Shown here: piece by piece, positions 1 through 55,663 of the stretch
How the letters are laid out: each line of letters starts with the position of its first letter
Numbering within the stretch: the stretch's first letter is position 1
Assembly (NCBI GenBank): GCA_964363945.1
Contig: CAYIKF010000001.1
Coordinates: 1 to 55,663 of the forward strand
Reading direction: 5' to 3'
Origin: an uncultured Gammaproteobacteria bacterium
Lineage (GTDB): Bacteria > Patescibacteriota > Microgenomatia > UBA8517 > JACQJR01
DNA: 55,663 bases
Position numbers and translations under genes: made by a program
The notes under the pieces: generated by a model
What the model was told of the DNA's origin: nothing
What the model saw: only the letters and a program-made list of their open reading frames with translations
Database searches by the model: none

Positions 1-804
1 AGTAATTCAAACTTTTTTTCTTGTGTTACCAATCCCCAAAACTTCACCTTCTCTGCGATACCCAGTTTTTTTGTTAATCGTTTCAATTGATTAAAATAGT
101 TCTGCGTCTCTGGTTTGCCTATAACCCAAAAGTTGCACTCCCCAAGCTTATTAAGAATTGAGAAACATCGAATGGCATCTTCGATTCCCTTATCTCTTGA
201 AAGTATTCCAAGATAAACAACTGTTTTTATTTTTGATTTTTGATATTTAATTTTTGATTTTTTGATTATCACTCCATGTGGAACCACATTTATGTTACTT
301 GCAGGAATGCCCATTTTAACCACATCTTTTTTTGCCGACTGCGATCCAGTCATAAAAGGGACATTTCTATAGAGCTTAAAAACCCATGGCTCAACCAAAT
401 AGCCCAGCATTCCAGTAACCCAATTAATCGGCCAGGGTAGTGGATTTAAAAACCAAACTTTCCTTGCTGTCTCTTGAATCACCGCTAACTTTGGTTTTTT
501 AACATAGATTGGTGTAAAAAACGGGAGTCCATGAAATTGATCAACCACAAAATCATAACTATTTTTGTTTTTTAAGTAATAAAAAAATCCAGACAGTTGT
601 ACACCCAAGTATTGATAACCACTACGAATAATTCTTATTCCATCTAAAACTTCTTCTTTTTTGGAACTATTAAATCTTGAGGAAAAAAGAGTAACTTCAT
701 GACCATTACCAACCCACCCCTTCATATGCTCATGCATAACTTGTTCTGCTCCTCCGGCTAGCGGATGTTTTGGATCTCGCCAGGAAAAAATTAATATGTT
801 CATA
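1..804 (-). CDS. Glycosyltransferase family 4 (GT-B) protein, N-terminal part; ORF continues past the left window edge
   Basis: Not in the supplied ORF track. The reverse complement of 802-804 is ATG. Hand translation reads MNILIFSWRDPKHPLAGGAEQVMHEHMKGWVGNGHEVTLFSSRFNSSKKEE..., the usual N-terminal Rossmann half of GT4 enzymes. The frame stays open to base 1. A 12-bp gap separates it from the stop of the upstream gene. Confidence 0.7.
224..266. repeat. T-rich heptamer tract (TTTTGAT-like units, about 6) inside the partial GT4 ORF
   Basis: Read directly: tttttat ttttgat ttttgat atttaat ttttgat tttttgat. It encodes KKSKIKYQKSKIK. Bases 231-255 are an exact 25-bp copy of 5590-5614. Confidence 0.8.
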
Positions 805-816
805 TTAATTTTTGAT

Positions 817-1209
817 TTAAGGTCTATGATTTAAGTGTAGGCCTGATTTGAGGTATTTTATCAAACCACCCAACAAACTACCCACTTTATTGCATTGATT
901 AAAAAGAGTTTCATACTTTTCTTTTTCTAAATAACCTAAGTCCATTGACAAAAGGAGATGATATTTTGTTTCTTCTAAAGAGCCTTTTGCTAAAAACAAA
1001 AATTGTAGATATTCTCTTTTGTACGCTTTCGAATTTCCTTCGACTATATTAGTAGGAACAGAAGAGGCAGATCTACATATCTGATCTACAAGCCTGAATT
1101 TTTCTTCGCTTGGAAATTTTTTAGTTTCCTTATAGATAAAAAGCGTCAATTTATGAGCTTCTCGCCATACCTCCAACTCCTCAAATCTATTATTTAATTG
1201 TTTCCTCAT
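817..1209 (-). CDS. Four-helix-bundle protein (23S rRNA intervening-sequence / S23-type family, Avd-like fold)
   Basis: 130 aa. Segments EELEVWREAHKLTLFIYKETKKFP, QICRSASSVPTNIVEGNSK and AKGSLEETKYHL match my memory of the TIGR02436/PF05635 four-helix-bundle family. Confidence 0.85.
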   Translation of the reverse strand: MRKQLNNRFEELEVWREAHKLTLFIYKETKKFPSEEKFRLVDQICRSASSVPTNIVEGNSKAYKREYLQFLFLAKGSLEETKYHLLLSMDLGYLEKEKYETLFNQCNKVGSLLGGLIKYLKSGLHLNHRP

Positions 1210-1239
1210 ACTTCATACATCCTAAATCTTACATCTGTA

Positions 1240-2091
1240 CTATCCTACATTCACTCTAAGATTTAAATCTGGATCATATACCCATTTTCTCCTATTTTTA
1301 TCATCGTAGTAATGCAAAATTCTAAGTCTATAGAAGACCGCTAATGTATCCCACGCCATTCTAAAAATAGTCGACCAGCGAATTCTGCTTGTTCTTATAT
1401 CAAACGTTACTTCGATTGGAGCTTCATAAATTCTTTTAAACCCCAGATAGCGTGCAACAGAAAGCATCTCTATATCCATGGCGTAGCGTTTCACCAGTAA
1501 TCTTGGCAAGACTTTATCTAAAACTTTCCTTCTGAATATCTTTATCCCACTTTGTGTATCAGTTAGTGATAGACCAAAAAGTACCTTTACTCCTAGGTGG
1601 TATCCCAAACTTAAAATATGTCGAAGCAGAGGATAATTTACGCGGGATACAGGGTGTCTTTTTGAACCAACAATAACATCAGCATTGTACCATTCCATAT
1701 GGGCCATGAGCATCATGATACCGGCTGGCGAAATATCCATTCCTGCATCCAAAAAAGAAATGAGTTCCCCACGTGAGCGCGCCATACCATATCGGACAGC
1801 ATATCCCTTGCCCTTATTTTCTTCGTAACTAATTACCTTTATCTTTTTAGATTTTATTTTTGATGCTTCTTTAAACGTACCGTCAATCATGCCGTCAACA
1901 ACACATATAATCTCATAATCGTGATCTCTTAAGCCTTCTTTTAAAACCATTTCTATATTTGTTAAGTCTTTCTTTATGGTACGTTCTTGTCTATAAGCTG
2001 GAATAATAACAGATAATAATTTATTTTGGGTTCCAGCTTTCAAGCTCCGCTTATAAGCTGGAATAATAACAGAGAGTAATCTCTTTCTCAT
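1240..2091 (-). CDS. Glycosyltransferase family 2 (GT-A)
   Basis: 283 aa with SVIIPAY first strand, ICVVDGMIDGT and LDAGMD motifs. ATGA overlap (2088-2091) with the upstream gene. The N-terminus holds a duplicated LLSVIIPAY segment (repeat 1992-2073). An in-frame TTG at 2041-2043 could be the ancestral start. Confidence 0.85.
   Translation of the reverse strand: MRKRLLSVIIPAYKRSLKAGTQNKLLSVIIPAYRQERTIKKDLTNIEMVLKEGLRDHDYEIICVVDGMIDGTFKEASKIKSKKIKVISYEENKGKGYAVRYGMARSRGELISFLDAGMDISPAGIMMLMAHMEWYNADVIVGSKRHPVSRVNYPLLRHILSLGYHLGVKVLFGLSLTDTQSGIKIFRRKVLDKVLPRLLVKRYAMDIEMLSVARYLGFKRIYEAPIEVTFDIRTSRIRWSTIFRMAWDTLAVFYRLRILHYYDDKNRRKWVYDPDLNLRVNVG
1992..2073. repeat. In-frame 60-bp tandem duplication marked by the 22-bp direct repeat TATAAGCTGGAATAATAACAGA (1992-2013 and 2052-2073)
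   Basis: Both copies were read directly. They encode the duplicated LLSVIIPAY segment of the GT2 at 1240-2091. Confidence 0.85.
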
Positions 2092-3371
2092 TTTTTGTGA
2101 TTATGATATGGGAAGTATACAAGAAGCGATAAAAGCAGTAAAGCAGCGCACACAATAGAAATTTGAATAACCCGTAGCAAAGTCGGATGTATAAACCAAA
2201 TAAGTAGTATTTGCAAAAGTGCAGCAACTACAAAAAACCACACAACCCTCGTTTTATTAATAGACAAATAAAATTGAGTAAAAAGCATAGAAAGTACAAG
2301 GAGCGTCATAAAAATGCCAAACCACCAAAGCATAGGAGCGCCCATAAGATATCCCCTCCCATAAAGTACTCCAATAGGAATTTCAGGAAAAAGCCAATAA
2401 AACAACGCGACTCCAAGTGCAATCCCACTCACTAAGAAAATGCTTAAATAAAAGATTGTGTGATACGGTTGGCTGTGAGAAAACCGACGAGCAATTAGAG
2501 GAAACATTACGTGTATAACAGGGGACGCGCCAAAAAATGCGACCCTTCCGAGTACCGCCAACGAAGCGTATACACCCGCCTCCTCTGCAGAGAAAAAGTG
2601 TTTTACTAATAGAAGATCCGTAGAATACATCGAAGTTAATGCAAGTCCCTGTATAAATACGGGAATTGAATACTTAACAAGTGGACCAATATGGGGCATC
2701 ACTCCTCGCTTTCCACGTAAATATGAGTAAAGAGAAACACGTGTGACAAGAAGTGCACACACAAGTCCAACGAGCACCGCACCAATTGCCCCAACTACCG
2801 CAAAGCCCAAAAATATAAATACTACCGTTAAGAGAATTTTCACAGCTACCTCAACTAGAAGAGTGAATACATATTTATTGAACGAAAGTATTCCTTGAAG
2901 AATTGCCCTCTGGGCTGTGAGGACAAGGAAAAACAAAAGGATTGGTATCAATATATACATCGACGCGGGCTGTTGCATGTTTAAAAATGTAACAAGAAAC
3001 GGAGAAAGTATGAGTATAAAACCACCAGTAAAAACTCCAAGCCATATACTCCACCAGTTAATCCATTTTGCCAAATTCGCTACCGATGTATTGTTTTTCG
3101 CGGAAGCAATAAACTTCACAACAGTCAGAGATAACGATAATTGAATAATACCGATAATGCCTAAAATAGAAATGATCGTCGCGACATCTCCATAATATGC
3201 TTTTCCTAAAAATTCACCATATACTCTTTCAAGCGACCGTGCAGCTACAAAATGATACACAAATTGCCCAAAGTTAAAGAGGTTCGTCCCCACCACCATC
3301 ACAAAACTTCCGGCAAAAAGAGGATGTCTCAATATGGAATATGGAAAATGGAAGATGGAAAATCGCTTCAT
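2088..3371 (-). CDS. Polytopic membrane protein, probable MOP/Wzx-type oligosaccharide flippase
   Basis: 427 aa, almost entirely hydrophobic helices (about 12) with no soluble domain, embedded in a glycosyltransferase operon. Assignment rests on topology and context only. Confidence 0.55.
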   Translation of the reverse strand: MKRFSIFHFPYSILRHPLFAGSFVMVVGTNLFNFGQFVYHFVAARSLERVYGEFLGKAYYGDVATIISILGIIGIIQLSLSLTVVKFIASAKNNTSVANLAKWINWWSIWLGVFTGGFILILSPFLVTFLNMQQPASMYILIPILLFFLVLTAQRAILQGILSFNKYVFTLLVEVAVKILLTVVFIFLGFAVVGAIGAVLVGLVCALLVTRVSLYSYLRGKRGVMPHIGPLVKYSIPVFIQGLALTSMYSTDLLLVKHFFSAEEAGVYASLAVLGRVAFFGASPVIHVMFPLIARRFSHSQPYHTIFYLSIFLVSGIALGVALFYWLFPEIPIGVLYGRGYLMGAPMLWWFGIFMTLLVLSMLFTQFYLSINKTRVVWFFVVAALLQILLIWFIHPTLLRVIQISIVCAALLLLSLLVYFPYHNHKK

Positions 3372-4537
3372 TATGCTATCCAGTATCCTCTAACAAACAA
3401 AGAAGTTGCAATGCCCAAAAGGACAAAGAGCACAAAAGAAGTTGCAACCTTCACCCACAATGGACTCTTCTCAAGAAAAATTGCGGCAATTAAGAATGCA
3501 GGAAAGAGTGGAAGCATATATCGTGAAAGAGACGAGAAACTTCCAGATAATGTCGGGAGAACATATCCCCCAAGAAGCCATAATGCATAGGAAAGACGCA
3601 ACTTAAAGAATGAAAAGAACGCGGCAATAAGAAAAAGAATTGCTGTGGCGGATTCAAGCAAAAAGGTAAAAATGAAAGGATCTCGAATATTTATATCCAT
3701 TAGAATTTTAAAGTAGCGCCAGAATACTTGGGGGAGTAAAATTAGAGTACTTGAGCGTTGCTCGCCAAACCATGTAAGTGTATGAAAAAATGCAAAAGGG
3801 TCACCAGTTGTCTGGTAGAGATAGTACATATAAGCAAATAGTCCTAATGGAATTATAAAAAGAGAAATTAATTGAAAATTGAAAATTGAAAATTGAAAAT
3901 TTTTTCTTTGTGTCCACCACTCAACCAACAATACCGGTAATAACACTATCCCCAATACTCGTGTTGCGCTCGCAAATGCACCCAAAATTCCTGATGCCCA
4001 CCACCAACCACGCCGAGCCGCGTAAAATGACCAAACAACTAAAGCAAAAAACAAACTCTCTGTATAAACACTCCCAAAATAAAATGAGGTAGGAAAAACA
4101 AGGAACAATATAATAGTTAATTCTGTAATACTTTTTTTAAAATCTAATCGCAGTAATTTCCATAAACCTAAAAGAGCAAGAAAAAATGCAAAATAAGAAA
4201 TAAATAACCCTGCGGCTTGTAAAAAATATACATCTCCGCGAATTGGCCAGACCAGAAAACGCATTAAAAGTGGGTAAAGCGGGAAAAAAGCTTCCTCACC
4301 ATGCCCATATCCATGTTGGGCAATAGACAGATAATGTTCGCCATCAAAATTTCCCCATGCCCAAAAAAATGGCACTCTAAGATAGTGCTCAAGCCCTCCA
4401 CCTAAAAAATGAAGCCTAAGAGGAATAAAAACAACCGCTGCCAGTAAAAACACAAAGGTCCAAATTTTCCAAGCAAAAAAGAGGGAAATTAATAATGTAA
4501 CTAATGATTGATCTTTGTCTTTTTTCATACCATTCAC
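3371..4537 (-). CDS. Polytopic membrane glycosyltransferase, PIG-V/Gpi18-like (GT-C)
   Basis: 388 aa. GNFDGEHYLSIAQHGY...EEAFFPLYPLLMRF resembles bacterial PIG-V-type mannosyltransferase homologues. The same motif class occurs in 45305-46462 (YYAAHFPAFPLLIRAF). Contains an in-frame heptamer array (3871-3898). Confidence 0.5.
   Translation of the reverse strand: MNGMKKDKDQSLVTLLISLFFAWKIWTFVFLLAAVVFIPLRLHFLGGGLEHYLRVPFFWAWGNFDGEHYLSIAQHGYGHGEEAFFPLYPLLMRFLVWPIRGDVYFLQAAGLFISYFAFFLALLGLWKLLRLDFKKSITELTIILFLVFPTSFYFGSVYTESLFFALVVWSFYAARRGWWWASGILGAFASATRVLGIVLLPVLLVEWWTQRKNFQFSIFNFQLISLFIIPLGLFAYMYYLYQTTGDPFAFFHTLTWFGEQRSSTLILLPQVFWRYFKILMDINIRDPFIFTFLLESATAILFLIAAFFSFFKLRLSYALWLLGGYVLPTLSGSFSSLSRYMLPLFPAFLIAAIFLEKSPLWVKVATSFVLFVLLGIATSLFVRGYWIA
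3871..3898. repeat. Tandem heptamer array (ATTGAAA)x4, in frame in 3371-4537
   Basis: Four perfect units were read directly. The coding strand reads TTTCAAT units and gives the peptide NFQFSIFNFQ. Confidence 0.9.
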
Positions 4538-4543
4538 CTAGAA

Positions 4544-5590
4544 CTATTCACTAATCACTTTCCTATACGCTTCTATCGTTTGTGTAGCCGTTTTTCTCCA
4601 CGAAAATTCTTTTGCCCGCTCAAATCCTCTTTTAATTAATGACTTTCTAAGATTTAAGTTATTTATGACTGTTGTCAAACCATCCGCAATATTCCTTGGA
4701 TCTTTTGGATTAACAAACAAAGCTGAATTTTGCACAATTTCAACTATGCTTTGAGTTTTTGCAGCAACAACAGGGCAACCACACGCCATTGCTTCGAGTA
4801 CCGGTAATCCAAATCCTTCATAAAAAGAAGGTTGACAATACACTGTTGCAAGATTATAGAAATAAACCAAGTCTTCTGTTGGTACAAATCCAGGCATTAT
4901 AACTTTATCTTCAAGATTTACCCTTTTAATTAATTGAAATATCTCTTTTACCTCTGGTAGTTCTGTATTTTTGAAGGCATCACCAACAAGAACAAGTTTG
5001 ATGATTAACGATTGATGATTGACGATTGATGAGAAAGCTTTCAATATACCCGGGATATTCTTATTGTAATTCACGTCTCCCACATAAAGGGCAAACTTTT
5101 CTGGCAAGTTGTACTTTTTTCTAAAATCTAAAATCCAAGCTCTATCATCCAACTTTATAAATTCTTTCCCTGACGCAAGATGAACTACATGGATTTTATT
5201 AGCAGATATATCTAAAAATCTAAAAATATCTTTTTTAGAGGTTTCAGAATCAGTAATCACAGCCGCTACACCTTTTAAAGAAAATTTTTGAATTTGGTAC
5301 TTAATGAGTCCCCGAATTCCAGGAGAATACTGTTCTGGATAAATGAGCGGAATAACATCGTGAATAGTGACGACAGTGGGTTTAGGTTTTGAAAGTGGTA
5401 ATGTCAAAAAGAACAAATCAAAGTAAGGATAATGGACTACATCACAGTTTTTTATTTTATCTACTAATTCGATTTCCTTTTGTTCTTTTAAGGCGTCAAG
5501 TAAGTTTCTGGTATATGCACCAACTCCACGCACAGCATGTCCACTTTTTAGCGAAGTTGCATCTATAAACACTCTAATTCTCTTATTCAT
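4544..5590 (-). CDS. Glycosyltransferase family 4 (GT-B)
   Basis: 348 aa. The C-terminal half carries FYEGFGLPVLEAMACGCPVVAA, the E-x7-E nucleotide-sugar motif of GT4/group-1 enzymes. Confidence 0.9.
   Translation of the reverse strand: MNKRIRVFIDATSLKSGHAVRGVGAYTRNLLDALKEQKEIELVDKIKNCDVVHYPYFDLFFLTLPLSKPKPTVVTIHDVIPLIYPEQYSPGIRGLIKYQIQKFSLKGVAAVITDSETSKKDIFRFLDISANKIHVVHLASGKEFIKLDDRAWILDFRKKYNLPEKFALYVGDVNYNKNIPGILKAFSSIVNHQSLIIKLVLVGDAFKNTELPEVKEIFQLIKRVNLEDKVIMPGFVPTEDLVYFYNLATVYCQPSFYEGFGLPVLEAMACGCPVVAAKTQSIVEIVQNSALFVNPKDPRNIADGLTTVINNLNLRKSLIKRGFERAKEFSWRKTATQTIEAYRKVISE
5000..5033. repeat. Tandem 14-mer (2 x 7) array GATGATT-RACGATT, about 2.4 units, in frame in GT4 4544-5590
   Basis: gatgatt aacgatt gatgatt gacgatt gatgag was read directly. 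It encodes SSIVNHQSLII. Confidence 0.8.
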
Positions 5591-5621
5591 TTTGATTTTT
5601 GATATTTAATTTTTAATTTTT
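5590..5621. repeat. T-rich heptamer tract spanning the GT4 start codon, the intergenic gap and the GT2 3' end
   Basis: Bases 5590-5614 (ttttgatttttgatatttaattttt) are identical to 231-255. Confidence 0.8.
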
Positions 5622-6484
5622 CTAAGGTACCTCCAATATGCTCTCGGAAAACGGAGTGCTGAAAAGAACGAAAAGATCATTCCCTGCCACCCGTCTAAAA
5701 TTCCTTTGTGACGAATTTGAGTCAATAAAAACCACCAAAGGGGTTTGCTCACAAAATAATTAATAAACTGCAGTGGATTTTTGCCTACTTTATCGCGTTT
5801 TAACTCCGTAGCTAATAAGTCTATATATCGACTATTGCGTTCAAGATACCGTTTAAATGTCGGGTCTGCCATGTGAAGTAAATCGTGTTGTAACCATCCC
5901 ACTCGTCCCCGAACAACAATTTGCTCATGCACACTTTTTGCCGGAAAATATGCTTTTCCTTGTTTTACCAATCTTATCACACCATCAGGATACACACCGC
6001 CATGCCGCAAAAATTTACCAAGAAAAAAATTAAGTCGCGGGACAAAAAAACCTGCATATTCTCCGCCAGATGTACCAATTTTTCCATCGCGCTGTTCTAA
6101 TAATCTCTGATGGCGAATAAATAATTTCCTATTTGGTAATCGTTCTTGATACTCATCTATCTTTTCGTCGCTCATTTCGGTAATCTGTTCAATCTCTTTT
6201 GCAAGTTGTGGAGTCACCCGCTCATCTGCATCAAGTTGCAAAATCCAAACTCCGGTTGCCGCTTCAAGTGCTTTTTGTTTATTAATATGAAAAATCGGCG
6301 GATTAGTTGTTTTAATTATTCGAGACCCGTATTCCTTTGCAATCTCTCGTGTTCTATCGGATGATGACCCATCAACGATTACAATCTCGTCAGCAATCTC
6401 TTTTACAGACTCCAAACATGCTCCAATATTTTTCTCTTCATTAAAAGTTGCAAGAACGACAGACAGCTTATATTTTTTACTCAT
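5606..6484 (-). CDS. Glycosyltransferase family 2 (WaaE/KdtX-like subgroup)
   Basis: 292 aa with KLSVVLATFNEEKNI, IVDGSSSDRT, LQLDADE and a distal HGGVYPDGVIRL motif. Paralogous to 28518-29369 and 30327-31223. Confidence 0.85.
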   Translation of the reverse strand: MSKKYKLSVVLATFNEEKNIGACLESVKEIADEIVIVDGSSSDRTREIAKEYGSRIIKTTNPPIFHINKQKALEAATGVWILQLDADERVTPQLAKEIEQITEMSDEKIDEYQERLPNRKLFIRHQRLLEQRDGKIGTSGGEYAGFFVPRLNFFLGKFLRHGGVYPDGVIRLVKQGKAYFPAKSVHEQIVVRGRVGWLQHDLLHMADPTFKRYLERNSRYIDLLATELKRDKVGKNPLQFINYFVSKPLWWFLLTQIRHKGILDGWQGMIFSFFSALRFPRAYWRYLRKIKN

Positions 6485-6485
6485 A

Positions 6486-8159
6486 TTAATTTGCGACTAT
6501 TTGGAATGTTGCTTCCCCATTTGGGAAATAAATTTCATGAATAACGTTTGCGTCATCCGGAATTTCTTTATCGGTTCCTATAATCAATGACCCCCTTTTC
6601 TCTTCAATCGTTTTATCCCAATCCTTAACTTCTTCAAAATGAAATTTTTCAAAATCTCGAACAGTAGAGAATCCAAACTTATCACGCGAAGTTAAAGTAT
6701 GAGCACCCTGGAATTTTTCAGGAGGATACTGTAAATAGAATAAAAACAAAATGTATGGTTGGTCGTATCTGTCTGTTATTAAAAATTTAGGGTACTTGTC
6801 ATAGTTCTCTTTGACATAAGAGACTAATTCTTTCACCCCATATTGGGAAGAGGACGGATATTCTTTCGCCATATGTACATAATATTGATGAAGGTAACGG
6901 CTGAAATCCCACAGAATAATCCCAAAAATTACTATAATTCCTAAGGTGTAAATAGAATTCCACTTCGAAGGTGGAAACGAAGCTACACCTGTCCTTAACC
7001 ACCTAAGAAGTTTAACCAACCCATAAGCTGAAATTATTGTTAACGGAATTACCATATTGTGAGAACGCAACGCATGAGGAGATTGAAATGTAAGTGCCGC
7101 CGCAGTAGGTGCAATAATAAGCCACCACAGAACTATTCCCCATGATTGTGAGTTTCGGGCAATAGCTAATAAGCCAATTATAAGAAGCGGTAATTGGAAA
7201 AGGTACAATACTCCAACCTCTGGCACCTTATTACGCTCAATCTCGTCTCCAGACAAGAAAAGGAATTGCCCCCAAAAATGTTCGCCCCAATTCGCTAGAA
7301 ACTCAAGGGTATAGTTTACTACTTTATTATGAAGTACAAGAGCTACTACATCCTTATTGCTCCCATGTTCTCCTCGCTGTTCATTAATCCTCTCTATAAT
7401 TCCCTGGTCAGCAAAAATACTTACACCAGATGCCCGAGATACTCCCGCAGCTCCAGTAAGATCACGAATCAAAGGAATAAGAAGAATTACACCAACGATT
7501 ACTGGAACTAGAAGGCCATTCTTCTTTTCCCAAAAAAATCTTCGATAAAAGATTAAAAGTCCCATCACTAAAAGTGGCACCACTATCCTTGCAGCATGAT
7601 AAGTGTAAAGAGAAGCAACAAACGCAAGTGTTGAAATAACTAACCACTTGTTTTGTCGAGTTCCTTTAAGAAATGCCCATAATCCTAATACTATAAAAAA
7701 CGTTCCCGCATTAACTTCCCATCCACCGCGAGAGAAATGAATATGCCAAGGGCTCACCGCAAGAAGAGCAGCGGCGAGAATTTCCAATTTCCAATTTCCA
7801 ATTTCCAATTTCCGATCTTTAAAAAGTTCCTTAACTAAGAGATACACGAGCAGCACTGTTAACACCCCCAAAGTTGCTCCCGGTATCCTTACCGCCCACT
7901 CATTTAGTCCCAAAAACTTTACAAACGGTAAAACTATATAAAAGAATAACCCTGGCTTCCAATCTCCGAACGACTCAAAATGTATAGGCCATGCGTGTCC
8001 ATGTTCATCTTTTCCAGTTTGAATAAGGGAATATGCGTTATACACCACTGCTGCCTCATCGGCGTTCAAGGCAGGTAAAGTATTTAATTGATTAAAACGC
8101 AAGAAAGAAGCCAACAAAATTATTAATACTAGTAATAGTTTGTTATACTTGCTAATCAT
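6486..8159 (-). CDS. GT39/PMT-family (ArnT-like) lipid-carrier-dependent membrane glycosyltransferase, paralog 1
   Basis: 557 aa. The first-loop motif NADEAAVVYNAYSLIQTGKDEHG carries the DE dyad typical of PMT/ArnT GT-C enzymes. SPWHIHFSRGGWE is present, with about 11 TM helices. The soluble C-terminal domain ends in FPNGEATFQIV. Carries an in-frame GGAAATT array. Confidence 0.8.
   Translation of the reverse strand: MISKYNKLLLVLIILLASFLRFNQLNTLPALNADEAAVVYNAYSLIQTGKDEHGHAWPIHFESFGDWKPGLFFYIVLPFVKFLGLNEWAVRIPGATLGVLTVLLVYLLVKELFKDRKLEIGNWKLEILAAALLAVSPWHIHFSRGGWEVNAGTFFIVLGLWAFLKGTRQNKWLVISTLAFVASLYTYHAARIVVPLLVMGLLIFYRRFFWEKKNGLLVPVIVGVILLIPLIRDLTGAAGVSRASGVSIFADQGIIERINEQRGEHGSNKDVVALVLHNKVVNYTLEFLANWGEHFWGQFLFLSGDEIERNKVPEVGVLYLFQLPLLIIGLLAIARNSQSWGIVLWWLIIAPTAAALTFQSPHALRSHNMVIPLTIISAYGLVKLLRWLRTGVASFPPSKWNSIYTLGIIVIFGIILWDFSRYLHQYYVHMAKEYPSSSQYGVKELVSYVKENYDKYPKFLITDRYDQPYILFLFYLQYPPEKFQGAHTLTSRDKFGFSTVRDFEKFHFEEVKDWDKTIEEKRGSLIIGTDKEIPDDANVIHEIYFPNGEATFQIVAN
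7781..7815. repeat. Tandem heptamer array: (TTTCCAA)x4 plus one imperfect unit on the plus strand, GGAAATT on the coding strand
   Basis: Read directly. It encodes KLEIGNWKLEI in GT39 paralog 1. Confidence 0.95.
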
Positions 8160-8177
8160 ATATTCATATATGAATAT
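8160..8177. repeat. 18-bp perfect palindrome ATATTCATATATGAATAT that fills the whole intercistronic gap
   Basis: Read directly. It is bounded by the TAA stop of 8178-9881 and the ATG of 6486-8159. Confidence 0.85.
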
Positions 8178-9881
8178 TTAGAGCACTTCTACTAATCGGA
8201 AGGCCGTCTGGCCATTGGGATATTTAATCTCATCAACAAGTTTAAATTGATCTGGATTATTTGAATCTTCAATTGGAATCTGCTCTATAGTCCCCACAAA
8301 CAAAACTCCCTTTCTCCCTCTATCCCTATGCCAATCAAGAAACTCGAATGAAATATTGTCTAATTGAGGAACAAGCCATGCATCAAGTTTACCCGCCGGC
8401 CCCTCAACAAGTTTGACATTCTTTTGATATAAAGATGGATTATATTTTTGGTAAAAGAGAAAATAGATATATGGTTGATCGTAGCTTTGTGTGATTACAA
8501 TTTTTTCATAACTTTTTTGAAGTGGAGTTATTTTTTCAACAATCTGTTTATATCCATACTGCCAGCTCTTAGCATTGTGAGCATTCATATGAACAAAGTA
8601 TTGATCAATAAAATACAAGAAATTAAGAGAATAGAGAACAGAGAATAGAAAAACAGCAAATTTACTCCATTTCAAACTTCTAACCCAATGCCATAAAAAT
8701 AATGCCCCAGCACCAAGAACAATCGTTAGTGGAATAACAAGGTTAAGTGAACGGATTGCGTGAAGTGTATCTCTAGAAAGAGCTGCAGGAAGTGGCGCCA
8801 CAAGCAACCAATATCCAATAAACAAAATAGCAGGACTTATTTTCATACGAGCTAAAAATATAGTTCCTGCAACGAGAAAAACGATATCAATAAACAACAA
8901 TACACCAGCCCTGGGAACACTAAGGTTAAGATGTACCCAATCTCCTTCAAAAAAGAGAAAACGAGGAGAATAATGATTCATCCATCGCCCTAAAATCCCT
9001 CGTTTAAAATGGAGTATTTCATTGTGGAAAAGAATGTAGGTAAGACTTTCTTTTGTCTCATTTCCCTGCCCAAGAATATGACTTACTATTTCTTCTGGAC
9101 GTGGTCCGGAAAAAACACTGAAAACTTCAAGCCTCCCTGTTTTCTCTGTGCCTATTGATAGCAGGACAGGCAATGAAACAAGAATGAACGCTACGACTGA
9201 CCCAACTAGAATCTTCTTTGAAACAGTAAAAAGTTTTCTTGACCAAAAAACTACAAGTCCTAAAATTACAAGCCCTGTTGCAAGTTTTGCACCCTGATAG
9301 GTTATTAATGTTGTCCCAAAGAAAAGGGCTGAAAAAAGAAGCCAATTTGGCCTATCGCGTATAGCTCGTAGAAAAAAATAAATACCAATAAGGGTTAAGG
9401 TCAACGACATCCCTGCTTCCCAAGCGCCTCTTGAAAAATGAATATGCCAAGGAGAGATGGCTAGCAAGAAGCTTGCTAGAATTTTCAATTTATAATTTTC
9501 AATTTTCAATTGATTTTTTTCTCTGAACAACTCACCAACAACTAAATAAATTAACCACACCGCAATAATCCCAGAAATTGCGCCTGGTAGACGGGCCGCA
9601 AATTCGTTAAGCCCAAAAACGGCAACCGAAGGAACAGCTGCATAAACATAAAGTCCTGGTTTCCAATCGGAAAATGATTTAAAAATAATCGGCAAGAATT
9701 CTCCATGCTCATCTCGCCCTGTTTTCAAGATAGAATACGCGTTATATCCCAACGCCGCCTCATCGTTTGTCAAATGTGGCGGAATACTCCCCAAGCTCCA
9801 CAATCTCAAAACCGCAGCTAAAATTAAAATAACTAAAAGCCATTTATTACCTAAAATTTTTGCTTTAATGAATTGATTCAT
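8178..9881 (-). CDS. GT39/PMT-family membrane glycosyltransferase, paralog 2
   Basis: 567 aa with TNDEAALGYNAYSILKTGRDEHG and SPWHIHFSRGAWE. The C-terminal domain contains YDQPYIYFLFYQKY and ends in YPNGQTAFRLV. Carries an in-frame TGAAAAT-type array. Confidence 0.8.
   Translation of the reverse strand: MNQFIKAKILGNKWLLVILILAAVLRLWSLGSIPPHLTNDEAALGYNAYSILKTGRDEHGEFLPIIFKSFSDWKPGLYVYAAVPSVAVFGLNEFAARLPGAISGIIAVWLIYLVVGELFREKNQLKIENYKLKILASFLLAISPWHIHFSRGAWEAGMSLTLTLIGIYFFLRAIRDRPNWLLFSALFFGTTLITYQGAKLATGLVILGLVVFWSRKLFTVSKKILVGSVVAFILVSLPVLLSIGTEKTGRLEVFSVFSGPRPEEIVSHILGQGNETKESLTYILFHNEILHFKRGILGRWMNHYSPRFLFFEGDWVHLNLSVPRAGVLLFIDIVFLVAGTIFLARMKISPAILFIGYWLLVAPLPAALSRDTLHAIRSLNLVIPLTIVLGAGALFLWHWVRSLKWSKFAVFLFSVLYSLNFLYFIDQYFVHMNAHNAKSWQYGYKQIVEKITPLQKSYEKIVITQSYDQPYIYFLFYQKYNPSLYQKNVKLVEGPAGKLDAWLVPQLDNISFEFLDWHRDRGRKGVLFVGTIEQIPIEDSNNPDQFKLVDEIKYPNGQTAFRLVEVL
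9480..9512. repeat. Heptamer cassette of TGAAAAT type (coding strand CAATTGAAAATTGAAAATTATAAATTGAAAATT)
   Basis: Encodes QLKIENYKLKI in GT39 paralog 2. It is 30 of 33 nt identical to the trmD cassette at 50235-50268, in the same reading frame. Confidence 0.9.
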
Positions 9882-9888
9882 TGAATCA
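9874..9888. repeat. 15-bp palindrome TGATTCATTGAATCA that overlaps the start codon of 8178-9881
   Basis: Read directly (7+1+7). The ATG at 9879-9881 lies inside it. Confidence 0.75.
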
Positions 9889-9889
9889 T

Positions 9890-11575
9890 TTAAATAGTTT
9901 TCTCCAAAATATCAAACGCTGGTTTGTTGTCTAGAAAGTTTATTGTTTGTAACAATCTCCAGCCAGATGGATAGTTACCCGGACTCGTAATAAGAAGTGT
10001 TTTACCACTTAAAGGAACAATTCCGCCACTTTCCATCCGCCAGCTGGCGGAGCCATCACGCGGGATTTCCCAATCATTTACAAAATAAAACTTATCAAAT
10101 CTGTCCACCCAGTACCAATTTGATTGTGCAAAACGGATTAAATTTGGGTCCTGCCTATACTTTTCCGGATCCCATGGCCAGTAAAACAATAAAAACTCAT
10201 GCGGTTCGCCATATTTTTTGGTCATAATAATTTGGTTATATCCATTGTAATGCCCTTTTATAAATTGTACTGCTTCCTTGTACCCATACTGCCACGACCA
10301 TGAGTAATTAGTTCTATATGGTCCCACATACTCCCTCGCATAGTTTTCCATAAAATACAAAAGAAGAACAACATATATTATGCTAAACAATAATTTTAAA
10401 TTCTGTTGTTTAAACCATGCCCAGAAGGTAGCTAAACCTAACGCAACAAATATTTGTGGAAGCGGAACTATAGTTGTAGCACGAATAACATGAAACTCAC
10501 CTTGAGTAATACTGGCTGGAATAAGACCTAAAATTAGCCAAAAGAACAAAAAAGTTTTTTCCGATCTCTTCTTCTTAAACACTGCTAAAGCAACCAACGT
10601 TAAACCTACATAAAAAAATGGCGCGTTTATTGGATAAAGTATTCCTTTATCTGGAACGCTGAATTGATAATTAGATCCTCCCGAAGTAAACAAAAATCTA
10701 GGAGAAAAATAACCAATAAAATTTTTTCCAAACTCAGAGATAAAAAAGCTGTATCTATTGTATAGTAAGCGATCGATTGGCTCGGGAAGATTAGACTTTT
10801 CGCGCATTTCTATAATTCTCGCTATACTTCCCTCATCAAGCAAGAAAACCCATTTAGATCTGGCCCTTCCTTCCTGACTTGTAAAAACAAAATATAGCGG
10901 AACAAGAAAGGCAATTAATATTAAGAGTGAGGAAATAAAAACTTTATTTTGTTTAAATATCGAGGCTTTAAATTCTTTAAACCAAACAATACCAACCACT
11001 AGCAATAGTAATGGTACAAATATTCTCGTATTGTGATAAGAATACAGAGAAAGGCCCACGGAGATTGCTGAGGTAGGTAGAAAAAGAAAATGTTTTTTTC
11101 TATATAGAAAAAGGGCAACTCCCGTTATTAAGAAAAATGAAGCTACATTTGATTGAAATACAGCACGCGAGGGGAAAAACATCCATGGATCAATTGCAAC
11201 AAAAAGTGCAGCAAGAAGCGCTACTGTTTTCCCAAATTTGAGTCCATAAACTAAAAAGTAAGTAGATAAGATAATTGCTGTACCTAATATAGCGTGTGGA
11301 AATCTAATGCCAAATTCGTTAAGTCCAAATAATGCAATACTTGGAATAGTTAAATAAAGATTGACGGGCAAAGGATAATCTCCATAGGCGCGAAAATTTG
11401 TAAGTGGTAAAAACTCTCCCCATTCATCCTTGCCTGTTCTCAGGATAGAATAAGCGTTATAACCATGTGACACTTCATCCCAGTTAAGACTTGGTGGAAG
11501 TTGTCCAAGCCCAATAAAGCGAATTAGTAAACCAACCGCCAAGATAATAATTATTGCTATCCTATCTCTACCCAT
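9890..11575 (-). CDS. GT39/PMT-family membrane glycosyltransferase, paralog 3
   Basis: 561 aa with NWDEVSHGYNAYSILRTGKDEWG and a C-terminal YGEPHEFLLFYWPWDPEKY. 8-nt overlap with the upstream gene. Contains the TCCGCCAGCTGGCGGA palindrome (peptide SASWR). Confidence 0.8.
   Translation of the reverse strand: MGRDRIAIIIILAVGLLIRFIGLGQLPPSLNWDEVSHGYNAYSILRTGKDEWGEFLPLTNFRAYGDYPLPVNLYLTIPSIALFGLNEFGIRFPHAILGTAIILSTYFLVYGLKFGKTVALLAALFVAIDPWMFFPSRAVFQSNVASFFLITGVALFLYRKKHFLFLPTSAISVGLSLYSYHNTRIFVPLLLLVVGIVWFKEFKASIFKQNKVFISSLLILIAFLVPLYFVFTSQEGRARSKWVFLLDEGSIARIIEMREKSNLPEPIDRLLYNRYSFFISEFGKNFIGYFSPRFLFTSGGSNYQFSVPDKGILYPINAPFFYVGLTLVALAVFKKKRSEKTFLFFWLILGLIPASITQGEFHVIRATTIVPLPQIFVALGLATFWAWFKQQNLKLLFSIIYVVLLLYFMENYAREYVGPYRTNYSWSWQYGYKEAVQFIKGHYNGYNQIIMTKKYGEPHEFLLFYWPWDPEKYRQDPNLIRFAQSNWYWVDRFDKFYFVNDWEIPRDGSASWRMESGGIVPLSGKTLLITSPGNYPSGWRLLQTINFLDNKPAFDILEKTI
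10036..10051. repeat. 16-bp perfect palindrome TCCGCCAGCTGGCGGA in a short GC-rich patch (copy 1 of 3)
   Basis: Read directly. It is translated as SASWR in GT39 paralog 3. Confidence 0.9.
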
Positions 11576-13247
11576 AGCGTTTATCCGCCTTCAAAAGTAA
11601 TATCGTAGCAGTCAATAAAGATAACAATGAAACAATATTACCTATTGTTCTAACAGGAGTATTGGTAAAGGAGAGAGTCAATGTATGCATACCGCCAGAA
11701 ACCTTGGTTGTAATAAGCCCATAAATACCACTGGGGTAAATATCTATTTCTTGATTATCAATATAAGACTTCCAACCCGGAAAAAAAACTATGGGAAATT
11801 GTACTTTTACGTCGTCAGATTGAACCGTAATATCATAAGCTGCTTTATTGCTTGTTTTCTCAACCAAACTTCCACTTGCCTTTCCTTCCAAAATTATTGG
11901 GTCTTTTGGCGCTGGTTCTGTTGGAAGCTCTTTTGCAAAAACTGGCCAATAATCAGGTAATGAGGCAGCAATTTGTTCTTCCCAACGGTTTCCAGAAAAT
12001 TGTTCCAAATCACCAACTTTATGCCAAATATCCTCTTTGAAAAAAGAGAAGTTAAGAGTGACAGCCAAGACAATAAGAACGCTAATAAAAATTCCGTTAT
12101 TCTTTTTAATTAAAAATGCAACACCACCTGAAGCAAGCGAAAAGGCAAAAGTAGAAATAGCAAGCCAGCGCCAAGGGAATTGCAGGTAAGAAAGAAAGGG
12201 AATATTTTCCCAAATAAATGTTGATTTATTATGTGTTAAAAAGAGGGCTAACCAACCAATACCGACTAAAACTAATAATTCTTTCCATTTAATCGAAGAC
12301 AAGCTCTGCTTATCTTGTTTTTTGAATAAAAACCATAAAAGCGTAACAAGAGGAAAAATCCATTGGACTTGACCAACAGAAAGACTCAAATCATCTTTTG
12401 GCCCGAATAAAGACGCTCCATAGCCCCAAAAGCGAGAGATTAATAGTTGATTAACTGTTGTAAAATGGGCGCGAAAATCAAAATATCCGCTGGTTACTAA
12501 ATTCAAATCGATAAACTTTGATTCAAAAATAATTGGCAGTAGATAAAATGCCGAGAGGAAAACAGAAAGAATGGATGCACCAAAAATAGGCAATACCAAT
12601 CTCCATTTTTTATTCGTAAAGATGAGAAATCCTATCCAAATAATCAAAAATGGTAAAAACATTAAAAATGATAAATTGTGAGTAACGAGTAACAAAGCAA
12701 GTGAAAAACTTAATAAACAAGTTTGTTTCTGACGAAATAAAAGGATATCCCTTAAATTTTTATGTGAGAAAATATTATTAATCAAAAGGATAATAACAGG
12801 AAATATTACAAAAGCCATTGCCTCCGGTAGCGCCCCCCTTACCCAAATGTCAAGTGCCCGGTAGGGTGCATATGTATAAACAACAGCTGACAGGATTGCA
12901 GAAAGATTGTTCCCCCAAATTTGCCTGGCAAGAAAAAACATTGAAACAGCAGATCCTACCAAAGTTAGAATAAATAAAATTTTGATTGAATCAATAAATT
13001 GAAAACCGAGAAAATGGAATATTTCTCCCATTGCGTATGGTATTTGTGTATAAAAATTGAAAACCGGCTCACCATACCCAAATCCAGCATCAGGAGCCCA
13101 TCGACAGGGGATTTGTAAATCTTTTACGCATTTGTCAAATTCATACAATCTGAAAATATGGAAATCCTGCATTGAAAAAATACCAGGCCGCAGCATTCTA
13201 AAAAAAGTTGGAATTGTGAGCAATAAAACCAGGAATATTATCTTCAT
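11568..13247 (-). CDS. Polytopic membrane protein, YfhO/PTPS-related-type (putative GT-C glycosyltransferase)
   Basis: 559 aa. The N-terminus MQDFHIFRLYEFDKCVKDLQIPCRWAPDAGFGYGEPVFNFY resembles PF10131-type (PTPS_related) membrane proteins as I remember them. The C-terminal module FFPGWKSYIDNQE...GGMHTLTL plus a final TM helix matches that of the YfhO gene at 25077-27506. Paralog of 37307-39025. Confidence 0.55.
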   Translation of the reverse strand: MKIIFLVLLLTIPTFFRMLRPGIFSMQDFHIFRLYEFDKCVKDLQIPCRWAPDAGFGYGEPVFNFYTQIPYAMGEIFHFLGFQFIDSIKILFILTLVGSAVSMFFLARQIWGNNLSAILSAVVYTYAPYRALDIWVRGALPEAMAFVIFPVIILLINNIFSHKNLRDILLFRQKQTCLLSFSLALLLVTHNLSFLMFLPFLIIWIGFLIFTNKKWRLVLPIFGASILSVFLSAFYLLPIIFESKFIDLNLVTSGYFDFRAHFTTVNQLLISRFWGYGASLFGPKDDLSLSVGQVQWIFPLVTLLWFLFKKQDKQSLSSIKWKELLVLVGIGWLALFLTHNKSTFIWENIPFLSYLQFPWRWLAISTFAFSLASGGVAFLIKKNNGIFISVLIVLAVTLNFSFFKEDIWHKVGDLEQFSGNRWEEQIAASLPDYWPVFAKELPTEPAPKDPIILEGKASGSLVEKTSNKAAYDITVQSDDVKVQFPIVFFPGWKSYIDNQEIDIYPSGIYGLITTKVSGGMHTLTLSFTNTPVRTIGNIVSLLSLLTATILLLKADKRYG

Positions 13248-14944
13248 TCTGATATTGGATTAACAATTAACATCGCCTTTTTACTGTCAGGAAATAAAAT
13301 TGTTTCGAGAGGCTCGATAGTTTCAGGAAAATCACGAGCTCTTCCAACTAAAAGCGTGTTTTCTAGTGCTCCGTCATCAAAATAACGAATATCTCGGAAG
13401 GTGTACTTGCCCAACTTATACTCACCTAGTTGATCGACAAATAATAAGCCCTGTTTTTCGTAACGGAGAAAGTGTTGTGCTTGTTTTTGATAATCAGAAG
13501 GGTCCCATTTTTTGTGAAAGGCAACAAAGATATGTGGTTCTGAGAAGGCTCGGGAAATAATAATCTCGTTGTAATTTTCCTCCACACTTTGGATATACTC
13601 CACAGCTTGTCTCCACCCATAAGACATTGAATGTGCATTATTCCGGGGAGCATGATAGAAATAAGCCTCAAGGAAAAATAAAAAGCCCATTATCCCAATT
13701 ACCCAATAACCTAACAATCCAATCTGTTTGAGGTTCGAGTTGAGATGTTTGATATTCTTTACCATTTGCCATAACGCCATACCACCATACGCCGACAAAA
13801 TCTGTATTGCTGGCATCATGACTGCCGCCCGGTTTGCCGCAAACCCCGGTCCTTTTGTCAATGCCGCAGGAATTGGCGAGAGAATAATCCACGCTAAAAT
13901 AAAACCAATATCCCACTTCGGCCTCTTAACAAAAACCCAAAGAGCAACACCAATAAATGGCAACTCAAACAAATAAAGCACTCCAAATCCCGGAATCATA
14001 CCATACGTTGCTTCCCCTGCGCCTTGAGTAAAAAGAAAGGTAGGAGATAGGTAAGTTAGATAGTTTTTAGTGAATTCGCTCGCTACATAAGTTAATTTAT
14101 TAGAAAAGAGTCGCGAAATTGCATCTGGCAACCCAGCTTGTAACCCCTCGTATCTTCTGTCAGCAACCACGCCCCATCCTCCTGTCGGATTAAAAATTGC
14201 TACATCTGATGCTCTATTCCCCCCACCGCTAAGGACTGACACCATACTGACTGCTAAAAACAAACCAAATACAATTAAAAACACGTACTTCGCTTTAATG
14301 AATTGATACATTGAAATAGAACCTTTCGTTAATTTTTTATGACCCAACCAGATAAGAGCCAAAACAACAAGTGGAGTAACCAAGCGGGCCGAATGATAAG
14401 AAAACAGATTAATCCCAAATGCAAAAGCTGAAACTATCATCCATCGTCCATCCTTTAATCCCTTCAAAAATGCATAAACTCCCAAAGGCATTAAAAATGT
14501 GGTTAGATTTGCTTCAAATGCACCGCGAGAAAGAGAAATATGCCAAGGACTCACGGCAAGCAATGTTGCCGCGAGAATTTCCAATTTCCAATTTCCAATT
14601 TCCAATTTTTTGAATAATTCCTTAACTAGAAGATACGTTGCTAATACTGCTAACACCCCTAAGATTGCATTTGGCAACCTGACGGCAAACTCATTAAGCC
14701 CAAAAACGGCAACCGAAGGAATCGCAAGATATGTATAAAGTGGTGCTTTAAAATCACCGAATGAACGAAATGTTAAAGGGAACGATTCTCCCCACTGATC
14801 TTTTCCTGTCTTTAAAATAGAATACGCATCATACCCAAACGACGCTTCATCAGGAGTGAATCCGGCAGGATACTTATCAAGCCACAAAATACGCAATACT
14901 GCAGCCACAAGAAGAATTAAAATCAGCAATAAACGTGGTTTCAC
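13244..14944 (-). CDS. GT39/PMT-family membrane glycosyltransferase, paralog 4
   Basis: 566 aa with TPDEASFGYDAYSILKTGKDQWG, SPWHISLSRGAFE and a C-terminal FSEPHIFVAFHKKWDPSDY. The start codon is GTG (14942-14944). ATGA-type overlap downstream. Carries an in-frame GGAAATT array. Confidence 0.8.
   Translation of the reverse strand: MKPRLLLILILLVAAVLRILWLDKYPAGFTPDEASFGYDAYSILKTGKDQWGESFPLTFRSFGDFKAPLYTYLAIPSVAVFGLNEFAVRLPNAILGVLAVLATYLLVKELFKKLEIGNWKLEILAATLLAVSPWHISLSRGAFEANLTTFLMPLGVYAFLKGLKDGRWMIVSAFAFGINLFSYHSARLVTPLVVLALIWLGHKKLTKGSISMYQFIKAKYVFLIVFGLFLAVSMVSVLSGGGNRASDVAIFNPTGGWGVVADRRYEGLQAGLPDAISRLFSNKLTYVASEFTKNYLTYLSPTFLFTQGAGEATYGMIPGFGVLYLFELPFIGVALWVFVKRPKWDIGFILAWIILSPIPAALTKGPGFAANRAAVMMPAIQILSAYGGMALWQMVKNIKHLNSNLKQIGLLGYWVIGIMGFLFFLEAYFYHAPRNNAHSMSYGWRQAVEYIQSVEENYNEIIISRAFSEPHIFVAFHKKWDPSDYQKQAQHFLRYEKQGLLFVDQLGEYKLGKYTFRDIRYFDDGALENTLLVGRARDFPETIEPLETILFPDSKKAMLIVNPISE
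14578..14605. repeat. Tandem heptamer array (TTTCCAA)x4 on the plus strand, GGAAATT on the coding strand
   Basis: Read directly. It encodes KLEIGNWKLEI in GT39 paralog 4, at the same loop position as 7781-7815. Confidence 0.95.
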
Positions 14945-14961
14945 TACCTAAATTGTAGCAT

Positions 14962-16572
14962 TTAATTCCTGAAGATATAAAATGTTGAAACCCCGTCTGG
15001 TTCGAAGATGTTTGTGACTTTGTAGAATGGGCCAATTTGCTCTTTTTGTCCGTCAACATTATTAAATTCGGCTACAATAATACTATTAGTATTCAGCATC
15101 TCCAAGCGAGCTTCCCTAATATCAATAAATTGCGTCTTGCGAGCGAGTATCAATTTATCATGTTTAATCAAATAAAACTTCCAATACATATCAATAAACC
15201 CTACCCTATTATCCAAATAAATAGTCTCTGCAGACGATTTTGCATCCTCGCTAATTACATTCTCCAAAGCATCAGGAATGTTATATTTCATCCAAGCGTA
15301 GGAACGAATCCGATAATCAGTAAAATAATCATATAGGAAATAAGAAAAATGTAATAAGGTGGTAACAAGTAACAGGTAATATGCAACACGAAAAATTTTC
15401 CTTTTTTGGTTAAGCAAAAATTGCACGCCGTAAGTGGCTAATATAACAGCAAAAGGTAAAATCACTAGAATCCTGGAGTATCGATAATGGTCTCCTGCAA
15501 GTGCTCCAGCAATTGGAGCAGTAAAGAATCCAAAAATCAACAACCAAGTGAGTCTATTCCTTTTCTTTAGCCCGAAGGGCCAAGCTTCGCTTATGGCACT
15601 ATAAATGCCCACTGGAATGAGAACCAAAAGTGGCAGTAAGAAAACTCCGGCCTTTATTGCCGACTGTGAAAGCCCTAGAGGATGGTGCAGACTTGTTGAA
15701 TGAATAAGACTAGCATCTCCCAACAAAAATAAGTAAATTGGGTTAAAGTAAGAAATAAAAACATTAAATCGATGCGCTAAACTTTCCGGCGAGAGAATGG
15801 AAACGATTCCACTTAATGCGTTATTACCTGTAGTATCGTAAATCCCTGTATAACGCACCTGGTCAAGGAATAGAGTTTCAGGAAATGCTATCGTCCATGG
15901 AATAAGCGGCGATAATGGAGCTAAAAAACCAATAAGTACAATAAACAGCAACTTGATTTTCTTTTTAACTTCAGGGAAAACACAAACTATAGTTGTCAAA
16001 AGATAAAACGGCATCATAACTCTAGCCGCGTGATAACTATAGAATCCAAAACCTAGAACTAGTCCAGATACGAACAAAAGCCAAGGTTTTCGTCTTTCTA
16101 AGAATTCATAAAGGAGTAAAAGCCAGCCAAGAACAAAAGGAACAATATAAAGATTATCAAGTAAAATTCGACTTTGGATAAAATGAACTGGTGTTGTGGC
16201 AAGCAAAACTCCCGCAAGGAGTCCAAACTTCTCGCTTTTAAATATTCTTTTGGCTAAAAGATAAACTAAAACTATATTTATTATTCCCACTATTACACTC
16301 GGAAGACGTATAGCTACCTCGGAGAGCGGAAATAGTTTTAAAATAAGTGCGGTCAAATAAACAATTATTGGCGTTGACCACATGACGTTCAAATGCCAAA
16401 AGTAAAGGGGAAAGAAACGTCCATTCTCATCAAAGCCAGTTTTGGCAATTGAATATGCATTAAGGGAAAAACCCAATTCATCTTGATTAAGATGAACGGG
16501 GGTTACATTAAGAAAGGCGCTGTATAAAACAATAACTGCTAGTAACCCTAATACAAAAACAACACTTTTCAT
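14962..16572 (-). CDS. GT39/PMT-family membrane glycosyltransferase, divergent paralog 5
   Basis: 536 aa with NQDELGFSLNAYSIAKTGFDENG and the same overall architecture. The C-terminal domain ends in EPDGVSTFYIF. Confidence 0.7.
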   Translation of the reverse strand: MKSVVFVLGLLAVIVLYSAFLNVTPVHLNQDELGFSLNAYSIAKTGFDENGRFFPLYFWHLNVMWSTPIIVYLTALILKLFPLSEVAIRLPSVIVGIINIVLVYLLAKRIFKSEKFGLLAGVLLATTPVHFIQSRILLDNLYIVPFVLGWLLLLYEFLERRKPWLLFVSGLVLGFGFYSYHAARVMMPFYLLTTIVCVFPEVKKKIKLLFIVLIGFLAPLSPLIPWTIAFPETLFLDQVRYTGIYDTTGNNALSGIVSILSPESLAHRFNVFISYFNPIYLFLLGDASLIHSTSLHHPLGLSQSAIKAGVFLLPLLVLIPVGIYSAISEAWPFGLKKRNRLTWLLIFGFFTAPIAGALAGDHYRYSRILVILPFAVILATYGVQFLLNQKRKIFRVAYYLLLVTTLLHFSYFLYDYFTDYRIRSYAWMKYNIPDALENVISEDAKSSAETIYLDNRVGFIDMYWKFYLIKHDKLILARKTQFIDIREARLEMLNTNSIIVAEFNNVDGQKEQIGPFYKVTNIFEPDGVSTFYIFRN

Positions 16573-17849
16573 TTTTTAATTACTTTTGGAGATTTAACGA
16601 AGCTAACATAAACATATAAAAACAGTGTCGTAACTACTCCACCTAATATTCTTGGCAACAACCTATCCCAAGCTGACATAAATTCTATTAGCCACTCTAT
16701 CCTTGGATACCACCAGAAGTTATACAAGTTTAATAAATAAATCACCGAAATAGATATTAACAAAGGGAGCCATTTTCGCTCAAGTGCTGTAATAATTGTA
16801 AGTAGCGGGAATATTGGATAAAGGTATCGCTCGTGCATTCCTGTTGCAAGAACAAATATAGAAAATAAAGTTAAAAAACAAACCCATAAAATGTTCTGGA
16901 AATCGAATTTTTTGTAAACTTTAACCAGCAGTGGAATAAATGTTATCCCAAACAAAATATAACCCCACGTTCTAAAATTCAATAGCCCTGCCATTAACGT
17001 ATCTGGCCTTTCATGAATACCGGTGAGAGCCGCCCAAAAATTAAATGCATTTGCAGTAATCAAATGAAGCTGCCAACCGAAGACTTTATCTTTGTAAAGA
17101 TTAAAAAGCCAAGAAAAAGGTTCACCTGCCTGCGCAGGCAGGCCAGAAAAGGGAAGAGTTAGAATCCCAATAATTACAAGTGGAATACTTATTGCTTTTA
17201 TCCAAGTATTTACTTGATATCTCTGTCGCCATGCAATAATTAAAAATATCGGCAACAAAATACCAAGCGAGGCTTTAATAAATAAAGAAAGAGAGAGAGA
17301 GAGAAAGGAAAAAACGAGTTTTCGCTCAAGCAATAAAAGTAATGAGAGTAATCCAAAGAAATTTATGGTAGCATCTGTTTGACCCCAAATACTTGAGTTG
17401 TACCACGTGATGGGATTAACAAGAAATGCCATTGCTGCCCACGCGCCGATTTTTTCTTTACCCTTTTCTCTGAAGAACAAAAATATCAAATAAGCGATTC
17501 CCAAATCGGCGAGTATCGCAGGTAATTTCAATAAACTCGGATATAAATTTGTCTCAAAAAAAAGCATTATATTTGAGGGGAACAGAGGAATATTTATGTT
17601 GATAAACCAGAAAAAAGAAAAAACTGCCTCAAAAATTTTTCTTACTGCCGCAAATATATAAATAGTACCCGGTGGCTGATTGGGCCAGGTAAAACTCCAA
17701 ACATTAGCTTTATAAAACTCTCCCGGGCCATACTGCCAAAAACGAATTCCCCAGTCCACATGATTATTGACATCCGGGTGCCACACCAAAAAGGCAAGAG
17801 TAATCCGAAAAACAAAAGCGAGTAAAATTATCTTGTAAATACCTTTCAT
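16569..17849 (-). CDS. Polytopic membrane protein, putative GT-C glycosyltransferase (ALG6/8- or GT87-like), family uncertain
   Basis: 426 aa. The motifs WSFTWPNQPPG, SSIWGQTDATINF and ITANAFNFW are shared with the paralog at 31235-32596 (VYSWPTQPPL, GSVWGQTDQVSF, STNAFNFW). 4-nt overlaps on both sides. Confidence 0.5.
   Translation of the reverse strand: MKGIYKIILLAFVFRITLAFLVWHPDVNNHVDWGIRFWQYGPGEFYKANVWSFTWPNQPPGTIYIFAAVRKIFEAVFSFFWFININIPLFPSNIMLFFETNLYPSLLKLPAILADLGIAYLIFLFFREKGKEKIGAWAAMAFLVNPITWYNSSIWGQTDATINFFGLLSLLLLLERKLVFSFLSLSLSLFIKASLGILLPIFLIIAWRQRYQVNTWIKAISIPLVIIGILTLPFSGLPAQAGEPFSWLFNLYKDKVFGWQLHLITANAFNFWAALTGIHERPDTLMAGLLNFRTWGYILFGITFIPLLVKVYKKFDFQNILWVCFLTLFSIFVLATGMHERYLYPIFPLLTIITALERKWLPLLISISVIYLLNLYNFWWYPRIEWLIEFMSAWDRLLPRILGGVVTTLFLYVYVSFVKSPKVIKK
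17124..17141. repeat. 18-bp perfect GC-rich palindrome CCTGCCTGCGCAGGCAGG inside 16569-17849
   Basis: Read directly. It encodes LPAQAGE. Confidence 0.85.
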
Positions 17850-19654
17850 TTATTATTTTGGGGATTAAGTGTAAACAAGTAAAATACTGGCTCACCTGAT
17901 GGATACGGAATTGCCTTCACAAGCGTTAAGTTCTTTGGTAATCTTTCCGGTTCTTGAATAAAGTTTATATTAAATTCCTTCGCGCTCGCCAGATATAATG
18001 TTTTTTCATCTAAAAATTCTGCCAGCGAATAAATTCCGCTTTTTGGTTGGGCAGTTCCAAAATAAAATTTATCAATATAGGAAATTTCCCCAAACCCACG
18101 AATTTCCTTCTTCTTAAACGGATAATTTTCATGCCACTTTTGAGGCGGATACTCATACCAACCCGCAAAAAATATCCAGGGTGGTTCATCAGCAGTACTA
18201 ATAATTATTCTATCGTAGTTACCCTCTACCTCCTTTACACCGTTTATTGCCTCGCCAAATCCAGCGTGCCACCATCGTTCCGAATCCCAAGGATAATGAA
18301 CCCAATAGTTATGTTGATATGAGGCAAAACCGAATAAATATAACCCTGCAATACTCGCTACGGCTACCTTAACATATCGTTTTTTAACGAGTTCAATTAT
18401 TTGAAATATCCCCAAGGTGTTAAGAAGTATAAGCGGTGGTAAGAAAAAAAATAATCGCGTAGCATGCATACCTCCGTCTCGAGTTAACGCAGCAGGAATG
18501 GGTGCCGCAAGCAACCAAAAAATAAGGAAAAATTTTATCTTTCTATCAAGCTGACTTTTGAAAAAGAAAATCATACCCGCTAACAAAAACAAAATCTCAA
18601 ATCTATAAAACTGCCCAAAATTTTGGAGTGAGTGTCTCAAATTAAGATCGCCTTCAAGGAAAAGAAAGTGGGTTGAGAAAGACTGAAGGTAATTGCGACC
18701 CAAGACATTTGTCCAAAAAAGCACTTTGTTGTGAGCTGCGCGGTCAATTATTTCAGGTTGGACGCCAAATTCTACCCCAGGGGTACGTATCATGGCATCC
18801 CGCAACCGGGCAAATCCTACCTCAGGAATTGTTGTTGGATCGGTAAAAACCGACAAATAACTGAAACGCTCTGTACCACCGCCAAAAATAGTGCTCGCGG
18901 CAATTGGGCCACCAATTACAACAAGGGCAATAGCCGACCACACCAGCCACTTCTTGCCGATACCAAACAATTCTTTTCTCCAAATAACAAGAAGTGCCAA
19001 GAGTGTAAGCGGGACAAAAAATTTTGCAGTGCTATACACCCAGGGTGCGAGAGCAAAACAAATTGCTGAGAGAGGAAGCCATTTACCACTCTTGAGCCCT
19101 TTTAAGAATAACCATAAACCTGCCAAAAAAAACGCAAGCATTTGGGTTACCTCAAATCCAGCTCGAGAGTATTGAATGTGCCATGGAGAAATTGCCAAAA
19201 GCGCTGCTGCAATCAGTGGTAAGGCGGGTCCTGCCAGTGGTTTCCCTCCCGCCAGTGCTCTCCGCCAGCTGGCGGATGCGCGCGTGTCGGGATCCCTTCC
19301 ACCCCTGTCACCCGCCAATTTTATCAATTCCCCAACCAACAAATAAAATAGCCACACCCCCAATATCCCAAAAATAGCAGCAGGCAGCCGAACTCCTAGG
19401 GGTGAAATTCCAAAGATTGCAACCGTAGGAACTGCAGAATATAAATAAAGTGGCGTTCTCCATTCAGCCAAACTCTGAAAATGAAGTGGCCACGGATTCC
19501 CCGAGTAATCCTTGCCTGTCTTTAAAATTGAATATGCGTGATACCCTACATCAAGCTCATCCCCAAACAGGGAAACAGGTACTTCTGAAATTTTCCATAA
19601 TCTCAAAAACGAAGCAATAATCAGAATAATTACCAATACTATTTTTTTATTCAT
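17846..19654 (-). CDS. GT39/PMT-family membrane glycosyltransferase, paralog 6, with a GC-rich in-frame insertion
   Basis: 602 aa with FGDELDVGYHAYSILKTGKDYSG and SPWHIQYSRAGFE. The C-terminal domain ends in YPSGEPVFYLF. The loop before SPWH carries a 94-bp GC-rich palindromic element (19223-19316). Confidence 0.8.
   Translation of the reverse strand: MNKKIVLVIILIIASFLRLWKISEVPVSLFGDELDVGYHAYSILKTGKDYSGNPWPLHFQSLAEWRTPLYLYSAVPTVAIFGISPLGVRLPAAIFGILGVWLFYLLVGELIKLAGDRGGRDPDTRASASWRRALAGGKPLAGPALPLIAAALLAISPWHIQYSRAGFEVTQMLAFFLAGLWLFLKGLKSGKWLPLSAICFALAPWVYSTAKFFVPLTLLALLVIWRKELFGIGKKWLVWSAIALVVIGGPIAASTIFGGGTERFSYLSVFTDPTTIPEVGFARLRDAMIRTPGVEFGVQPEIIDRAAHNKVLFWTNVLGRNYLQSFSTHFLFLEGDLNLRHSLQNFGQFYRFEILFLLAGMIFFFKSQLDRKIKFFLIFWLLAAPIPAALTRDGGMHATRLFFFLPPLILLNTLGIFQIIELVKKRYVKVAVASIAGLYLFGFASYQHNYWVHYPWDSERWWHAGFGEAINGVKEVEGNYDRIIISTADEPPWIFFAGWYEYPPQKWHENYPFKKKEIRGFGEISYIDKFYFGTAQPKSGIYSLAEFLDEKTLYLASAKEFNINFIQEPERLPKNLTLVKAIPYPSGEPVFYLFTLNPQNNK
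19223..19316. repeat. 94-bp GC-rich palindromic element: inverted termini GGCGGGT/ACCCGCC, central TCCGCCAGCTGGCGGA at 19261-19276
   Basis: Read directly. The element is symmetric about the core and strongly GC-rich against the AT-rich background. It is translated in frame as AGDRGGRDPDTRASASWRRALAGGKPLAGP. Confidence 0.8.
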
Positions 19655-19706
19655 ACCTTTTCCATTGTATACATTAATATGTTAAAGTTTATCAGGGATT
19701 ATTAAA

Positions 19707-21212
19707 ATGCCTAACATACGAAAATTTATCAACTATGCAAAAAAACATCCCCATTTAGTATTACTTTGCCTTATTCTTATAATCGCACTTTTTTTCAGAG
19801 CTTACAAGCTTATAGAGTGGTTTGAGTTTGCTCAAGATGGTGATCTTTATTCTTGGATTGTTAAGGATATTGTCGTCGATAAACATCTCAGGCTTATCGG
19901 GCAACTCACCACCGCTCCCGGCATATTTATTGGTCCTGCTTTTTATTACATACTTATCCCATTCTTCTTAGTTGCCCACATGGATCCAGTGGGAGCCGTT
20001 ATACCTATAACGCTCATGGGTGTATTGACTGTCGCGAGCTACTACTATGTATTTTCAAAACTCTTCAACAAAGAAGTGGGCCTCGTGGCAGCATTTTTAT
20101 ATGCCATATTACTTTCCCTCGTAATCTTTGACCGCCGCGTTGTGCCAAGCACTCCCACAAACTTGTGGCTTGTTTGGTATTTTTACACAGTTTTAATGAT
20201 TAGACGGGGCAACTTTTCTGTACTTCCTTTGCTTGGTGTTTTAATCGGACTGATATGGCACATCCATATTGCGCTTGCTCCAGCCCTTATAGCTGTACCC
20301 GTGGCACTGGTTCTCTCTGGCAAAATTCCCCCCTTGAAGAAAATTTTTCTATCTATCTTTGCTTTTTTTGTTATCTCCACACCGCTTATTTTTTTTGAGG
20401 CAAGACATAATTTTTCTCAGACAACAAGCTTTATCCAAAATCTTTTCATAAATCAAGGAGGAGGAACAGGATTTGAAAAAATGCAGCTTGTTATTATCAA
20501 GATGGTCGGAGATATTATTCGTTTATTCTTCTATCCTCAAGGCTTACCGTTTATAAATCATTATTTTTTTGTTGCGCTGCTGTTTCTGTCAGGGTTATTT
20601 CTTGTTAAGAAACAACTTCTTCATATTCGTGAATTAACGATTTTTTATGTATGGACGGGTACTATTGTTCTCTTCTATACATTCTCCTCAACTATAATCT
20701 CAGAATATTATTTTGCAAATATTGAGATTATCTTTTTAACTATAGCTGCCCTTCTTCTTTATTCGCTCTATAAATCCTCACGGCCTGGCAAATACTGGAC
20801 AATAGGCATACTACTTGTAGTCTTTTTCAAAAACTCATTCTTTTTTTTAACAACAGATATTTACCATAAAGGATATGTAGAGCGCAAAGGAGTGGCAGCT
20901 TTTATTACAGAAGACGCTCGAAAGCACGATTTGCCCTGTGTTGCAATCTCGTATATTACCTCCCCGGGAGAAAATGTAGGATTTCGCTATTTCTTTTTTT
21001 TGAATAACCTAAAAACAACTCAAATTCAAGAAGGAGCGGCAACTTACTCAATTGTACTACCACCTCATCTTGCGCAAGGTCAAAATGAAAAACTATTTGG
21101 TCAAATAAAAATTATACCTCCTGAAAAAATTCCTCCTACAGCAGAAATTACTAAAAGCTGTAGTGGCCAAAATACAAATCTAACTGATTCTCTATTTGGC
21201 TTTACTGACTAA
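19707..21212 (+). CDS. Polytopic membrane protein, uncharacterised GT-C-like family B (D-x-G-R-D type), the only plus-strand gene inside the locus
   Basis: 501 aa. QDGDLYSWIVKD...LRLIGQLTTAPGIFIGPAFYYILIPFF aligns by eye with the signature of 23533-25089, 41436-43052 and the C-terminal part of 43052-45277. Confidence 0.55.
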   Translation: MPNIRKFINYAKKHPHLVLLCLILIIALFFRAYKLIEWFEFAQDGDLYSWIVKDIVVDKHLRLIGQLTTAPGIFIGPAFYYILIPFFLVAHMDPVGAVIPITLMGVLTVASYYYVFSKLFNKEVGLVAAFLYAILLSLVIFDRRVVPSTPTNLWLVWYFYTVLMIRRGNFSVLPLLGVLIGLIWHIHIALAPALIAVPVALVLSGKIPPLKKIFLSIFAFFVISTPLIFFEARHNFSQTTSFIQNLFINQGGGTGFEKMQLVIIKMVGDIIRLFFYPQGLPFINHYFFVALLFLSGLFLVKKQLLHIRELTIFYVWTGTIVLFYTFSSTIISEYYFANIEIIFLTIAALLLYSLYKSSRPGKYWTIGILLVVFFKNSFFFLTTDIYHKGYVERKGVAAFITEDARKHDLPCVAISYITSPGENVGFRYFFFLNNLKTTQIQEGAATYSIVLPPHLAQGQNEKLFGQIKIIPPEKIPPTAEITKSCSGQNTNLTDSLFGFTD

Positions 21213-22032
21213 ACTCCACCAGTCTTTTCCATTTCTGCCCCAACCATAAAACTATCGTTAACAATGTATGTTTTACTCGTCCGTGATATATTATTGAAGA
21301 TTGGATAAGCCAGTTTCTTGCTTGCTCTGGGACAGTACGTGTCACTCCACCATGTTCATGAAAAATCTCTGATGTCGGGAGATAATACACCGATAGCCCA
21401 GAACGTCTAACTCTCCGGCAAAAATCTAAATCCTCAAAGTACATAAAAAAACGCTCATCTAATAAGCCCACCTTCTCTATCGTTATTTTTGGAATAAACA
21501 TTGCTGCACCAACTACTGCATCAACTTGTTTGGGTGTATTTCCTCGTGGCGCATATTTATCGTAAGCACTCTTTATTCCTAAAAAATACTCTTTTATTGC
21601 GTTAAAAATTGTCGGCTCGTGATAGCATGAAGGTTGAACAGATCCATCGGAATTTAATAATTGAGGCGCTACTACTCCCGCATCTGGGTGAATTTTTGTA
21701 AATTCAAGAAGTTTATCAATCGCATCCTTTGTCAACTTAGTATCTGGATTAAGAATGAATAAATAATCTCCTTTTGCTACCTTAATACCCTGATTAACCG
21801 CTTTTGCATATCCTAAATTTTCTTTGTTTTCAATAACTTTTAACTTTTGATTTGTAATTTTGATTTCTTCCATTGACTCATCAGTGGATGCATTATCCAC
21901 AACAATAACCTCTGTATCTTTGGGGGCATATTTTCCAATGGAATTAAGGCACTGAATAATAAAATTTTTTGTGTTGTAATTAACAATAATTATTGAGACC
22001 ATTCTATTTAAATTGTGCAAAAATTTGCTCAT
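21202..22032 (-). CDS. Glycosyltransferase family 2
   Basis: 276 aa with VSIIIVNYNTKNF, VVDNASTDES, ILNPDT and YFEDLDFCRR (the rhamnosyl/galactosyl-transferase-like GT2 subgroup). A more likely start is Met-11 at 22002, which removes the 29-nt overlap. Confidence 0.85.
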   Translation of the reverse strand: MSKFLHNLNRMVSIIIVNYNTKNFIIQCLNSIGKYAPKDTEVIVVDNASTDESMEEIKITNQKLKVIENKENLGYAKAVNQGIKVAKGDYLFILNPDTKLTKDAIDKLLEFTKIHPDAGVVAPQLLNSDGSVQPSCYHEPTIFNAIKEYFLGIKSAYDKYAPRGNTPKQVDAVVGAAMFIPKITIEKVGLLDERFFMYFEDLDFCRRVRRSGLSVYYLPTSEIFHEHGGVTRTVPEQARNWLIQSSIIYHGRVKHTLLTIVLWLGQKWKRLVEFSQ

Positions 22033-22882
22033 CGGAAATAGTTGCTTCTCTTTTTTCTTTTGCTCGAGAACTAGTAATTTTAAACCAGTGGGAAAGTGCA
22101 GCTAAAACTACCTTTAAATATCCCGGTGATTTTACAGTTCGTTTCACAACAGCCCCTACATGCTCTTTAATCAAATGTGGGCTTGTAATATTTTTCCAAA
22201 TAAAAAGCAGTTGATTGCGTTCCTGAATAAAATTAATGTAATCCCTTGAAAAATACTTGCTGATCGTTCCTTCATGTTCATGTTCTACACGTGCCTTTGG
22301 ATCCCATAAAAGTGTATAACCCCTCTTTGCAGCTCTATATGAAAGGTCAATGTCCTCCCAATAAAAGGGATGGTAAATAGTGTCAAAACCTCCAAGTGCA
22401 TCCCATATCGATTTCCTAAATACGCCACTGCCACCGGATATCCAAAAGGTAATATGTGTTTCCTTTGTTTGAGGCCCTGGTCCGTGCTCAAAAAATCCAT
22501 TTAACCATCTCCCTTTACCCCATGACCACCTTACTTCGTTAAATGAAACCCCAAAGACGTTTTTATTTTTAAAATGGGGTAATACTACATCAAGTAATCC
22601 AGGCTCTGGACGGACATCGGTATTAAGAAGGACCACGATATCACCCCTAGAGGCTTCCACTCCTCTATTTACAGCTCTAGCAAAACCTAAGTTCTTTTTG
22701 TTTTCAATAATTCTTAAATCTTTATTCTTAAATCTTAAATCATGTAGCAAAACTACAGACCCATCCGTCGACCCATCATCTACCACAATCACCTCCGAAG
22801 CCCCAACCGCTAACCAGCTAGAAATATTTCTCTCAATTAGATGTCTACCATTCCAATTTGGTATAACAAGTGATACTGTCAT
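22004..22882 (-). CDS. Glycosyltransferase family 2
   Basis: 292 aa with VSLVIPNWNG, VVDDGSTDGS, LLNTDV and YWEDIDLSYR. ATGA overlap with the upstream methyltransferase gene. Confidence 0.85.
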   Translation of the reverse strand: MTVSLVIPNWNGRHLIERNISSWLAVGASEVIVVDDGSTDGSVVLLHDLRFKNKDLRIIENKKNLGFARAVNRGVEASRGDIVVLLNTDVRPEPGLLDVVLPHFKNKNVFGVSFNEVRWSWGKGRWLNGFFEHGPGPQTKETHITFWISGGSGVFRKSIWDALGGFDTIYHPFYWEDIDLSYRAAKRGYTLLWDPKARVEHEHEGTISKYFSRDYINFIQERNQLLFIWKNITSPHLIKEHVGAVVKRTVKSPGYLKVVLAALSHWFKITSSRAKEKREATISDEQIFAQFK

Positions 22883-23532
22883 TCTTTTACTGTTTTCACA
22901 ACATGGAGCATTCCCAATAAAAACTTTTTATTCTCTCTTATCTTCAACCCTGATTGCTCTAGTAATCTCTCAAGAAAATTGTTTGAAAAATTATGAAGGT
23001 GCGTATCTTCCCAAATATTTTTACCCGGCAACATCTGCCAAAGCGGCCAAATGATACTGTGGAAAAGCCAATTTTCACTAGGCACCAAAATAACTGCGTA
23101 TCCACCCTTTTTGAGCACACGATAAATTTCCCGCAGGACTCTTGAAGGGTCAACTACATGCTCAAGCGCTTCCAAACAAAATACCGCATTAAATTCTTGC
23201 GTTTTAAAAGGAAGATTATGCGCATCAGCAACTTTGAATTTCATTTGTTTGTTTTTAGAAAATCTCTTTTTGGCATAATCAATTGAACTCTTGAGTACAT
23301 CAATCCCAACAAGTTTTCGTGCACCAGTTTTTTGAAATATTATTTTAGTAAACGTTCCATCAGCACAACCAATATCAAGAATGCTTTCTGCCGGCTCAAT
23401 AAGTTCTCCTACTTCTAAAAATCGTCTCGTGTGCCAAAATCGCTGAAGTAGATTTCTTTTAATGGAGCGTTCGTACCAATCAGGAGGAACATTCTTGTGT
23501 AAACGTACTGCTATAGTATGTGTATCTTTCAT
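22879..23532 (-). CDS. Class I SAM-dependent methyltransferase
   Basis: 217 aa with motif I ILDIGCADGTF and post-I/II elements (VGIDV, FNAVFCLEALEHV). Confidence 0.85.
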   Translation of the reverse strand: MKDTHTIAVRLHKNVPPDWYERSIKRNLLQRFWHTRRFLEVGELIEPAESILDIGCADGTFTKIIFQKTGARKLVGIDVLKSSIDYAKKRFSKNKQMKFKVADAHNLPFKTQEFNAVFCLEALEHVVDPSRVLREIYRVLKKGGYAVILVPSENWLFHSIIWPLWQMLPGKNIWEDTHLHNFSNNFLERLLEQSGLKIRENKKFLLGMLHVVKTVKE

Positions 23533-25089
23533 TTATTTTTTATACTTTCTGGGATGCTCCTCCCGCAATTGAACTATCAACCAAGAAGATTTATCACCAA
23601 AAACTTTTTCCTCAACAACCTTGCCGTATTGCTCTTGTTCAAACAGATACTGTTCAACAAACGCGTAACGCACGCCACGTGTTGGCTCTATAATGCTAAA
23701 CATTATATACTCCTCTTCTTGCGACTTCCAAGAAGGTAAAAATCCCGGGAAACCCGGTGCTACCTCACCCGCCCAATATGGTAAGTATCCATACTTATTC
23801 TTCCCATACCAGTTAAAAAGATAAGCCCACGTTGTATTTATCTTTAAAGGCATAGTGAGTGCTGATACCACAATTGGTTTTTTGTTTGCTTGTTGATATA
23901 TAAAATCCAACGCTTGTTTTTCTCGGGAAAGGAGCATCCCTTCTTGAACATAAATATCACTTATTACACCCTCAGAATTCCTTTTTGAAATAAGGACTAA
24001 ATTGCTTACCAAAATAACAATCATAAAAAATATTGCAATTGGTTTTTTACTTACATAGATTCTTGAAATTATGTAGGCAACAAGTAAGAGCAAGGCAGGA
24101 GCAATACCAATGTTTGAATAATAAAGCTTTGGTATGCCAAAAAGGAATAAAAAAGCACTCGACAAAAACCAAATAATTAAAAAGGTGATTTGCTTATAAT
24201 TATTTTTTTTATTAAGAATTAAATAAGAAAAATAAAACAACAGGACAGAAAGTACTAAAACTTGGATTATTTCCCTACCCGTAACAAGATTATCATGCAC
24301 ATGTAAAGTTAATTTATCCCAATATGCAAACAGTGGGGAAGTTTCTTGCTGATGTCTTCCAATTGATGTGACTGTTTCAATAAGCGTTGTGACCGTTCTA
24401 AAACCAAATTTTATTTCAGCAAGTACGAATGTTGAAACTGCAACGGAAAAAGAAAAAACTGATACCAAAATTCTTGGAATTGTCATTTGGGGAATTATCT
24501 CTTTTTTAAAGATCACAACGATAATTACAAAAATAAAACTTAAATAGATGAGAAAAAATTCAAACTGAATTGATAAGCCAAGAGCAAAAAGAGAGACTGG
24601 CAAACCAATCCAATTTTTCTTAAAAACAAGAAATGCTAATCCTGCATAAAACGTCATTACTGTTAATACCGCCGGTGCAGGATTGCCAAAATAAAGCGCA
24701 TACTGTGTTTGTTCATATGAAATAGCGTACAAAAATCCCGCAAAAACTCCTGTTGTCGGATTGAAAAGTGTTTTTCCTATCCAAAAAATACTAAAAACTC
24801 CGAGAGCATTAAGAAAGAGTAAGAATGCAGCGGAAATTTCCGGATTGCCTCCACTCAACCAATAGAACGGACCAATAAGATACCAATAAAGAGGACCATG
24901 GAAAAGATTTTCTGCGGCCGTTGAGGGACCAATAATTTTAAAATTTAAATTCTTATATATATCTAATGATTCAAACGCATCTCGTGCTTGGTCAAAACCG
25001 AAATAAATATTTTGAGGGAAAAACAAAAAGCGCACGACAATAGCGAATACAAAAATAGTAAAAGTAAGAAAAATTACTATCTTATCCAT
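23533..25089 (-). CDS. Polytopic membrane protein, GT-C-like family B
   Basis: 518 aa. FDQARDAFESL...FKIIGPSTAAENLFHGPLYWYLIGPFY is the family-B signature. Confidence 0.55.
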   Translation of the reverse strand: MDKIVIFLTFTIFVFAIVVRFLFFPQNIYFGFDQARDAFESLDIYKNLNFKIIGPSTAAENLFHGPLYWYLIGPFYWLSGGNPEISAAFLLFLNALGVFSIFWIGKTLFNPTTGVFAGFLYAISYEQTQYALYFGNPAPAVLTVMTFYAGLAFLVFKKNWIGLPVSLFALGLSIQFEFFLIYLSFIFVIIVVIFKKEIIPQMTIPRILVSVFSFSVAVSTFVLAEIKFGFRTVTTLIETVTSIGRHQQETSPLFAYWDKLTLHVHDNLVTGREIIQVLVLSVLLFYFSYLILNKKNNYKQITFLIIWFLSSAFLFLFGIPKLYYSNIGIAPALLLLVAYIISRIYVSKKPIAIFFMIVILVSNLVLISKRNSEGVISDIYVQEGMLLSREKQALDFIYQQANKKPIVVSALTMPLKINTTWAYLFNWYGKNKYGYLPYWAGEVAPGFPGFLPSWKSQEEEYIMFSIIEPTRGVRYAFVEQYLFEQEQYGKVVEEKVFGDKSSWLIVQLREEHPRKYKK

Positions 25090-27506
25090 AGCTTACCCAT
25101 TTTCATTAATCTATTTTTTCTAAACAAAAGAAACAACAAAATAACTAAAAGAGAAAACGCGCTAATTTTCAAACCGAGAAAGAATGATTCTGGTTTGTAA
25201 ATAAATTGAACTGTGTGTTCGCCTTTTAAAATAGGAATCGCCCGAAATGCAAAATTTGCTTTCAATAATTTCTCCTCCTTTCCATCTACATAAGCTTTCC
25301 ATCCGGGATAAAAAGTTTCAGAAACAAAAAGCATACCAGAGGACTCAGTTGTTACAATAAGTTTGCTTTCTTGCTCTCTATATTTTTTATAACGCACGCT
25401 ATTTTTTACTTCTTTACCATCTCCTCGTTGAATGCCTGGATTTTCAGAAAGAAGAATTTTTTCTCTTATTGAAAAATTTTTGTTAAGCAACGATTCTAAT
25501 AAGAGAGTGTCGTCATTTATTTCTTCCCAATCAAATACCATAAATGCCCGAGGAAGAGCATTTTTACTTTCTAAAACAGCTACTGACTTATCTTCAAACA
25601 CCACTCTAAAACGTTCAGGGTCAAAGCGTGGTGAAACTCTACCAGCAGCGCTTGGTTTATTTTCCTCGCCCCTTTTAATCGTAAGATAGTAAACCGTATT
25701 TGAAAGCTCAAGAAGAGGTGAGGTGACATTATCAACAATACCATATCTACCGGCTGGATTGGTTGCTACACTCTCGCTATTAATTGCAGCAATAAACTTT
25801 GATATATTCAGAGGATATGCTGCATCGTATCCTTCTAAAGACTCAAGACCGTATGCCATCCTCATATTAATAGGAATGACTTGAGAGCCAGTAATGCGAA
25901 CAGGTTTTTCCTTTTCAATTAAAAACTCAAGGACTGGTGTTGTGGGAAAAACAATGTGACGAGGAGAGAACGAAGTAAACTTCCACCCAAAACGAAAAAC
26001 TTCGAATAGTAAAACTGTGCACAAAATTACTACGCCAGTTTTTCTAAAAGCTTTTGTTTTTTGTCTTCGAAAGAACCATACAATAATAAAACTTACAAAA
26101 AAGATAAAAAGCGGAATGACAGAATTTCTTAAAGCAACAATATATTGCGGAATTCCTCTAACAAGAGGATGATAAATATCAGGATTGCTTTGGCTCAAAA
26201 AGAAAAAAATAATCGCATAAGTTGTAAATCCAACAACAGTAATTCCTGGAACAAGAAACGCCCATTTAATTCTTAGTTGTTTACTTTGTAAGAAGTATTC
26301 AACTCCAAAACCCGCAAGAAGTGCGACTGCTAAATTAGAAAGGACAAGCGCTCTGTGGGCAGACGCTGCTTGAAATCCTAAAAATCCACTTTTCCAAAGA
26401 AAAATAGAGACTGGGCTGGGAAAAGCAAAAACAAGAGATACGACCAGTAATATAAGACCGAATATTATTCCCTTTTGTTTTTTAACTAGGGAGATTGCAA
26501 GCCCAGCAAATACAGCAGCAACTACACCAACAAATCCTGTATTTGAGGTATAATCTTGAGGACCCCAATAGTTGCCTGTTGCATGATTTCCAAAGTAGTC
26601 GGGGGCAAAAAAGGTTATTATTTTGGCAAATGGTAAAAAGGCCCAATCAAACGGATGAGGCTCTATCTCTCTTTGCGAAAGAGATAATAATTCTGCTCCT
26701 GGCAAAATTTGAAATGCCGAAAGTCCCAAGCCCAATAAACCAAAAAACGCTAAGAAAATAGTTTTCTTTAAAAAAATAGACGACTTTTCCATCCTCACAA
26801 GCCATAGAACTCCCATGGCTAAAAATGAATAAAACATAACTTGCGGATACCCGGAAAGCATCTGAAGAGCAATAGAAATGCTTAGTCCTACTCCGAAAAT
26901 CCCTCGCCCACTCAAAAGCCACTTATCTTCAAATAATAAAATAAGAGGGATAAAGGCTGCTGCGAGAGCATGACCATTCCATTGCGACCACAACGTATTA
27001 AATCCGCTAAACGCAAAAGCAATACCTCCTACCATTGACGCGAATTGAGAAAGCTTCCAATTTCGGAGCAGTAGATACGCAAAAAGAGCAGCAAGTATAT
27101 GCTGCAATATAACCTGGATGCTCCATGCAGAGAGTTTATCAAATAGGAGATACACTACATTCGTTGGAGAAAAAGGTGCAGATTGAAAATTTGCAAGAAG
27201 CGGAGTTCCACCTAAAATATATGGATTCCATAATGGCCACTCTCCTTCTTTTAAAAGATCAACCGCCAGCATTTGCATCGGATAGGTAAATGAAACAACA
27301 TCTGCCATAATTGGATTTTTAACAGGAACTCCAACCTCATATCCCCATTTATAATCAAGCCAAGGAAAGTAAGAACCAACTACAAAATCTGCCGGAAGAG
27401 GAACTTTATTTTGTAACCAAACGGGATAAAAGAAAAGAAGAACTGATACAAAGATTGCCAGGATAGGCCAAATATTAGAGAATAACTTTAAGGATCTCAT
27501 CTTCAA
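25077..27506 (-). CDS. YfhO-family membrane glycosyltransferase (GT-C)
   Basis: 809 aa. Large polytopic N-terminal part containing YFGNHATGNYWG. The C-terminal domain TFYPGWKAYVDGKEEKL...GEHTVQFIY plus a terminal TM helix is as in YfhO-type proteins. Confidence 0.7.
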   Translation of the reverse strand: MKMRSLKLFSNIWPILAIFVSVLLFFYPVWLQNKVPLPADFVVGSYFPWLDYKWGYEVGVPVKNPIMADVVSFTYPMQMLAVDLLKEGEWPLWNPYILGGTPLLANFQSAPFSPTNVVYLLFDKLSAWSIQVILQHILAALFAYLLLRNWKLSQFASMVGGIAFAFSGFNTLWSQWNGHALAAAFIPLILLFEDKWLLSGRGIFGVGLSISIALQMLSGYPQVMFYSFLAMGVLWLVRMEKSSIFLKKTIFLAFFGLLGLGLSAFQILPGAELLSLSQREIEPHPFDWAFLPFAKIITFFAPDYFGNHATGNYWGPQDYTSNTGFVGVVAAVFAGLAISLVKKQKGIIFGLILLVVSLVFAFPSPVSIFLWKSGFLGFQAASAHRALVLSNLAVALLAGFGVEYFLQSKQLRIKWAFLVPGITVVGFTTYAIIFFFLSQSNPDIYHPLVRGIPQYIVALRNSVIPLFIFFVSFIIVWFFRRQKTKAFRKTGVVILCTVLLFEVFRFGWKFTSFSPRHIVFPTTPVLEFLIEKEKPVRITGSQVIPINMRMAYGLESLEGYDAAYPLNISKFIAAINSESVATNPAGRYGIVDNVTSPLLELSNTVYYLTIKRGEENKPSAAGRVSPRFDPERFRVVFEDKSVAVLESKNALPRAFMVFDWEEINDDTLLLESLLNKNFSIREKILLSENPGIQRGDGKEVKNSVRYKKYREQESKLIVTTESSGMLFVSETFYPGWKAYVDGKEEKLLKANFAFRAIPILKGEHTVQFIYKPESFFLGLKISAFSLLVILLFLLFRKNRLMKMGKLWIR

Positions 27507-28542
27507 ATTTAGCTTGCGAAAATTGCTGTGCTCGTTTTTTACAAGTTTTGGAAAATTTTATTCTTTCTTTCTCATCTTTAATGAGACGCACTGTTTGCTC
27601 TCTAAGTTCGTTTCGTGAATCCCATAGAATTCCATTTATCCCATTCTCAATAATCTCACTATATCCCCCCTTGTTGTTTACTACGGGAACACACCCTGCG
27701 GCCATCGCTTCGACCACCACTATCCCGAAGTGCTCAACCTTTTCTGGCTCTTTTTCCTCGTTAACTCCAAATCCTGATGCTGACCAAAAAATTTTTGCCC
27801 TACCATATAGTTTTTTAAGTGCTTCAAAATCCGGATTTTCAATAATCTCAATTGGGTAACCTCTAGTTTCAAACCTCAAACTTCTAGCAAATTCTTCTCC
27901 TCCAATATCACTTCCTCCTGCAAGAATAAGCTTCCACCCTTCCAAACCCCCATCAACCATTTTTTTGAATACCGACACTAATACATCTTGCCGTTTTGCT
28001 TGAAGTAGTTGAGAAAACCTTCCTATGGAAAGAATAATATTTTCTTTTTTACCCTGCTTGCCAACAGGCAGGGTATTAAATTCTTCCACGTCAACCGGAG
28101 GATACACAACCACACTATTTACCCCATATTCTTTATCAATAAATTTCTTTGTAAATTTTGAATTACATACAACTTTATGAATTCTTCTTAACTTCAATCG
28201 ATTGAAAAGCGATTTTCCGCTCACATCATGAAATGGAACTTGAAAGTGAAGAATATTTTTCTGGGCATATAAACGTGGAATACTTCCATCTGATAACCAA
28301 AAACACAAATCATATTCTCTTCCCTTATGAATGCCAGAAACAACTCTTACACCAGATAAGTCTAGCCCCAATCTATCTTCCAGCTTTTTTAATATTCCAG
28401 CATCATCCCATTCTACATCCACCTCCCACCCATTCTTTTCCAAAACTTGAGCAACTGTCATCACATACCGTTCCCCACCACCAAGAGTATCCAAATATGG
28501 ATTGTAAATTGCAGCCCTCATAGCCTTCTTTGCATTTCCCAC
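27475..28542 (-). CDS. Glycosyltransferase family 4 (GT-B)
   Basis: 355 aa with LDTLGGGERY at the N-terminus and VEHFGIVVVEAMAAGCVPV (E-x7-E). The probable true start is Met-8 at 28521, which gives an ATGA overlap with the upstream stop (28518-28521). Confidence 0.85.
   Translation of the reverse strand: MGNAKKAMRAAIYNPYLDTLGGGERYVMTVAQVLEKNGWEVDVEWDDAGILKKLEDRLGLDLSGVRVVSGIHKGREYDLCFWLSDGSIPRLYAQKNILHFQVPFHDVSGKSLFNRLKLRRIHKVVCNSKFTKKFIDKEYGVNSVVVYPPVDVEEFNTLPVGKQGKKENIILSIGRFSQLLQAKRQDVLVSVFKKMVDGGLEGWKLILAGGSDIGGEEFARSLRFETRGYPIEIIENPDFEALKKLYGRAKIFWSASGFGVNEEKEPEKVEHFGIVVVEAMAAGCVPVVNNKGGYSEIIENGINGILWDSRNELREQTVRLIKDEKERIKFSKTCKKRAQQFSQAKFEDEILKVIL
28051..28074. repeat. GC-rich hairpin ACCCTGCTTG-CCAA-CAGGCAGGGT (one mismatch) inside GT4 27475-28542
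   Basis: Read directly. It shares the CCTGC...GCAGG arms with 17124-17141 and encodes LPVGKQG. Confidence 0.7.
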
Positions 28543-29369
28543 AACTTAGCATACGTCGCAAATCGACTCCATCCTTGATAAATTGAAAAGATAACACCGG
28601 GTACTCCATCCAAAAAACCAAGCTTCAGTATCAATCGATCAAAAATCTCGGTAAAAACAGGACGGAAAAACCTCCACCATGTCATTTTCGGATGACCACT
28701 CTCAAGTAAAAGCTTTGCTTCAATCCTAGACCATTTATTAGTTTTTTGAACCATATCTGAAAGGTTATCCTCTTTTAAATGGATAAAGGGATTTTTTAGA
28801 AAGCCCGTTTCGCCGCTAATTTTGGGTTGTTCATGGAGCTCTCCTTCCCAACGAATTAACTTATCACGAAGCATCAATCGCACCACATAATCCGGCCACC
28901 AACCGCCGTGATGCAACTCTTTTCCAAAAACAAAATTTCGGCGGGGAATTGCAAAAGCAACATAGGAAGGTGACGGGTGGTGCGAGCGGAGGGAGTCCCA
29001 GCGAGCGCCCGCAATCCGCCAGCTGGCGGACGAGGACGTCGGCTGGGACGAGCGAGCAACAGGACCCGTCACTGATTCAATTTCTCCCCTTAATTCAGGT
29101 GTCACTCTCTCATCCGGATCTATATAAAAAAGCCATTCACCTTTTGCTACCTCTTTTCCCTGATTTCTCCATGTATCAAAACTTCCCGGTTTTTGTTTGA
29201 ATATTCTCGCTTTATACTTCTTCCCAACCTCAAGTGTTTTATCGGTTGAGCCACCGTCAAGCAGAACAATTTCTCCCATCCCTTCCACCAGATGGTGGAC
29301 AGATTCTAAACATTCAGGTAACTTTTCAGCAGCATTTTTTGTAAGAACGACAATTGATAGCTGTATCAT
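28518..29369 (-). CDS. Glycosyltransferase family 2 (WaaE/KdtX-like), interrupted in frame by a 103-bp GC-rich palindromic element
   Basis: 283 aa with LSIVVLTKNAAEKL, LLDGGSTDKT, IDPDE and HHGGWWPDYVVRL. The segment PVARSSQPTSSSASWRIAGARWDSLRSHHPSPS has no counterpart in the paralogs 5606-6484 and 30327-31223. Confidence 0.8.
   Translation of the reverse strand: MIQLSIVVLTKNAAEKLPECLESVHHLVEGMGEIVLLDGGSTDKTLEVGKKYKARIFKQKPGSFDTWRNQGKEVAKGEWLFYIDPDERVTPELRGEIESVTGPVARSSQPTSSSASWRIAGARWDSLRSHHPSPSYVAFAIPRRNFVFGKELHHGGWWPDYVVRLMLRDKLIRWEGELHEQPKISGETGFLKNPFIHLKEDNLSDMVQKTNKWSRIEAKLLLESGHPKMTWWRFFRPVFTEIFDRLILKLGFLDGVPGVIFSIYQGWSRFATYAKLWEMQRRL
28970..29072. repeat. 103-bp GC-rich imperfect palindromic element: termini GTGACGGGT/ACCCGTCAC, inner TCCCAGC/GCTGGGA blocks, central TCCGCCAGCTGGCGGA at 29015-29030
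   Basis: Read directly. It is translated in frame in GT2 28518-29369, again with SASWR at the core. Confidence 0.85.
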
Positions 29370-30325
29370 GGATTAAAACTTCCTTTCCCAAAGTTACCGA
29401 AATAATAATCTAACACTCCTCGTCGCTGCCATGGCCGCCCATTGAAAAGAAGACGTACCGACTCACGAAGTAGTGCAAATCGAGAACGAAGTGGTGCGAA
29501 ACGGCTCCCGAACAGAAGTCGGTTGCGAGTGATGTAATAATCATTCAGCTCACTCCCAATCGCAGAACTTTGAGCAACCTTGTGCCAGAGATAAGCAGAT
29601 GGAGCATATAAAATTTTAAAACCTGCCCTTTTTGCCCTTTGACAAAAATCAGCGTCTTCCCAATATAAAAAATAATTCTTATCCAAAAAACCAATTTTTT
29701 GAAAAACTTCTCTTTTAATAAACATGCATGCACCAGTCGCAAAATCGGTTTCGACAACCTTATCATATTGCCCATTGTCTACTTCATCGACCCCACGATG
29801 ACTTGCAAGAACATTATTCCAGCTAACCATTCCCCCCACATACCATATAACCTTTCCCTGCTCTGTCTTTTTATACCTATCTTTATGGAACTCAAAACCT
29901 TTAGCGAAATATATTTTGGGGGATATAATTCCTATCTCTTCGGGCTTTATTGCTGTTTTCCCGCGTAGCGGGACCCCGCCTTCTGCGGTGGTAATCAATT
30001 GAACTATTAAATTTTTCTCGAGCACCGTATCATTATTAAGAAGCATTACAAAATCGCTACCCACTTTTAATGCAGCTTTTATCCCCACATTATTTCCTTC
30101 CGAGAAACCAAGATTTTTCTTGTTTTCAATTAGATGAAATTGGAAATTGGAAATTGGAAATTGGAAATTCCGCAACGCGGTTGCCGATCCATCCGTAGAA
30201 CCATTGTCCACAACAAAAATTGGAAATTGGAAATTGGAAATTGGAAATTCTCGCATGCTCTTTAAGCATGCGAGCGTATCTTCCTTTCCATTCCAATTAA
30301 GAATGACTATTCCTATTTTTTTCAT
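29366..30325 (-). CDS. Glycosyltransferase family 2
   Basis: 319 aa with IGIVILNWNG, VVDNGSTDGS, LLNNDT and YWEDADFCQR. Two heptamer arrays flank the VVDNGSTDGS segment, and a GC hairpin insert encodes GGVPLRGKTA. Confidence 0.85.
   Translation of the reverse strand: MKKIGIVILNWNGKEDTLACLKSMREFPISNFQFPIFVVDNGSTDGSATALRNFQFPISNFQFHLIENKKNLGFSEGNNVGIKAALKVGSDFVMLLNNDTVLEKNLIVQLITTAEGGVPLRGKTAIKPEEIGIISPKIYFAKGFEFHKDRYKKTEQGKVIWYVGGMVSWNNVLASHRGVDEVDNGQYDKVVETDFATGACMFIKREVFQKIGFLDKNYFLYWEDADFCQRAKRAGFKILYAPSAYLWHKVAQSSAIGSELNDYYITRNRLLFGSRFAPLRSRFALLRESVRLLFNGRPWQRRGVLDYYFGNFGKGSFNP
29959..29991. repeat. GC-rich double-hairpin element (CCCGC-GTA-GCGGG plus CCGC-CTTCT-GCGG) inside GT2 29366-30325
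   Basis: The minus-strand reading GGTCCCGCTACGCGGGAAAACA matches 21 of 22 nt of the plus-strand GGTCCCGCTTCGCGGGAAAATT at 41230-41251. Confidence 0.8.
30136..30170. repeat. Tandem heptamer array (GGAAATT)x4-5 on the plus strand, AATTTCC on the coding strand
   Basis: Read directly. It encodes NFQFPISNFQF in GT2 29366-30325. Confidence 0.95.
30216..30250. repeat. Second tandem heptamer array (GGAAATT)x4-5, 80 bp from the first
   Basis: Read directly. It encodes FPISNFQFPIF. Together with 30136-30170 it brackets the codons for VVDNGSTDGS. Confidence 0.95.
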
Positions 30326-30326
30326 T

Positions 30327-31223
30327 TTATCGGGTCAAGCGACGCAGAAGTTTATGAAATACAGTGGGTCTTCTCATGCGTTTGGCTACTAACCAGTGGT
30401 CTAACTCTCCCTCCGCATCGGTAAGTGTATTCTCAACCTCCGAAACATCAAGAGTCGTAACCTTAAACTTTTCTGTTTCCCATACCTTCAAATACAGGAC
30501 AAGCTCGGAAAATGCCTGAAGAAGCGACAGCGCCAACCCATGAACACCATCCTTGTATCCCTCTCCAGCTAAAAACCTACTCACAAATTCACTAGTTGGT
30601 TTTGAAATTAAATCTCGCCAATTAAATTTGTATCCATCTCTAATTTTTGTTTCCGCCTGAACTCCGCTGTAGCGGTTCATTCTTTCAAGATATTGTGAAA
30701 TTGTTTGATAGTTATAGTGAACAATCGCAAATCTCTCCTGCGCCGGTAAATCCCACCCAACTCCATGGGTCTCGGGTACTGAATGGATGATTTCACTCCA
30801 TAAAACACTACCCTTCTTAAAAAACCGAATCTGGTAATCTGGCCACCAGCGTGAGTGCCTCGTCCATTGTCCAAAAATAATATTTTTACGAGGGAGTCTA
30901 TAAAAATCGGCATTGGGCTTTGTTGCTAATTTTTTTAATTGCTTTGCAAGACTGTCGGGTATCTCCTCATCAGCATCAAGAACTAAAATCCAAGGACCCG
31001 TTGCTTTACTAACCGCAAAATTGCGGGCGGGCTCAACATACCCGGTTGGTTCATGGGTATACACGCGAGCGCCACTCTCCTTGGCAACTGCAACCGTATT
31101 ATCGGTTGAGTGCATATCAACAACGATAATTTCGGATGCAAGTTCTTTAATCGAGCTGAGCGTACGAGGAAGATTTTTTTCTTCGTTTAAGGTATTGATA
31201 ACGACGGAAATTCCATCCTTCAT
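30327..31223 (-). CDS. Glycosyltransferase family 2 (WaaE/KdtX-like)
   Basis: 298 aa with ISVVINTLNEEKNL, VVDMHSTDNT, LDADE and RWWPDYQIRFF. Confidence 0.85.
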   Translation of the reverse strand: MKDGISVVINTLNEEKNLPRTLSSIKELASEIIVVDMHSTDNTVAVAKESGARVYTHEPTGYVEPARNFAVSKATGPWILVLDADEEIPDSLAKQLKKLATKPNADFYRLPRKNIIFGQWTRHSRWWPDYQIRFFKKGSVLWSEIIHSVPETHGVGWDLPAQERFAIVHYNYQTISQYLERMNRYSGVQAETKIRDGYKFNWRDLISKPTSEFVSRFLAGEGYKDGVHGLALSLLQAFSELVLYLKVWETEKFKVTTLDVSEVENTLTDAEGELDHWLVAKRMRRPTVFHKLLRRLTR

Positions 31224-31234
31224 ATACCTTAATC

Positions 31235-32596
31235 TTACCTGAATTTCTCGAGTATTTGAAGCCTAGGCATCTTTACGCCAAAAATGTAGAGCATCTTGAC
31301 AAATAAAATAACATTTGCCAAAGAAAGAAGTCTTGTTATAAACCCTCCCTGCCACTCAAAAATTGTCTTCAAACTTATCAACCATTCAGGAAACCACCAC
31401 TCGTTGTACAAATTAAGGAAAAATATCAAACTTACACCTAACCAATAAGGAAGAAGCTTTGGATAATATATTGTACTTATAAGTCCAAATACGACTCCTG
31501 CAAAAAAATAGCGTCCAAGCATATTCGTTAAGAAAAGCCAGCCTCCTGCTCCGACGATAAAAAGAGCAATAAATAAACCTTTTAAGGTTTTCTCTTTTGT
31601 AAATCTGAATGCCAGCAGATTGAGAAAGAAAAATACAATGTAACCCCAAATTTTAGCCGGTACAAAAAGAAAGAGAGCCTCTTGATTAAGCGCACGATTG
31701 CCGATTAATATATGCCAAAAATTGAATGCATTTGTAGAAACTCTAAATTCCGACTTTAAGAAAACTTTCTCAAAAAGTTCTTCGCCAAAAATAAATATAT
31801 TTTTATCGGTAAAGGAAAAAATAAGAACATAACATAGCGTCAGGACAAAAATAAAACCCATCAAAATCTCATAAAGTTTTGGTTTGTAAATAAAATAGAA
31901 CCATGAAAATAATGGCACAAAAATAAGAACTGTCGGCTTGATGCCGAAACTAACAAAAAAGAGTAGTGGTGCAAAAACAATTTGCCCCATGATTATTGCC
32001 AGAAACGAGGCAAACAAAGGAACAAAACTCACCTGGTCAGTTTGACCCCAAACGCTCCCGATATACCAGGAAAAGGGAGAAAGGAGATAAAGTCCTGCAA
32101 GTAAAAGCCCAGTCAGGCGTTTTTTCCCTGCGAGTAAATACAGAGTTATTCCAATAATTAGATCAGCAAAAACAGAAAGTAGTTTCAAACTGATCAAGGC
32201 ACCGGTATTAAAGCCAGTTGCACCGGTCCAGAAAGAAGTAAATTTCTCCATTCCAAACCATCTCGTGAAATCAAACCACCAGATAAAATACGTTGGTGCA
32301 AGACGATGTATCGCGATGAACGTACTTATATTGACAAATAAAGTTTTCAACCATTCAAAAAGGTCGAAAGAAAATGCATACAGCAAATTAACAAGAGGTG
32401 GTTGTGTGGGCCAGGAATATACCCAAATAGAATTGTCATAAAATCCTTTTGGGCCGTTTTTAAAAATCCATTCTCCCCAACCGGCGTTACTTAAAATATC
32501 GACATGGAATCCGCTATTAATAACGGCAAGCCGTAGAGCAAGAGAAATAAAAATCAAGACTAACAAAGGCAGAAATTCTCTAATTTTCTTAATCAC
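31235..32596 (-). CDS. Polytopic membrane protein, putative GT-C glycosyltransferase, paralog of 16569-17849
   Basis: 453 aa. Shares the WPTQPP, WGQTD and NAFNFW motifs with 16569-17849. Confidence 0.5.
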   Translation of the reverse strand: MIKKIREFLPLLVLIFISLALRLAVINSGFHVDILSNAGWGEWIFKNGPKGFYDNSIWVYSWPTQPPLVNLLYAFSFDLFEWLKTLFVNISTFIAIHRLAPTYFIWWFDFTRWFGMEKFTSFWTGATGFNTGALISLKLLSVFADLIIGITLYLLAGKKRLTGLLLAGLYLLSPFSWYIGSVWGQTDQVSFVPLFASFLAIIMGQIVFAPLLFFVSFGIKPTVLIFVPLFSWFYFIYKPKLYEILMGFIFVLTLCYVLIFSFTDKNIFIFGEELFEKVFLKSEFRVSTNAFNFWHILIGNRALNQEALFLFVPAKIWGYIVFFFLNLLAFRFTKEKTLKGLFIALFIVGAGGWLFLTNMLGRYFFAGVVFGLISTIYYPKLLPYWLGVSLIFFLNLYNEWWFPEWLISLKTIFEWQGGFITRLLSLANVILFVKMLYIFGVKMPRLQILEKFR

Positions 32597-34341
32597 TAAT
32601 TCTTTACCTCATAAATAGCAATTTCTTCGTTTTCAAAAATATTCTTAATGCCAAGCTGTTCCCCCCCCAGTCTAAATCTTTGATCAAATACCGGAGTCTG
32701 GCTAAGCGCCAGATAAAGATAGCGGATGTTGTTCTCATCCAAAAATTGCCTAGCCCAAGCCTGGTCTAGAGTGTCAAAAAGAATTTTTGCATAGTCACGG
32801 CGCTGCCTCCAATTAAATCCTGTTATATCTAAGTTAACCTCATCTTCAATAAAAACAGATTTCTTGGAGAATGCAGAAACGTAGGCCGTTGATTCATAAA
32901 GATAAAGCGGGCGGGGAGGATTATTCACTGCGAGTTCTGCTTTATAGCGATCAAACGGATAGGTAAGTACCACACCATCCGGTTGTTTTTCCAAAAACAT
33001 CAAAGCCTCCATCTCTTCATTTGAGATCTTTGCTGGGGGACGCATTGGTAGATAATGAAGAAAGAGTGTACTAACCGTTGTAGGAATAGTAATTAAAATT
33101 AAAAAGATAATAGCCCACTTTTTTAGTTTCTTTTCTTCAATAAGTTTCCCAACGAAAATCCCTGAGTAAATTACAAAAACAAAAAGCGAATAATAAAAAA
33201 ATTGGATTGTATTCCATGGAGTTCCAGCTTGAAGAATAGTCATTGGTAAAACAATTCCTAGCAATGCAATCATTAGAAGGAAAATATCAATCTCGGAAAA
33301 GTTCCTCCACGCTTTGCTCTTAACCATCCCCCACAAACCAATCAAACGTGTTCCCATATTACCAACAAAAAATATGACAAACGCCACAAGATACGCGAGG
33401 ATCAGTTTTATCAATATGCCCCCTGTTTTGTAATTCATCATCGCTCCATAAAATCTATCCCACCCGACTCTATCCGACACTGCCATCATCGTCTCCAAGA
33501 ACCAAAATGGTTGAAAAACAACTAATTGCCTTACAGACTTACCAGTTAGCCAGAGCAATGCAGCTCCAAGTAAAAAAGACCCTAAAAGAACTACCAATAA
33601 ATTACTTTTTAATACGAATTTTCTAGCATGGATTATTCCGAATAGTACCACCAACCCCAATCCTCCCATCACAAGTAGCCAAGCATAAACTTTAATTTGT
33701 GCCAATAAACCGAAAATTAAAATCGTAAATCCCACTTCGTAAATCCTAAATCTATTTTGAAGACGCAGTAAAAGAATCATCCCTAAAAGAATTAAAACAA
33801 GTGATAGAGCAAATGGCGGGTTAATGAGCGTTGATATTGCCTGTTGAGCCCAGAAAAGAGATTCTCCACCGATAACACCATCACGAAACAATGTAACGAC
33901 CCATCCAAAATCCCCTGCAAAATAAACAAAGAATGTCGCCCAGAATGCCTGTGTTCTTGATTTCCTCCAGACAGAAACAAACCTGTACGTCAAAACCCCA
34001 ACCAAGACTGCAAGTATCGGAGGGAGAATTTGAAAGTAAAGTGTATGGGCTGGAATACTCGTGATTTTATGAACGACAGCTAATACAAGGTCAAAACCGA
34101 TATGATAATTGCGAATAGGTTCTCCTGCAAAAATAGGCATTTCAAGGGAACCCCGAGATAGGTGATTAATTAATGCAATATGCCAAACTCCATCATGCCC
34201 ATTCGGTCCCCAAAATCCCATACCAAAGGAATATATAAGACCGCTTTTTACCATAGTAAGACTCCAGCTCAGCGAGCCTACTAAAACAAGCAGAATTACT
34301 CCAATGTTTTTATTAACCCTTTCTAAAAGTAGCATATACAT
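32596..34341 (-). CDS. Large polytopic membrane protein with a C-terminal soluble domain, function unknown (possible polymerase or GT-C)
   Basis: 581 aa with about 12 hydrophobic helices. The N-terminal loop is FWGPNGHDGVWHIALINHLSRG. The soluble tail is about 140 aa. I recognised no family. Confidence 0.4.
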   Translation of the reverse strand: MYMLLLERVNKNIGVILLVLVGSLSWSLTMVKSGLIYSFGMGFWGPNGHDGVWHIALINHLSRGSLEMPIFAGEPIRNYHIGFDLVLAVVHKITSIPAHTLYFQILPPILAVLVGVLTYRFVSVWRKSRTQAFWATFFVYFAGDFGWVVTLFRDGVIGGESLFWAQQAISTLINPPFALSLVLILLGMILLLRLQNRFRIYEVGFTILIFGLLAQIKVYAWLLVMGGLGLVVLFGIIHARKFVLKSNLLVVLLGSFLLGAALLWLTGKSVRQLVVFQPFWFLETMMAVSDRVGWDRFYGAMMNYKTGGILIKLILAYLVAFVIFFVGNMGTRLIGLWGMVKSKAWRNFSEIDIFLLMIALLGIVLPMTILQAGTPWNTIQFFYYSLFVFVIYSGIFVGKLIEEKKLKKWAIIFLILITIPTTVSTLFLHYLPMRPPAKISNEEMEALMFLEKQPDGVVLTYPFDRYKAELAVNNPPRPLYLYESTAYVSAFSKKSVFIEDEVNLDITGFNWRQRRDYAKILFDTLDQAWARQFLDENNIRYLYLALSQTPVFDQRFRLGGEQLGIKNIFENEEIAIYEVKN

Positions 34342-35806
34342 TTTTTAAATCTGATAAAACTTGCTCGCCGACAATAACATAAAGTAATAGAAGATAAAAA
34401 GCTATCCCTGACAAAACTAGAATAATTATTCCGAATAAATTTAATGGGATAATATTGCCAACCAGGAATACAAAAACACCCATTACTAAACTTGCAAAAA
34501 CGGGCTTGCCTACGCTTTCCAGAAAATTAAATCTCACAAATCGGACAGCCCACAAGATTGCAAAAATAGAGCTTGTTCCAACAATTGCAAAGCCCAATGC
34601 AGCTCCGTTAATGTGATAAAGAGCGGCCAGCGCTGGTACGAGCAGCCACGTAAGCGTAGTCCACATAATCATGAGTCTAAAGGTAACTGTAATTTTGCCA
34701 ATTGCAGTCAGCATATTTGTAAGAGGGGTTGTCACCGCTGCCCACGCACTATTTATCGTAATAAGTCCAAGCGCGAAGAGTGCCGGTTGCCATTTATCAT
34801 ACTTAGGAATTACCTCTGTTAGTGGCCCTGCAAGAAGTACTAACCCTATAAGTGAGGGGAATACGAGAGCGCTTACGAAAAAAATAGAACGCGAAACCGC
34901 ATGGGACAATTCTTTTTTATCATCCTGGAGACGCGAAAATGCAGGGAAAGTGACTTTTATCACCTGGTCCATAAAAAAACGTAGCGGGGCCTGTGCCCAC
35001 TTTTGCGCCCAGCCCAAAAGTCCGACTCCCGCCGGCCCAAGAATCCCACCCAAAACCATAGTCATACCATCATCTTTTGCAACGGCCAAAAACGTATTTG
35101 CTTGATAGGGGAGACCAAAACGCAGTAGTCTCGCAAGGGGACCCCTTGCGAACGCAAAACCGGGCATCCAAGGCTGGAGGATGTAAATTATAATAAGACC
35201 AGCAATCCCTCGGACAAGGACGGCAACTGTAAAACTTGTTATTCCCGCTCCTCGCCACGCAAGCAAAACCGCAACTCCATAAAACAAGAATGTTTCAATT
35301 ATTTGAGGAATTATTAACTTTTCAAACTTTAACTGTCGCTCAAGAATGACAGAAGGGATGGTTTTAAGTGAGGACAAAAAAAGCGATGCGGCAAGCGCCC
35401 ATAAAAGATACACTGATTGCTGGCTGAACCCATACAACTTTTGGAAAAGCGGCGTTGCGGCAACGATAATAAGCACCAAAAGTATTGTCAAACCCTGTTG
35501 AATAGTAAATGTGGTCCGTAATTCTTCGTCACGCGCCGCCTCTTTCTTTTGAATAAGCGCAGCAGCCAAGCCAATGTCAGAAAAATATGCAAAAAAATTA
35601 ATAACCGCCGACACTAAAAAGAAAACCCCATATTGTGTTGGAGTAAGGAAAATGGTGAGAAGAAACGTGGCAGCAAGCGCAACTGCTTGCAGAATTGCCG
35701 TCCTACCGGTGAGCGCCACGACTCCCCTTACCGTCCGCTTCTTTACCGTCTCAAGAGAAATTTCCTCTGTTGGTGCCAAATGTTCGCCAATTTCAACTCT
35801 GGCCAC
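34313..35806 (-). CDS. Wzx/PST-type polysaccharide flippase (MOP superfamily)
   Basis: 497 aa with about 14 TM helices. The N-terminal region VKKRTVRGVVALTGRTAILQAVALAATFLLTIFLTPTQYGVFFLVSAVINFFAYFSDIGLAAALIQKK is the typical opening of Polysacc_synt-type flippases. Confidence 0.75.
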   Translation of the reverse strand: MARVEIGEHLAPTEEISLETVKKRTVRGVVALTGRTAILQAVALAATFLLTIFLTPTQYGVFFLVSAVINFFAYFSDIGLAAALIQKKEAARDEELRTTFTIQQGLTILLVLIIVAATPLFQKLYGFSQQSVYLLWALAASLFLSSLKTIPSVILERQLKFEKLIIPQIIETFLFYGVAVLLAWRGAGITSFTVAVLVRGIAGLIIIYILQPWMPGFAFARGPLARLLRFGLPYQANTFLAVAKDDGMTMVLGGILGPAGVGLLGWAQKWAQAPLRFFMDQVIKVTFPAFSRLQDDKKELSHAVSRSIFFVSALVFPSLIGLVLLAGPLTEVIPKYDKWQPALFALGLITINSAWAAVTTPLTNMLTAIGKITVTFRLMIMWTTLTWLLVPALAALYHINGAALGFAIVGTSSIFAILWAVRFVRFNFLESVGKPVFASLVMGVFVFLVGNIIPLNLFGIIILVLSGIAFYLLLLYVIVGEQVLSDLKNVYATFRKG

Positions 35807-35821
35807 CCTTAAATTGTAACA

Positions 35822-37303
35822 TTATTGGATCCTAGCAACTAAAGAATACACTTTCTCCTTGGGAAGATCTTCTGGAATTCCACCAAAATCTTCATAAAAC
35901 ACTCGGAGCGTTGGGTCTTTATAAAAAAGTTGAAGCGCATCTTCTTTGTTTAAAATAAACGCGGCTTGCTTTGAACTTCCTCCCCAATCACCTGAAATCT
36001 TGGGATAATTTGGGTCATTAGTGAAGTAAACAGCAACACCTTTCGGAAGGTTAGGATATTTTACTTTCACTTCATTTACTAATTTTTGTGCAATTCGACC
36101 ACGGTTTGCAGCAGGATATGTTTTATCAGCAAGTGCAATAGAGATTACAGAAAGCAGGAATAATGACAAAAGAAATACACCAGCCAAAATATTAATCATA
36201 GCCCCACTTCTTTTCTTTAACCAGCTATAAGCACTAAATACTACTAACCCTACCGCCCCCCAAAACGCTGGAAGTGCCGGGGTTAAATAATATGTTTGCT
36301 TATGAAGGGGTAAAAGAAGAACAGGTGAAAGCGCAATAGGAAACCAAAATAAAAGAAACCAAAACTTTCTGTCTTTTATTGCTCTACGAAAAACAAAAAC
36401 TGCACTTGCTGTAAAAATTGTCACTGCTATACCTCCAAAAAAGAAAATACCCGAAGCATAATCTCCCCAAAATTTCATAAGATTTGGGTTAAGGTTGAAT
36501 CCAGGCTCCACGAAATCAATAAACATCTCAGGAATACCAAGGGCCCAGAGAGAGTACCAAGACAGCGAGTTAAGAATTGTTTTGGGGGATAATGTCGGCT
36601 GATACTGCGCTTCAGCGGAAGAAAACCCAATAAGAAAAAGGTCTAAGTATAAGAAAACAGACAAAACAACAAAAAACGGTATGGTTGCCTTTACATCTTG
36701 CTTAAGTCTTTTTTGAACAAACAACAATCCCAGCAAAAGTAATGGTGTTACAACTGCTAGCTCATGCGAACCAAGCGCTAAAATGAACGCAAAAAATGAC
36801 AATAAATACCATTTCCCACCTTGCTCGAGCCATTTCCAAAATGAAAGCAATGTCAGAAGCACAAAAGTTGTTGCTCCCAATGACTGCACTCCTCCCGCAA
36901 GATAGTACAAACTTCCCACATTTGCAGCGGCTATTCCAAAGAAAAATGAGATGAAGAGTGCCAACTCCCTTTTTTGAAACAATTTCTGCATCAACAAGTA
37001 CACAAGACCTACATTTAAAAAATGGATGCCAATTGAAAGAATTCTAAACGGGAGATGGTTTAAACCAAAAAGAGAATAGAAAATATTAAATAATGCTTCT
37101 CTAAAGACTGGCCGATAAAACGCAATTCCCCGCTCGATAAATGGATGAAATCCGAATAGATTAAGAAAACCACCGAGTGTCCCATCAGTTTGGCTTACTT
37201 TAAAATGGAAAAAATCATCATGGGAGAAATAAACAGAAAAGACAGGGTGATAAAGTACAAAAATTGTCCCTAAAATGATAAAGAAAACCCAATGCAATCT
37301 CAC
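35822..37303 (-). CDS. Polytopic membrane protein, putative GT-C glycosyltransferase (DD first-loop motif)
   Basis: 493 aa. The first loop FSHDDFFHFKV has an acidic dyad like PMT_2/TMTC-type GT-C enzymes. The C-terminal soluble domain is about 100 aa. The family call is weak. Confidence 0.4.
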   Translation of the reverse strand: MRLHWVFFIILGTIFVLYHPVFSVYFSHDDFFHFKVSQTDGTLGGFLNLFGFHPFIERGIAFYRPVFREALFNIFYSLFGLNHLPFRILSIGIHFLNVGLVYLLMQKLFQKRELALFISFFFGIAAANVGSLYYLAGGVQSLGATTFVLLTLLSFWKWLEQGGKWYLLSFFAFILALGSHELAVVTPLLLLGLLFVQKRLKQDVKATIPFFVVLSVFLYLDLFLIGFSSAEAQYQPTLSPKTILNSLSWYSLWALGIPEMFIDFVEPGFNLNPNLMKFWGDYASGIFFFGGIAVTIFTASAVFVFRRAIKDRKFWFLLFWFPIALSPVLLLPLHKQTYYLTPALPAFWGAVGLVVFSAYSWLKKRSGAMINILAGVFLLSLFLLSVISIALADKTYPAANRGRIAQKLVNEVKVKYPNLPKGVAVYFTNDPNYPKISGDWGGSSKQAAFILNKEDALQLFYKDPTLRVFYEDFGGIPEDLPKEKVYSLVARIQ

Positions 37304-37306
37304 GGC

Positions 37307-39025
37307 CTACATTCTAGCACGCGAAAGCCGTTTCCTCCACCATGGAAGCGCAATAAGTATTCCCCAAGAAACAAGAGAAATTAAATTTCCAGCGGTGCGG
37401 GGAAAAGTATTGTAGAGTTTGGCGTAAATTTCGTGCTCGCCTTCTGGAATGGTTATGTGCATTCGACCTAACTCGTCATTATCTCCGGTAATTTCTGTTT
37501 CTTCCCCGTCAATAAATACTCGCCAATTTGGAAATTGAAAAATATTTATTCGAACCTTTCCCTCACCTCTATCCACTCTTACCTTAAATCTTATCCAATT
37601 AGTTCCTTCTTTTGCCTCGTCTATAGCTACCTCACCCTCAACAACATCAACTGGCGTTAGTCTTGGCCCTTGAGGTGCAATTCTTGCTGTTTTTGGGAGA
37701 TAATCATAAATCCCCGCCGTCTGTTGAAGCTCCCACGCAGCGGCTGAGAATTTTTCCTCGTCACTTAAAGGACCCATGCGATCAGGTTTGAAGTAGTCAT
37801 TGTTAAACAACACTACTGCAACCAAAAGTATGATAACTAAAACTAACGTCCACCTACTTCTTACATTAAGAAGCACAGCGAGCGCTCCTATAACAAATGA
37901 AAAAGAAAGAATGACAATTGTTAAAAATCGCCAAGGAAACTGAACAATAGAAAGGAATGGTAAACTTAGCCAAATGGGAGTTGAGCGCACATGGGCCATG
38001 AAGGCGGCGGCGAAGCCAACTACAAGTAAATAGCTAATAATTAACAGTAAATTGGGTGAAATCTTTTGTTTTCTAAGAAAAACAGCTGCTGATAAAGTAG
38101 CAATTACTAGTGCCAGTATCCAGTGTATATGCCCAATTTGGAACGACATCCCGTCACCCTCACCCCACACGGATGGTCCATAGCCCCAAAATCGAGAAAA
38201 AAACAATTGATTAATATCTGCAAAATGGGCAATGTATTCGTAATATCCTTTTGTGAGTGTATCGACGTGTACCAATTTCTGCTCCAGAAGAACCGGAATA
38301 CTTGAAAAGCTAGCCAATCCTGCAGCCCATATACCTGAAATCATAAGTTGGGGAATTCTGCTCCACGCATACTTTCGCCACAACCAAAGTAAACACCAAC
38401 CAGCAAACACCGGAGTAAAGATAAGTACCATAATATTGTGCGACAAAAGGAGTGCTGTCCATGAAAGCGCTAGAATAACAATCCAACTTGTTACTTGTTT
38501 CTTATTACTTATTAACTTATACGCGCTCCACAAAATAAGCGGAAACCACACCAACGCCCATGCCTCATTCATTGCTCCCCGCACATAAACATCAACCGCA
38601 TGATACGGAGCCCACACATAAAATACACTCGACAGTACCCCGCCAAGCCGGCCCCAAAATTCGCGCGCTAAAATATACATCGTTACTGCGGACAACAGGA
38701 AACTCAAGAAAAAGGTGAGCTTCACCGTCGTAATAAAAGAAACACCTGTGAGTCTTATCACCTGCCCTACCAGATAGGGGAGTGGCGGATAGTAGTTAAA
38801 GAGTGGAAATCCATACCCATACCCCATATCCGGTACCCAACGGCAGGGAATTTGAAAATCTTTAAAGCACTTCTCCATCTCAAGCTGGCGCATCATTTGT
38901 AAATCGTCATGCATGTTGAAGTATCCAGATGTGAGCAACACGCGACCAGCAAGAAATCCTAAAAATACTACCAAGACAAGTGGCCAAAAATTAGGATGAC
39001 TCGTAATTCTTCGCAAGAATTTCAT
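37307..39025 (-). CDS. Polytopic membrane protein, YfhO/PTPS-related-type, paralog of 11568-13247
   Basis: 572 aa. MHDDLQMMRQLEMEKCFKDFQIPCRWVPDMGYGYGFPLFNYY parallels the N-terminus of 11568-13247. The C-terminal FQFPNWRVFIDGEETEI...GEHEIYAKLY plus a terminal TM helix is YfhO-like. Confidence 0.55.
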   Translation of the reverse strand: MKFLRRITSHPNFWPLVLVVFLGFLAGRVLLTSGYFNMHDDLQMMRQLEMEKCFKDFQIPCRWVPDMGYGYGFPLFNYYPPLPYLVGQVIRLTGVSFITTVKLTFFLSFLLSAVTMYILAREFWGRLGGVLSSVFYVWAPYHAVDVYVRGAMNEAWALVWFPLILWSAYKLISNKKQVTSWIVILALSWTALLLSHNIMVLIFTPVFAGWCLLWLWRKYAWSRIPQLMISGIWAAGLASFSSIPVLLEQKLVHVDTLTKGYYEYIAHFADINQLFFSRFWGYGPSVWGEGDGMSFQIGHIHWILALVIATLSAAVFLRKQKISPNLLLIISYLLVVGFAAAFMAHVRSTPIWLSLPFLSIVQFPWRFLTIVILSFSFVIGALAVLLNVRSRWTLVLVIILLVAVVLFNNDYFKPDRMGPLSDEEKFSAAAWELQQTAGIYDYLPKTARIAPQGPRLTPVDVVEGEVAIDEAKEGTNWIRFKVRVDRGEGKVRINIFQFPNWRVFIDGEETEITGDNDELGRMHITIPEGEHEIYAKLYNTFPRTAGNLISLVSWGILIALPWWRKRLSRARM

Positions 39026-40656
39026 GGTTGTTCTTCTTCCTCTGGGAGAATTAACGCTCGGGGCGTAACCTCAAATAAATAGAGGTAATCTCTTTCTCCA
39101 TACCAAATGTACTCGTGGGTGTCAGTTCTTGCTCGTATTGCTTTGGGATAAGAACCTACAACTTTTAACCCTAACTTTTCTCCTACCTCTACAGTTTTTG
39201 TAGCATCCCTCTCAAACTTGTTCAACATCCGGGAGCTATTGACAACTAAATAAACTGTATCACCTGCTCTTTTTGCGTTTTTCAACGACTCTGGTACTTC
39301 TGTTATTGTAATTCCCACACCAATAACTGTAACATTCGGAACATTCTCTAAGTATATCTGAAGGCCGTCAGGAAGTGTACCAAAAAATCCTTCAGTTCCA
39401 ACCACAATTCTTTCTCCATTTTTGATTTTTGATTTTTGATTTTTGATATATTGTGCCACTTCCCTAATCCCCGTCCCTGCAGTCCACTCTTCTAAATATC
39501 CCGACCGTTCGCTTTGTGGAAGGGATGCAGCTTCAGGATTAGTTAAAAATAAATAATCCGTTCTCAAAGCACTTGCCAAAAAGATAAGCAGTCCCACTAT
39601 AAAGATTTTTTGATATATTTTGTTTTTTGGCAAAACCGAAAGAGCCGCAAGAGTAACTAAAAATGGAATAGAAAAAAGGATATAGCGAGCGGTAATAACT
39701 TTCGCGAATTCTGCCTGGGCAAGGAGTGGGAGAAATGCCCATGCGGTAAGAATCAACGTTTGGCGTGTATATTTTTTAAGACCGATTATCACTCCAGCTA
39801 TAACTAAAATTACTAAAACGCTCGGGCCTAATATAAACAGCCATTCACGGATTCTATCTATATAGAAAATGAACGGGTCTTTGGGATTCGTCCACAGGTG
39901 GCTCAGAGGAAACACATAATCTTCATTACGTTCCCCAATCAAGCCGAAATTGGGACCAAGACGAAGAACATTGTACATTGCATAGCCAATGGCGTAGGTA
40001 ACCGTGAACAGGCCAACAAGTTTGAGGACACTCAAAAGCATCACTTTTACACTATTGCCTTTCTCGCGAAATGGTGCGAGAAGAGCGGTCACCGGCAAAA
40101 GAAGTGAGAAAAAAAGTGCTGGTGATTTGGTCAAAAGCGCACCACCCAAGGAAAATCCCGCCAACTGTGCAGTATCAAGCCGCAAGGCACGCGCGGTCAC
40201 AACACCGAAAAAGAGTGTCCATACGCCAAACATTGAGAGCATTGAGTCAACCAGCGCCATCCTGTCAAAAAACACAGCAAACGGTGAGGCAGCATACAAT
40301 AAGCCGGCGACCAATGCAGCTTTTGTGGATTTAAATAGATACCAAGCTAATAACACAACACCAACCAATGTGCCAAATCCAGCCAATACTGATACCATTC
40401 TTCCTGCAACAAGCGGGTCAGAGAAAACCTTAAGAGCGGGAATAATCAACCACATGAAAAGCGGTTGTTTTCCATCAGAGAGCGGAAGGAAACGAAGGGT
40501 GGGTTCGTTCTGCATCACCTGCGCCCACCGAATATAAATCGCCTCATCCACAAAAACAGGAATTTTCGTCAAGTTTGGGACTCTAAGGAGAAAATAAAGA
40601 AAAATAATCGCCAAACTGGCAATTATTGAAAATTTGTATTTGACAAATATCTTCAC
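39022..40656 (-). CDS. ArnT/GT39-GT83-like membrane glycosyltransferase (GT-C)
   Basis: 544 aa. The first loop is VFVDEAIYIRWAQVM...SDGKQPLFMW. It has a polytopic core and a soluble C-terminal domain of about 160 aa. ATGA overlap with the upstream gene. Confidence 0.6.
   Translation of the reverse strand: MKIFVKYKFSIIASLAIIFLYFLLRVPNLTKIPVFVDEAIYIRWAQVMQNEPTLRFLPLSDGKQPLFMWLIIPALKVFSDPLVAGRMVSVLAGFGTLVGVVLLAWYLFKSTKAALVAGLLYAASPFAVFFDRMALVDSMLSMFGVWTLFFGVVTARALRLDTAQLAGFSLGGALLTKSPALFFSLLLPVTALLAPFREKGNSVKVMLLSVLKLVGLFTVTYAIGYAMYNVLRLGPNFGLIGERNEDYVFPLSHLWTNPKDPFIFYIDRIREWLFILGPSVLVILVIAGVIIGLKKYTRQTLILTAWAFLPLLAQAEFAKVITARYILFSIPFLVTLAALSVLPKNKIYQKIFIVGLLIFLASALRTDYLFLTNPEAASLPQSERSGYLEEWTAGTGIREVAQYIKNQKSKIKNGERIVVGTEGFFGTLPDGLQIYLENVPNVTVIGVGITITEVPESLKNAKRAGDTVYLVVNSSRMLNKFERDATKTVEVGEKLGLKVVGSYPKAIRARTDTHEYIWYGERDYLYLFEVTPRALILPEEEEQP
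39418..39447. repeat. Tandem heptamer array (TTTTTGA)x4, in frame in 39022-40656
   Basis: Read directly. It encodes IKNQKSKIKN. Confidence 0.9.
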
Positions 40657-40668
40657 CCTTCAATTATA

Positions 40669-41439
40669 TCAATACTTCCCCATCAAATCATTCCACCTAA
40701 TTCTTATCATATCTTTTATAGCATCAAGGGAATCTTTGATTAATTGTACTCGCTCTGTTCCTACGTGATGCCATTCAACTGGGACTGAGGCAATTTTAAA
40801 TCCCTTTTTACGAGCTATGAAAAGTGTCTCCACATCAAATCCTGCATGAACTGCTGCTCCTACCGTCTTCATTCTCTCCCATCTATCTTTCATCTTTGGA
40901 AAGAGTGTTTCTCGTGACCGTCGATTAAAAGCTTTAAAACCACATTGCGTGTCTTTAAACGGTAAGCCTAAAATAATGTTTCTCACAATAGCAAATCCCA
41001 GTGCTACAAGTTTTCTTATTAATGGAGCCCCTTTTCTCCCCGCTCGCGAACCAATCACAATGTCGTACCCAACTTTGAATTTAGGAAGAAATTTCTCAAC
41101 TTCTGACAAGGGTGTTGCTTGATCCATATCGGTAAAAAGCGCTATCTCACCGTTAGCAGCCAATAAACCTGTCATTACCGCTAATGCTTTCCCGCCGTGT
41201 GGGTTTTCAATTAATTGCCACGCGGAGCGTGGTCCCGCTTCGCGGGAAAATTTGAGTCCTTTTATAAATTTTCTAACGAGTTCTCGCGTTCTATCGATTG
41301 ACCCATCATCAACCAAAATCACCTCATAAGAATATTTTGTATTCTTTAAGTAATTTACAACCTCACTCAAAACCTCCTTTTTAAGATTTTGCTCCTCGTT
41401 ATATGCTGGAATAATAATTGATAAATATATTTTGGTCAT
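40669..41439 (-). CDS. Polyprenyl-phosphate glycosyltransferase (Dpm1/GtrB/ArnC-like GT2)
   Basis: 256 aa with LSIIIPAYNEEQNL, LVDDGSIDRT, TDMDQ and DTQCGFKAF, the hallmark set of Dpm1/GtrB-type synthases. Contains an in-frame GC double-hairpin insert (FSREAGPRSAWQ). Confidence 0.8.
   Translation of the reverse strand: MTKIYLSIIIPAYNEEQNLKKEVLSEVVNYLKNTKYSYEVILVDDGSIDRTRELVRKFIKGLKFSREAGPRSAWQLIENPHGGKALAVMTGLLAANGEIALFTDMDQATPLSEVEKFLPKFKVGYDIVIGSRAGRKGAPLIRKLVALGFAIVRNIILGLPFKDTQCGFKAFNRRSRETLFPKMKDRWERMKTVGAAVHAGFDVETLFIARKKGFKIASVPVEWHHVGTERVQLIKDSLDAIKDMIRIRWNDLMGKY
41218..41250. repeat. GC-rich double-hairpin element (CCACGC-GGA-GCGTGG plus TCCCGC-TTC-GCGGGA) inside the Dpm1-like gene
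   Basis: Read directly. Same family as 29959-29991 but in the opposite orientation relative to the host ORF. Confidence 0.8.
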
Positions 41440-43052
41440 TTGGTTACTGGGTTACTTGGTTGCTGGGTAACCCTATGTCTCTTCTGTACAGTTATTCCTC
41501 CAAACCTCACCTCTTTCTCCACTTTACCAATATTAACTTGGCGTGCCAACCATGCATCTAACCGCTCGGGGTGTGGCGGGTCAACCTCATAGAGTGTATA
41601 AAGAAGTGGTACGTGCTCCTCTTTCGGTACTATCCCGTATCTTGTTGTCCCCCACCACAAAAATAAATAATCATAAGCATAGGGGATTACCGGCGGAACA
41701 TAAGAATCAACATTAAAAGGAGCAGCACCAGCATCTTCGTAGACCCAGTTAATTGCTTGTTTTTGATTGCCAAATGCAATCGTTGTTGGTCCATCAACAC
41801 CTGCTGTTATATATCCGCGAGCGACTGGCACGTTCACCTGTAAAAATAAGTACACAAAAATACCGAGTATCACTTTTCCAAGTATTCCTTGAGCCAACAT
41901 CCCAAGTAACACTGCAAAAATCAAAACAAAAATAAGATAGTAGCCCGTGAAGTAATAATCATACACATTCCCATAATTTCCCCGGAAAAATAACATTCCA
42001 AATAGCGCAGAAATAAAAAGAAGTAAAAGTGTAAGAAAATTACTATTTTTAAATAATTGAATTCTGTTAATCAGAAGTGAAAAAACCACAACTGCTGCAA
42101 AAAAAACTTTGTAATTTTGCGCTCCCAAAAAAATTTTAGAGAAAAAGACATCAAAATAAAAAGGGAATCTAATTTTTACAACTTCCCAAAATGAACTTTT
42201 AAAACTATCTTCTCCAAACAAAAATTTGATAATCCCCGCTCTCAAAATTCCATCATGGCGCAAATCAAAAATAATTTGGGGGAGTAAAGTGATAAGAAAT
42301 AAGCAAGAAGCAAGAAGTAATGTTCTGATATCAGGTAAGTTTTTTCGCTGCCCGCTTCGACTCGAGGCGAGCCATAGAGCAAAAATAGCAACTGCTGGAA
42401 AGTAAAAAATCTCAGCTGCACTTCCAAACTGCATTGCAAACCCTAGCATAAATCCAGTAATAATCCATGCCCACCGTTTGCCTTTTATAATTAAAAACAA
42501 AGAAAGTACAAGCAACATACTAATAAGAAACATTGGTGTGGGATTAGACAACCAACGGGAAGCATAAACTAAAGTAAAAGAAAAAGAAGCTATTGTGGCA
42601 GCTACCAGCCCCGTTATCCTACCTTGAACCATTACACCCAGAACATAAAGTACTAAGATAGCAGCAACTGTTGTGAAAGATAAGAATATAGATGGCCATA
42701 CGGGATCGCCTTTGCCAAGAAAATAAAAAGGAGCAATCAACCAATAATACCAGGGTCCTCTAAATATTCCTTCAATACCAGTTGTCGGACCAATAAGGAA
42801 AAATTTACCATTATGTAATAAGTCCCAAATAATTTTTGCATCTCTCCCTTGGTCATAATAGAATCCTAACAGCTGGTCAATTCTCCATACCCGCACCAAA
42901 AAAGCGCCTAAGAGAATTACTGCCAGAATCACGTACACGCCCTTATTGGCCGATATCTCAACATTCAAACCCCGCCACCACTCTCTTACCTCTGTTACAC
43001 TATTATCCTGAAAGGACAAGCTCTGCTTATGTAAGGGTGTAAGATTTGCCAT
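41436..43052 (-). CDS. Polytopic membrane protein, GT-C-like family B
   Basis: 538 aa. YYDQGRDAKIIWDLL...FFLIGPTTGIEGIFRGPWYYWLIAPFY is the family-B signature. 4-nt overlap with the Dpm1-like gene downstream. Confidence 0.55.
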   Translation of the reverse strand: MANLTPLHKQSLSFQDNSVTEVREWWRGLNVEISANKGVYVILAVILLGAFLVRVWRIDQLLGFYYDQGRDAKIIWDLLHNGKFFLIGPTTGIEGIFRGPWYYWLIAPFYFLGKGDPVWPSIFLSFTTVAAILVLYVLGVMVQGRITGLVAATIASFSFTLVYASRWLSNPTPMFLISMLLVLSLFLIIKGKRWAWIITGFMLGFAMQFGSAAEIFYFPAVAIFALWLASSRSGQRKNLPDIRTLLLASCLFLITLLPQIIFDLRHDGILRAGIIKFLFGEDSFKSSFWEVVKIRFPFYFDVFFSKIFLGAQNYKVFFAAVVVFSLLINRIQLFKNSNFLTLLLLFISALFGMLFFRGNYGNVYDYYFTGYYLIFVLIFAVLLGMLAQGILGKVILGIFVYLFLQVNVPVARGYITAGVDGPTTIAFGNQKQAINWVYEDAGAAPFNVDSYVPPVIPYAYDYLFLWWGTTRYGIVPKEEHVPLLYTLYEVDPPHPERLDAWLARQVNIGKVEKEVRFGGITVQKRHRVTQQPSNPVTK

Positions 43053-45277
43053 TATGGTTTTCCGCTTGGGTTATGCACCAATTTGTATACCTTTACCCCC
43101 GCCACATCCCACTCTTCATCGATTTTTGACCAGCCAAAAACTGTAATTTCCGCCTTTGGGCTGTGAGTTGGGTCGCATTTTTCTTGAGGTAATTCACACA
43201 CAACGAATAATTGCTCGGCAACTGTTTCTTCGTAACGGAGCGGATCAATATCCCGGACCGGCTCTCTCCACCATTCAAGGAAATACTGATACGCATCTTC
43301 ATAATTACGCTCGGCCAAGACAGCCAAATTAAATGTTTGACCTTTTGCTTCCTGCACAATCTTCGCCGACACCTCTTCCGTCCTTTGAAGTTGTCTTTGT
43401 GGTGGATTTTTAATTGGCGTCTGGTAAAGATTTAGAACAACCAACCCTACTATACCAATCAATAATATCCACCTGAAACCTGGCACCTGAAACCTGGCAC
43501 CTGAAACCTGTTGGGCAATCATGCCCAACAGTACGAATGGTACCATAAACATAAATCCAAAATAGTGGTCGTAGATATTTTGTTTTAAAAGAGCCATACC
43601 ACTTAAACCGAACCCCGTCCAAACAAGAAGGAGAAAAGCGGGTGACTGGAAGAATGTTTGGCGCTGTTTGACTACAATCCAAAACGTACCTATAAGGGTA
43701 ACCACGGCAACGAGTTTTCCCCACAATTCGTTCATTGCGCCAACCAAACGTGTAATCTCTTGCTGGAACAATGGCCACAGTTCTGGAATTGCATTCCAAG
43801 GACGAGCAGAAACAGTGGCTTGACGCTCGGTAAAGAAAATGCGCATTGCCTCAAAATTGCGCCAACCATGGCGGGCATCAAAGATGACAAGAGGAGACAT
43901 TAAGACTGCGAATATTACAATAGAAATCAGGGTATATCGCAGTAATTTTCCAATTTCCAATTTCCAATTTCCAATTAGTTTCGAATTGCGAATTTGAAAA
44001 AATGTTAATAACCAAAAAAGGCCTATTGTTGGAGCAAGGAGAAGGCCGAGATAGTGTGACTGTAACACGAACGCATACGATACCCCAAGCACAATAAGCC
44101 ATTTCCATTCCTGATACTTCCAGACACGCCAAATACTATAAATAGAAAGTATAGCAAAAAAGGGCATGATATTAGGATTCCAAGAGGAGCGAGAATAAGT
44201 AACGACAACCGGTGAAACTGCATACAAACTTGCGGCAACAACTGCCGCTACTTTTCCAAACCACTCCCTGCTAACCCACCAAACAAATCCAATAGTAATC
44301 ACTCCGAGAGTAGCAATTTGTGCTACGGGACCAACTGGGGAAAGACGAAAAAGAAAAAGTGCCGGTGCCATCAGGTAATAATAAAGGGGTCCTAGATACA
44401 TATTGCCAATAGAGGTACCCGGACCGACTAAAATAGGGTCGAAGTCAACGAGCAGACGGCGTACCACAATCGCATCTCTCCCCTCATCTCCCAGGAAAGT
44501 CATATATTCTGATAATCGATAAAATCGAAGAAACGCACCAACGATTAAAATTGTGAGTAAGGCAAAAAATTCAAGTTTCGGCAAGAATTTCCACCAAATT
44601 TTAAAAAGATCGATGTAAGACTGTATTATTACTTTTATATTAGCTCCCGTAGGTCTGCCAGCAAGACGTGGATAATGGTTAACCCCCACTTCAACAACGC
44701 TGAACCCAAATTTTTTAGCCTTTATTGCAAGTTCTGCATTAATCATTCCTCCCCGTTTTGACTCAAGATGTGGAATCTGCTCAAGTACTCTTCTTTTAAT
44801 CATCTTAAAACCACAATCAACATCCCTCAGTTTTAAACCAAAAAGGGTAAATAAGGATAACGCCCATCCTTTTGCAAAAAGAAGTCTAAAAAATGGGTCT
44901 TGCCTTTTAATCCTGTATCCAACAATCAAATCAGCGGTATCTAATTTTTCTATAAATTTTGAACTTTCTGAAAAATCAAATTGCCCATCAGAATCTGTAT
45001 ACGCAATTACATCATACTTGGCATTATAAAATCCTGACTTTAAAGCCTCACCATAACCTAAGTTTTTCTTATGACTAACAACACGAATGTTAGGATAGTG
45101 CTTCTCTAACTTTTGGGCAACTTCAAGGGTTTTATCACTTGAGCCGTCATTAACAATAATGACTTCCCACTGTGCCGCAATTTTTTTAAGGACACCAATT
45201 GTTTTCTCAACTGTACGTTCTAAATTTGCTTCTTCGTTATAAGCAGGGAAGAAGACGGAGAGCGCGCTGATTTTCAT
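43052..45277 (-). CDS. Fusion protein: N-terminal Dpm1/GtrB-like polyprenyl-phosphate glycosyltransferase (GT2) plus C-terminal GT-C-like family-B membrane domain
   Basis: 741 aa in one uninterrupted ORF. Residues 1 to about 230 carry LSVFFPAYNEEANL, IVNDGSSDKT, TDSDGQ, DVDCGFKM and HYPRLAGRPTG. The rest is polytopic and carries GDEGRDAIVVRRL...ILVGPGTSIGNMYLGPLYYYLMAP. It contains a GGAAATT array and a 14-mer array. Confidence 0.75.
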   Translation of the reverse strand: MKISALSVFFPAYNEEANLERTVEKTIGVLKKIAAQWEVIIVNDGSSDKTLEVAQKLEKHYPNIRVVSHKKNLGYGEALKSGFYNAKYDVIAYTDSDGQFDFSESSKFIEKLDTADLIVGYRIKRQDPFFRLLFAKGWALSLFTLFGLKLRDVDCGFKMIKRRVLEQIPHLESKRGGMINAELAIKAKKFGFSVVEVGVNHYPRLAGRPTGANIKVIIQSYIDLFKIWWKFLPKLEFFALLTILIVGAFLRFYRLSEYMTFLGDEGRDAIVVRRLLVDFDPILVGPGTSIGNMYLGPLYYYLMAPALFLFRLSPVGPVAQIATLGVITIGFVWWVSREWFGKVAAVVAASLYAVSPVVVTYSRSSWNPNIMPFFAILSIYSIWRVWKYQEWKWLIVLGVSYAFVLQSHYLGLLLAPTIGLFWLLTFFQIRNSKLIGNWKLEIGKLLRYTLISIVIFAVLMSPLVIFDARHGWRNFEAMRIFFTERQATVSARPWNAIPELWPLFQQEITRLVGAMNELWGKLVAVVTLIGTFWIVVKQRQTFFQSPAFLLLVWTGFGLSGMALLKQNIYDHYFGFMFMVPFVLLGMIAQQVSGARFQVPGFRWILLIGIVGLVVLNLYQTPIKNPPQRQLQRTEEVSAKIVQEAKGQTFNLAVLAERNYEDAYQYFLEWWREPVRDIDPLRYEETVAEQLFVVCELPQEKCDPTHSPKAEITVFGWSKIDEEWDVAGVKVYKLVHNPSGKP
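43471..43510. repeat. Tandem 14-mer array ACCTGAAACCTGGC, about 2.9 units, in frame in the fusion gene
   Basis: Read directly. It encodes SGARFQVPGFRW. Confidence 0.9.
43947..43974. repeat. Tandem heptamer array (TTTCCAA)x4 on the plus strand, GGAAATT on the coding strand
   Basis: Read directly. It encodes LIGNWKLEIGK in the fusion gene. Confidence 0.95.
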
Positions 45278-45304
45278 ATCAGTTTATGATACTATGAAAA
45301 AGGT
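45278..45304. promoter_or_regulatory. 27-bp divergent intergenic region between the fusion gene and 45305-46462, presumed to hold the start of the long minus-strand operon
   Basis: It contains overlapping -10-like hexamers (TATGAT/TACTAT on plus; TAGTAT/TATCAT on minus) and AAAGGT directly before the plus-strand ATG. No -35 could be assigned. Confidence 0.3.
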
Positions 45305-46462
45305 ATGCGACTCAACGAAAGAGTACTCCATATTCTTGCCATCGCAGCTGCCACTCTCATCCCTCCTATCCTTGTGTGGGCACCCTTTTTCATACGAATG
45401 CCATCCTTTTGGGGAATAAAGCTACCTCAAGAGGGTATGGCAACAATCATCGCTAATTTTGACGGCCCTTACTATATTGTGGCGGCAAAAACCCTCTATA
45501 ACACTGCTGCTTTGGGGCAATTCGAATTTCCTCTTCCCAAAGAATACTATGCTGCTCACTTCCCCGCCTTTCCGCTCCTCATTCGTGCGTTCTCTCCTCT
45601 CTTTGGATATCCATGGGCAATGATGATTGTCACGCTCCTCTCTTCGTTCGTGGCACTCATGCTATTTTATCTGCTCATCCGACAGGTAGGACTTAAGACA
45701 CACGCACTATGGCTTACATTGGTATTTGCAGTTTTTCCTGCTCGGTGGTTAATTGTCCGTTCAGTCGGTTCCCCCGAACCCCTCTTCATCGCAGCAGTTC
45801 TGGCGAGTTTTTATTTCCTCTTACGAGGAAATTATTGGGCGACGGGTATCGCGGGTGCTGTCGCAATGTTTACTAAATCTCCCGGGATTTTACTGTTTGC
45901 CGCGCTCACTGCAGCACTCGCCGCACCACACATTCATAACCTTTTCATCCAACCGACGAGTACTCTTCGAAAGCTTTTACCCCAAGGTTTACCGCTTCTC
46001 TTTATTCCTGCCACGGTTTTACTGGTGTTTGCCTGGTATGCACGCGCGTATGGCGACTTTTTCGCATATTTCCATTCCGGGGACAACATCCATCTTCTTT
46101 TTCCCCCTTTTCAAGTATTTAATGCCGCACAAACTTGGGTTGGGACATTTTGGCTTGAAGAAATTAACTGGCTTTACCTTTTCGGCTTTTTAGGGGTGTT
46201 TGCCTTAATTAAAAAGCGTCAATTTCCGTTTGCATGGTTTGTAGGAACATTTTTTGCATCAACCCTATTTGTCTCCCATAGAGATATCGCTCGTTATATC
46301 CTCCCAATTGTTCCATTTTTATTTATCGCTTTTTCTGACGTACTTACCAGTCGCCCCTTCAGGTGGGCACTTGCACTCCTTTTGCTCCCCATTTATCTGT
46401 CCGCGCTCAATTTTATTATCGGGAATGTCACTCCAATTGCCGACTGGAGACCACTGTTGTAA
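45305..46462 (+). CDS. Polytopic membrane protein, PIG-V-like (GT-C), paralog class of 3371-4537
   Basis: 385 aa with DGPYYIVAAKTLY...YYAAHFPAFPLLIRAF and about 9 TM helices. Divergently arranged, 27 bp from the fusion gene. Confidence 0.5.
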   Translation: MRLNERVLHILAIAAATLIPPILVWAPFFIRMPSFWGIKLPQEGMATIIANFDGPYYIVAAKTLYNTAALGQFEFPLPKEYYAAHFPAFPLLIRAFSPLFGYPWAMMIVTLLSSFVALMLFYLLIRQVGLKTHALWLTLVFAVFPARWLIVRSVGSPEPLFIAAVLASFYFLLRGNYWATGIAGAVAMFTKSPGILLFAALTAALAAPHIHNLFIQPTSTLRKLLPQGLPLLFIPATVLLVFAWYARAYGDFFAYFHSGDNIHLLFPPFQVFNAAQTWVGTFWLEEINWLYLFGFLGVFALIKKRQFPFAWFVGTFFASTLFVSHRDIARYILPIVPFLFIAFSDVLTSRPFRWALALLLLPIYLSALNFIIGNVTPIADWRPLL

Positions 46463-46474
46463 ATTTAAGACTTT

Positions 46475-47314
46475 ATGAATATAGGATTTTTTTATGCAAT
46501 AGCTTCGGCCATAGCGTGGGGCTCTTACCTCGTTCCATTTAAGAAATCTCAGTCTTCCAACTTTACCCAATTTCAAATGCTCATGACTATTGGTATAATC
46601 CTTTTTTCAATAGTAAGTATCCCTTTTCTCAACTACTCCTTTAATGTAAACCTCTTTGGTCTGATAAGCGGGATTATGTGGGCTTCCGCTAATGCAATAT
46701 CTCTCTATGGCGTTAGAGATCTTGGTCTGTCTCGATTTGTACCAATATCTGTTTCTTTAGTTATTTTTGTGTCGTTCTTATGGGGAGCTTTTGTATTTCA
46801 TGAGTTGTCGGCAGGATTTTTAACAGGAATTGTGGGAATTGTGCTTATTATTGTTGGAGTTATCCTTATTGGAACAACAGGCAATACTCAGAGCGAAAAC
46901 GTTAAGCGTGGAATCATTTTATCTGTAGTAGCAGGAATCATCTGGGGTAGCCAATTAGTTCCGCTTCGACTTGGAAATCTTACACCTTCAGATTTTTTCT
47001 TTTCAATGTCTTTGGGTATTGCTCTATTTGGAATCGCGTATTTTTTTCATAAACGGGAGTCATTCCGAAATGAGGCGGTGGGAAATAGCATACTAAGTGG
47101 TATTTTATGGAGTATTGGAAATCTATTGAGTATTATTACCGTATCGCTAATCGGTTTGGCAAAAGGTTTTCCTCTTACGCAAGCATCAGTACTTATTGCT
47201 GTAATCTGGGGAGTATTCTACTTTAAAGAAATAACCAAAAGTTCCGATATTAGAAAAATTTTAATCGGGTCTGTAATTCTTATGGCAGGAGTCGTGATAC
47301 TTGGTCTTGCTTAG
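46475..47314 (+). CDS. DMT-superfamily (EamA/GRP-like) 10-TM transporter, possibly sugar or nucleotide-sugar
   Basis: 279 aa with two homologous 5-TM halves. The N-terminus FFYAIASAIAWGSYLVPFK is typical of DMT transporters. Substrate unknown. Confidence 0.5.
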   Translation: MNIGFFYAIASAIAWGSYLVPFKKSQSSNFTQFQMLMTIGIILFSIVSIPFLNYSFNVNLFGLISGIMWASANAISLYGVRDLGLSRFVPISVSLVIFVSFLWGAFVFHELSAGFLTGIVGIVLIIVGVILIGTTGNTQSENVKRGIILSVVAGIIWGSQLVPLRLGNLTPSDFFFSMSLGIALFGIAYFFHKRESFRNEAVGNSILSGILWSIGNLLSIITVSLIGLAKGFPLTQASVLIAVIWGVFYFKEITKSSDIRKILIGSVILMAGVVILGLA

Positions 47315-47345
47315 AAAACTATCCCCCATCTCCGACTGGGGCCCA

Positions 47346-48077
47346 TTACTGTAATCCAATTCTCTTGGGTGGAAGTGATAATTTTTTACTCAGTTCACCA
47401 ATCAAGAAATCTATCACTTGAGAGTCATATTCTGCTGGCTGTTGAACTATTGGTACGGAACCACTCCAGGGGCTCCTGTACTCTCCTCGTGAAGCCTCCT
47501 TATCGATAAACACACCACTTAACAATCCTGTTCCGTGGCTATATTTTTCGTTGTAAACGGGACTTCTGACAACAAATTCCGCAACCTCTCTACCAACTAA
47601 TATCAAGCGGTCATGCCAAGTGTATAGAGCCGCACTATTTGGATCCCTATTCAAATTACGACCCGGTAAAACAGCTCCTACATGTCTTTCTCCTACATCT
47701 TGCCAACTATTCTCTTTTGAGCCATAGAAAAAATATTCCCAGGTAGCTCCACCATGGGCAGTTTTTGACCTCTCACCGGTAAATATTTTTGCCATTACTA
47801 AAGCCTTATCAAAAGCCTTCAGCCAATCTCTAGCTAATAATTCTCCTCGTGCAACTAAAAGACCCTCTTCAGGTGCTATTTCTCCAATAAAACCATCAAA
47901 TAAAAACTCTACGTCTATTGATCCAATTCCATCAGCATAAGAAGCCCAACAAACCATTGCTTGTTCGAATTCTTTTACAACTTGCGATTTTTCTTTAAGG
48001 GAAGAATAAACACGACTAACTACCTCTTGAGGTCTTAGACTTTCTTCTGGAGTCATTCTATCTTTATCTTCAACCAT
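47346..48077 (-). CDS. Hypothetical soluble protein, no family recognised
   Basis: 243-aa ORF preceded by a canonical sigma70-like promoter (48092-48119). No motif known to me. Confidence 0.5.
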   Translation of the reverse strand: MVEDKDRMTPEESLRPQEVVSRVYSSLKEKSQVVKEFEQAMVCWASYADGIGSIDVEFLFDGFIGEIAPEEGLLVARGELLARDWLKAFDKALVMAKIFTGERSKTAHGGATWEYFFYGSKENSWQDVGERHVGAVLPGRNLNRDPNSAALYTWHDRLILVGREVAEFVVRSPVYNEKYSHGTGLLSGVFIDKEASRGEYRSPWSGSVPIVQQPAEYDSQVIDFLIGELSKKLSLPPKRIGLQ

Positions 48078-48091
48078 AAAAGTTTTTTAAT

Positions 48092-48119
48092 ACTATATCT
48101 GGGATTAGAAGTTTGTCAA
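48092..48119 (-). promoter_or_regulatory. Sigma70-type promoter candidate TTGACA-N16-TATAGT for 47346-48077
   Basis: The minus strand reads TTGACA (48114-48119), a 16-nt spacer, then TATAGT (48092-48097), 14 nt upstream of the ATG. Confidence 0.5.
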
Positions 48120-48136
48120 TCGATAAATTAGAAGAT

Positions 48137-48730
48137 TTATACCTTCCGGGCGAGGAAATTAAGATAGTTACTTGTCCGGGGCTTGAATTGCTCGAAGTGA
48201 ATAATTTGAAAGCTATAAGAGTTTAAACATTCTCTTAAATCTTCTTTCTGATAATAAACAAAGAGACGAGGTTCACCTCCCAACGAATAACGAATTTCTT
48301 CTCCCTCTCCTTCAATCATTCCCAACCCAAATACCCCATTAGGAACAAGCACTCTCCATATCTCTCGCAACGTCCTATTCATGTAAGAGCGGTCCACGTG
48401 GAGAAGAGAAGTATAAGCCCATACACCGTCAAAAGATTGATTTGCAAACGGAAGATTTAAAAAGTCAGCTTGAACTGAAGGCAATCCTCTTTCTGTTGCT
48501 CTCTCGACCATGCTTCTCGCTGCATCAAGACACACGACATCGACTCCTGTATTTTTAATAATCAAGCCATCTCTCCCCGGACCACTTCCCACATCAAGTA
48601 CCACTCCGCTACGAACGCTTTCTTTATACTTTCTAATAATTGCATCAGGAAATTCCTCCCAGAATGTATCTGTCTCCTGCTCATATGCTCCCACCATACG
48701 ATTGTATGTGTTAACAGTTTCTGTGTGCAT
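48137..48730 (-). CDS. Class I SAM-dependent methyltransferase
   Basis: 197 aa with motif I VLDVGSGPGRDG, then VVCLDAARSM and FDGVWAYTSLLHV. Confidence 0.85.
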   Translation of the reverse strand: MHTETVNTYNRMVGAYEQETDTFWEEFPDAIIRKYKESVRSGVVLDVGSGPGRDGLIIKNTGVDVVCLDAARSMVERATERGLPSVQADFLNLPFANQSFDGVWAYTSLLHVDRSYMNRTLREIWRVLVPNGVFGLGMIEGEGEEIRYSLGGEPRLFVYYQKEDLRECLNSYSFQIIHFEQFKPRTSNYLNFLARKV

Positions 48731-48739
48731 TCAAGGAGG

Positions 48740-48748
48740 ATTATAACA
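48740..48748 (-). promoter_or_regulatory. Extended -10 candidate TGTTATAAT, 9 nt upstream of the methyltransferase ATG
   Basis: Read directly on the minus strand. The intervening CCTCCTTGA contains no SD-like purine run. Confidence 0.4.
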
Positions 48749-48765
48749 CCTTTGACAAAGAAGAA

Positions 48766-49974
48766 TTAGAATATATTTTTGAGCTTTGCGTAGACTTTTG
48801 CAAAACTCCAGCGTCTCCAAATAAAGAGATTATACATTGTGTAATTGTAGGGAATAATTAAGAATGCAACAGCAATAACAAGGAAAGTTTGACGAACAAG
48901 TCGGGTATCCCCAAAGAAAATAACGCCTGTACCAACCACCAAGGATTGAATGACAATTGCCCCAAAGGAAGTGAGATTAAATTGAACAAACTTTTTTATA
49001 TACCGAAGAGGGCCTTTTATCTGTATATCCTCAAAGGTCCACAAATTATCAAGGTTGAAGTTTGAGAAAATAGCCAATTCCGCAGCTGCTGCAGCTGCCC
49101 AAAAAGAAGGTTCGGCAATTACGGCAAAAGAGGTATCACGAGCTTGGACAAAAAATCCCGCTAGAGCCTGCGTCCAGGGCAACATCCGGAAAACCTCAAG
49201 ACCCACAGCGTTAATGACAAATCCTATCCCTCCAACAATTGCAAACTTTAGAAATCGAGTCCTCAGCCGCAACACAATAAAAAACGTATCAAATGTTTCT
49301 TTTAATTTGAATTTTGATTGTTCTGCCTTCCTTGGCAAAAAGGCAATAGGAACTTCCTTAACTTTTGCCCCCAATTTTAAAAGTTCGAAAAGAAGGTGAA
49401 TTTTGTACGCATAACTTGCTTTTCCGAATAAGCTATCAAGCGCGACCTTTGATAATACCTTTGTTTTCGTTAAACGAAATCCAGTGGTCAAATCGTGAAC
49501 TTGGGGTAAAAAAAGAACTGTTCTGGCAAAAAGATTACCGCCAAACGAGAGGAATTTCCTATAAAATGCCCACTCTTTCGGAACGGATCCGCCTTTTATG
49601 TAGCGTGACCCGATAACTACATCGGCTTGCTGGGAAGCAGCGACTAAGCGCGGGACATCCGCAGGATTGTGCTGGAAATCTGCGTCCATTTCAACCACTG
49701 CATCTGCCTTCATCTTGGCAATTGCATATTTCATTCCCCTGATATAGGCAAAACCAAGACCCTGTTTTTCTCCAGTCATTAAGTGAAGATTTTTGTATTT
49801 CTTCGTCGCTTCACGAACGACTTCTCCTGTGCCGTCAGGAGAGTTATCATCAACTACAAGTAAATGCATTTCGTGGTCGCGAATTTTAGGAAATTCTTCC
49901 TCAAAAAGCACGTCAATCATCCGAGCAATATTCCCCCGCTCGTTGTATGTCGGCATGATAATGACAATACGCAT
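48766..49974 (-). CDS. Dpm1-like polyprenyl-phosphate mannosyl/glycosyl-transferase (GT2) fused to a C-terminal GtrA-like 4-TM domain
   Basis: 402 aa with IVIIMPTYNERGNI, VVDDNSPDGTGE, EMDADFQH and DLTTGFRL. After about residue 240 there are four hydrophobic helices (FLKFAIVGGIGFVINAVG...) resembling GtrA-family proteins. Confidence 0.8.
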   Translation of the reverse strand: MRIVIIMPTYNERGNIARMIDVLFEEEFPKIRDHEMHLLVVDDNSPDGTGEVVREATKKYKNLHLMTGEKQGLGFAYIRGMKYAIAKMKADAVVEMDADFQHNPADVPRLVAASQQADVVIGSRYIKGGSVPKEWAFYRKFLSFGGNLFARTVLFLPQVHDLTTGFRLTKTKVLSKVALDSLFGKASYAYKIHLLFELLKLGAKVKEVPIAFLPRKAEQSKFKLKETFDTFFIVLRLRTRFLKFAIVGGIGFVINAVGLEVFRMLPWTQALAGFFVQARDTSFAVIAEPSFWAAAAAAELAIFSNFNLDNLWTFEDIQIKGPLRYIKKFVQFNLTSFGAIVIQSLVVGTGVIFFGDTRLVRQTFLVIAVAFLIIPYNYTMYNLFIWRRWSFAKVYAKLKNIF

Positions 49975-49980
49975 AATTTC

Positions 49981-49989
49981 ACTTTAGCA
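49981..49989 (-). promoter_or_regulatory. Extended -10-like TGCTAAAGT, 6 nt upstream of the ATG of 48766-49974
   Basis: Read on the minus strand. The spacing implies a leaderless or near-leaderless mRNA. Confidence 0.35.
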
Positions 49990-49997
49990 AAGCAAAT

Positions 49998-50006
49998 TGG
50001 TAAAAT
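49998..50006 (+). promoter_or_regulatory. Extended -10 candidate TGGTAAAAT for trmD, followed by GAGG (50011-50014)
   Basis: Read directly. It lies 12 nt upstream of the trmD ATG. Confidence 0.4.
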
Positions 50007-50018
50007 ACAAGAGGTAGT

Positions 50019-50735
50019 ATGAAAATCGATATCCTTACCCTTTTCCCAGATATGTTTCTGGGACCCTTTAATGAATCCATCATTCGACGGGCTCAAGACA
50101 AATCATTAGTGGAAGTAAACATTCACAACCTTAGAAAGTGGGCAGTTGACACACACCGGACTGTGGATGATAAACCATATGGTGGAGGAGTTGGAATGGT
50201 ACTTATGGTCAAACCGATCTATCTTGCTCTGCAAGAATTGAAAATTGAAAATTTAAAATTGAAAATTGTCTTATTAGACCCAGGCGGTACCCCTTTTAAT
50301 CAATTAAAAGCTCAAGAACTATCAAAATTAGATCATCTTATTCTCATTGCCGGCCATTATGAAGGGGTGGACGAACGCGTCAAAGAACATCTTGTGGATG
50401 AAGAATTATCAATTGGCGATTATGTGTTAACCGGTGGAGAGCTGCCTGCAATGGTAGTGGTTGATGCGGTAGTCAGACTCATACCCGGCGTCCTAGAAAA
50501 ATCCCAAGCAACTGAAATAGAAAGTTTTCAGTTAATAAAATCTAACATCAAACATCTAACATCTAACATCCAACTTTTAGAGTATCCCCAATATACTCGT
50601 CCTGAAAACTTTAAAGGATGGAAAGTTCCACAATTACTTCTATCGGGGAATCACAAAGAAATAGAAAAATGGAGAAGTGAACACGCTCTTAAAAAAACAG
50701 AAAAAAGAAGACCCGATCTTTTAAAGAATTATTAG
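50019..50735 (+). CDS. trmD: tRNA (guanine37-N1)-methyltransferase
   Basis: 238 aa with [56 protein letters not shown] and YPQYTRP, all canonical TrmD blocks. Two in-frame heptamer cassettes lie in loop/linker positions. Confidence 0.92.
50235..50268. repeat. Heptamer cassette of TGAAAAT type inside trmD
   Basis: GAATTGAAAATTGAAAATTTAAAATTGAAAATTG encodes [11 protein letters not shown]. It occupies the variable loop that E. coli TrmD fills with AAKAAAGEGAK (alignment from memory). Confidence 0.9.
50541..50574. repeat. Tandem heptamer array (ATCTAAC-like, about 5 units) inside trmD
   Basis: tctaaca tcaaaca tctaaca tctaaca tccaac encodes [11 protein letters not shown]. This is an extra segment just before the conserved YPQYTRP block. 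Confidence 0.9.
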
Positions 50736-50767
50736 CCTGAAAGACCAAGGTTCTGCAAAGCAGGTTC

Positions 50768-51343
50768 TTAACCTTTTTGCATCTCCCAAAATTCTTTACC
50801 GACTTTAAAATCATAAGGAAGTCTCCATTCATCTATCCCATTAAATTGATTATTTATAAAGTATGAAACTCTCATCGGACGCTCATACGGATTGGAGAAC
50901 CCATGAGCAACACCCCTTGGCACGAACATAAAGTGTGCCTTTCCTCCGCCTAATATAAGTCGCATAGTCATACTATTTGTTGGTGAGTTTACTCTTAAAT
51001 CCATAAGTCCAACTATAAGTTTAGAATCAGGGGGAATATAAAAAACCTCATCTTGCTCTAAATGGTAATGCCAAGCTTTTCTAGTACCAGGTTCATTAAC
51101 CGCGTCATTCACTTGTCTTACTTGCCCTAATTCAGGAAACGCTTCCAGCTTACCCTCCGCTGTGAACCTTGCCTCCTCCACCAAAAATCCGTCCTCACCA
51201 ACAGAAACCTTTCCTTCAATAATTCTTATTCCATCAATGGTTTTCTTTGGGGCATATTCCTGCTTTGAAGAAGACCAACTAAATTCTTTACCTATGGTGG
51301 GTATTTCAGCCATGCCGCTCTTTTCCCTGTAGCCACCTATCAA
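50768..51343 (-). CDS. RmlC-like cupin (dTDP-4-dehydrorhamnose 3,5-epimerase family or related sugar isomerase)
   Basis: 191 aa with WHYHLEQDEVFY, GLMDLRVNSPT and FVPRGVAHGFSN, which resemble the DLR..SPT and P.G.AHGF blocks of RmlC-type enzymes. The start is probably Met-11 (51313), which gives an 8-nt overlap with nrdR. Confidence 0.65.
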   Translation of the reverse strand: MIGGYREKSGMAEIPTIGKEFSWSSSKQEYAPKKTIDGIRIIEGKVSVGEDGFLVEEARFTAEGKLEAFPELGQVRQVNDAVNEPGTRKAWHYHLEQDEVFYIPPDSKLIVGLMDLRVNSPTNSMTMRLILGGGKAHFMFVPRGVAHGFSNPYERPMRVSYFINNQFNGIDEWRLPYDFKVGKEFWEMQKG

Positions 51344-51755
51344 TTACTCCCTCGGGGTTTTGAGAGTGATAGATTGCATAGCGAAATGGAGCAAGCCAAT
51401 CTCTTCCTTCCAGAAGAGAAGTTACTGTGTCTACAATCACCGATACGGGTATTTCTCCTGGAGCTTCCAAAATCATTTCCTTTGCATCACTGATTAATTC
51501 GCGCGTTTCTTCCTCTAATAACCGACCCTCAGTTGCCTCACGAATTGACTGCCCAAGTCTTTCAGCATCAAACTTTCCTCTCTTCCCGTCTGGGTGTACA
51601 ACAACTCTGCCTTCAATAACTGTCCAGACAGTCTCCACCGTGTTAAACCGCCCAGAACAGCTCTCACACTTCCTTCTCCTTCGTACCTTCCCATCATTTG
51701 TTCTCGTCGAGCCAATTACCTCTTGTTTATTACCACCACAATAAGGACAATTCAT
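51306..51755 (-). CDS. nrdR: Transcriptional repressor NrdR (zinc ribbon + ATP-cone)
   Basis: 149 aa. MNCPYCGGNKQEVIGSTRTNDGKVRRRRKCESCSGRFNTVE matches the NrdR CxxC...RRRR.C..C..RF.T.E signature and is followed by an ATP-cone-like segment. Confidence 0.8.
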   Translation of the reverse strand: MNCPYCGGNKQEVIGSTRTNDGKVRRRRKCESCSGRFNTVETVWTVIEGRVVVHPDGKRGKFDAERLGQSIREATEGRLLEEETRELISDAKEMILEAPGEIPVSVIVDTVTSLLEGRDWLAPFRYAIYHSQNPEGVIDRWLQGKERHG

Positions 51756-51807
51756 ACCTCACTATATACACTCTCGCGAGGGAAAAAACAAGAAGTTGTA
51801 TTATTTC

Positions 51808-52332
51808 TTAAGTGTGTCTATCTGCAACCACAAATGCGCCGTAGGACTCGGGTTTCGTTTTTGCCGTATACCCGCTCCCACTTACCATTCCTACCACTTC
51901 CCTGATCATATCGCGGGTTGGGCCAATAGGCCCGACATCAATATGAATTTCAAGATCGTACTTTGAAGGAGGAACAACCTTTCGAATAGCCGGCACGAAC
52001 TTTTCTGCCAACTCGAGCGACAGAAGCGTCTCACGATAAATTTTATCTCGGAGAACAAGCTTACTCTTAAGTTTGGTTTTGCTCCAGAAGTAGCGCCCTC
52101 CACGACCCGCCCTGTGAATGACAATTGCTGTCACGAAGTCAATCTCGGCTTCACCGTTTATTTTCTTCGCTTGAGAATCCGTGCCGATAACTAACCTATA
52201 GAAGCTTGCGGGATCCTCATTAATGAAGTTAGCAATCTCGGAAATTACTTTCTCTAAGTTCAATTGTCCTAATGTCGGGTTATTAAACAGGCCGCTGTTT
52301 AGTAAACCCGAACCATTACTGCCATTTTCCAT
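51808..52332 (-). CDS. YkuK/DUF458-family RNase H-like protein
   Basis: 174 aa. FINEDPASFYRLVIGTDSQ...FVTAIVIHRAGRGGRYFW parallels B. subtilis YkuK (MIGTDSQ...VTGIVIHRKGKGA) as I recall it. Confidence 0.7.
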   Translation of the reverse strand: MENGSNGSGLLNSGLFNNPTLGQLNLEKVISEIANFINEDPASFYRLVIGTDSQAKKINGEAEIDFVTAIVIHRAGRGGRYFWSKTKLKSKLVLRDKIYRETLLSLELAEKFVPAIRKVVPPSKYDLEIHIDVGPIGPTRDMIREVVGMVSGSGYTAKTKPESYGAFVVADRHT

Positions 52333-52340
52333 ACCTCACT

Positions 52341-52349
52341 ATTATACCA
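52341..52349 (-). promoter_or_regulatory. Extended -10 TGGTATAAT, 8 nt upstream of the YkuK-like ATG
   Basis: The minus strand reads GGTGGTATAATAGTGAGGTATG. Confidence 0.45.
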
Positions 52350-52372
52350 CCTTATGGTGAGCCTGTCTAACC

Positions 52373-52399
52373 ACCTTAAATATCCAAAATCACTTGGGC
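52373..52399. repeat. 27-bp direct repeat ACCTTAAATATCCAAAATCACTTGGGC, left copy (non-coding pseudo-3'-end of archease)
   Basis: Identical to 53001-53027. It lies immediately downstream of the DUF5615 stop codon. Confidence 0.95.
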
Positions 52400-52400
52400 G

Positions 52401-52757
52401 CTATTTTCTGATCCTAACTTTGCCAGGAGAAACAATAACCAATCTCCCTTTATAGTCTTCTGATTTAAGATCCTTTAATAATCTTGTTACCTCTTTATTA
52501 ATTACATCAGTAGAGAGTTCGTTAGGGAAACGTAAAATTATCATTCCCTTATGTTTCGGAAATTCAATCTCATTTGCAAAACCTAAATCACCAGAAACTA
52601 GAATTGTGTTTTTCCTGCGCGCCCACTGGAATACCTCGTTATCTGGTCTTCCTCTCAAACCTACATCACGAACATCAAAAACAGTAAATCCTAAATCCTT
52701 GAAAACAATAGCTATACTTCTATGGAGGTCTTCATCGATGAGAATAGAATGCTTCAC
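52401..52757 (-). CDS. DUF5615-family PIN-like putative toxin
   Basis: 118 aa. ILIDEDLHRSIAIVFKDLGFTVFDVRDVGLRGRPDNEVFQWARRKNTILVSGDLGF is the usual DUF5615 pattern. 1-nt overlap with the DUF433 gene. Confidence 0.7.
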   Translation of the reverse strand: MKHSILIDEDLHRSIAIVFKDLGFTVFDVRDVGLRGRPDNEVFQWARRKNTILVSGDLGFANEIEFPKHKGMIILRFPNELSTDVINKEVTRLLKDLKSEDYKGRLVIVSPGKVRIRK

Positions 52758-52984
52758 TATGACGCTATGCGGATCTCTTCTCTCCCAACAAGATCTGCTG
52801 CATAGTTGATAGCGTTGAGGATGTCTCTCTTGGTAATATCATACTCTTTCATTATTTCTTCAAAACCTATCCCACCAGCAAGCTTACCAAGTACCACATC
52901 AACAGTAACCCGCGTTCCTTTAATAACTGGCTTACCAAAGCGCACACCTTGATTAACAGTTATTCCTTTTGTTATTTCCCTCAT
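52757..52984 (-). CDS. DUF433-family putative antitoxin
   Basis: 75 aa. GVRFGKPVIKGTRVTVDVVLGKLAGG...EIMKEYDITKRDILNAINYA matches the DUF433 signature. Confidence 0.8.
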   Translation of the reverse strand: MREITKGITVNQGVRFGKPVIKGTRVTVDVVLGKLAGGIGFEEIMKEYDITKRDILNAINYAADLVGREEIRIAS

Positions 52985-52990
52985 AGTTTT

Positions 52991-52999
52991 ATTATACCA
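52991..52999 (-). promoter_or_regulatory. Extended -10 TGGTATAAT, 6 nt upstream of the DUF433 antitoxin ATG
   Basis: The minus strand reads GGTATGGTATAATAAAACTATG. Same 9-mer as 52341-52349. Confidence 0.45.
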
Positions 53000-53000
53000 T

Positions 53001-53027
53001 ACCTTAAATATCCAAAATCACTTGGGC
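53001..53027. repeat. 27-bp direct repeat, right copy, covering the stop codon and last 7 sense codons of archease
   Basis: Identical to 52373-52399. Confidence 0.95.
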
Positions 53028-53480
53028 ACGAAACATACCAGTTTTTGTTTTCCCAACCTCGTATAAATGCTTGGTTGGGGCTTTAACATCGACTTTGAGT
53101 TTATGTTTCTTGGGGTCTATTCGTTCTCCATACGCAAATCCTTGAAGCATCCACCTCTTACCTTCCCGCTCGACTCCAAGTTTTATTTGTTTGAAAAGCA
53201 ACTGTTTTGCATCTTTCAAAAACACTAAATGTTCAAGTAGGCTAAAAAGGAGCTCCGGCAAACTTCCCTCGCGCAAATTAAATGCCTCTTTCTCGCGGTT
53301 TCTCACGGTTTTGGTATCAACCATAGCCTCCTCTAAGGCCCGAGCCGCATTCTCCAAAAGCTGCCTCTGTGTTCTGCCAAACGCCTCAAAGGCAACACCC
53401 GCTGTGGAAATTTCTGGTAAGAATCTAAAATTTGGCATTGTTTGCTCTGAATTGAGGCACAAATTTGCCTGCCCAGTCAT
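53004..53480 (-). CDS. Archease
   Basis: The C-terminus VDVKAPTKHLYEVGKTKTGMFRAQVILDI and the N-terminal FRFLPEISTAGVAFEAFGRT fit the archease family. The likely real start is Met-15 (53438), giving about 144 aa. Confidence 0.7.
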   Translation of the reverse strand: MTGQANLCLNSEQTMPNFRFLPEISTAGVAFEAFGRTQRQLLENAARALEEAMVDTKTVRNREKEAFNLREGSLPELLFSLLEHLVFLKDAKQLLFKQIKLGVEREGKRWMLQGFAYGERIDPKKHKLKVDVKAPTKHLYEVGKTKTGMFRAQVILDI

Positions 53481-54483
53481 CCAGCATTATAGGAAGTGAC
53501 CGAAGATTATCAAGACCGAAGGAGCCGACGTAGCGGCCATTTGGTATATCGAACGCATTATATTGAGGACGAGGAGCCGGTCGAGTTGCACTAAATTCCT
53601 CAAATGTTGTCTCTTTAATAAGACTGCGGTCAAGAGATAAATCATATTTTTCAGCACTATCTACTACCATATGAGCAAATTGAAAAGGAGTAACAACCGT
53701 AGGCGATGCAATGTGCCAAATACCAAATGCATCAGAATGTGCAATATTAAGAAACGCCCGTGCGTAATCTTCTACATACCCTGGTGTTATCAATTGATTA
53801 GTAACACCTGCAAACGTCTCGCCCCTTGCGAGTTTCTGCACTACTAAACGAGGGAAATCAAGCTTCATATCTGGCTCATCGGTAAATGGCAGTTGAATAC
53901 GAACAATGTGGACTTTCCCTCCTGGAGCAGTCACCCTTTGTTCAGCCTCTGCTTTTGTTTGACAATAAAATCCCGCAACAGGAGCAATGGTCTCTTCTTC
54001 TTTATGAGGGCAGTTCTCTTTTAATCCCGCCAAAACGTAGTCAGTTGAGATATGAACCAATGGTATATCAACGGCCAGACAGGAAATAGCAAGCCTTTGC
54101 GGCCCAGAGACGTTCGTTTGCCATACCTCTCCATCTTTATTTCCCTTCTCTTTTTCACACTCATCCACATTTGTTTTCGCAGCAAAATTAACGACAACTG
54201 AAGGTCTATACCACTTGAGCAAAGAGAGCATGCGCGACACGCTCATTTTTGCAATGTCGAACTCTTGATGTGAGGGGGTAATGACTTCTACGTCTTCTCT
54301 CGTGGCAACTTTTACGAACGCTCTCCCGGTAAGTCCTGAAGCTCCTAAAACGAGGAGTGTCGGTCTTGGTTCCCCTTCTTTGCGATCAAGCTCTCTTACC
54401 ATGTATACTATCTTTCTTTGACCAATAGGCGTTTGCCTCAAAAAGTGCTTGGAATGTTCCTGCGTCTCGCCAAAAACCGTCAA
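53425..54483 (-). CDS. NAD(P)-dependent sugar reductase/epimerase, RmlD-like (dTDP-4-dehydrorhamnose reductase family)
   Basis: LLVLGASGLTGRAF (Rossmann), HISTDYVLAG and YCQTKAEAE (YxxxK) parallel the RmlD blocks. The likely start is Met-28 (54402). Confidence 0.7.
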   Translation of the reverse strand: MTVFGETQEHSKHFLRQTPIGQRKIVYMVRELDRKEGEPRPTLLVLGASGLTGRAFVKVATREDVEVITPSHQEFDIAKMSVSRMLSLLKWYRPSVVVNFAAKTNVDECEKEKGNKDGEVWQTNVSGPQRLAISCLAVDIPLVHISTDYVLAGLKENCPHKEEETIAPVAGFYCQTKAEAEQRVTAPGGKVHIVRIQLPFTDEPDMKLDFPRLVVQKLARGETFAGVTNQLITPGYVEDYARAFLNIAHSDAFGIWHIASPTVVTPFQFAHMVVDSAEKYDLSLDRSLIKETTFEEFSATRPAPRPQYNAFDIPNGRYVGSFGLDNLRSLPIMLDDWAGKFVPQFRANNAKF

Positions 54484-55120
54484 GTTCTACCCAGTGTAGT
54501 TTATTCTCTCGGATATAGAAATTATTAACATCGGTAATCTCAAGCTGACCACGTTTTGATGGTTTGATTTTTGAAATCTTCGCAAAAACAGTTGCGTCAT
54601 AAATATAAAGTCCTGTTACCGCATACGAACTTTTAGGTACTTTGGGTTTTTCTTCAATTCTCATGATTTGCCGCTTAGTATTAAATACAGGCACACCAAA
54701 ACGTTGGGGGTCAGGAACCTTCTTTAAGAAAATCAAAGCACCATCAATAAAATTTTTTACCGGTTTGGTAATATCAGCATCTGTCGTATTGTCTCCTAAT
54801 ATAACAACAAGCGGTTCATTACCGGTAAAATCACGGGCTAACGAGAGGGCATGAGCAATTCCACCAACTGCGTCATCTTGGTAGGCATACTCAAGATGGG
54901 TAACCCCTAAATCTTTTCCATTTTGTAACACACGAATAAAATCTCCCGCATGAGGGCCACCGGTCACCACCATAATCTCTTTTACCCCCGCATTGACCAA
55001 GGTTTTAATTGGATAAAAAATCATTGGCTTGCTGTACACGGGCAGGAGATGTTTATTGGTCGCAAAGGTGAGAGGATATAATCTCGTACCGAGGCCACCC
55101 GCTAAAACGACACCTTTCAT
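54386..55120 (-). CDS. rmlA: Glucose-1-phosphate thymidylyltransferase-like sugar nucleotidyltransferase (short form)
   Basis: 244 aa. MKGVVLAGGLGTRLYPLTFATNKHLLPVYSKPMIFYPI closely follows the RmlA N-terminal signature GG.GTRLYP.T...K.LLP.Y.KPMI.YP. Nucleotide specificity cannot be proven by eye. Confidence 0.75.
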   Translation of the reverse strand: MKGVVLAGGLGTRLYPLTFATNKHLLPVYSKPMIFYPIKTLVNAGVKEIMVVTGGPHAGDFIRVLQNGKDLGVTHLEYAYQDDAVGGIAHALSLARDFTGNEPLVVILGDNTTDADITKPVKNFIDGALIFLKKVPDPQRFGVPVFNTKRQIMRIEEKPKVPKSSYAVTGLYIYDATVFAKISKIKPSKRGQLEITDVNNFYIRENKLHWVELDGFWRDAGTFQALFEANAYWSKKDSIHGKRA

Positions 55121-55123
55121 ATA

Positions 55124-55366
55124 TTACAAGAGCAGGCTTATTATAATAATAGTCCCCAACAACGCAATACCCACATATTCTACCACAACTTCAAAATATA
55201 AGTCATCGTGAAGGAAATGATGCACAATTCCCCACGTAACGTACGAAACAGCCAGAGCAATAATCAATGCAATTTGAAAATTTTTATCCCAAGAAAAAAT
55301 ACTGAAGCCAACAATTGCTATAGCAAAAAGTCCAAAAAGAACAAGATAGTGTGAAAATTTGCGCAT
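55124..55366 (-). CDS. Small membrane protein (about 3 TM), unknown function
   Basis: 80-aa hydrophobic ORF 3 nt upstream of rmlA on the same strand. Confidence 0.4.
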   Translation of the reverse strand: MRKFSHYLVLFGLFAIAIVGFSIFSWDKNFQIALIIALAVSYVTWGIVHHFLHDDLYFEVVVEYVGIALLGTIIIISLLL

Positions 55367-55391
55367 TTTCTTTACTCTGAATTTTGTCTTT

Positions 55392-55663
55392 TCATAATAT
55401 GCTTCCTCTTTGAGTAATAAATAACATCACCCCTATACTTACTAAAAACCCAAAGTGTGCTAACCTCCTTGCTCCAATGCGCACCACGTGTGTCTCCAAA
55501 AGCGCCACTGCATCAACCAGAAGAACAAGAAGGAGCATTCCCACTATCATTATCCCCACATTACGTTGGAGAGAAAATGGCGAAATAAGTGTGATACCCG
55601 CTCTAGCTGCCAGCGGTCCCCCTGGAGCTGGAGCAGGAAGAGCAGCAACGATAGCAGCAGGGG
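55392..55663 (-). CDS. 3' end of an ORF entering from the right window edge (hydrophobic C-terminus), unknown function
   Basis: Not in the ORF track. Hand translation of the minus strand from 55661 gives PAAIVAALPAPAPGGPLAARAGITLISPF...IMIVGMLLLVLLVDAVALLETH...VMLFITQRGSIL and a stop at 55392-55394. Confidence 0.3.
   Translation of the reverse strand, partial: PAAIVAALPAPAPGGPLAARAGITLISPFSLQRNVGIMIVGMLLLVLLVDAVALLETHVVRIGARRLAHFGFLVSIGVMLFITQRGSIL

Follow-up and report, generated by a model that had tools for sequence, protein, structure and literature searches.

In euryarchaeal N-glycosylation, initiation on a monophosphate carrier is known, methylation happens at the lipid-linked stage, and the last sugar comes from its own Dol-P carrier (PMC11407970). 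The locus described here, from a Microgenomates (CPR) bacterium of Hainich groundwater, shares GtrB-type synthases and GT-C membrane glycosyltransferases with Gtr systems, whereas a GtrA-like module is found in the C-terminal domain of g38 only (Pfam). It occupies positions 1–49974 of the window, i.e. the whole contig stretch of 55,663 nucleotides that was analysed, and comprises 39 ORFs (g00–g38; Table 1), with g00 truncated at the contig end. The near-unidirectional arrangement claimed in an earlier note was recovered from the ORF list, with g15, g34 and g35 as the only ORFs on the plus strand; 12 junctions overlap by 1, 4 or 8 nt, and 5 further junctions, whose start codons are in doubt, by 13–32 nt. 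The shared strand is poor evidence for a single operon and fits a genome-wide strand bias, since g40–g46, seven ORFs downstream of TrmD and outside the glycosylation block, lie on the same strand and the GC skew is negative over the entire window. Promoter and terminator scans of the locus gave signals at chance level. At ~50 kb, against 0.81–0.92 Mb for complete related genomes, the locus does take up the striking share of a small CPR genome that had been claimed, and ~32.7 kb of it are GT-C genes.

The worry that the contig might be a chimeric assembly was refuted. An independent assembly matches at 99.96%, paralogues within the locus are at most 38% identical, and the contig gene order was found again in Blackburnbacteria, Woesebacteria and Amesbacteria MAGs; the contig is non-chimeric.

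Table 1 Features of the locus and its flank, with positions in the window and supporting evidence
Gene	Assignment	Position	Strand	Evidence
g00	GT4, cut by contig end	1..800	-	Pfam Glyco_transf_4 5e-10, Glycos_transf_1 7.8e-8
g01	Four-helix-bundle protein, 23S_rRNA_IVP/bAvd-like	817..1209	-	Pfam PF05635 9e-37
g02	GT2, polyprenyl-phosphate-sugar synthase type	1240..2091	-	Pfam GT2; BLASTP
g03	MOP/Wzx-type flippase, second copy	2088..3371	-	Pfam Polysacc_synt_3 7.2e-13, 48.9 bits
g04	GT-C, PIG-V-like	3371..4537	-	Pfam Mannosyl_trans2 1.7e-8, above cut-off
g05	GT4	4544..5590	-	Pfam Glycos_transf_1 2.3e-37
g06	Soluble GT2, paralogue of g22 and g24	5606..6484	-	Pfam; BLASTP
g07, g08, g09	Three PMT_2-clan GT-C paralogues	6486..11575	-	Pfam PMT_2/PMT; mutual identity 28–38%
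g10	GT-C, PTPS_related/YfhO-like	11568..13247	-	35% identity with g29 across 533 aa, 8e-111
g11, g12	PMT_2-clan GT-C	13244..16572	-	Pfam PMT_2 1.2e-10 and 7.2e-20
g13	GT-C, unnamed ALG6-like family, WGQTD/NAFNFW motifs	16569..17849	-	AF2 pLDDT 90; Foldseek
g14	PMT_2-clan GT-C, GC-rich in-frame insert	17846..19654	-	Pfam PMT_2 27.6 bits; alignment
g15	PMT_2-clan GT-C, D-x-G-R-D group	19707..21212	+	Pfam PMT_2 28.9 bits; BLASTP to g33, g32
g16, g17	Soluble GT2	21202..22882	-	Pfam; NCBIfam TIGR01556
g18	SAM-dependent methyltransferase	22879..23532	-	Pfam Methyltransf_11 4.6e-25
g19	GT-C, D-x-G-R-D group	23533..25089	-	PMT_2 25.1 bits; BLASTP to g32 2.5e-25
g20	YfhO-family GT-C	25077..27506	-	Pfam YfhO 6.6e-29
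g21 (GT4), g22, g23, g24 (GT2)	Cytoplasmic, conserved core block	27475..31223	-	Pfam
g25	Second ALG6-like GT-C	31235..32596	-	27% identical to g13, 3e-24
g26	Sequence-orphan GT-C, oligosaccharyltransferase (OST)-like predicted fold	32596..34341	-	AF2; Foldseek
g27	MOP/Wzx flippase	34313..35806	-	Pfam Polysacc_synt_3 1.6e-52
g28	GT-C, weak PMT_2 clan	35822..37303	-	PMT_2 24.9 bits; BLASTP to g07 9e-8
g29	PTPS_related/YfhO-like GT-C	37307..39025	-	Pfam PF10131 1.6e-9
g30	PMT_2/PMT GT-C, 'ArnT-like' in the earlier note	39022..40656	-	Pfam PMT_2 1.3e-10, PMT 2.6e-6
g31	Polyprenyl-phosphate-sugar synthase, GtrB/DPMS/ArnC type	40669..41439	-	PDB sequence matches
g32	GT-C, D-x-G-R-D group	41436..43052	-	Pfam PMT_2 34.3 bits
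g33	ArnC/GtrB-type synthase (residues 1–235) fused to D-x-G-R-D GT-C	43052..45277	-	Pfam GT2 2.1e-29, PMT_2 1.8e-11
g34	PIG-V-like GT-C	45305..46462	+	BLASTP to g04 2e-11
g35	Sugar permease, GlcU/EamA type	46475..47314	+	Pfam Sugar_transport 4.1e-36
g36	Soluble protein	47346..48077	-	Outside Pfam/NCBIfam families searched
g37	SAM-dependent methyltransferase	48137..48730	-	Pfam Methyltransf_11 9.7e-18
g38	DPMS-type synthase with GtrA-like 4-TM domain	48766..49974	-	Pfam GT2, GtrA_DPMS_TM
g40	RmlC-like cupin, just beyond the locus	50768..51343	-	Pfam dTDP_sugar_isom 2.1e-9
g45, g46	RmlD-like reductase, RmlA-like nucleotidyltransferase	53425..55120	-	Pfam RmlD_sub_bind 1.2e-43; NTP_transferase 2.2e-53

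Profile-HMM searches and structure prediction classed most polytopic proteins as GT-C, and the previously claimed count of 20 was supported by Pfam (13 above thresholds), BLASTP paralogy (5) and AlphaFold/Foldseek (2 families). Above the Pfam gathering score were the PMT_2/PMT matches of g07, g08, g09, g11, g12, g14, g15, g30, g32 and the C-terminal part of g33, together with g04 (PIG-V), g20 (YfhO) and g29 (PTPS_related); PMT_2 scores of g19, g28 and g34 (18.8 bits for the last) were slightly below threshold and backed by paralogy. No Pfam match was obtained for g10, and g34 matched the NCBIfam 'cell surface glycopolymer formation protein' model below cut-off (6.3e-9). In a crude hydropathy scan, 19 of the 20 proteins had an N-terminal TM1 followed by a loop of 35–112 residues, in which an Asp motif comes shortly after TM1; the helix of g33 was missed by the scan, and its motif FLGDEGRD was found by eye in the sequence. 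Alignment showed a D-E motif invariant among six PMT-like paralogues, which in g07, g08 and g09 is located in loop 1 and accompanied by a C-terminal soluble domain of ~140 aa. The label 'GT39/PMT-like' held as PMT_2-clan membership and nothing finer, the nearest solved relative by sequence being ArnT (E = 0.0034); g30 had no PDB match by sequence. Most GT-C assignments end at the PMT_2 clan level, and neither donor nor acceptor is predictable from the clan.

Neither g13 nor g25 had a Pfam match. The best Foldseek match of the g13 model was ALG6 (1.7e-6, TMq 0.68), followed by GPI-MT-I, PIG-U and ArnT. g25 was found in its position in this genome only; it is missing there in Blackburnbacteria and in L005, the latter having one additional PMT_2 gene and an ORF of 272 aa instead.

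g26, formerly left unclassified, can now be placed among GT-C proteins with an OST-like predicted fold and remains a sequence orphan. It consists of a membrane domain and a C-terminal domain of ~150 aa (AF2 pLDDT 82.7, pTM 0.88). The top 19 Foldseek matches were 16 STT3/PglB/AglB chains (9e-10 to 4e-7) and 3 DPY19 chains; AftA was likewise a good structural match, and the C-terminal domain matched AglB-S2. The predicted fold is thus like that of STT3/PglB/AglB, but the WWDYG motif and sequence similarity are missing: the family matched nothing in Pfam at E ≤ 10 (40 members) or E ≤ 1 (6 divergent paralogues), PDB profile searches gave nothing relevant, and hhalign against the STT3 C-terminal alignment gave 0.2–0.3% probability; g26 has no sequence link to GT66. 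TYPFD, considered as a replacement for WWDYG, is not kept in divergent paralogues. Invariant in 66 family representatives (≤53% identical to g26) were D50, Y79/H80, N174, K217, N328, N377 and Q380. No published characterisation was found.

The fold could also belong to an enzyme transferring single sugars, as DPY19 and AftA do; because both match g26 well, the fold alone is insufficient for en bloc transfer. On the other side stands the neighbourhood, in which g26 with the adjoining Wzx (g27, overlapping the g26 start by 29 nt), three GT2 and one GT4 looks like a pgl/agl-type module, and a database protein (P0402, 1639 aa) carries Wzx and a g26-like domain fused in one ORF.

The g26 family is encoded in at least 228 species genomes, with a median of 8 GT-C genes within ±10 kb of the g26-family gene. 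A survey of gene order in 80 species-level related genomes placed g27 immediately upstream of g26 at 66 of 77 loci and g24 immediately downstream at 69 of 80. Most of the 80 have the series g24-g23-g22-g21 after g26, and the exact order g27-g26-g24-g23-g22-g21 was present in 45 of 71. Conservation within the locus is highest for g26 with Wzx, three GT2 and GT4, around which single GT-C genes are gained and lost among close relatives. The array is therefore not peculiar to this genome but a class-wide hallmark of Microgenomatia; such arrays are routine in the class and yet uncharacterised.

Regarding the remaining genes, three GT4 (g00, g05, g21), two Wzx-type flippases (g03, g27) and two methyltransferases (g18, g37) were found as described before. 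The total of 10 GT2 also stands; their split changes from 7 soluble and 3 synthase-type to 6 (g06, g16, g17, g22, g23, g24) and 4 (g02, g31, the N-terminal part of g33 (g33N), g38), because g02 groups with the DPMS/GtrB/ArnC-type synthases by BLASTP (g31 1e-20, g33N 1.6e-19, g38 6e-14) and its best NCBIfam matches are PgfS, PpgS and ArnC-like, all below cut-off. The three synthases counted earlier proved real, matching solved structures: g31 matched sll0501 GtrB (1e-13), DPMS (1.2e-13) and ArnC (1.7e-12), g33N ArnC (5.8e-16) as well as DPMS and GtrB, and g38, over its full length, P. furiosus DPMS (5mlz, 8.2e-36). The g33 fusion has the same 741 aa in the second assembly, and its halves are two separate overlapping genes in relatives. 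The rhamnosyltransferase subfamily TIGR01556 was the best NCBIfam match of g16 (6e-18) and a weak one of g17 (9.7e-7), both below cut-off. g36 matched nothing in Pfam or NCBIfam, and g01 is probably outside the pathway. Genes resembling RmlA, RmlC and RmlD, and one for a sugar permease, are located beside or inside the locus (Pfam), with a possible role of g40 in sugar-nucleotide supply. The window gave no Pfam match to WecA/MraY-type or WbaP-type phosphoglycosyltransferases, Wzy, WaaL or STT3.

From gene families, folds, gene order and conservation we infer substrates, acceptor, carrier and co-expression, and lean, at slightly better than even confidence, towards the locus being the main cell-envelope glycosylation factory of this bacterium, combining two lipid-carrier routes. 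A lipid-linked-oligosaccharide branch is proposed beside a Gtr-like one because the OST-fold g26 adjoins Wzx, three GT2 and GT4 in the best-conserved part. In the first route, g21–g24, probably joined by g16, g17, g05, g06 and g00, would assemble an oligosaccharide with polyprenyl phosphate as its carrier; g18 and g37 would modify it, g27 (and g03) would bring it to the outer face, and g26 may pass it en bloc to an acceptor outside the cytoplasm, for which a surface protein is the likeliest candidate. No WecA/WbaP-type initiator lies within the window; synthesis may instead begin in the euryarchaeal way, in which a Dpm1-like GT2 charges a monophosphate carrier. In the second, Gtr/Arn-like route, g02, g31, g33N and g38 would, by family knowledge, produce polyprenyl-phosphate monosaccharides, which the other 19 GT-C enzymes would spend at the outer face, adding single sugars to the glycan, proteins or another envelope polymer. 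Physical links between steps exist in P0402 and in g33, where a donor synthase is joined to its neighbouring GT-C. The description as a massively expanded Gtr-like system accordingly captures the synthases and GT-C enzymes but only part of the logic, as the g26 module coexists with them; likewise, the statement that an oligosaccharyltransferase is absent and the logic unexplained was right about the missing WWDYG/STT3 sequence signal and too strong given g26 and its neighbours. Turnover of GT-C genes around the fixed core would make the surface glycan differ from lineage to lineage.

The window constitutes a whole contig of a metagenome-assembled genome (MAG) of a CPR bacterium, class Microgenomatia. 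Homologues of its proteins g13 and g26 were retrieved almost only from MAGs of Candidatus Microgenomates, Blackburnbacteria, Woesebacteria, Amesbacteria and "Patescibacteria group", and g10 was encoded identically on a contig of a Hainich groundwater 0.1-µm metagenome (ERZ1292626). ORF listing and translation yielded 46 complete ORFs, 42 of them on the minus strand, and g00, which is truncated at the left end. Among the 39 genes at 1–49974 (g00–g38, numbered from left to right) only g15, g34 and g35 are located on the plus strand; neighbouring genes overlap by 1, 4 or 8 nt at 12 pairs and by 13–32 nt at five more, where the start codon is uncertain. The almost unidirectional 39-ORF block described in the earlier note was thereby borne out. 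Since, apart from TrmD, every ORF to the right of the interval likewise lies on the minus strand, this layout reflects, at least in part, a strand bias of the whole genome, and it is no proof of a single operon. Over the whole window, GC content ranged from 34 to 43%, and each 2-kb bin had a negative GC skew on the plus strand; other Microgenomates genomes were described as having a strong G/C strand disparity (PMC7143001). Scanning 30–50 kb for promoters and terminators gave counts at chance level, which were uninformative on operons. No tRNA genes were found in the window, and Rfam returned no match on the whole window. Positions and gene assignments are collected in the table.

Features of the window, with gene assignments, coordinates and strands
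Feature	Gene(s) or location	Coordinates	Strand
23S_rRNA_IVP / bAvd-like four-helix-bundle protein	g01	817-1209
GT-C protein of OST-like predicted fold	g26	32596-34341	minus
Synthase–GT-C fusion	g33	43052-45277
GT4	g00, g05, g21
MOP/Wzx flippases	g03, g27
Methyltransferases	g18, g37
PIG-V above gathering score	g04
PMT_2/PMT above gathering score	g07, g08, g09, g11, g12, g14, g15, g30, g32, g33C
YfhO above gathering score	g20
PTPS_related above gathering score	g29
TrmD	right of interval		plus
RmlC-like cupin, NrdR, RNase H-like, DUF5615/PIN-like, archease, RmlD-like reductase, RmlA-like nucleotidyltransferase	right of interval		minus
RmlC-, RmlD-, RmlA-like genes	right of interval	50768-55120	minus
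Perfect period-7 array		3870-3901
Perfect period-7 array		7779-7813
Perfect period-7 array		14576-14608
Perfect period-7 array		30136-30169
Perfect period-7 array		30217-30249
Perfect period-7 array		39418-39447
Perfect period-7 array		43947-43976
Imperfect period-7 array		224-267
Imperfect period-7 array		4998-5032
Imperfect period-7 array		5590-5621
Imperfect period-7 array		9480-9511
Imperfect period-7 array		22708-22741
Imperfect period-7 array		43470-43510
Imperfect period-7 array		50236-50268
Imperfect period-7 array		50536-50574
GC-rich element	g09	~10030-10066
GC-rich element	g14	~19230-19330
GC-rich element	g22	~28972-29070

As the contig was assembled from a metagenome, holds many paralogues and carries repeat insertions in several genes, a chimera of strain paralogues or a graveyard of decaying duplicates was considered. 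Such an artefact is extremely improbable and was ruled out. The most similar paralogue pair shares 37.6% identity (BLASTP among window proteins), which excludes collapsed or duplicated strain variants. L001, an independently assembled Hainich contig, matched over 4,407 nt at 99.955% without indels, all ORFs are intact with catalytic motifs retained, and the same gene order was found on a 686-kb Blackburnbacteria contig, in an 85-kb relative and in dozens of MAGs. The chimeric assembly that the earlier note had allowed for was thus not borne out. Related complete or near-complete genomes measure 0.61–0.92 Mb; at a genome size of 0.8–0.9 Mb, estimated from the related complete genomes, the locus occupies ~6% of the genome, in line with the large share of coding capacity expected for a small CPR genome.

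The count of about 20 GT-C-type membrane proteins was supported by Pfam, paralogy, fold searches and the Asp motif of TM1/loop 1. Thirteen polytopic proteins exceeded the Pfam gathering score in GT-C families. Three others, g19, g28 and g34, scored just under the PMT_2 threshold and are clear paralogues of classified genes (BLASTP), while g10, with no Pfam or NCBIfam match, is 35% identical to g29 over 533 residues. Neither g13, its paralogue g25, nor g26 matched Pfam or NCBIfam; they were placed by Foldseek. The AlphaFold2 (AF2) model of g13, calculated on 40 homologues (pLDDT 90), had yeast ALG6 as its best PDB match (E = 1.7e-6, TMq 0.68), followed by GPI mannosyltransferase I, PIG-U, ArnT, ALG12 and ALG9. 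Weak similarity to the PMT-like paralogues was obtained with hhalign for the g13 and g26 family profiles (50% and 5.6% probability, respectively). In the AF2 models, g13 and g26 each form a purely helical bundle in the membrane; the fold search proposed as a check returned GT-C folds. On these models, g13/g25 and g26 would constitute two GT-C families for which neither Pfam nor NCBIfam has a model, enlarging the catalogue of lipid-carrier glycosyltransferases. GT-C enzymes typically have 8–13 TM helices; by a crude hydropathy scan, all 20 proteins contain 6–11 TM segments, and 19 of the 20 have a loop 1 of 35–112 residues with a D-containing motif after an N-terminal TM1 (DE, DxGRD, HDD, FDG, GHDG or PD...HVD among the motifs); in g33 the scan missed TM1, and the motif FLGDEGRD was found by eye. 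By TM count, loop-1 Asp motif and sequence or fold match, the 20 proteins belong to the GT-C superfamily.

The YfhO assignment of g20 covers residues 113–657 (PF09586, 101.3 bits at a cut-off of 28.5); g29 matched YfhO weakly (21.4 bits) besides PTPS_related. The GT39/PMT-like label fared less uniformly. Pfam PMT (PF02366) was above cut-off for g09, g11, g12 and g30, and below it or absent for g07, g08 and g14, PMT_2 being usually stronger; however, PMTs are not the closest characterised relatives, as the profile of six PMT-like paralogues, in whose alignment the pair D34/E35 is invariant, retrieved only ArnT from the PDB (5ezm, E = 0.0034) and no Pmt1/2/4. Four PMT matches above cut-off, an invariant loop-1 D-E motif and the presence of a DPMS-type synthase would suit a system devoted mostly to direct protein O-glycosylation, as by actinobacterial Pmt. 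Each PMT_2-clan enzyme would then mannosylate or otherwise glycosylate Ser/Thr of its own secreted targets (pilins, S-layer, sortase substrates), and paralogue number would mirror target number, not glycan complexity; Microgenomates are rich in pili and sortase (PMC6744442). We regard this as improbable, since the nearest solved sequence relative, found at the E-value of 0.0034 only, is the lipid A-modifying ArnT, a MIR domain was not reported by Pfam, and the YfhO, PIG-V-like and ALG6-like enzymes as well as the core of Wzx, GT2, GT4 and g26 would be left unexplained.

Four proteins qualified as synthases of polyprenyl-phosphate sugars. g38 matched the Pyrococcus DPMS structure over its full length (8e-36), g31 matched GtrB (sll0501), DPMS and ArnC, and g33N, the N-terminal half of g33, matched ArnC, DPMS and GtrB; g02, with PgfS as best NCBIfam match, below cut-off, was placed with these three by paralogy (BLASTP). 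GtrB-type synthases, as claimed before, are therefore present. The GT2 proteins, divided 7 + 3 in the earlier note, divide 6 + 4, as g02 groups with the synthases; the three GT4, two Wzx-type flippases and two methyltransferases were confirmed. The one GtrA-type module is the GtrA_DPMS_TM domain (38.8 bits) at the C-terminus of g38, and no free-standing GtrA ORF was found in the window. In g33, a GT2 donor synthase and a D-x-G-R-D GT-C protein are joined in one ORF of 741 aa, which is also present at the same length on another ENA contig; in every related locus covering the junction, two separate genes overlap by ~18 nt. The fusion supports direct pairing of synthase and transferase. As the locus encodes four donor synthases, the GT-C proteins may plausibly use a sugar linked to polyprenyl-(pyro)phosphate as donor. 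A sugar supply is suggested by the nearby RmlA-, RmlC- and RmlD-like genes together with sub-threshold matches of g16 and g23 to a rhamnosyltransferase subfamily and the sugar permease g35. The Rml-like genes are interleaved with NrdR, RNase H-like, DUF5615/PIN-like and archease genes, and RmlB was not found in the window. At the opposite end, g01 has a glycosyltransferase gene on either side; neither a reverse transcriptase nor a template repeat was seen near it.

With 581 aa, g26 is close in size to short AglBs. Its AF2 model (pLDDT 82.7, pTM 0.88) was submitted to Foldseek, and the top 19 matches comprised 16 OST catalytic subunits and three chains of the C-mannosyltransferase DPY19. The OST matches included yeast and human STT3, PglB and AglB (E = 9e-10 to 4e-7, TMq 0.48–0.57); AftA came next (1.3e-4), and Pmt1/Pmt4 were far weaker. 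The C-terminal domain matched the A. fulgidus AglB-S2 structure that comprises the C-terminal globular domain by itself (3vu0), and the predicted model displays the GT66-like overall fold, a multi-TM GT-C core with a C-terminal extracytoplasmic domain. STT3 (PF02516) gave no Pfam match at E ≤ 10 in 40 members of the g26 family, nor at E ≤ 1 in six divergent paralogues (29–32% identity), and nothing relevant was retrieved from the PDB with either a narrow or a broad family profile. An hhalign comparison confined to an STT3 C-terminal alignment, built from exon-sized fragments found with an STT3A peptide, resulted in 0.2–0.3% probability. WWDYG is absent from g26, and there is no DK/MI motif. 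A strand-motif-helix element, VVLTYPFD, follows ~30 residues after the last TM helix, the place of WWDYG in OSTs; it is not conserved in divergent paralogues. Invariant across 66 representatives (≤53% identity to g26) were G34, D50, Y79, H80, W164, N174, K217, G327, N328, N377 and Q380. D50 is located in loop 1, ~19 residues past TM1, which is the usual site of the GT-C catalytic Asp. On sequence grounds g26 does not qualify as a demonstrable member of GT66; its predicted fold points to an OST-class GT-C protein, tied by context to a flippase and four cytoplasmic glycosyltransferases.

The g26 family comprises 1,573 clusters at 50% identity (E ≤ 1e-3). Many members measure 1,000–1,160 aa and carry an extra N-terminal secreted domain of ~450 aa (e.g. 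P0364, P0383) with the motifs NPVRG-DFW, GAWWID and DQYSTD-Y-VWG, for which no Pfam match and one marginal PDB match, to an uncharacterised protein, were obtained. In P0402 (1,639 aa), Wzx, the ~450-aa domain and a g26-like domain are combined in a single ORF. Five Woesebacteria-type loci (L040, L046, L055, L074, L075) contain two or three tandem g26 paralogues, 610–690 aa long and 29–32% identical to g26, downstream of g10/g29-like genes.

Synteny was checked on relatives, as the earlier note had proposed. The Blackburnbacteria contig (GCA_016183565.1) shares the gene order of the window for 34 kb or more, with 14 GT-C genes; the only interruption is an insert of five genes on the opposite strand. 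L005 (GCA_964442455.1) keeps the gene order at 75–92% nucleotide identity by segment, a variation which suggests a mosaic history of the locus. It is devoid of g25, and its YfhO gene is separated from g19 by an additional PMT_2 gene and a 272-aa ORF; its identity to the window is 75% at g20–g22 and 92% at g19 and g27. GTDB species representatives were scanned with the g26-family alignment, whereby 228 genomes were found to encode a relative, and the best 80 of the loci were compared with the window proteins by BLASTP. The Wzx gene g27 lies directly upstream of g26 in 66 of 77 loci and g24 directly downstream in 69 of 80; the exact order g27-g26-g24-g23-g22-g21 was present in 45 of the 71 loci with room for all six. 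This core usually has g33-g32-g31-g30-g29 before it and g20-g19-g18-g17-g16 after it, and the 80 best loci hold a median of 8 GT-C genes (range 4–11) within ±10 kb of g26. Genes like g10/g29, g13/g25 and g08/g11 vary in copy number and placement among relatives. Since the core order recurs and the periphery varies, the super-locus is old and class-wide, with a fixed core and a variable periphery. Large GT-C arrays, whose being routine and already characterised in the lineage would have refuted the earlier reading, are indeed routine, but the literature gave no sign of a characterisation. Full-text searches returned no published link of CPR to OST, GT39, GT83 or GT66; the sole related remark found credits one Microgenomates genome with "29 genes of glycosyl transferases" (PMC7143001). 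Hypothetical membrane proteins account for many of the families enriched in Microgenomates (PMC6744442).

Two routes are proposed to operate. In route A, cytoplasmic GT2 and GT4 enzymes and methyltransferases would assemble a lipid-linked oligosaccharide, which Wzx would flip and g26 would transfer to an extracytoplasmic acceptor; the transfer en bloc is inferred from the genomic context of g26. Initiation may depend on a phosphoglycosyltransferase encoded elsewhere or on a Dpm1-type GT2 acting on a monophosphate carrier. In agreement with the earlier note, no window ORF matched an initiator of the WecA/MraY or WbaP type, Wzy or WaaL, nor an LCP ligase or STT3; Glycos_transf_4 (MraY/WecA), Bac_transf, Wzy_C and LytR_cpsA_psr had no Pfam match in any ORF of the window. 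Within the window, the two Wzx proteins g03 and g27 thus stand without the initiator, Wzy and WaaL/LCP ligase of a Wzx/Wzy-dependent pathway. In route B, the four DPMS/GtrB/ArnC-type synthases would produce polyprenyl-phosphate monosaccharides, to be used by the other GT-C enzymes outside the membrane. The former reading as an expanded Gtr-like system is supported as far as route B is concerned, but needs extending by a lipid-linked-oligosaccharide module of OST-fold protein and Wzx and by class-wide conservation. Altogether, the system is a variant of known lipid-carrier glycosylation systems with an unusual density of GT-C proteins.

Route B resembles the Gtr and ArnC-ArnT systems, in which a cytoplasmic GT2 makes a polyprenyl-phosphate monosaccharide and a GT-C enzyme uses it at the outer face; g31 and g33N match GtrB (sll0501) and ArnC, g38 has a GtrA-type TM domain and g33 unites a synthase with its GT-C partner. 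Here, however, four synthases would serve 20 GT-C proteins of at least seven sequence families, a free-standing GtrA is missing from the locus, and the organism has no outer membrane and therefore no O-antigen or lipid A as acceptor. Unlike phage-borne Gtr, the locus is chromosomal and conserved in the class. Firmicutes offer two further parallels: g20 belongs to the YfhO family of CsbB/GtcA/YfhO teichoic-acid glycosylation, likewise in a monoderm envelope, and PgfS of the Streptococcus mutans Pgf system (PgfS/PgfM) is the best NCBIfam match of g02. Those systems have one or two membrane glycosyltransferases, and no teichoic-acid synthesis genes were seen here.

Route A resembles Campylobacter pgl and archaeal agl, as an OST-fold protein adjoins a flippase and a run of cytoplasmic GT2/GT4, with methyltransferases and Dol-P-type synthases present. 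It differs in that g26 has no detectable sequence similarity to STT3, PglB or AglB and neither WWDYG nor a DK/MI motif, and in that a PglC/WecA-type initiator was not seen in the window. The pgl flippase is the ABC transporter PglK; that of the present locus is of Wzx type. Euryarchaeal N-glycans are assembled on dolichol monophosphate, the final sugar can come from its own Dol-P carrier, as in Haloferax agl, and methylation at the lipid stage is documented (PMC11407970). With some hesitation we put forward as possible that the g26 family of class Microgenomatia, counted at 50% identity as at least 1,500 clusters, is an unrecognised, sequence-orphan, WWDYG-less OST lineage similar to STT3, AglB and PglB, which together with Wzx and Dpm1-type monophosphate initiation would glycosylate surface proteins en bloc in the archaeal manner. 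Polyprenyl-phosphate sugars would subsequently be used by a variable complement of ~19 further GT-C enzymes for remodelling the glycan.

To our knowledge, the mycobacterial/corynebacterial network (Ppm1, Pmt, PimE, MptA-C, EmbA-C, AftA-D) is the only well-known bacterial case with a similar number of GT-C enzymes fed by polyprenyl-phosphate sugars. In analogy to LM, LAM and arabinogalactan, the locus could instead build a polymer, its GT-C enzymes adding single sugars from polyprenyl-phosphate monosaccharides outside to a lipoglycan or secondary cell-wall polysaccharide, with g26 as a single-sugar enzyme and Wzx, GT2 and GT4 providing a primer or linkage unit. Four donor synthases and 20 GT-C genes fit this picture, as do AftA (1.3e-4) and DPY19 among the structural matches of g26, the absence of WWDYG, and PIG-V-like and ALG6-like enzymes, which act on glycolipid or lipid-linked glycan acceptors; the only NCBIfam match of g34, below cut-off, is 'cell surface glycopolymer formation protein'. 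We nevertheless deem it unlikely, as OST subunits account for 16 of the 19 top structural matches of g26, the other three being DPY19 chains, and the C-terminal domains of g26 and AglB match. That g26 is tightly coupled to Wzx and four cytoplasmic glycosyltransferases throughout the class better fits a pre-assembled oligosaccharide, and Pfam detected no LCP-type ligase or lipid-anchor synthase in the window. The mycobacterial enzymes are scattered over a genome of >4 Mb, whereas here 20 are gathered within a single 50-kb block, the genome size being put at 0.8–0.9 Mb, and no Emb/Aft or GT87 Pfam match occurred in the window. Polymer building and direct O-glycosylation are both compatible with much of the inventory, but explain the core of Wzx, g26, three GT2 and one GT4 less well than the en bloc transfer proposed for g26.

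Repeats of two kinds lie within the genes. The seven perfect period-7 tandem arrays are 30–35 nt long; no other period from 4 to 11 gave a perfect array in the window, and shuffled sequence gave none. All seven are intragenic and keep the frame; LEIGNWKLEI and FQFPISNFQF are examples of the resulting peptide inserts. The unit AATTTCC/GGAAATT has five occurrences, one each in g07, g11 and g33 and two in g23. Inserts occupy the same loop in g07, g08 and g11; g09 and g12 have none, and g14 has a GC-rich insert there. L005, the closest relative, has unrelated sequence at two array sites. Metagenomes contained the exact 28-mer (AATTTCC)4 on at least 120 contigs; its flanks there are unrelated, and the contigs show an enrichment of other period-7 arrays as well. 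Heptameric repeats were reported to be in excess in some bacteria (PMC4692102, PMC4679880). The second kind is a GC-rich palindromic element of ~100 nt with the core TCCGCCAGCTGGCGGA, inserted in frame and giving peptide inserts that contain SASWR. It folds as a long hairpin (DNA, −30.5 kcal/mol, z = −3.2). A related copy is located in a different gene of L005 (5447–5557), and the core 14-mer occurred once more in L006 (14054–14067). The element gives the impression of a small, mobile palindrome that ORFs can tolerate, and recalls the in-frame palindromic elements of Rickettsia. Phase variation was considered, as seven is not a multiple of three and the arrays lie in glycosyltransferase genes. 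No copy-number variants of the arrays were detected (L001 was identical, a flank-anchored metagenome scan empty), and the housekeeping gene TrmD also carries imperfect arrays; phase variation by 7-nt arrays remains a low-probability idea. No copy-number variation was found in the hairpin element either, and a link of arrays or element to phase variation is not supported.

For experimental work, the locus offers the six-gene core g27-g26-g24-g23-g22-g21, the few invariant residues of g26 and the donor–user fusion g33. If the proposed role of g26 is true, bacteria would have in this locus a third route to OST-type glycosylation of proteins, and the CPR cell surface its main determinant. CPR/Patescibacteria make up a large fraction of bacterial diversity, are attached to or dependent on other cells, and their surface chemistry is almost unexplored. 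With its ~6% share of the genome, class-wide conservation and GT-C turnover, the locus is the obvious candidate for the builder and diversifier of this surface, which would bear on host attachment, phage receptors and immune-like recognition.

Follow-up and report, generated by a model that had tools for sequence, protein, structure and literature searches.

The heptanucleotide arrays

The stretch of DNA analysed here, called the window, is 55,663 nucleotides long and is a contig of Candidatus Microgenomates (CPR) with a coding fraction of about 97%. It carries seven perfect and about 12 imperfect tandem arrays, all with periods of 7 or 14 nt (Table 1). Perfect arrays, defined as period-7 runs with at least three copies, number seven; perfect runs of at least three copies were found for none of the other primitive units of period 5-24 in the window. 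With at most one mismatch, GGAAATTGGAAATT occurs 17 times in the window, compared with 0.08 occurrences expected from shuffles. The same period dominates in 80 related loci, in which TRF detected 53 arrays of period 7 and at most 10 of every other period. Several distinct units are dispersed, including GGAAATT, GAAAATT, CAAAAAT and TAACATC. All arrays in the window except one lie inside ORFs, and every host ORF reads through its arrays without interruption.

An earlier note on this DNA had reported GGAAATT arrays in four glycosyltransferase genes; the hosts are 6486-8159, 13244-14944, 29366-30325 and 43052-45277. These arrays are real, the perfect runs being recovered with its coordinates shifted by 1-3 nt only, and the translations LEIGNWKLEI and NFQFPISNFQFPI are correct. 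The related 7- and 14-nt arrays of other units were likewise found by TRF, and the observation that the host frame is kept agrees with ORFs that stay open across all arrays.

Table 1. Arrays and adjoining hairpins in the window (TRF, imperfect 7/14-nt arrays found by TRF)
Position	Strand	Feature	Host gene or location	Encoded residues; remarks
224-267	-	imperfect TCAAAAA-type array (TRF)	GT4-like ORF running off the left end of the window	in frame; IKKSKIKYQKSKIK
3331-3363	-	imperfect 7/14-nt array (TRF)	N-terminus of Polysacc_synt_3 gene 2088-3371	
3870-3901	-	perfect AATTGAA array, coding strand AATTTTC	PIG-V-like mannosyltransferase gene 3371-4537	
4998-5032	-	14-nt-period array (TRF)	GT4 gene 4544-5590	
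5590-5621	-	imperfect array, dispersed copy of 224-267 (TRF, sequence comparison)	last codons and stop of GT2 gene 5606-6484 and spacer before start of GT4 gene 4544-5590	
7779-7813	-	perfect (GGAAATT)x5	GT39/PMT_2 gene 6486-8159	RKLEIGNWKLEI
8626-8649	-	short imperfect array (TRF)	GT39 gene 8178-9881	
9480-9511	-	degenerate GAAAATT array (TRF)	third GT39 paralogue 8178-9881, loop site as in 7779-7813	QLKIENYKLKI; TAT in place of would-be in-frame TGA
14576-14608	-	perfect (GGAAATT)x4.7	paralogous GT39 gene 13244-14944, loop site common with 7779-7813	
22708-22741	-	imperfect array (TRF)	GT2 gene 22004-22882	departs from perfect unit where in-frame TAA would fall
30136-30169	-	perfect array, coding strand AATTTCC	GT2 gene 29366-30325	NFQFPISNFQF
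30217-30249	-	second perfect array reading AATTTCC	GT2 gene 29366-30325	EFPISNFQFPI
33720-33752	-	degenerate array (TRF)	gene 32596-34341	in-frame TAG of perfect unit removed
38486-38520	-	degenerate array (TRF)	YfhO/PTPS-related membrane gene 37307-39025	several would-be stops removed
39418-39447	-	perfect ATTTTTG array, coding strand CAAAAAT	GT39 gene 39022-40656	IKNQKSKIKN
43470-43510	-	14-nt-period array CAGGTTTCAGGTGC x3 (TRF)	GT2+PMT_2 fusion gene 43052-45277	
43947-43976	-	perfect (GGAAATT)x4.3	GT2+PMT_2 fusion gene 43052-45277	
50236-50268	+	GAAAATT array (TRF)	trmD (50019-50735), TrmD hot-spot site 1	11 residues; TTA in place of in-frame TGA
50536-50574	+	TAACATC array (TRF)	trmD interdomain linker, hot-spot site 2	13 residues; AAA and CAA in place of two in-frame TAA codons
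7754-7777	-	hairpin CTCGCCGC..GCGGTGAG	3' side of array 7779-7813 (GGAAATT orientation)	LAAALLAVS; -6.7 kcal/mol, z -1.6
9462-9478	-	hairpin CTAGCAAG-ctt-CTTGCTAG	adjoins array 9480-9511	z -2.4
14550-14575	-	hairpin CTCGCGGCAA..TTGCCGTGAG	adjoins array 14576-14608	-8.7 kcal/mol, z -3.0
30250-30274	+	perfect 10-bp hairpin CTCGCATGCT-cttta-AGCATGCGAG	directly adjoins array 30217-30249	LACLKSMRE; -11.6 kcal/mol, z -5.6
43511-43528	+	hairpin TTGGGCA-atca-TGCCCAA	adjoins array 43470-43510	LGMIAQ; -8.9 kcal/mol, z -3.7

Simple repeats can be mis-built in short-read metagenome assemblies. An assembly or sequencing artefact is nevertheless extremely improbable, as the arrays are identical in four independent assemblies and also appear in contigs, hundreds in number, that come from unrelated projects and different assemblers, the ORFs are intact, and the array-coded peptides align at matching sites of orthologues. 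Three other assemblies from the same groundwater population (L001, L002 and L083) are 99.8-99.98% identical to the window and show no array indel, and the exact array-bearing proteins are present on 2-4 contigs each.

Two imperfect arrays, 224-267 and 5590-5621, are identical at 31 of 32 nt, irregular unit included, while their flanks are unrelated, which may reflect copying between loci. No other array pair sharing private mutations in this way was found.

Length, frame and stop codons

The GGAAATT arrays have a fixed form, TT(GGAAATT)4, the total perfect length being 30 nt at any phase, and 58 of 79 terminate immediately after a GGAAATT unit. Array lengths peak at 30-34 nt, or 4.3-4.9 units, a preference for about four units. 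Long ORFs (450 nt or more) enclose 142 of 190 arrays; 101 of these 142 are 30-34 nt long, compared with 18 of the 48 situated outside long ORFs (p=6e-5). The unit of a perfect array is always stop-free in all frames of the coding strand, and GGAAATT lacks stop codons in all six frames. The imperfect arrays starting at 9480, 22708, 33720, 38486, 50236 and 50536 depart from their units exactly where in-frame stops would otherwise fall.

The arrays are accommodated in loops or linkers. An AlphaFold model of the GT39 protein (pLDDT 89) places the residues encoded by the 7779-7813 array (about 113-124) in a predicted short loop or beta-hairpin between helices 87-112 and 125-134, and site 2 of TrmD is an interdomain linker. 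Relative to the closest array-less homologue the net change in length ranges from -5 to +26 residues and is not uniformly +7. In several cases it is about zero, as if native sequence had been overwritten. The 30217-30249 array changes the length by about 0 to +2 residues relative to homologues, the site of the 43470-43510 array is nearly equal in length to that of array-less orthologues, and the 50236-50268 array adds about one residue relative to Staphylococcus aureus TrmD. The 50536-50574 array is a 12-residue insertion relative to the S. aureus protein and adds 7 residues relative to the closest array-poor orthologues, P0008 and P0009.

Hairpins at the array boundaries

Hairpins adjoin several of the arrays and are part of the coding sequence (Table 1). 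In the hairpin at 14550-14575 one pair has changed in a compensatory way, C-G to G-C, relative to that at 7754-7777. None of 200 shuffles was as good as the hairpin at 30250-30274. The hairpin at 43511-43528 is also present in the 87%-identical orthologue in L003, where it adjoins a perfect TTTGTAA array of unrelated unit that occupies the site of the 43470-43510 array.

A perfect stem of at least 7 bp lies within 2 nt of the boundary that follows the last GGAAATT unit in 14 of 79 arrays (18%), compared with 0.6% of random positions (p ~1e-16) and 1.3% at the other flank of the arrays. This one-sided association is present in both coding orientations. For arrays of other units such stems number 3 in 52, and the association is significant only for GGAAATT arrays. 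In the GT39 genes the hairpins have energies of -5.3 to -13.3 kcal/mol where an array is present and -3.9 to -4.3 kcal/mol where it is absent (p=0.005), the stem sequences at the arrays varying from gene to gene. A search against Rfam returned zero family matches.

Related genomes and loop hot spots

The array at 43947-43976 is longer by 21 nt (three units, seven residues) than its counterpart in L003, which keeps AATGGAAAATT. A Woesebacteria orthologue (L010, 56% identical) has a GGAAATT array at the same site; used as an outgroup, it suggests that L003 has contracted, the direction of three-unit differences being ambiguous from such comparisons. Likewise, the TrmD sequence P0007 differs from P0008 and P0009 by exactly seven residues. 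A homologue (L168) that is 39% identical has the 30136-30169 array at the matching site.

Certain loops are recurrent hosts of arrays. TrmD has two constant sites for them: 15 of the 54 loci with a CPR or an ambiguous label carry arrays there, compared with none of the 26 non-CPR loci (p=0.001); the units vary by lineage, although some, for instance CYAAnnn, are related. Among 76 GT39 homologues, the transmembrane loop contains arrays of the LEIGNWKLEI, FSIFNFQFSI or ISHQSLA type, or none. The array is absent in about half of the homologues and decayed in many orthologues; in those that are 55-70% identical the copy number is constant at 4-5. At a single site, the array of one orthologue can be oriented opposite to that of another. 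In GT39, the last unit together with its flank (GAA ATT CTC GC, E-I-L-A) matches the native E-I-L-A of array-less homologues.

The arrays are not specific to particular genes, and the GGAAATT unit is shared by unrelated genes and by distant lineages. Among 87 GGAAATT arrays from metagenomes, a set picked by an exact 21-mer and for that reason biased towards perfect arrays, most have housekeeping genes as hosts (class I aaRS 7, TsaD 6, TrmD 4, further SecDF, UvrC/D and EF-type GTPases), and glycosyltransferases are hosts far less often (GT1 4, GT2 3). In viral contigs, 11 matches were found in 2.9 million.

All 11 codons are identical between the paralogous arrays at 7779 and 14576; in the flanks, 5 of 12 codons that specify the same residue have synonymous differences. 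Such perfection at the DNA level beside diverged synonymous sites is what a functional cis-element would give, in which selection would maintain perfect GGAAATT repeats, alone or together with the hairpin, as a platform for a DNA- or RNA-binding protein, such as a nucleoid, replication or uptake factor or a CsrA-like GGA binder. The recurrence of GGAAATT across lineages, and the resemblance of four units plus a hairpin to iteron-plus-hairpin origins, speak in the same direction. This explanation is nevertheless unlikely. A single genome has many different units, the arrays decay freely in many orthologues and are missing from about half of the GT39 homologues, their placement in coding loops of unrelated genes in both orientations fits no obvious regulatory logic, and there is no Rfam family match.

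Phase variation, an unlikely explanation

The 7-nt unit is not a multiple of three, so a change of one unit in either direction would shift the frame of the host ORF. The earlier note accordingly proposed that the arrays might be contingency loci, slipped-strand ON/OFF switches of individual glycosyltransferases producing a variable surface glycan. Several arrays do lie within the first 20% of glycosyltransferase genes, unit number does change over evolutionary time, and heptanucleotide phase variation is known elsewhere, in NeuO (PMC13001214) and in the 7-bp repeats of HMW1A (PMC8262952). The arrays resemble the phase-variable loci of Haemophilus, Neisseria and Campylobacter in having non-triplet intragenic units, some of them in glycosyltransferase genes. 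They differ in the lack of length polymorphism at the consensus level and of OFF alleles, in being unrestricted to surface functions, in having 4-5 units and in occurring in essential genes too.

At the consensus level, no unit-number difference separates the window from the three further assemblies. Among 190 perfect arrays from the window and 200 loci, none shows the split ORF expected of an OFF allele, and 76 of 76 GT39 homologues are full length, with the copy number held at 4-5 across homologues of 55-70% identity. The orthologue comparison that had been suggested, extended to paralogues, gave tracts that stay in frame and, where they differ, differ by exactly three units. Enrichment in surface-glycosylation genes is not seen: 17 of 19 arrays are in the glycosylation part of the window, which makes up 81% of its length (p=0.28), so that the density equals that of the remainder. 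Two arrays are in trmD, and the metagenomic hosts are mostly housekeeping genes. Characterised phase-variation switches have tracts much longer than 4-5 units; those found here have 4.3-5. Contingency switching is thus very unlikely. When a glycosyltransferase gene from an uncultured bacterium contains a repeat whose unit is not a triplet, phase variation should be called only if population data are at hand. In the genomes considered here such repeats also lie in trmD, TsaD and tRNA synthetases.

Origin of the arrays

The second inference of the earlier note, a family of small insertion cassettes tolerated in loops, is borne out in part. The arrays do occupy loops and linkers, they occur in essential genes, and one near-identical dispersed pair exists. 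The term "inserted" does not cover the three-unit change in situ, the lack of target-site duplications or the differing units in different lineages.

The explanation favoured here, with a probability of roughly 0.55, is that the arrays belong to a lineage-wide population of heptanucleotide repeats in Microgenomates/Patescibacteria, generated by 7-nt reiteration at sites defined by hairpins and then filtered, and are not gene-specific switches. Where a 7-nt unit lies beside an obstacle to replication or repair, slippage would copy it several times over; at GGAAATT arrays this obstacle would typically be a DNA hairpin starting at the 3' boundary of the array. The product of slippage would measure 9+7k nt, consisting of a seed with 2-nt microhomology and k units. 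Such events may be retained when they come in three-unit steps (21 nt, seven residues), leave the frame free of stops and hit a loop able to accept about 7-10 additional residues. Since the genome is about 97% coding, only frame-keeping, stop-free and loop-tolerated events would survive, and the dominant form TT(GGAAATT)4 of 30 nt could be the outcome of this filtering. At hot spots the arrays would persist for long periods, undergoing three-unit contraction or expansion, homogenisation, replacement by other units and decay, with occasional copying between loci. The anatomy of the arrays, the filters, the hot spots, the three-unit steps, the association with hairpins and the lack of gene specificity are observed; that slippage generates the arrays, that the hairpin plays a causal part and why the unit measures 7 nt are the parts of this scheme that we infer.

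Some observations sit uneasily with slippage. Simple slippage cannot extend a tract of about 1.3 units by three units at once. In an essential gene such as trmD, intermediates with one or two additional units would be lethal, so the scheme requires a processive event of multiple slips. The non-uniform net change in length, the restriction of the hairpin association to GGAAATT arrays and the dispersed pair of imperfect copies likewise count against it. The occurrence of GGAAATT in unrelated genes and distant lineages, and of both orientations at one site, is not predicted by copying in situ. Furthermore, intergenic arrays of Xanthomonas and Nostoc also prefer four units (PMC4692102), so frame selection may not be the sole cause of the 30-nt size.

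A rival explanation is an ultra-small selfish or "written" element: a dedicated activity would deposit TT(GGAAATT)4 at DNA hairpins, possibly together with the nearer arm of the hairpin, and selection would afterwards keep only in-frame, stop-free copies in loops. The activity might be a structure-directed nuclease or transposase, or a reverse transcriptase (RT) priming at a cruciform as in DGR retrohoming. In its favour, the unit, the 30-nt length and the right boundary are constant across unrelated genes and lineages; the hairpin is adjacent on one side only and is conserved in structure, not in sequence. Several arrays replace native sequence with a net length change of about zero, array orientations at one site are opposite among orthologues, and an imperfect array has a near-identical dispersed copy. 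A unit that is stop-free in six frames would be expected of a successful intragenic parasite. Precedents exist in RPEs, which lie in frame in Rickettsia genes (PMC10969869), and in DGR homing (PMC3240598), and a 23S_rRNA_IVP/bAvd-like gene is located at 817-1209.

Against this, direct repeats in the flanks are at chance level (k=2-6), with no target-site duplication, and the window has no terminal inverted repeats, transposase or RT. Near the Avd-like gene there is no TR/VR-like repeat, the adjacent region being a GT4 ORF. The exact 21-nt difference and the residual unit at the "empty" site of L003, the many other units, which argue against a single template, the E-I-L-A match in GT39, which is expected from reiteration in situ, and the mere 11 matches among the viral contigs all weigh in the same direction. 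A written element is a minority possibility.

It is, in particular, a speculative suggestion that TT(GGAAATT)4 and its sequence-variable hairpin are the footprint of a new structure-directed DNA-writing or ultra-small mobile activity in CPR bacteria. Such an activity could recognise hairpins or cruciforms and deposit a 30-nt patch, or overwrite with it, by reverse transcription or reiterative synthesis. If it exists, it would continually remodel the surface loops of proteins, essential ones included, and might underlie the four-unit heptamer arrays of cyanobacteria, Xanthomonas and Beggiatoa.

In CPR bacteria the arrays pervasively supply loop insertions of 7-10 residues and make loops hypervariable in proteins that are otherwise conserved, with consequences for protein alignments, for the calling of orthologues and for phylogenies. 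The surface properties of the cluster's many membrane glycosyltransferases are probably influenced as well.

Comparison with other repeat systems

An excess of heptanucleotide repeats in bacteria has long been noted. In prokaryotes, heptanucleotide SSRs are over-represented (Mrazek et al. 2007, as summarised in PMC4679880 and PMC4692102); among the examples named in these two papers are the cyanobacterial STRR and, in Xanthomonas and Nostoc, GGGNATC/GGGGAYT arrays, and slippage of a polymerase with a footprint of 7 nt is mentioned there as a proposed mechanism. The intergenic Xanthomonas and Nostoc arrays show a clear preference for about four units (PMC4692102). The arrays described here resemble these SSRs in the preferred period of 7, the several unit families per genome, the occurrence on both strands and the number of about four units. 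However, prokaryotic heptamer SSRs are mainly intergenic and under-represented in ORFs, whereas here nearly all are in frame inside genes, essential ones included. The units here are rich in A+T and cannot form a G-quadruplex, so the G-quadruplex explanation of the four-unit preference does not apply, nor can G-quadruplex formation account for the 30-nt form, the three-unit steps or the hairpin junction. With these three features the heptamer excess in bacteria becomes testable. The TT(GGAAATT)4 form and the one-sided hairpin abutment are new here. One-sided hairpin adjacency and recurrent loop hot spots were not found in the literature retrieved on prokaryotic heptamer repeats, and the literature search found no paper joining heptanucleotide repeats with Patescibacteria/CPR.

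TAACTGA direct repeats, in 2-6 copies, occur in marine Beggiatoaceae, cyanobacteria and some Bacteroidetes (PMC4679880). As with GGAAATT, a single heptamer is common to distant lineages, and heptamers related to TAACTGA are seldom repeated (PMC4679880). TAACTGA contains stops, is intergenic, upstream of start codons, and has been proposed to regulate translation, whereas GGAAATT is stop-free and lies inside ORFs.

The RPEs (PMC10969869) are similar in that they lie in frame in unrelated and essential genes of a reduced genome, are tolerated by the protein fold and are associated with hairpins. They are palindromic, MITE-like sequences of about 100-150 bp with conserved sequence and peptide, in contrast to a 30-nt tandem heptamer array in which the heptamer alone is conserved, the adjacent hairpin varies in sequence, TIRs and TSDs are absent, and changes would occur by slippage of units.

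The targets of DGRs offer an analogy only: a coding patch is rewritten without change of length beside a hairpin or cruciform (PMC3240598), of which the stem structure matters and the stem sequence does not (PMC3240598). In DGRs a cognate template repeat serves to rewrite a variable repeat of about 100 nt, with mutagenesis at adenines, whereas here the product is a heptamer array and no TR/VR pair or RT was found.

Finally, the repeats of Borgs (PMC9879509) are also fast-evolving, arise independently in ORFs, encode loop or disordered residues and are constrained by frame. Their intragenic units are long and multiples of three, while the unit here is 7 nt and the frame is kept by the whole array or by the three-unit step.

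Arrays in the window and their host genes

An exact-periodicity scan of the window found seven perfect arrays with three or more copies of the unit, every one of period 7, and none at any other period from 5 to 24 (Table). With at most one mismatch, GGAAATTGGAAATT has 17 matches in the window compared with 0.08 expected from shuffles. The arrays are real and specific to period 7. Tandem Repeats Finder added about a dozen imperfect arrays with a unit of 7 or 14 nt, at the places where the earlier note had listed related 7- and 14-nt arrays.

The five GGAAATT arrays lie in four glycosyltransferase genes, as originally read: two GT39/PMT_2 paralogues, one GT2 gene with two arrays, and one GT2+PMT_2 fusion. 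The peptides then assigned to them, LEIGNWKLEI and NFQFPISNFQFPI, are correct, and the host open reading frames (ORFs) run on uninterrupted through the arrays. The seemingly non-coding segment 1-816 is in fact a GT4 ORF truncated where the contig stops, which puts the array at 224-267 in frame as well. The copy at 5590-5621 instead covers a gene end, supplying the last codons and stop of one gene together with the spacer ahead of the next start codon. These two arrays match at 31 of 32 nt and have an irregular unit (TTTTGATTTTTGATATTTAATTTTT.ATTTTT) in common, yet their flanks are unrelated, which would imply copying between loci. Flanking direct repeats of the kind left by target-site duplication are at chance level around the GGAAATT arrays.

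Table. Perfect arrays from the exact-periodicity scan, deviations at would-be stops in imperfect arrays (by first coordinate), and hairpins adjoining arrays in the window
Position	Feature	Adjoining array	Detail
3870-3901	perfect period-7 array
7779-7813	perfect period-7 array
14576-14608	perfect period-7 array
30136-30169	perfect period-7 array
30217-30249	perfect period-7 array
39418-39447	perfect period-7 array
43947-43976	perfect period-7 array
9480	imperfect array		would-be TGA to TAT
50236	imperfect array		would-be TGA to TTA
50536	imperfect array		would-be TAA, TAA to AAA, CAA
22708	imperfect array		similar would-be stop removal
33720	imperfect array		similar would-be stop removal
38486	imperfect array		similar would-be stop removal
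7754-7777	hairpin	7779	z -1.6
9462-9478	hairpin	9480	z -2.4
14550-14575	hairpin	14576	z -3.0
30250-30274	hairpin	30217	z -5.6
43511-43528	hairpin	43470 (14-nt period)	z -3.7

Arrays in metagenomes

An exact-match search of JGI metagenomes for three GGAAATT units gave at least 120 loci, a set chosen by an exact 21-mer. Pfam assignments of 87 host ORFs among the matches listed comprise seven class I aminoacyl-tRNA synthetases, six TsaD and four TrmD proteins, compared with four GT1 and three GT2 glycosyltransferases; EF-type GTPases, SecDF, UvrC, UvrD and RecG are further hosts. GGAAATT arrays are not specific to glycosyltransferases. Viral contigs gave only 11 exact matches, so a phage origin is not indicated.

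Of 89 metagenomic arrays among the matches listed, 58 have AATTTCC on the coding strand and 31 have GGAAATT (p=0.006), a bias that could reflect peptide tolerance or replication strand. LeuRS-like ORFs of about 50% identity in four loci (L094, L099, L137 and L189) carry an FPISNFQFPI (AATTTCC) array at a common site, GRSEGAxxxFPISNFQFPIxVFTTRPD. A second LeuRS site has GGAAATT in locus L115 and an AAAGCTC array in L123; in L115 the arm of the adjoining hairpin resembles an inverted copy of upstream native codons.

Stability and the question of phase variation

One of two competing readings proposed earlier was that the arrays are phase-variable switches of glycosyltransferases. Three assemblies of replicate samples from the same population (L001, L002 and L083) cover 29022-55663 at 99.8-99.98% identity to the window. 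Single-nucleotide differences are present in their consensus sequences, and there is no indel at any array over this interval. An assembly artefact is rejected by the recurrence of the same arrays, free of indels, in these three further assemblies. Each exact array-bearing protein is recorded on two to four contigs, and a protein-cluster look-up gave no length variants of these proteins; one candidate, P0130, differs only in its start site. An ORF split at the array, the signature of an OFF allele, was found at none of the 190 perfect arrays in the window plus about 200 listed loci. Arrays are no denser in the glycosylation part than in the rest of the window (p=0.28). Together with the housekeeping hosts, these observations mean that the phase-variation hypothesis fails all tests that could be applied here to consensus-level data.

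Recurrent sites in TrmD and GT39

The TrmD of the window, which places it in Candidatus Microgenomates (CPR/Patescibacteria) from Hainich groundwater, contains two arrays. Alignment to solved TrmD structures puts one at a loop, where it adds about one residue; the other lengthens the interdomain linker by 12 residues. Period 7 dominates the tandem repeats of 80 TrmD loci from GTDB genomes. Of the 80 loci, 15 have arrays within trmD, located at the same two sites; all 15 are CPR or ambiguously labelled, compared with 0 of 26 non-CPR loci (p=0.001). The units vary by lineage. At the linker site several orthologues have arrays alike in position and length, with units of CYAA plus three variable last bases, each array being internally homogeneous; other orthologues have GGAAATT there. 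The CYAA pattern is one of concerted evolution.

Among 76 aligned GT39 homologues of 55-70% identity, about half have a short loop, KDE-LALVAAFFLAISPWHI. The remainder have in the same place LEIGNWKLEI (GGAAATT), FSIFNFQFSI (AATTTTC), peptides of the ISHQSLA/VTNHQSL types, or decayed and interrupted forms. The array site is common to three GT39 paralogues of the window in spite of their identity of only 36-38%, and in an AlphaFold model of 6486-8159 (pLDDT 89, pTM 0.91) the array residues are predicted to form a short loop between two helices. No base differs between the arrays at 7779 and 14576, whereas the flanking codons for the same residues differ synonymously in 5 of 12 cases; these two arrays are therefore kept alike at the DNA level, by homogenisation or constraint.

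Some arrays are interrupted by G+C-rich palindromic inserts of 21-30 nt, for example at the TrmD linker site of the syntenic locus L003 (10500-10600), in proteins P0006 and P0010, and in the GT39 homologues P0172, P0180, P0163, P0209 and P0221. The insert in the AATCACC array of L003 TrmD is CCGCCGAAGGCGAGGCTCGCCAAGGGCGG, encoding PAEGEARQGRQ. There seems to be a mutual attraction between arrays and small hairpin-forming inserts. Nostoc has small dispersed repeats, which are reported to associate with heptamer repeats.

Reading frame, stop codons and array length

Successive copies of a 7-nt unit pass through all three reading frames. In all seven perfect arrays of the window the unit is free of stops in every coding-strand frame. 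The imperfect arrays mostly have units whose perfect form contains an in-frame stop, and their deviations fall exactly at those positions. These are signatures of selection acting on a process blind to coding. Among heptamer classes with two G/C, 35 of 192 are stop-free in all six frames, GGAAATT being one of them; no other unit is as common in ORFs selected without regard to pattern.

Among the metagenomic matches listed, perfect GGAAATT arrays are distributed by length as follows: 28 nt, 2; 29 nt, 2; 30 nt, 30; 31 nt, 15; 32 nt, 11; 33 nt, 10; 34 nt, 4; and few above 34 nt. Lengths of 30-34 nt account for 101 of 142 arrays inside ORFs compared with 18 of 48 outside long ORFs in the window and the loci listed, 'non-coding' being crudely defined as lacking an ORF of 450 nt or more across the array. 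The right boundary is exactly ...GGAAATT in 58 of 79 oriented arrays among the matches listed. The dominant form is TT(GGAAATT)4, and arrays in other phases are likewise 30 nt long. This length fits 9+7k with k=3; a 30-nt cassette fits equally.

About a quarter of the metagenomic GGAAATT arrays among the matches listed (for example in loci L201, L195, L179 and L095) have degenerate arrays of related units on their 5' side (GAATTTT, GGATTTT, GAGATTT; GRATTT-type). In these compound arrays a motif ..GRATTTRT lies directly 5' of TTGGAAATT, in some cases followed by further arrays (TTGTATC). They are compound heptamer islands, probably in intergenic DNA.

Changes in length amount to a clean +7 residues in the closest pairs only. 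At 43947 the GT2+PMT_2 gene of the window exceeds its 87%-identical syntenic orthologue in L003 by exactly 21 nt, equal to three units or seven residues; L003 keeps AATGGAAAATT at this site. The Woesebacteria orthologue L010 (56% identity) has a GGAAATT array there, and L003 may therefore have contracted. A difference of exactly seven residues, located in the array, separates TrmD P0007 from P0008 and P0009. The site at 43470 has wholly different arrays in the window and in L003, with length barely changed relative to array-less orthologues. A uniform insertion size is rejected, the net change relative to the closest array-less homologue ranging from -5 to +26 residues.

Adjoining hairpins

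At many loci among the matches listed, a hairpin lies directly past the ...GGAAATT boundary, its sequence varying by locus. A perfect stem of 7 bp or more that begins no further than 2 nt from the boundary is present on the right flank in 14 of 79 arrays among these matches, compared with 0.6% at random (p about 1e-16) and 1.3% on the left. Folding energies of -7 kcal/mol or lower occur among them in 21.5% of right flanks, 2.8% of random positions and 1.3% of left flanks. The association is present in both coding orientations of in-ORF arrays among the matches listed (9/44 and 4/25), showing that the side taken by the hairpin is an asymmetry at the DNA level. Non-GGAAATT arrays have no significant hairpin association in the folding-energy and abutting-stem tests. 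Programmed -1 frameshifting, for which a heptamer with a downstream hairpin was considered, is rejected, because GGAAATT does not fit the X XXY YYZ pattern of slippery sites and the hairpin keeps the same DNA side whichever strand codes.

In GT39 genes, hairpins of -5.3 to -13.3 kcal/mol adjoin the array in seven sequences, with different and mutually compensated stems; in four array-less sequences the hairpins are no stronger than about -4 kcal/mol. The last unit and its flank (GAA ATT CTC GC, read as E I L A) equal the native E-I-L-A of array-less homologues, suggesting that a local 7 nt was reiterated at the hairpin base.

Origin of the arrays

Heptanucleotide simple-sequence arrays have long been known as over-represented in some bacteria (PMC4679880, PMC4692102), and the best-supported reading of the window is that its arrays belong to this class. 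Generation, we infer, would most economically occur at stall sites defined by hairpins, through reiterative 7-nt slippage. Because the genomes of this lineage are almost entirely coding (about 97% of the window, at a GC content of 37-41%), the arrays would be visible only after passing filters of frame (three-unit steps), absence of stops and loop tolerance. Slippage leaves unexplained the 7-nt period, the wide recurrence of GGAAATT, the replacement of native sequence without length change and the gain of three units in one step in essential genes. For these reasons a structure-directed insertion or writing activity is retained as a serious rival, whose closest analogues would be RPEs, selfish elements that sit in frame in Rickettsia (PMC10969869), and DGR homing, which depends on a hairpin (PMC3240598).

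The excess of heptamer repeats and the preference for four units are already known. In the library searched, no prior description was found of in-frame arrays at recurrent hot spots in loops of essential genes, of the fixed TT(GGAAATT)4 form or of the one-sided hairpin junction, nor any literature linking heptanucleotide repeats with Patescibacteria/CPR.

Other features of the contig

The segments 6486-21212 and 32596-43052 contain exceptionally long tandem series of GT-C membrane glycosyltransferase paralogues, about 12 PMT_2/GT39-like, YfhO-like and PTPS-related genes of 500-800 residues. They are interspersed with GT2, GT4, flippase-like and methyltransferase genes, nearly all on one strand with overlapping stop and start codons. 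An Rfam scan of the window gave zero family matches. HIP1 (GCGATCGC) is absent, ruling out a cyanobacterial genome.

The gene at 817-1209 (minus strand) encodes a four-helix-bundle protein of the 23S_rRNA_IVP family (126 bits), with a sub-threshold match to the bAvd-like DGR accessory family. A DGR beside this Avd-like gene is rejected: the window has no TR/VR-type repeat or pair and no visible reverse transcriptase, and the apparent 816-nt gap is the GT4 ORF running off the contig end.

Taxon labels are unreliable for many metagenome-assembled genomes and clash in places with content. P0122, P0124 and P0132, in 90%-identity clusters with window proteins, are deposited as 'Nanoarchaeota archaeon', and Microgenomates-like TrmD loci (among L003, L005, L009, L049, L057 and others) are titled 'uncultured Gammaproteobacteria', 'Actinomycetota' or 'Bathyarchaeia'. 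These conflicts are likely binning or labelling errors.

The right end of the window (55663) and the independent assembly L001 break at the identical base, and L002 reads through it. Past the break, L002 (6098-9771) has genes for a CAP-domain protein and for a TraG/VirD4-like (DUF87/TrwB) ATPase; this region may be strain-variable or mobile, fragmenting assemblies.

Follow-up and report, generated by a model that had tools for sequence, protein, structure and literature searches.

RESULTS

GC-rich inserts in glycosyltransferase genes of the window

The window analyzed here is a stretch of 55,663 nucleotides (positions 1-55,663 of contig CAYIKF010000001.1, assembly GCA_964363945.1) from a genome that GTDB places in the Microgenomatia. 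Two of its glycosyltransferase genes are interrupted by complete copies of a GC-rich hairpin element and a third by an eroded remnant. The features that bear on the analysis are listed by position, with scores from a covariance model (R1) that was built from 30 copies of the element.

9890..11575, minus strand: host gene 3, a PMT-type glycosyltransferase of 561 aa with the eroded remnant near its C-terminus
10020..10072, plus strand: eroded remnant, subtype B-like, with an intact 16-mer (10036-10051) and decayed inner-arm motifs
17125..17142, no strand: second GC-rich mini-palindrome, CCTGCCTGCGCAGGCAGG, standing alone and in frame (…GLPAQAGE…) in the ORF at 16569-17849
17846..19654, minus strand: host gene 2, a GT-C/PMT_2-type membrane glycosyltransferase of 602 aa with the insert in a short turn before the conserved AISPWH
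19221..19318, plus strand: complete subtype B element, in antisense to the PMT_2 gene that holds it (R1 83.5 bits, E 3.9e-21)
19261..19276, no strand: tip mini-palindrome of the 19-kb element, identical to the tip at 29015
28518..29369, minus strand: host gene 1, a family-2 glycosyltransferase (GT2) of 283 aa with the insert at residues ~100-133
28970..29072, minus strand: complete subtype A element, in sense to the GT2 gene that holds it (R1 82.8 bits, E 6e-21)
29015..29030, no strand: tip mini-palindrome of the 29-kb element, an exact match to TCCGCCAGCTGGCGGA

The 16-mer palindrome TCCGCCAGCTGGCGGA has three exact copies in the window, at 10036-10051, 19261-19276, and 29015-29030, and is read as SASWR in all three minus-strand ORFs, just as a preliminary description of this DNA had reported. 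Chance expectation for it in the window, estimated from dinucleotide shuffles, is 0.04 even with up to 3 mismatches. Two of the three copies are at the tips of the two strongest GC islands found in a 60-nt GC scan (19194-19325 and 28950-29081), where GC content reaches 0.73-0.75 against a window mean of 0.39, so the sharp contrast with the AT-rich background holds. The inverted arms described earlier (GTGACGGGT/ACCCGTCAC, GTCCCAGC/GCTGGGAC, and GGCGGGT/ACCCGCC) are all present.

R1 finds exactly two copies in the window, each with an E value of about 1e-21. It leaves the original bounds of the 29-kb element in place (28970-29072) and moves those of the 19-kb element from 19223-19316 to 19221-19318. 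Two other GC islands, at 34975-35054 and 45848-45924, were rejected as family copies by the same model (E 2.7-8.4). The 29-kb element, which also matches the two-arm search pattern used below, translates as TGPVARSSQPTSSSASWRIAGARWDSLRSHHPS, and the 19-kb element translates as AGDRGGRDPDTRASASWRRALAGGKPLAGPA. Because the 29-kb element aligns to the reverse complement of the 19-kb element, the former is sense and the latter antisense to its host gene. Folding had been proposed as a check, and both elements form long hairpins as RNA (z -3.5 to -5.5) and as DNA (z -3.3 and -2.5), the RNA hairpin of the 29-kb element reaching -58.5 kcal/mol (z -5.5). R1 does not detect the copy at 10020..10072. 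By-eye comparison with subtype B copies shows that its inner-arm motifs (TTCCGCCAC… and …CGCGGGATTTCC) are decayed and its outer arms lost, and it adds ~12-15 residues relative to paralogues of host gene 3; it is a shortened remnant, as it had first appeared to be.

Empty sites in relatives of the host genes

Most orthologues of the GT2 and PMT_2 proteins have empty sites, in agreement with the initial impression that the inserts are missing from relatives. The spacing between the D.DER and PRRN motifs is 31-37 aa in 81 of the 97 GT2 relatives that have both motifs and 62 aa in the window GT2, whose Pfam PF00535 match ends at residue 92. Likewise, the spacing from RLP to SPWH is 42 aa in most of about 110 PMT_2 orthologues and 71 aa in the window protein and one other, so that the 19-kb insert adds 29 aa to the loop. 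Judged from these sequence comparisons, the window inserts are true insertions. In an AlphaFold model of the host GT2 (mean pLDDT 86.5), pLDDT drops below 50 in a single segment, residues 111-132, which corresponds to the insert and lies between a helix and a strand. The insert is thus predicted to be a disordered surface loop of the enzyme.

Conserved termini and arms define the repeat

We compared the DNA of the same loop in GT2 orthologues from six other loci (L001 and L003-L007) and found a GC-rich insert in most of them, with common ends (CGGGTCCTG…CACCCG) and differing interiors. The L003 element is the 29-kb element of the window with another tip, TTCCGTGTTTTGTCGGAA; L006 keeps both ends and has lost the center; and the GT2 loop of L002 is empty. 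Since the orthologous inserts share their ends while the tip of L003 differs, the 16-mer is the tip only. The earlier proposal that it is the core defining the family was mistaken; what defines the family is the termini and arms, with no reference to the 16-mer.

An alignment of 30 copies gave the anatomy of the unit, an imperfect hairpin of ~70-150 nt that runs from R-CGGGTCCTG to CACCCG-Y and combines covarying stems with fixed bulges. The feet of the hairpin (CGGGT…ACCCG) are invariant. The 5′ part consists of R-CGGGT, a 3-nt CCT bulge, a G:C pair, one Y·Y mismatch, and a 7-bp stem of free sequence. This stem is followed by a conserved arm, which is CTCGTCCC-NN-CCGACGTCCTC in subtype A and TTCCCTCCCGCCAGTGCTC in subtype B. 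A fixed unpaired motif, GTCCTC or GTGCTC, stands ahead of the tip, which is a freely variable stem-loop and happens to be the 16-mer in the window genome. The 3′ part comprises the complementary arm, in which NCCCTCC or CCCTTCC is unpaired, the other half of the 7-bp stem, and Y-CACCCG-Y. Each copy has two to four stems whose sequence varies and whose complementarity is kept. An intrinsic terminator was considered and rejected, as no T-run follows CACCCG in the copies compared.

The hairpin is maintained by compensatory change

Compensatory changes maintain the hairpin. In the 30-copy alignment, the outer two helices are 86.3% paired, compared with 71.5% in shuffles, and the covariation score is 0.43 against 0.17 in shuffled alignments (none of 500 shuffles reaches it) and at most 0.14 in slid controls. 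The 18 copies of subtype A give 92.5% pairing over 32 pairs, with two-sided changes at 17 of these, and a covariation score of 0.33 against 0.15 (slid controls, 0.10 or below). Pairing extends 2-5 nt past CGGGT/ACCCG into the variable flanks before it falls to chance level (37, 33, 21, 19, and 25 of 47 copies are paired at distances 1 to 5), a complementarity beyond the feet that a transposon with fixed ends does not predict. Wobble pairs sit on the CGGGTCCTG strand only (one pair is G:U in 10 of 30 copies, another is U:G in 11 of 18), and this strand therefore folds better than its complement.

A target-site duplication had been suggested as something to look for, and none of the 47 copies is bordered by direct repeats of at least 3 nt; their flanks are instead complementary to each other. 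They contain no conserved target motif, only a tendency toward G and then R at positions -2 and -1, which pair with +1 and +2. Among the loci compared, there was no near-identical pair of filled and empty sites that would fix the exact ends.

A dispersed family in bacteria of the candidate phyla radiation

The preliminary description advised a search of related genomes and named, as the result that would count against a mobile family, a core confined to the three window sites together with orthologues that encode the same peptide by unrelated DNA. This is not what we found: we catalogued 50 distinct copies, homologous to one another and spread over many assemblies, in contigs and metagenome-assembled genomes (MAGs) of the candidate phyla radiation (CPR; Microgenomates type). 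Besides R1, the pattern GGGTCCTG-N40-70-GGGAYNCCYTCC-N8-CACCCG can be used to search for the family. A two-arm pattern, first verified on known copies, found 39 metagenome loci. A right-arm pattern run over GTDB genomes returned, among the matches listed, mostly chance matches in GC-rich genomes; the GTDB scan yielded at least 13 two-armed copies in at least 12 loci, from MAGs mostly named Patescibacteria, Curtissbacteria, Blackburnbacteria, and Saccharibacteria, with a few labelled “uncultured Gammaproteobacteria.” R1 gave 56 matches in 337 kb of related loci. Two further copies, both intergenic, come from soil contigs with 68% GC. Protein-level searches contributed little to the census: HMMER with the insert peptide against cluster representatives, a method too insensitive for this purpose, gave five matches, three of which proved genuine (an RNase HII, a GT-C protein in which the element occurs twice, and a fragment), and none of 13 candidates from a padded peptide alignment against a word-indexed protein database scored.

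The two-arm pattern had no match in IMG/VR, BLAST against plasmids and phages had none, and Rfam models matched neither at the gathering score nor with E relaxed to 10. The loci inspected (3-21 kb per genome) showed no transposase or other partner gene. We found no description of the family in CPR bacteria in the literature searched, and it is apparently undescribed. An origin from SRP RNA (“Alu-like”) was suggested by a by-eye resemblance of the base to E. coli ffs and was rejected, as R1 misses ffs and the Rfam SRP model misses the element. The 16-mer alone has 55 matches in viral contigs; we treated these as chance matches in GC-rich DNA, and the 16-mer alone is therefore not diagnostic of the family.

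Placement and reading frame

ORFs of at least 150 aa hold 36 of the 50 copies (72%), always in frame. Their products are unrelated and include GT2 and GT-C glycosyltransferases, a SufC-like ATPase, CarB, ArgRS, a LeuRS-like protein, TrxB, YchF-like, RecG-like, and PHP/EndoQ-like proteins, and RNase HII; one GT-C protein contains two copies. The element was first thought to have colonized glycosyltransferase genes of this genome, and given the variety of hosts and assemblies it is specific to neither. Stop codons are mostly absent from all six frames of the element, and yet one sense frame is preferred (xxG GGT CCT, read as T/A/S-G-P): the 36 genic copies divide into 24 in this frame, 4 in the second sense frame, none in the third, and 8 in antisense. 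With orthologous copies collapsed by eye, the preferred frame is used in about 16 of the 27 events counted as independent. A copy inside a gene persists only if the insertion keeps the frame and falls in a tolerant loop. Reading-frame conservation suggests that the element is translated through, usually as a disordered peptide rich in Ser, Pro, Gly, and Arg.

Measured from one fixed end to the other, the copies have lengths of two classes modulo 3, which give …RDSLRSRHPS or …LDGTPSA.ATR after the tip. Read-through keeps the host frame in both classes, and excision at the fixed ends would not. A bulge-helix-bulge intron and ribosomal bypass were rejected on these grounds and because the hairpin has only one 3-nt bulge. 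About 19 copies are intergenic, and 10 of these, all sense, begin 3-20 nt (in one case 56 nt) past the stop codon of the upstream gene. Over genic and intergenic copies together, sense outnumbers antisense by roughly 29 to 13.

Turnover, decay, and solitary mini-palindromes

Near-identical copies occur at different sites and point to recent spread within genomes. One contig has three of them (L134, L153, and L157), and the copies L136 and L139 lie in different genes and opposite orientations and differ by a compensatory C:G to T:A change. Conversely, one loop can have different occupants. The GT2 loop holds subtype A, subtype-B-like, and other elements across orthologues; the PMT_2 loop holds subtype B in antisense (the window), B in sense (L031), or A in sense (L005); and the PHP/EndoQ-like loop holds B in antisense (L090) or A in sense (L135).

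Several observations point to erosion and to a separate behavior of the tips. PMT_2 loops of intermediate length resemble eroded remnants (for example, ATGLAASRHPLH), and solo left-end fragments stand 5-13 nt upstream of complete copies. The 16-mer is the tip of a subtype A copy in an RNase HII fragment and also stands alone in AT-rich ORF sequence of L001 and L004, where it again encodes SASWR. The 18-mer CCTGCCTGCGCAGGCAGG occurs nested within the composite element of L001 and by itself in L160/L158, and the tip CCCTCCGAATCGGAGGG of a hot-spring lineage is likewise found again on its own. Within a genome, subtypes A and B have tips in common, so that tips follow the genome and not the subtype. 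Three solo mini-palindromes are flanked by direct repeats of 11-16 nt and most have none; overall, 7 of 79 have flanking direct repeats, compared with 2.7% in controls.

DISCUSSION

The in-frame GC-rich inserts of the window glycosyltransferases belong to a family of imperfect hairpins with conserved termini, covarying stems, and a variable tip. We consider it probable that the copies form a dispersed repeat family that is translated through its host genes and works like the Rickettsia palindromic elements (RPE). The preliminary description had left the choice between an RPE-like and a MITE-like family. The in-frame placement, covarying stems, and empty sites agree with the first, and the second fares worse, since none of the 47 copies has a target-site duplication.

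The best reading of the element is a selfish hairpin repeat. It would probably be recognized and spread as a folded single strand, namely, the CGGGTCCTG strand, with some enzyme mobilizing it as in hairpin-dependent single-strand transposition, a manner of movement that leaves no target-site duplication. Resident copies may later have been flipped, swapped, or homogenized by recombination among near-palindromic copies, and their final decay would proceed by deletion of the hairpin and drift toward AT. As the copies have neither a target-site duplication nor a conserved flanking motif, movement itself is something that we infer.

Some of the same properties could instead reflect a role in RNA, which is the main rival to the selfish repeat: copies are biased toward the sense orientation, some of the intergenic ones start just past a stop codon, and the wobble pairs are on the strand that is transcribed. 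The element would then be a structured RNA acting within or just after mRNAs, with possible effects on ribosome pausing, mRNA stability, or processing, or it would spread via an RNA intermediate; in either case, RNA would be the functional form. Unpaired motifs and covarying stems conserved from CPR bacteria to contigs with 68% GC fit such a role, as do the confinement of wobble pairs to the CGGGTCCTG strand, the predominance of sense copies in genes, and the 10 of about 19 intergenic copies that start shortly past a stop codon in sense. We nevertheless regard it as unlikely. Antisense copies make up 8 of 36 to about 30% of the genic copies and include the 19-kb copy of the window; the hosts are unrelated housekeeping genes, most orthologues of which are missing the element; Rfam gave no match with E up to 10; and no T-run follows the hairpin. 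Furthermore, of all mismatches in DNA hairpins, G·T is likewise the most stable.

A reading without any transposable unit, in which a few ancient loop insertions passed their sequence on by gene conversion or palindrome template switching, seems to us improbable. It would account for orthologues of three gene families in which the same loop is filled by varied subtypes and orientations, for genome-specific tips common to subtypes A and B within a genome, and for the covariation, which could come from templating of one arm on the other. It does not sit well with copies that have unrelated flanks and are spread over intergenic DNA and at least 15 unrelated genes, or with near-identical copies at different sites of one contig, given that conversion requires a pre-existing homologous recipient at every new site. 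Selection for the encoded peptide, as a Ser/Thr/Pro-rich linker or modification site in the host proteins, is very improbable: the preferred frame and the recurring motifs, such as GP..SS.PTSS and AGARRDSLRSRHPS, speak for it, but compensatory changes in the stems alter residues and keep base pairs, antisense, other-frame, and intergenic copies exist, and the segment is predicted to be disordered and is missing from most orthologues. Assembly chimerism or GC-rich contaminant reads, which the sharp break in composition would fit and which had been a concern from the outset, can be dismissed for practical purposes, since independent assemblies from NCBI, ENA, JGI, and Logan show the family at orthologous positions and the reading frames are intact on either side of each insert.

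Beyond these alternatives, we entertain with considerable doubt a more unusual possibility, in which the element is a strand-specific structured nucleic-acid module, present from CPR to high-GC bacteria, that homes to existing hairpins or copies through a new single-strand or RNA-mediated mechanism. Homing of this kind would explain the re-occupation of the same loop in either orientation, the nested genome-specific tip mini-palindromes, and the solo left-end fragments. If it is true, cycles of insertion and erosion would be a main source of loop-length variation in CPR proteins.

The selfish hairpin repeat that we favor shares most with the Rickettsia elements. RPE-1 to RPE-10 are palindromic repeats of ~100-150 bp that often lie in frame in unrelated metabolic genes and encode a conserved peptide compatible with the host protein fold, and their mode of movement is unknown (PMC10969869). 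The family described here is likewise a dispersed palindromic repeat (70-150 nt, 50 copies) found in frame in unrelated ORFs (36 of 50 copies, 24 of them with a T/A-G-P…SS.PTSS… peptide). It differs in its CPR/Microgenomates host and in being GC-rich in AT-rich genomes. The two families are likened by published properties only, with no sequence relation shown, and the hairpin family is not a demonstrable member of the RPE.

REP elements are palindromes of 20-40 nt that have a GTAG or CGTC head (PMC3733652) and lie outside genes. REP/REPIN elements, which are mobilized by RAYT (Y1 HUH) transposases, and IS200/IS605-derived palindromic elements resemble our family in being hairpin repeats with no target-site duplication and with strand-specific conserved unpaired nucleotides, and a REPIN is, like the hairpin family, a doublet of inverted arms around a variable center. 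In contrast to REP/REPIN, however, the head here is CGGGT (R-CGGGTCCTG), 72% of the copies are inside ORFs, and the loci inspected, 3-21 kb per genome, showed neither a RAYT nor a TnpA gene. Unlike IS200/IS605-derived elements, the copies have no conserved target tetra- or pentanucleotide directly 5′ of them, and their flanks vary. Bacterial MITEs (Correia/NEMIS, ERIC, Nezha, and QMITE) are also small and non-autonomous with inverted symmetry, and MITEs occasionally form in-frame fusions (PMC10969869). The hairpin family differs from MITEs in its 0 of 47 target-site duplications. Its CGGGT/ACCCG feet are invariant, and no parent insertion sequence was seen in the loci inspected.

Two more distant systems offer partial parallels. 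Integron attC sites are imperfect hairpins of 55-140 nt that are recognized as folded single strands and have extrahelical bases and a variable terminal structure. Our element differs from them in having no RYYYAAC/GTTRRRY core sites and no cassette context and in lying inside ORFs. The GC clusters and “byp” elements of yeast mitochondria are short, GC-rich, palindromic mobile islands in AT-rich genomes, some of them in protein-coding genes; they are organellar and shorter than the hairpin family, and the ribosome skips byp, whereas the conservation of frame in the hairpin family points to read-through.

In-frame palindromic colonization of essential genes has until now been best known from Rickettsia, and a family in the candidate phyla radiation suggests that this is a more general route of protein-loop evolution in small-genome bacteria. 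The family also explains why predicted CPR proteins contain odd low-complexity segments of the kind “GP..SS.PTSS / SASWR / LPAQAG” and why domain matches stop within a gene, and R1 can be used to mask such segments in annotation. With its conserved bulges, preferred strand, and re-use of sites, it is a tractable case for the movement of hairpin repeats in a manner that leaves no target-site duplication. The family is further marked by invariant feet, fixed bulges, a modular variable tip, occurrence in both orientations, and turnover of subtypes at the same loop.

Partial, composite, and solitary copies of the element

The GC-rich hairpin element also occurs in partial and composite forms, in which its left terminus (the conserved 5' foot), its tip (the central variable stem-loop), or further small palindromes appear separately or in combination, as follows (L-numbers denote loci of other genomes or metagenome contigs).

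L077 ~4503, L140 ~922, L151 ~9453, and L001 ~10300: solo left terminus, GGGTCCTGTC, in some cases together with the first stem
L004 8513-8613, L071 968-1081, and L071 5610-5734: elements with a longer tip
L117 6476-6606: copy with two small palindromes, TCCGCCAGAGGCGGA and CCTGCCTGCGGCAGGCAGG, nested in the left arm
Window 17125-17142: perfect GC-rich 18-nt palindrome, CCTGCCTGCGCAGGCAGG, read in frame as LPAQAG within a membrane ORF of 426 aa
L001 19156-19171 and L004 7262-7277 (both in related genomes): the window's 16-mer, solitary in AT-rich ORF sequence and read as SASWR

The solo left termini lie 5 to 13 nt upstream of complete elements, resulting in a second "SGPVAG" motif in the encoded peptide. 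The longer tip consists of another palindromic module, …CTCGGGGCAAGC…CCTGAGCG.AGTCGAAGGG, which encodes …GQAS…PERSRRV-like peptides, and the first of the nested palindromes in L117 closely resembles the 16-mer of the window. The 18-mer of the window is also nested inside a composite element of L001 (10444-10461) and stands alone in L160 (3722-3739), where a 12-nt direct repeat flanks it. The solitary 16-mer of L001 is likewise flanked by a direct repeat, of 11 nt, which itself lies inside a heptamer tandem repeat. At the empty glycosyltransferase (GT2) site of L002 (~1130-1170), three tandem copies of the heptanucleotide CGCCATA occupy the exact position that the element has in the relatives of L002.

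Distribution of the family and taxonomic labels

Contigs of 68 % GC from soil and rhizosphere contain clear family members (L131 534-628 and L147 190-289), each in sense orientation and 10 to 11 nt past the stop codon of a gene, which is lepA-like in L131 and encodes an ABC ATPase in L147. The family is therefore not limited to low-GC CPR genomes. Several MAGs that carry the element are labeled "uncultured Gammaproteobacteria," namely, the genome of L001, L031, and L090 (GCA_964442455.1) and those of L070, L089, and L106. L001/L031 agrees with the window in gene order and at 66 to 78 % protein identity, which shows a CPR genome of the Microgenomates type; for L070, L089, and L106, the only shared features are the low GC content and the element. 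These labels look wrong.

Glycosylation cluster of the window

Positions 6486-21212 and 31235-45277 of the window form a single co-directional glycosylation cluster on the minus strand that spans nearly the entire window. The cluster includes at least 12 long ORFs of PMT, PMT_2, or GT-C size (7 confirmed by Pfam or alignment), along with GT2 and GT4 genes and a large ORF in the place that a gene for a YfhO-like protein occupies in relatives. Along the window, cumulative GC skew declines steadily.

Follow-up and report, generated by a model that had tools for sequence, protein, structure and literature searches.

A GT2 module and a GT-C module fused in one Microgenomates protein: a candidate two-in-one synthase and transferase for extracytoplasmic glycosylation

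Results

A single protein joins the two modules

The window, the whole 55,663-nucleotide stretch of DNA that was analyzed, comes from a Microgenomates (candidate phyla radiation) bacterium and carries a 741-residue fusion protein whose gene belongs to an operon-like series that includes further GT-C and GT2 genes (Table 1). The fusion ORF starts with ATG, has no internal stops, ends with a TAA at 43052-43054 and is read in frame across the junction region (44500-44680). Consistent with the first-pass annotation, which had described two modules in one ORF and proposed domain scans as a check, the ORF is uninterrupted, and Pfam detects both Glycos_transf_2 (PF00535, aa 7-168, E 2e-29) and PMT_2 (PF13231, aa 297-426, E 1.8e-11, 45 bits against a cutoff of 26.1), corresponding to a Dpm1/GtrB-like GT2 (aa 1-232) and an ArnT/PMT-like GT-C (aa 233-741). 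The GT2 motifs cited there (DSDGQ, DVDCGFK and HYPRLAGRPTG) were all found and their coordinates computed. An AF2 model of the whole chain has a pLDDT of 91.2 and a pTM of 0.87.

Table 1. Features of the fusion gene and related genes in the window
Feature	Position	Strand	Basis
Fusion ORF, GT2 + GT-C, 741 aa	43052..45277	-	ORF list, Pfam, AF2
GT2 (GT-A fold), polyprenyl-phosphate glycosyltransferase-like domain, aa 1-232	44582..45277	-	phmmer, hhalign, Foldseek
DSDGQ (D95-x-D97-x-Q99), putative metal/nucleotide-sugar binding DXD motif	44981..44995	-	Alignment and conservation
Interface helix of GT2 domain, RQDPFFRLLFAKGWALSLFTLF	44840-44905	-	DSSP
DVDCGFK motif, GT2 domain	44804-44824	-	Computed coordinates
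HYPRLAGRPTG motif, GT2 domain	44645-44677	-	Computed coordinates
Juxtamembrane helix of GT2 domain, IKVIIQSYIDLFKIWWKF	44585-44638	-	DSSP
Polytopic GT-C membrane domain, aa 233-620, ~13 helices	43418..44581	-	Pfam PMT_2 + PMT, Foldseek
TM1 of GT-C domain, aa 234-252	44522..44578	-	DSSP helix
FLGDEGRD, aa 261-268, first loop after TM1, candidate catalytic acidic motif	44474..44497	-	Conservation, hhalign
SWNPN, invariant GT-C motif	44171-44185	-	Invariant columns
DHY, invariant GT-C motif	43562-43570	-	Invariant columns
C-terminal alpha/beta soluble domain, aa 621-741	43055..43417	-	DSSP, pLDDT, conservation
GTCs, stand-alone family-B GT-C paralog, PMT_2, 538 aa	41436..43052	-	ORF list, Pfam, pairwise comparison
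GT2s, stand-alone TM-less Dpm1/PgfS-like GT2, 256 aa	40669..41439	-	ORF list, Pfam, NCBIfam
GT2 + GtrA/DPMS_TM fusion, 402 aa, PfDPMS-like architecture	48766..49974	-	Pfam PF00535 + PF04138
Further family-B GT-C paralog, 501 aa	19707..21212	+	BLASTP to fusion aa 249-474 (E 3e-16); PMT_2
Further family-B GT-C paralog, 518 aa	23533..25089	-	BLASTP to 41436..43052 (E 2.5e-25)

A homolog search gave 2962 matches; of the best 120, almost all are proteins of 700-750 aa with both Pfam domains, many independent assemblies being represented, and full-length homologs with both domains number more than 100. We also compared 81 orthologous loci from species-level genomes. The modules are fused in 34 of these; in the other 47, two genes that adjoin or overlap encode them in the same order. 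In a neighbor-joining tree, split forms surround the window's fusion, and Fitch parsimony counts at least four fusion/fission changes. In the closest split relative (L001), the GT2 ends at the position of fusion aa 228, placing the break at aa 228/229, and the GT-C start lies 10 nt past the GT2 end in a different frame.

Short homopolymer runs at the junction (cttttt aaaa ttt), along with the separate genes of close relatives, might suggest that an assembly or frameshift artifact had fused two genes. This explanation retains almost no probability, however: independently assembled sequences show the same fusion in 34 species-level genomes and over 100 protein clusters, the linker region is conserved in frame, an 87%-identical protein is likewise fused (P0002, locus L002), and a 100% match (P0001) is recorded on two contigs. 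Because of the two-domain homologs, and because the same modules are either fused or adjacent across the 81 loci, the fusion is a genuine single protein and no assembly artifact.

These counts also make the Rosetta-stone link drawn in the first-pass annotation stronger than could be seen at that time. Since related genomes have both parts as adjacent genes, the two modules are very likely to cooperate, in a compact version of a known pathway. Adjacency and fusion prove a functional or physical association, but they fall short of proving that one domain's product serves as the other's donor. The use of a polyprenyl-phosphate-linked sugar by family B, previously derived from the fusion, is no new information because it is already implied by GT-C membership; to our knowledge, all characterized GT-C enzymes use lipid-phosphate-linked donors.

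The N-terminal half resembles ArnC, GtrB and Dpm1

Judged by sequence and model, the N-terminal domain belongs to the Dpm1/GtrB/ArnC type, as first proposed. With phmmer the GT2 domain matched ArnC (9bhc, 4e-16), PfDPMS (5mlz) and GtrB (5ekp), and the alignment of the full-length fusion to ArnC spans aa 3-257 against ArnC 7-256. Comparison with E. coli ArnC by hhalign gave a probability of 99.5% (E 1.8e-22). DSDGQ pairs with the DADLQ of ArnC and PfDPMS, and 56 fused homologs all have D95, D97 and Q99. Neither the sequence nor DSSP assignment of the AF2 model gives the GT2 module a TM helix of its own.

No equivalog cutoff was reached in an NCBIfam scan of the fusion, where the best match is ArnC (69 bits against 529) and every match is far under its cutoff; the non-polyprenyl-phosphate GT2 families PgaC, TuaG and EpsE are among them. 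The domain might thus belong among ordinary GT2 enzymes, with a glycan acceptor, lipid-linked or soluble, on the cytoplasmic side; the two halves would then serve different steps of one pathway and not be maker and user of the same donor. We give this reading very little weight: the PgaC-, TuaG- and EpsE-type matches are limited to the first ~100 residues, whereas those to ArnC, DPMS and AglJ exceed 200 residues and include the interface-helix region, and ranks 1-25 of a Foldseek search against the PDB are exclusively polyprenyl-phosphate GT2 enzymes (ArnC, GtrB and DPMS).

The C-terminal half has features of a GT-C transferase

Sequence and model likewise identify the C-terminal module as a GT-C, in agreement with the earlier assignment. 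Foldseek aligned it with ArnT (5f15, E 6.6e-8, 616 columns, TMt 0.52) and also with AglB (3wak); at the sequence level, solved structures match it only marginally (AglB, E 0.016). TM1 begins two residues past the GT2 juxtamembrane helix, at the place of a synthase's own first TM helix. In the loop that follows, F261, L262, G263, D264, E265, R267 and D268 are invariant in the 56 fused homologs, and D264 is invariant throughout the family-B paralogs. By hhalign, D264-E265-x-R267 falls on D31-E32-T-R34 of E. coli ArnT, with a probability of only 65%. No acidic residue aligns with the second conserved Asp of ArnT (LDPF); in the corresponding region the fusion reads NPNIMPFF. Within the soluble domain, residues 629-735 are modeled as strands and helices at pLDDT values over 90, and C694 and C701 are invariant. 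If ArnT and PglB are a guide, this domain probably lies outside the cytoplasm and binds the acceptor. In one homolog (P0150), the GT2 motifs are degenerate and the GT-C motifs FLADEGRDA, SRSSWNPN and DHY are kept, which argues for selection on the GT-C beyond anchoring.

Neighboring genes bear on how the halves cooperate

The TAA stop of the fusion gene shares 1 nt with the next ATG (TAATG), translationally coupling GTCs to it, and GTCs in turn overlaps GT2s by ATGA. The first-pass annotation had taken this pair to be a split version of the fusion. The separate, coupled genes and their 4-nt overlap stand, but the proteins are distant paralogs: GTCs has 25% identity to fusion aa 238-738 (E 2e-29), so that the homology includes the soluble domain, and GT2s has 31% identity to aa 6-232 (E 1e-25). 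These identities and the reversed order, GT-C then GT2, rule out a split copy. In Daviesbacteria-type loci, a second TM-less GT2 directly follows the fusion with no second GT-C between them, so pairing is not strictly one synthase to one transferase. Overall, the island has ~20 GT-C-like proteins against only four Dpm1-like GT2s; of the more distant paralogs in the window, the 518-aa protein has a PMT_2 score of 25.1 bits, slightly under the cutoff.

The excess of GT-C proteins, the coupled Daviesbacteria-type GT2s that have no GT-C of their own, and the lack of TM helices in the fused GT2 module and both stand-alone GT2 paralogs could mean that the fused GT-C mainly tethers and activates a TM-less polyprenyl-phosphate-sugar synthase, whose lipid-linked sugar feeds the island's many other GT-C enzymes instead of, or besides, the fused one. 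Such roles have precedents in Ppm2/Lnt for Ppm1, GacJ for GacI and Rv3632 for PpgS; Ppm1 is a two-domain protein in M. tuberculosis with adjacent ppm1/ppm2 genes in other species (PMC3460810), and GacI and GacJ are "sometimes fused" (bioRxiv 10.1101/180810). This role, which is compatible with a two-in-one enzyme, seems rather unlikely as the main one given the invariant outer-loop acidic motif, the conserved soluble domain and the intact GT-C of P0150.

In 63 of the 81 loci a homolog of the GT2 + GtrA/DPMS_TM gene is encoded upstream in the same orientation, and L001 has one too, so a conventional route across the membrane is available. This bears on another explanation, in which the GT-C-like module itself moves the fresh polyprenyl-phosphate-sugar across the membrane and other GT-C paralogs are the transferases; the flipping within the polypeptide, which the earlier annotation suggested as part of a possible channeling of the lipid intermediate, would be a combined version of this model. 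Its proposed precedent is Haloarcula Agl23 with the Agl22 synthase: purified HhAgl23, called a putative hexose-P-Dol flippase, translocated M5GN2-PP-Dol in proteoliposomes (PMC11182771). Fusion aa 240-463 match TIGR03663 ("flippase activity-associated protein Agl23", E 8e-9), and we found no small gene in the window that encodes GtrA alone. However, 35 bits against a cutoff of 126 places the fusion outside that family, and both the invariant DE motif and the large C-terminal domain, itself conserved, are features of transferases. With a GtrA-type domain conserved nearby as well, we consider a translocase role distinctly improbable. We know of no characterized GT-C transferase that flips its donor.

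Discussion

We propose, with moderate confidence, that the fusion is a two-in-one synthase and transferase of extracytoplasmic, polyprenyl-phosphate-dependent glycosylation of the "three-component" type. The cytoplasmic GT-A domain would use DSDGQ to move a sugar from a nucleotide sugar to polyprenyl monophosphate, presumably undecaprenyl phosphate, at the inner membrane face, as its fold and motifs suggest by likeness to ArnC, GtrB and Dpm1. Sequence and model indicate that TM1 of the GT-C holds the GT2 domain at the membrane; in split-gene relatives, the GT2 presumably docks onto the separately encoded GT-C subunit. The obvious candidate for translocating the lipid-linked sugar is the GtrA-type domain of the conserved neighboring GT2-GtrA protein. 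The GT-C would then pass the sugar, via D264/E265 in the first outer loop, to an acceptor at the outer face, which could be a surface glycan, protein or lipid, with the C-terminal soluble domain probably contributing to acceptor binding. Fusion may offer a fixed 1:1 stoichiometry, bring maker and user together and allow local recycling of the carrier lipid.

A GT2 synthase and a GT-C transferase form the core of three-component systems (PMC11127046; PMC7389260). Like GtrB-GtrA-GtrX, CsbB/GtlA-GtcA-YfhO/GtlB and GacI-GacK-GacL (PMC11127046; PMC7389260; bioRxiv 10.1101/180810), the present locus has a GT2 polyprenyl-phosphate-sugar synthase-like domain and a GT-C, clustered genes and a GtrA-family membrane domain encoded nearby. 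In contrast to those systems, synthase and transferase form one polypeptide here, or are encoded by overlapping genes in relatives, the synthase is without TM helices of its own, and the GtrA type is represented only by a domain fused to a second GT2, not by a small stand-alone protein. ArnC/ArnT of E. coli and Salmonella, which act with the ArnE/F flippase, are the best sequence and fold matches of both halves (ArnC 9bhc, E 7e-12; ArnT as above), and the DE-x-R motif aligns with that of ArnT. Identity is only ~20%, however, with the low ArnC NCBIfam score and the unmatched second Asp of ArnT; ArnC itself contains two TM helices, the Arn genes are separate and non-adjacent, and a lipid A acceptor cannot be assumed in a CPR bacterium.

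Other synthases share the association with a membrane partner. Ppm1 of M. tuberculosis (Rv2051c) and the Ppm1/Ppm2 pairs of M. smegmatis and C. glutamicum likewise show fused and adjacent states of a TM-less polyprenyl-phosphate-mannose synthase domain and a polytopic partner thought to anchor and activate it, but that partner is Lnt, a CN-hydrolase-type N-acyltransferase and not a GT-C glycosyltransferase, and it precedes the synthase, the opposite of the order seen here (PMC3460810). GacI-GacJ and PpgS-Rv3632 are GT2 Und-P-sugar synthases complexed with an adjacent stimulating membrane protein, with natural fusions in some genomes; unlike a GT-C, the GacJ/Rv3632-type partner is a small DUF2304 protein without a catalytic role (bioRxiv 10.1101/180810). 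Haloarcula hispanica Agl22/Agl23 also combines a Dol-P-hexose synthase with a TIGR03663 membrane protein, weakly homologous to the N-terminal half of the fusion's GT-C domain; Agl23 is described as a flippase and not as a transferase (Lu et al. 2020, cited in PMC11182771), and the fusion differs in scoring far under the family cutoff and in its transferase-like DE motif and C-terminal domain. Finally, Pyrococcus furiosus DPMS (5mlz, E 8.7e-16) resembles the fusion in its GT-A catalytic core and its interface helices, whereas the architecture given by its GtrA-like 4-TM domain fits the neighboring GT2 + GtrA protein and not the fusion.

A single ORF joins a GT2 domain to a GT-C domain

The ORF at 43052..45277 (minus strand) runs for 741 codons from an ATG in an uninterrupted frame, with zero stops across the domain junction at 44500-44680. 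Pfam scans placed Glycos_transf_2 (PF00535) in the N-terminal part (aa 7-168, E 2e-29) and PMT_2 (PF13231) in the C-terminal part (aa 297-426, E 1.8e-11, 45 bits vs a cutoff of 26.1), with the PMT profile slightly under threshold (21.9 bits vs 22.7). An AlphaFold2 model of the whole protein, with 56 homologues as input, was confident (pLDDT 91.2, pTM 0.87). The first-pass annotation had described this gene as a fusion of a Dpm1/GtrB-type GT2 module and a polytopic GT-C module. The motifs that it quoted lie at the expected positions, and together with the open frame, the two Pfam domains and the overlapping genes downstream they confirm the two-domain observation.

A search of 5.8 billion proteins with the fusion returned 2962 matches. 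Nearly all of the best 120, which we inspected, are 700-750 aa long, contain the two Pfam domains (PF00535, PF13231) and align over 99-100% of the query; the named sources among them are Microgenomates, Daviesbacteria and 'Patescibacteria group' assemblies (NCBI, JGI, ENA, Logan). That the fusion is an artefact, two genes misjoined by an assembly error or a frameshift, is excluded for practical purposes by the open frame and by recurrence in many independent assemblies. A species-level scan (one genome per species) found a relative in 525 genomes, and the best 80 loci, which were retained, belong to Daviesbacteria, Woesebacteria, Amesbacteria and Microgenomates. Additional fused representatives came from Beckwithbacteria and others, and their records say no more than 'glycosyltransferase', 'hypothetical protein' or 'Glycosyltransferase 2-like domain-containing protein'; none of the named representatives checked lies outside Microgenomates. 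Many 'binchicken'/TPA MAG records (L003, L005, L010, L016 and others) are titled 'uncultured Gammaproteobacteria' or 'Pseudomonadales'. Since they carry the Microgenomates-type cluster at 45-87% identity, these titles look like placeholders or wrong taxonomy.

The GT2 half resembles polyprenyl-phosphate sugar synthases

The GT2 half aligned by sequence with ArnC, P. furiosus DPMS and GtrB (E 4e-16 to 4e-12), and D95-S-D97-G-Q99 falls onto the DADLQ of ArnC and DPMS. This DSDGQ, the DXD(xQ) motif of a GT-A fold, is invariant across the 56 fused homologues. The stretch beginning RQDPFFRLLFAKGW... falls on the interface-helix region of ArnC, and HYPRLAGRPTG on HHAEREFGESKYS of ArnC; the model has helices at aa 129-146 and 214-231, in the region covered by the ArnC alignment, where interface and juxtamembrane helices are expected. 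A profile-profile alignment (hhalign) of the family with E. coli ArnC gave a probability of 99.5% (E 1.8e-22), and ranks 1-25 of a Foldseek search of the model against the PDB were exclusively ArnC, GtrB or DPMS. Given these three lines of evidence, a GT2 half that is not specific for polyprenyl phosphate is unlikely, and we predict that the domain charges polyprenyl phosphate. No NCBIfam equivalog cutoff was approached (ArnC was best with 69 bits vs 529; PgfS scored 62.5 vs 500) and so, judged by profile scores, the fusion is orthologous to no named enzyme.

The GT2 module lacks a TM helix of its own. It ends at about aa 232 and leads directly into the GT-C domain, its last amphipathic helix (aa 214-231) being followed by two residues and then GT-C TM1 (aa 234-252). 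The full-length phmmer alignment of the fusion with ArnC extends through aa 257, so that GT-C TM1 stands where ArnC has its first TM helix. C-terminal TM helices are present in GtrB, ArnC and P. furiosus DPMS and absent from human-type DPM1 and mycobacterial Ppm1. Split orthologues of the GT2 half terminate past the juxtamembrane helix, and two stand-alone GT2 paralogues in the window, at 40669..41439 and 1240..2091, are likewise TM-less.

The GT-C half carries a conserved acidic loop motif

The model of the C-terminal half has about 13 helices followed by a soluble alpha/beta domain, a polytopic fold. Because sequence-profile matches to the PDB were only marginal (AglB, E 0.016; PMT, E 1.5), a fold search and an hhalign comparison with ArnT were needed. 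Foldseek returned ArnT 5f15 at rank 26 (E 6.6e-8, 616 aligned columns, TMt 0.52) and the oligosaccharyltransferase AglB 3wak at rank 32 (E 5e-7), and these matches of the predicted fold assign this half to the ArnT/PMT/OST branch within GT-C enzymes. When the family profile was aligned with that of E. coli ArnT (E 5.9e-5, probability 65%), FLGD264E265GR267DA stood opposite WQPD31E32TR34YA, the acidic motif in the first outer loop of ArnT. D264 and E265 are invariant in the 56 fused homologues, and D264 is among just six positions that never vary throughout family B, the PMT_2-type paralogue family that includes this half. Since a by-eye positive-inside count gave no clear answer, orientation was taken from ArnT homology, by which the DE loop would face outward. 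Additional invariants in the 56 fused homologues are SWNPN (365-369), Q406/H408/Y409, D467, D570-H-Y572 and C694/C701. In the same alignment (probability 65%), the second acidic residue of ArnT, the Asp of LDPF, sits opposite M371, close to the invariant N367 and N369.

The fusion has split orthologues, which are distinct from the downstream pair

The first-pass annotation had also taken the two genes immediately downstream for the same pair in split form. Both modules do recur there as overlapping genes (stop/start overlaps TAATG, then ATGA), but identities of 25% and 31% and the order GT-C then GT2 rule out a split copy of the fusion; these genes are old paralogues of its halves. None of the 81 loci contained a reverse-order fusion (GT-C then GT2) of this second pair. 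A 706-aa homologue with a C-terminal extension (P0167) was rejected as such a fusion since it has no GT2 domain.

True split orthologues occur in other genomes. Classification of the ORFs in the 81 loci gave 34 fused and 47 split, and in all 47 of the latter the genes adjoin or overlap, invariably in the order GT2 then GT-C. In the closest split relative of the window fusion (L001, GT-C half 66% identical), the GT2 has 234 aa and terminates at the residue matching fusion aa 228; a 10-nt spacer is followed by a 511-aa GT-C with its own ATG in a different frame, and a second GT-C and second GT2 lie downstream as in the window. Woesebacteria-type loci are split, with the orthologous GT2 and GT-C genes followed after about 1 kb by the second GT-C, often one more GT-C, and the second GT2. 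Daviesbacteria-type loci are fused and have the second GT2 directly after the fusion, with no second GT-C; this TM-less GT2 overlaps the fusion by 4 nt (for example in L004 5980-8918 and L012 6001-8909). Since no second GT-C intervenes, one GT-C may host two different synthases in these loci. The window and one other locus (L002) are fused and have both second-pair genes. In one locus (L080 5980-8156), the fused gene is interrupted inside the GT-C half, giving one ORF of 462 aa and another of 262 aa, which marks it as a pseudogene or else reflects an error in the sequence.

In a neighbor-joining tree of GT-C halves, the window fusion branches inside the clade of split forms, where its sister is L001, and Fitch parsimony on this tree required at least four fused/split state changes. 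That fusion or fission has recurred, with adjacency never lost, strongly indicates joint action of the two modules, and maker and user probably form a physical complex.

A search with the GT-C half alone gave a wider family of 440 representatives (50% identity level, E <= 1e-30), of which the best 150 are mostly stand-alone proteins of about 500 aa. At least five of these 150 have a recognisable fused GT2 domain and another, P0150, a degenerate one. P0150, an orthologous fused protein of 736 aa from a Logan assembly outside the window, has an N-terminal GT2-like domain without catalytic motifs (TDSDGQ to LRADAGL, DVDCGFK to GVGVGLE) and no Pfam GT2 match at 1e-4; its GT-C motifs FLADEGRDA, SRSSWNPN and DHY are all preserved. 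This GT2-like domain may be a pseudo-enzyme kept for structure.

In a rival reading, the GT-C half would be an anchor or activator only, serving a TM-less synthase. Such partners have been described: M. tuberculosis Ppm1 is a fusion of Lnt and a PPM synthase, encoded by adjacent genes elsewhere, for which the partner was proposed as synthase anchor (PMC3460810), and GacJ, fused in some cases, binds and stimulates GacI, as Rv3632 does for PpgS (bioRxiv 10.1101/180810). This role is consistent with the lack of TM helices in the GT2 and with the gene order in Daviesbacteria-type loci, but it leaves unexplained both the invariant outer-loop motif and the decay of the GT2 motifs alone in P0150, where those of the GT-C remain intact.

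The fusion lies in a surface-glycan gene island

The window is a surface-glycan gene island with about 20 GT-C-like membrane proteins (PMT_2, YfhO, PTPS_related, PIG-V-like), cytoplasmic GT2s, a Wzx-like protein, a GlcU-like sugar transporter and four Dpm1-like GT2s. The run of tandem PMT_2-type paralogues is unusually dense, and the YfhO and PTPS_related/YfhO-like proteins are further candidate GT-C-type enzymes. The only GtrA-type domain detected in the window is that of the GT2-GtrA fusion, with no small GtrA-like ORF seen on its own. In 63 of the 81 loci, a homologue of this gene precedes the match by 1-4 kb in the same orientation; for some of the others, little or no upstream sequence was retrieved. 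One of the two small polytopic proteins matches PIG-V-type Mannosyl_trans2 and the other the 'AZOBR_p60025 family cell surface glycopolymer formation protein' (E 6e-9); the plus-strand gene is divergent from the fusion gene, with start codons 27 nt apart.

Genes of the island surrounding the fusion
Feature	Position	Strand	Remarks
Fourth TM-less Dpm1-like GT2	1240-2091	minus	283 aa; 29% identity to fusion GT2
Wzx-like Polysacc_synt_3 protein	2088-3371	minus	427 aa; upstream of 1240-2091, 4-nt overlap
Two small polytopic proteins	3371-4537; 45305-46462	minus; plus	28% identical mutually
Six tandem PMT_2-type GT-C paralogues	6486-19654	minus	536-602 aa; mutual identity 24-38%; interspersed with a YfhO/PTPS-related-like gene (11568-13247) and a 426-aa membrane protein (16569-17849)
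YfhO-family protein	25077-27506	minus	809 aa; E 6.6e-29
PTPS_related/YfhO-like paralogues	37307-39025; 11568-13247	minus	35% identical to each other
Downstream GT2	40669..41439	minus	256 aa; 31% identity to fusion aa 6-232, E 1e-25
Downstream PMT_2 protein (GT-C)	41436..43052	minus	538 aa; 25% identity to fusion aa 238-738, E 2e-29
GT2 + GtrA/DPMS_TM fusion	48766..49974	minus	PfDPMS-like architecture; one of four Dpm1-like GT2s

A putative two-in-one synthase-transferase

GT2 synthases are established as the makers of the polyprenyl-phosphate sugars on which GT-C enzymes draw. The best-supported reading of the fusion is a two-in-one synthase-transferase of polyprenyl-phosphate-dependent extracytoplasmic glycosylation, with both catalytic activities predicted from homology. 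The cytoplasmic GT2 domain would load a sugar onto polyprenyl phosphate, with GT-C TM1 as its membrane anchor, and we infer that its product is the donor for the GT-C half. The GT-C domain would use up this lipid-linked sugar at the outer face via D264/E265, and the C-terminal soluble domain would probably help bind the acceptor. For the crossing of the bilayer, the conserved nearby GtrA-type domain is the conventional candidate.

A role of the GT-C half in moving the lipid-linked sugar across the membrane, making the fusion a synthase-translocase, has a low probability. It draws on a weak match of this half to the Agl23 profile TIGR03663 (E 8e-9) and on the finding that purified Agl23 moved lipid-linked oligosaccharide (PMC11182771), but TIGR03663 membership is ruled out by a score of 35 bits vs a cutoff of 126.25, over only profile positions 4-222 of 435. 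The first-pass annotation had proposed channelling of the lipid, including its flipping, within one polypeptide. A self-sufficient machine of this kind, a fusion or two-subunit complex that makes the polyprenyl-phosphate sugar, conducts it along the GT-C membrane domain and spends it outside, is conceivable because Agl23, a distant relative, is reported to act as a flippase, and we regard it as a long shot. If it existed, the GT-C fold would double as the long-sought translocation path of monosaccharide-phosphate-polyprenols.

The fusion singles out one synthase as the partner of one GT-C paralogue in genomes with about twenty GT-C genes. The arrangement recurs across Microgenomates with repeated fusion and fission, and is a further sign that CPR bacteria invest unusually heavily in extracytoplasmic glycosylation. 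It lets structural biologists inspect the two active sites and the intervening membrane path at once, in one confidently predicted chain (pLDDT 91), and so bears on the unsolved problem of how monosaccharide-phosphate-polyprenols cross the membrane. The sequences are already public, without functional annotation. We know of no description of a natural synthase/GT-C transferase fusion. Neither such a fusion nor an obligate-looking two-gene unit was described in the full-text literature searched, and the portions of the three-component-system literature reached by keyword do not mention a natural GT2-GT-C fusion; since coverage was incomplete, this absence is not proof.

ArnC and ArnT are the closest structural relatives of the fusion. 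The partner in the M. tuberculosis Ppm1 type is a CN-hydrolase/Lnt, whereas here it is PMT_2, with no CN-hydrolase/Lnt match in Pfam or NCBIfam. The functional likeness is to three-component systems, which share the synthase and GT-C core (PMC11127046, PMC7389260). In Gtr-type systems, the synthase, a small GtrA-family flippase and the GT-C are three proteins; here, synthase and GT-C are fused or encoded by an overlapping gene pair, the synthase takes its membrane anchor from the transferase, and the GtrA-type domain is joined to a different synthase. Unlike those systems, this architecture was gained or lost several times among Microgenomates.
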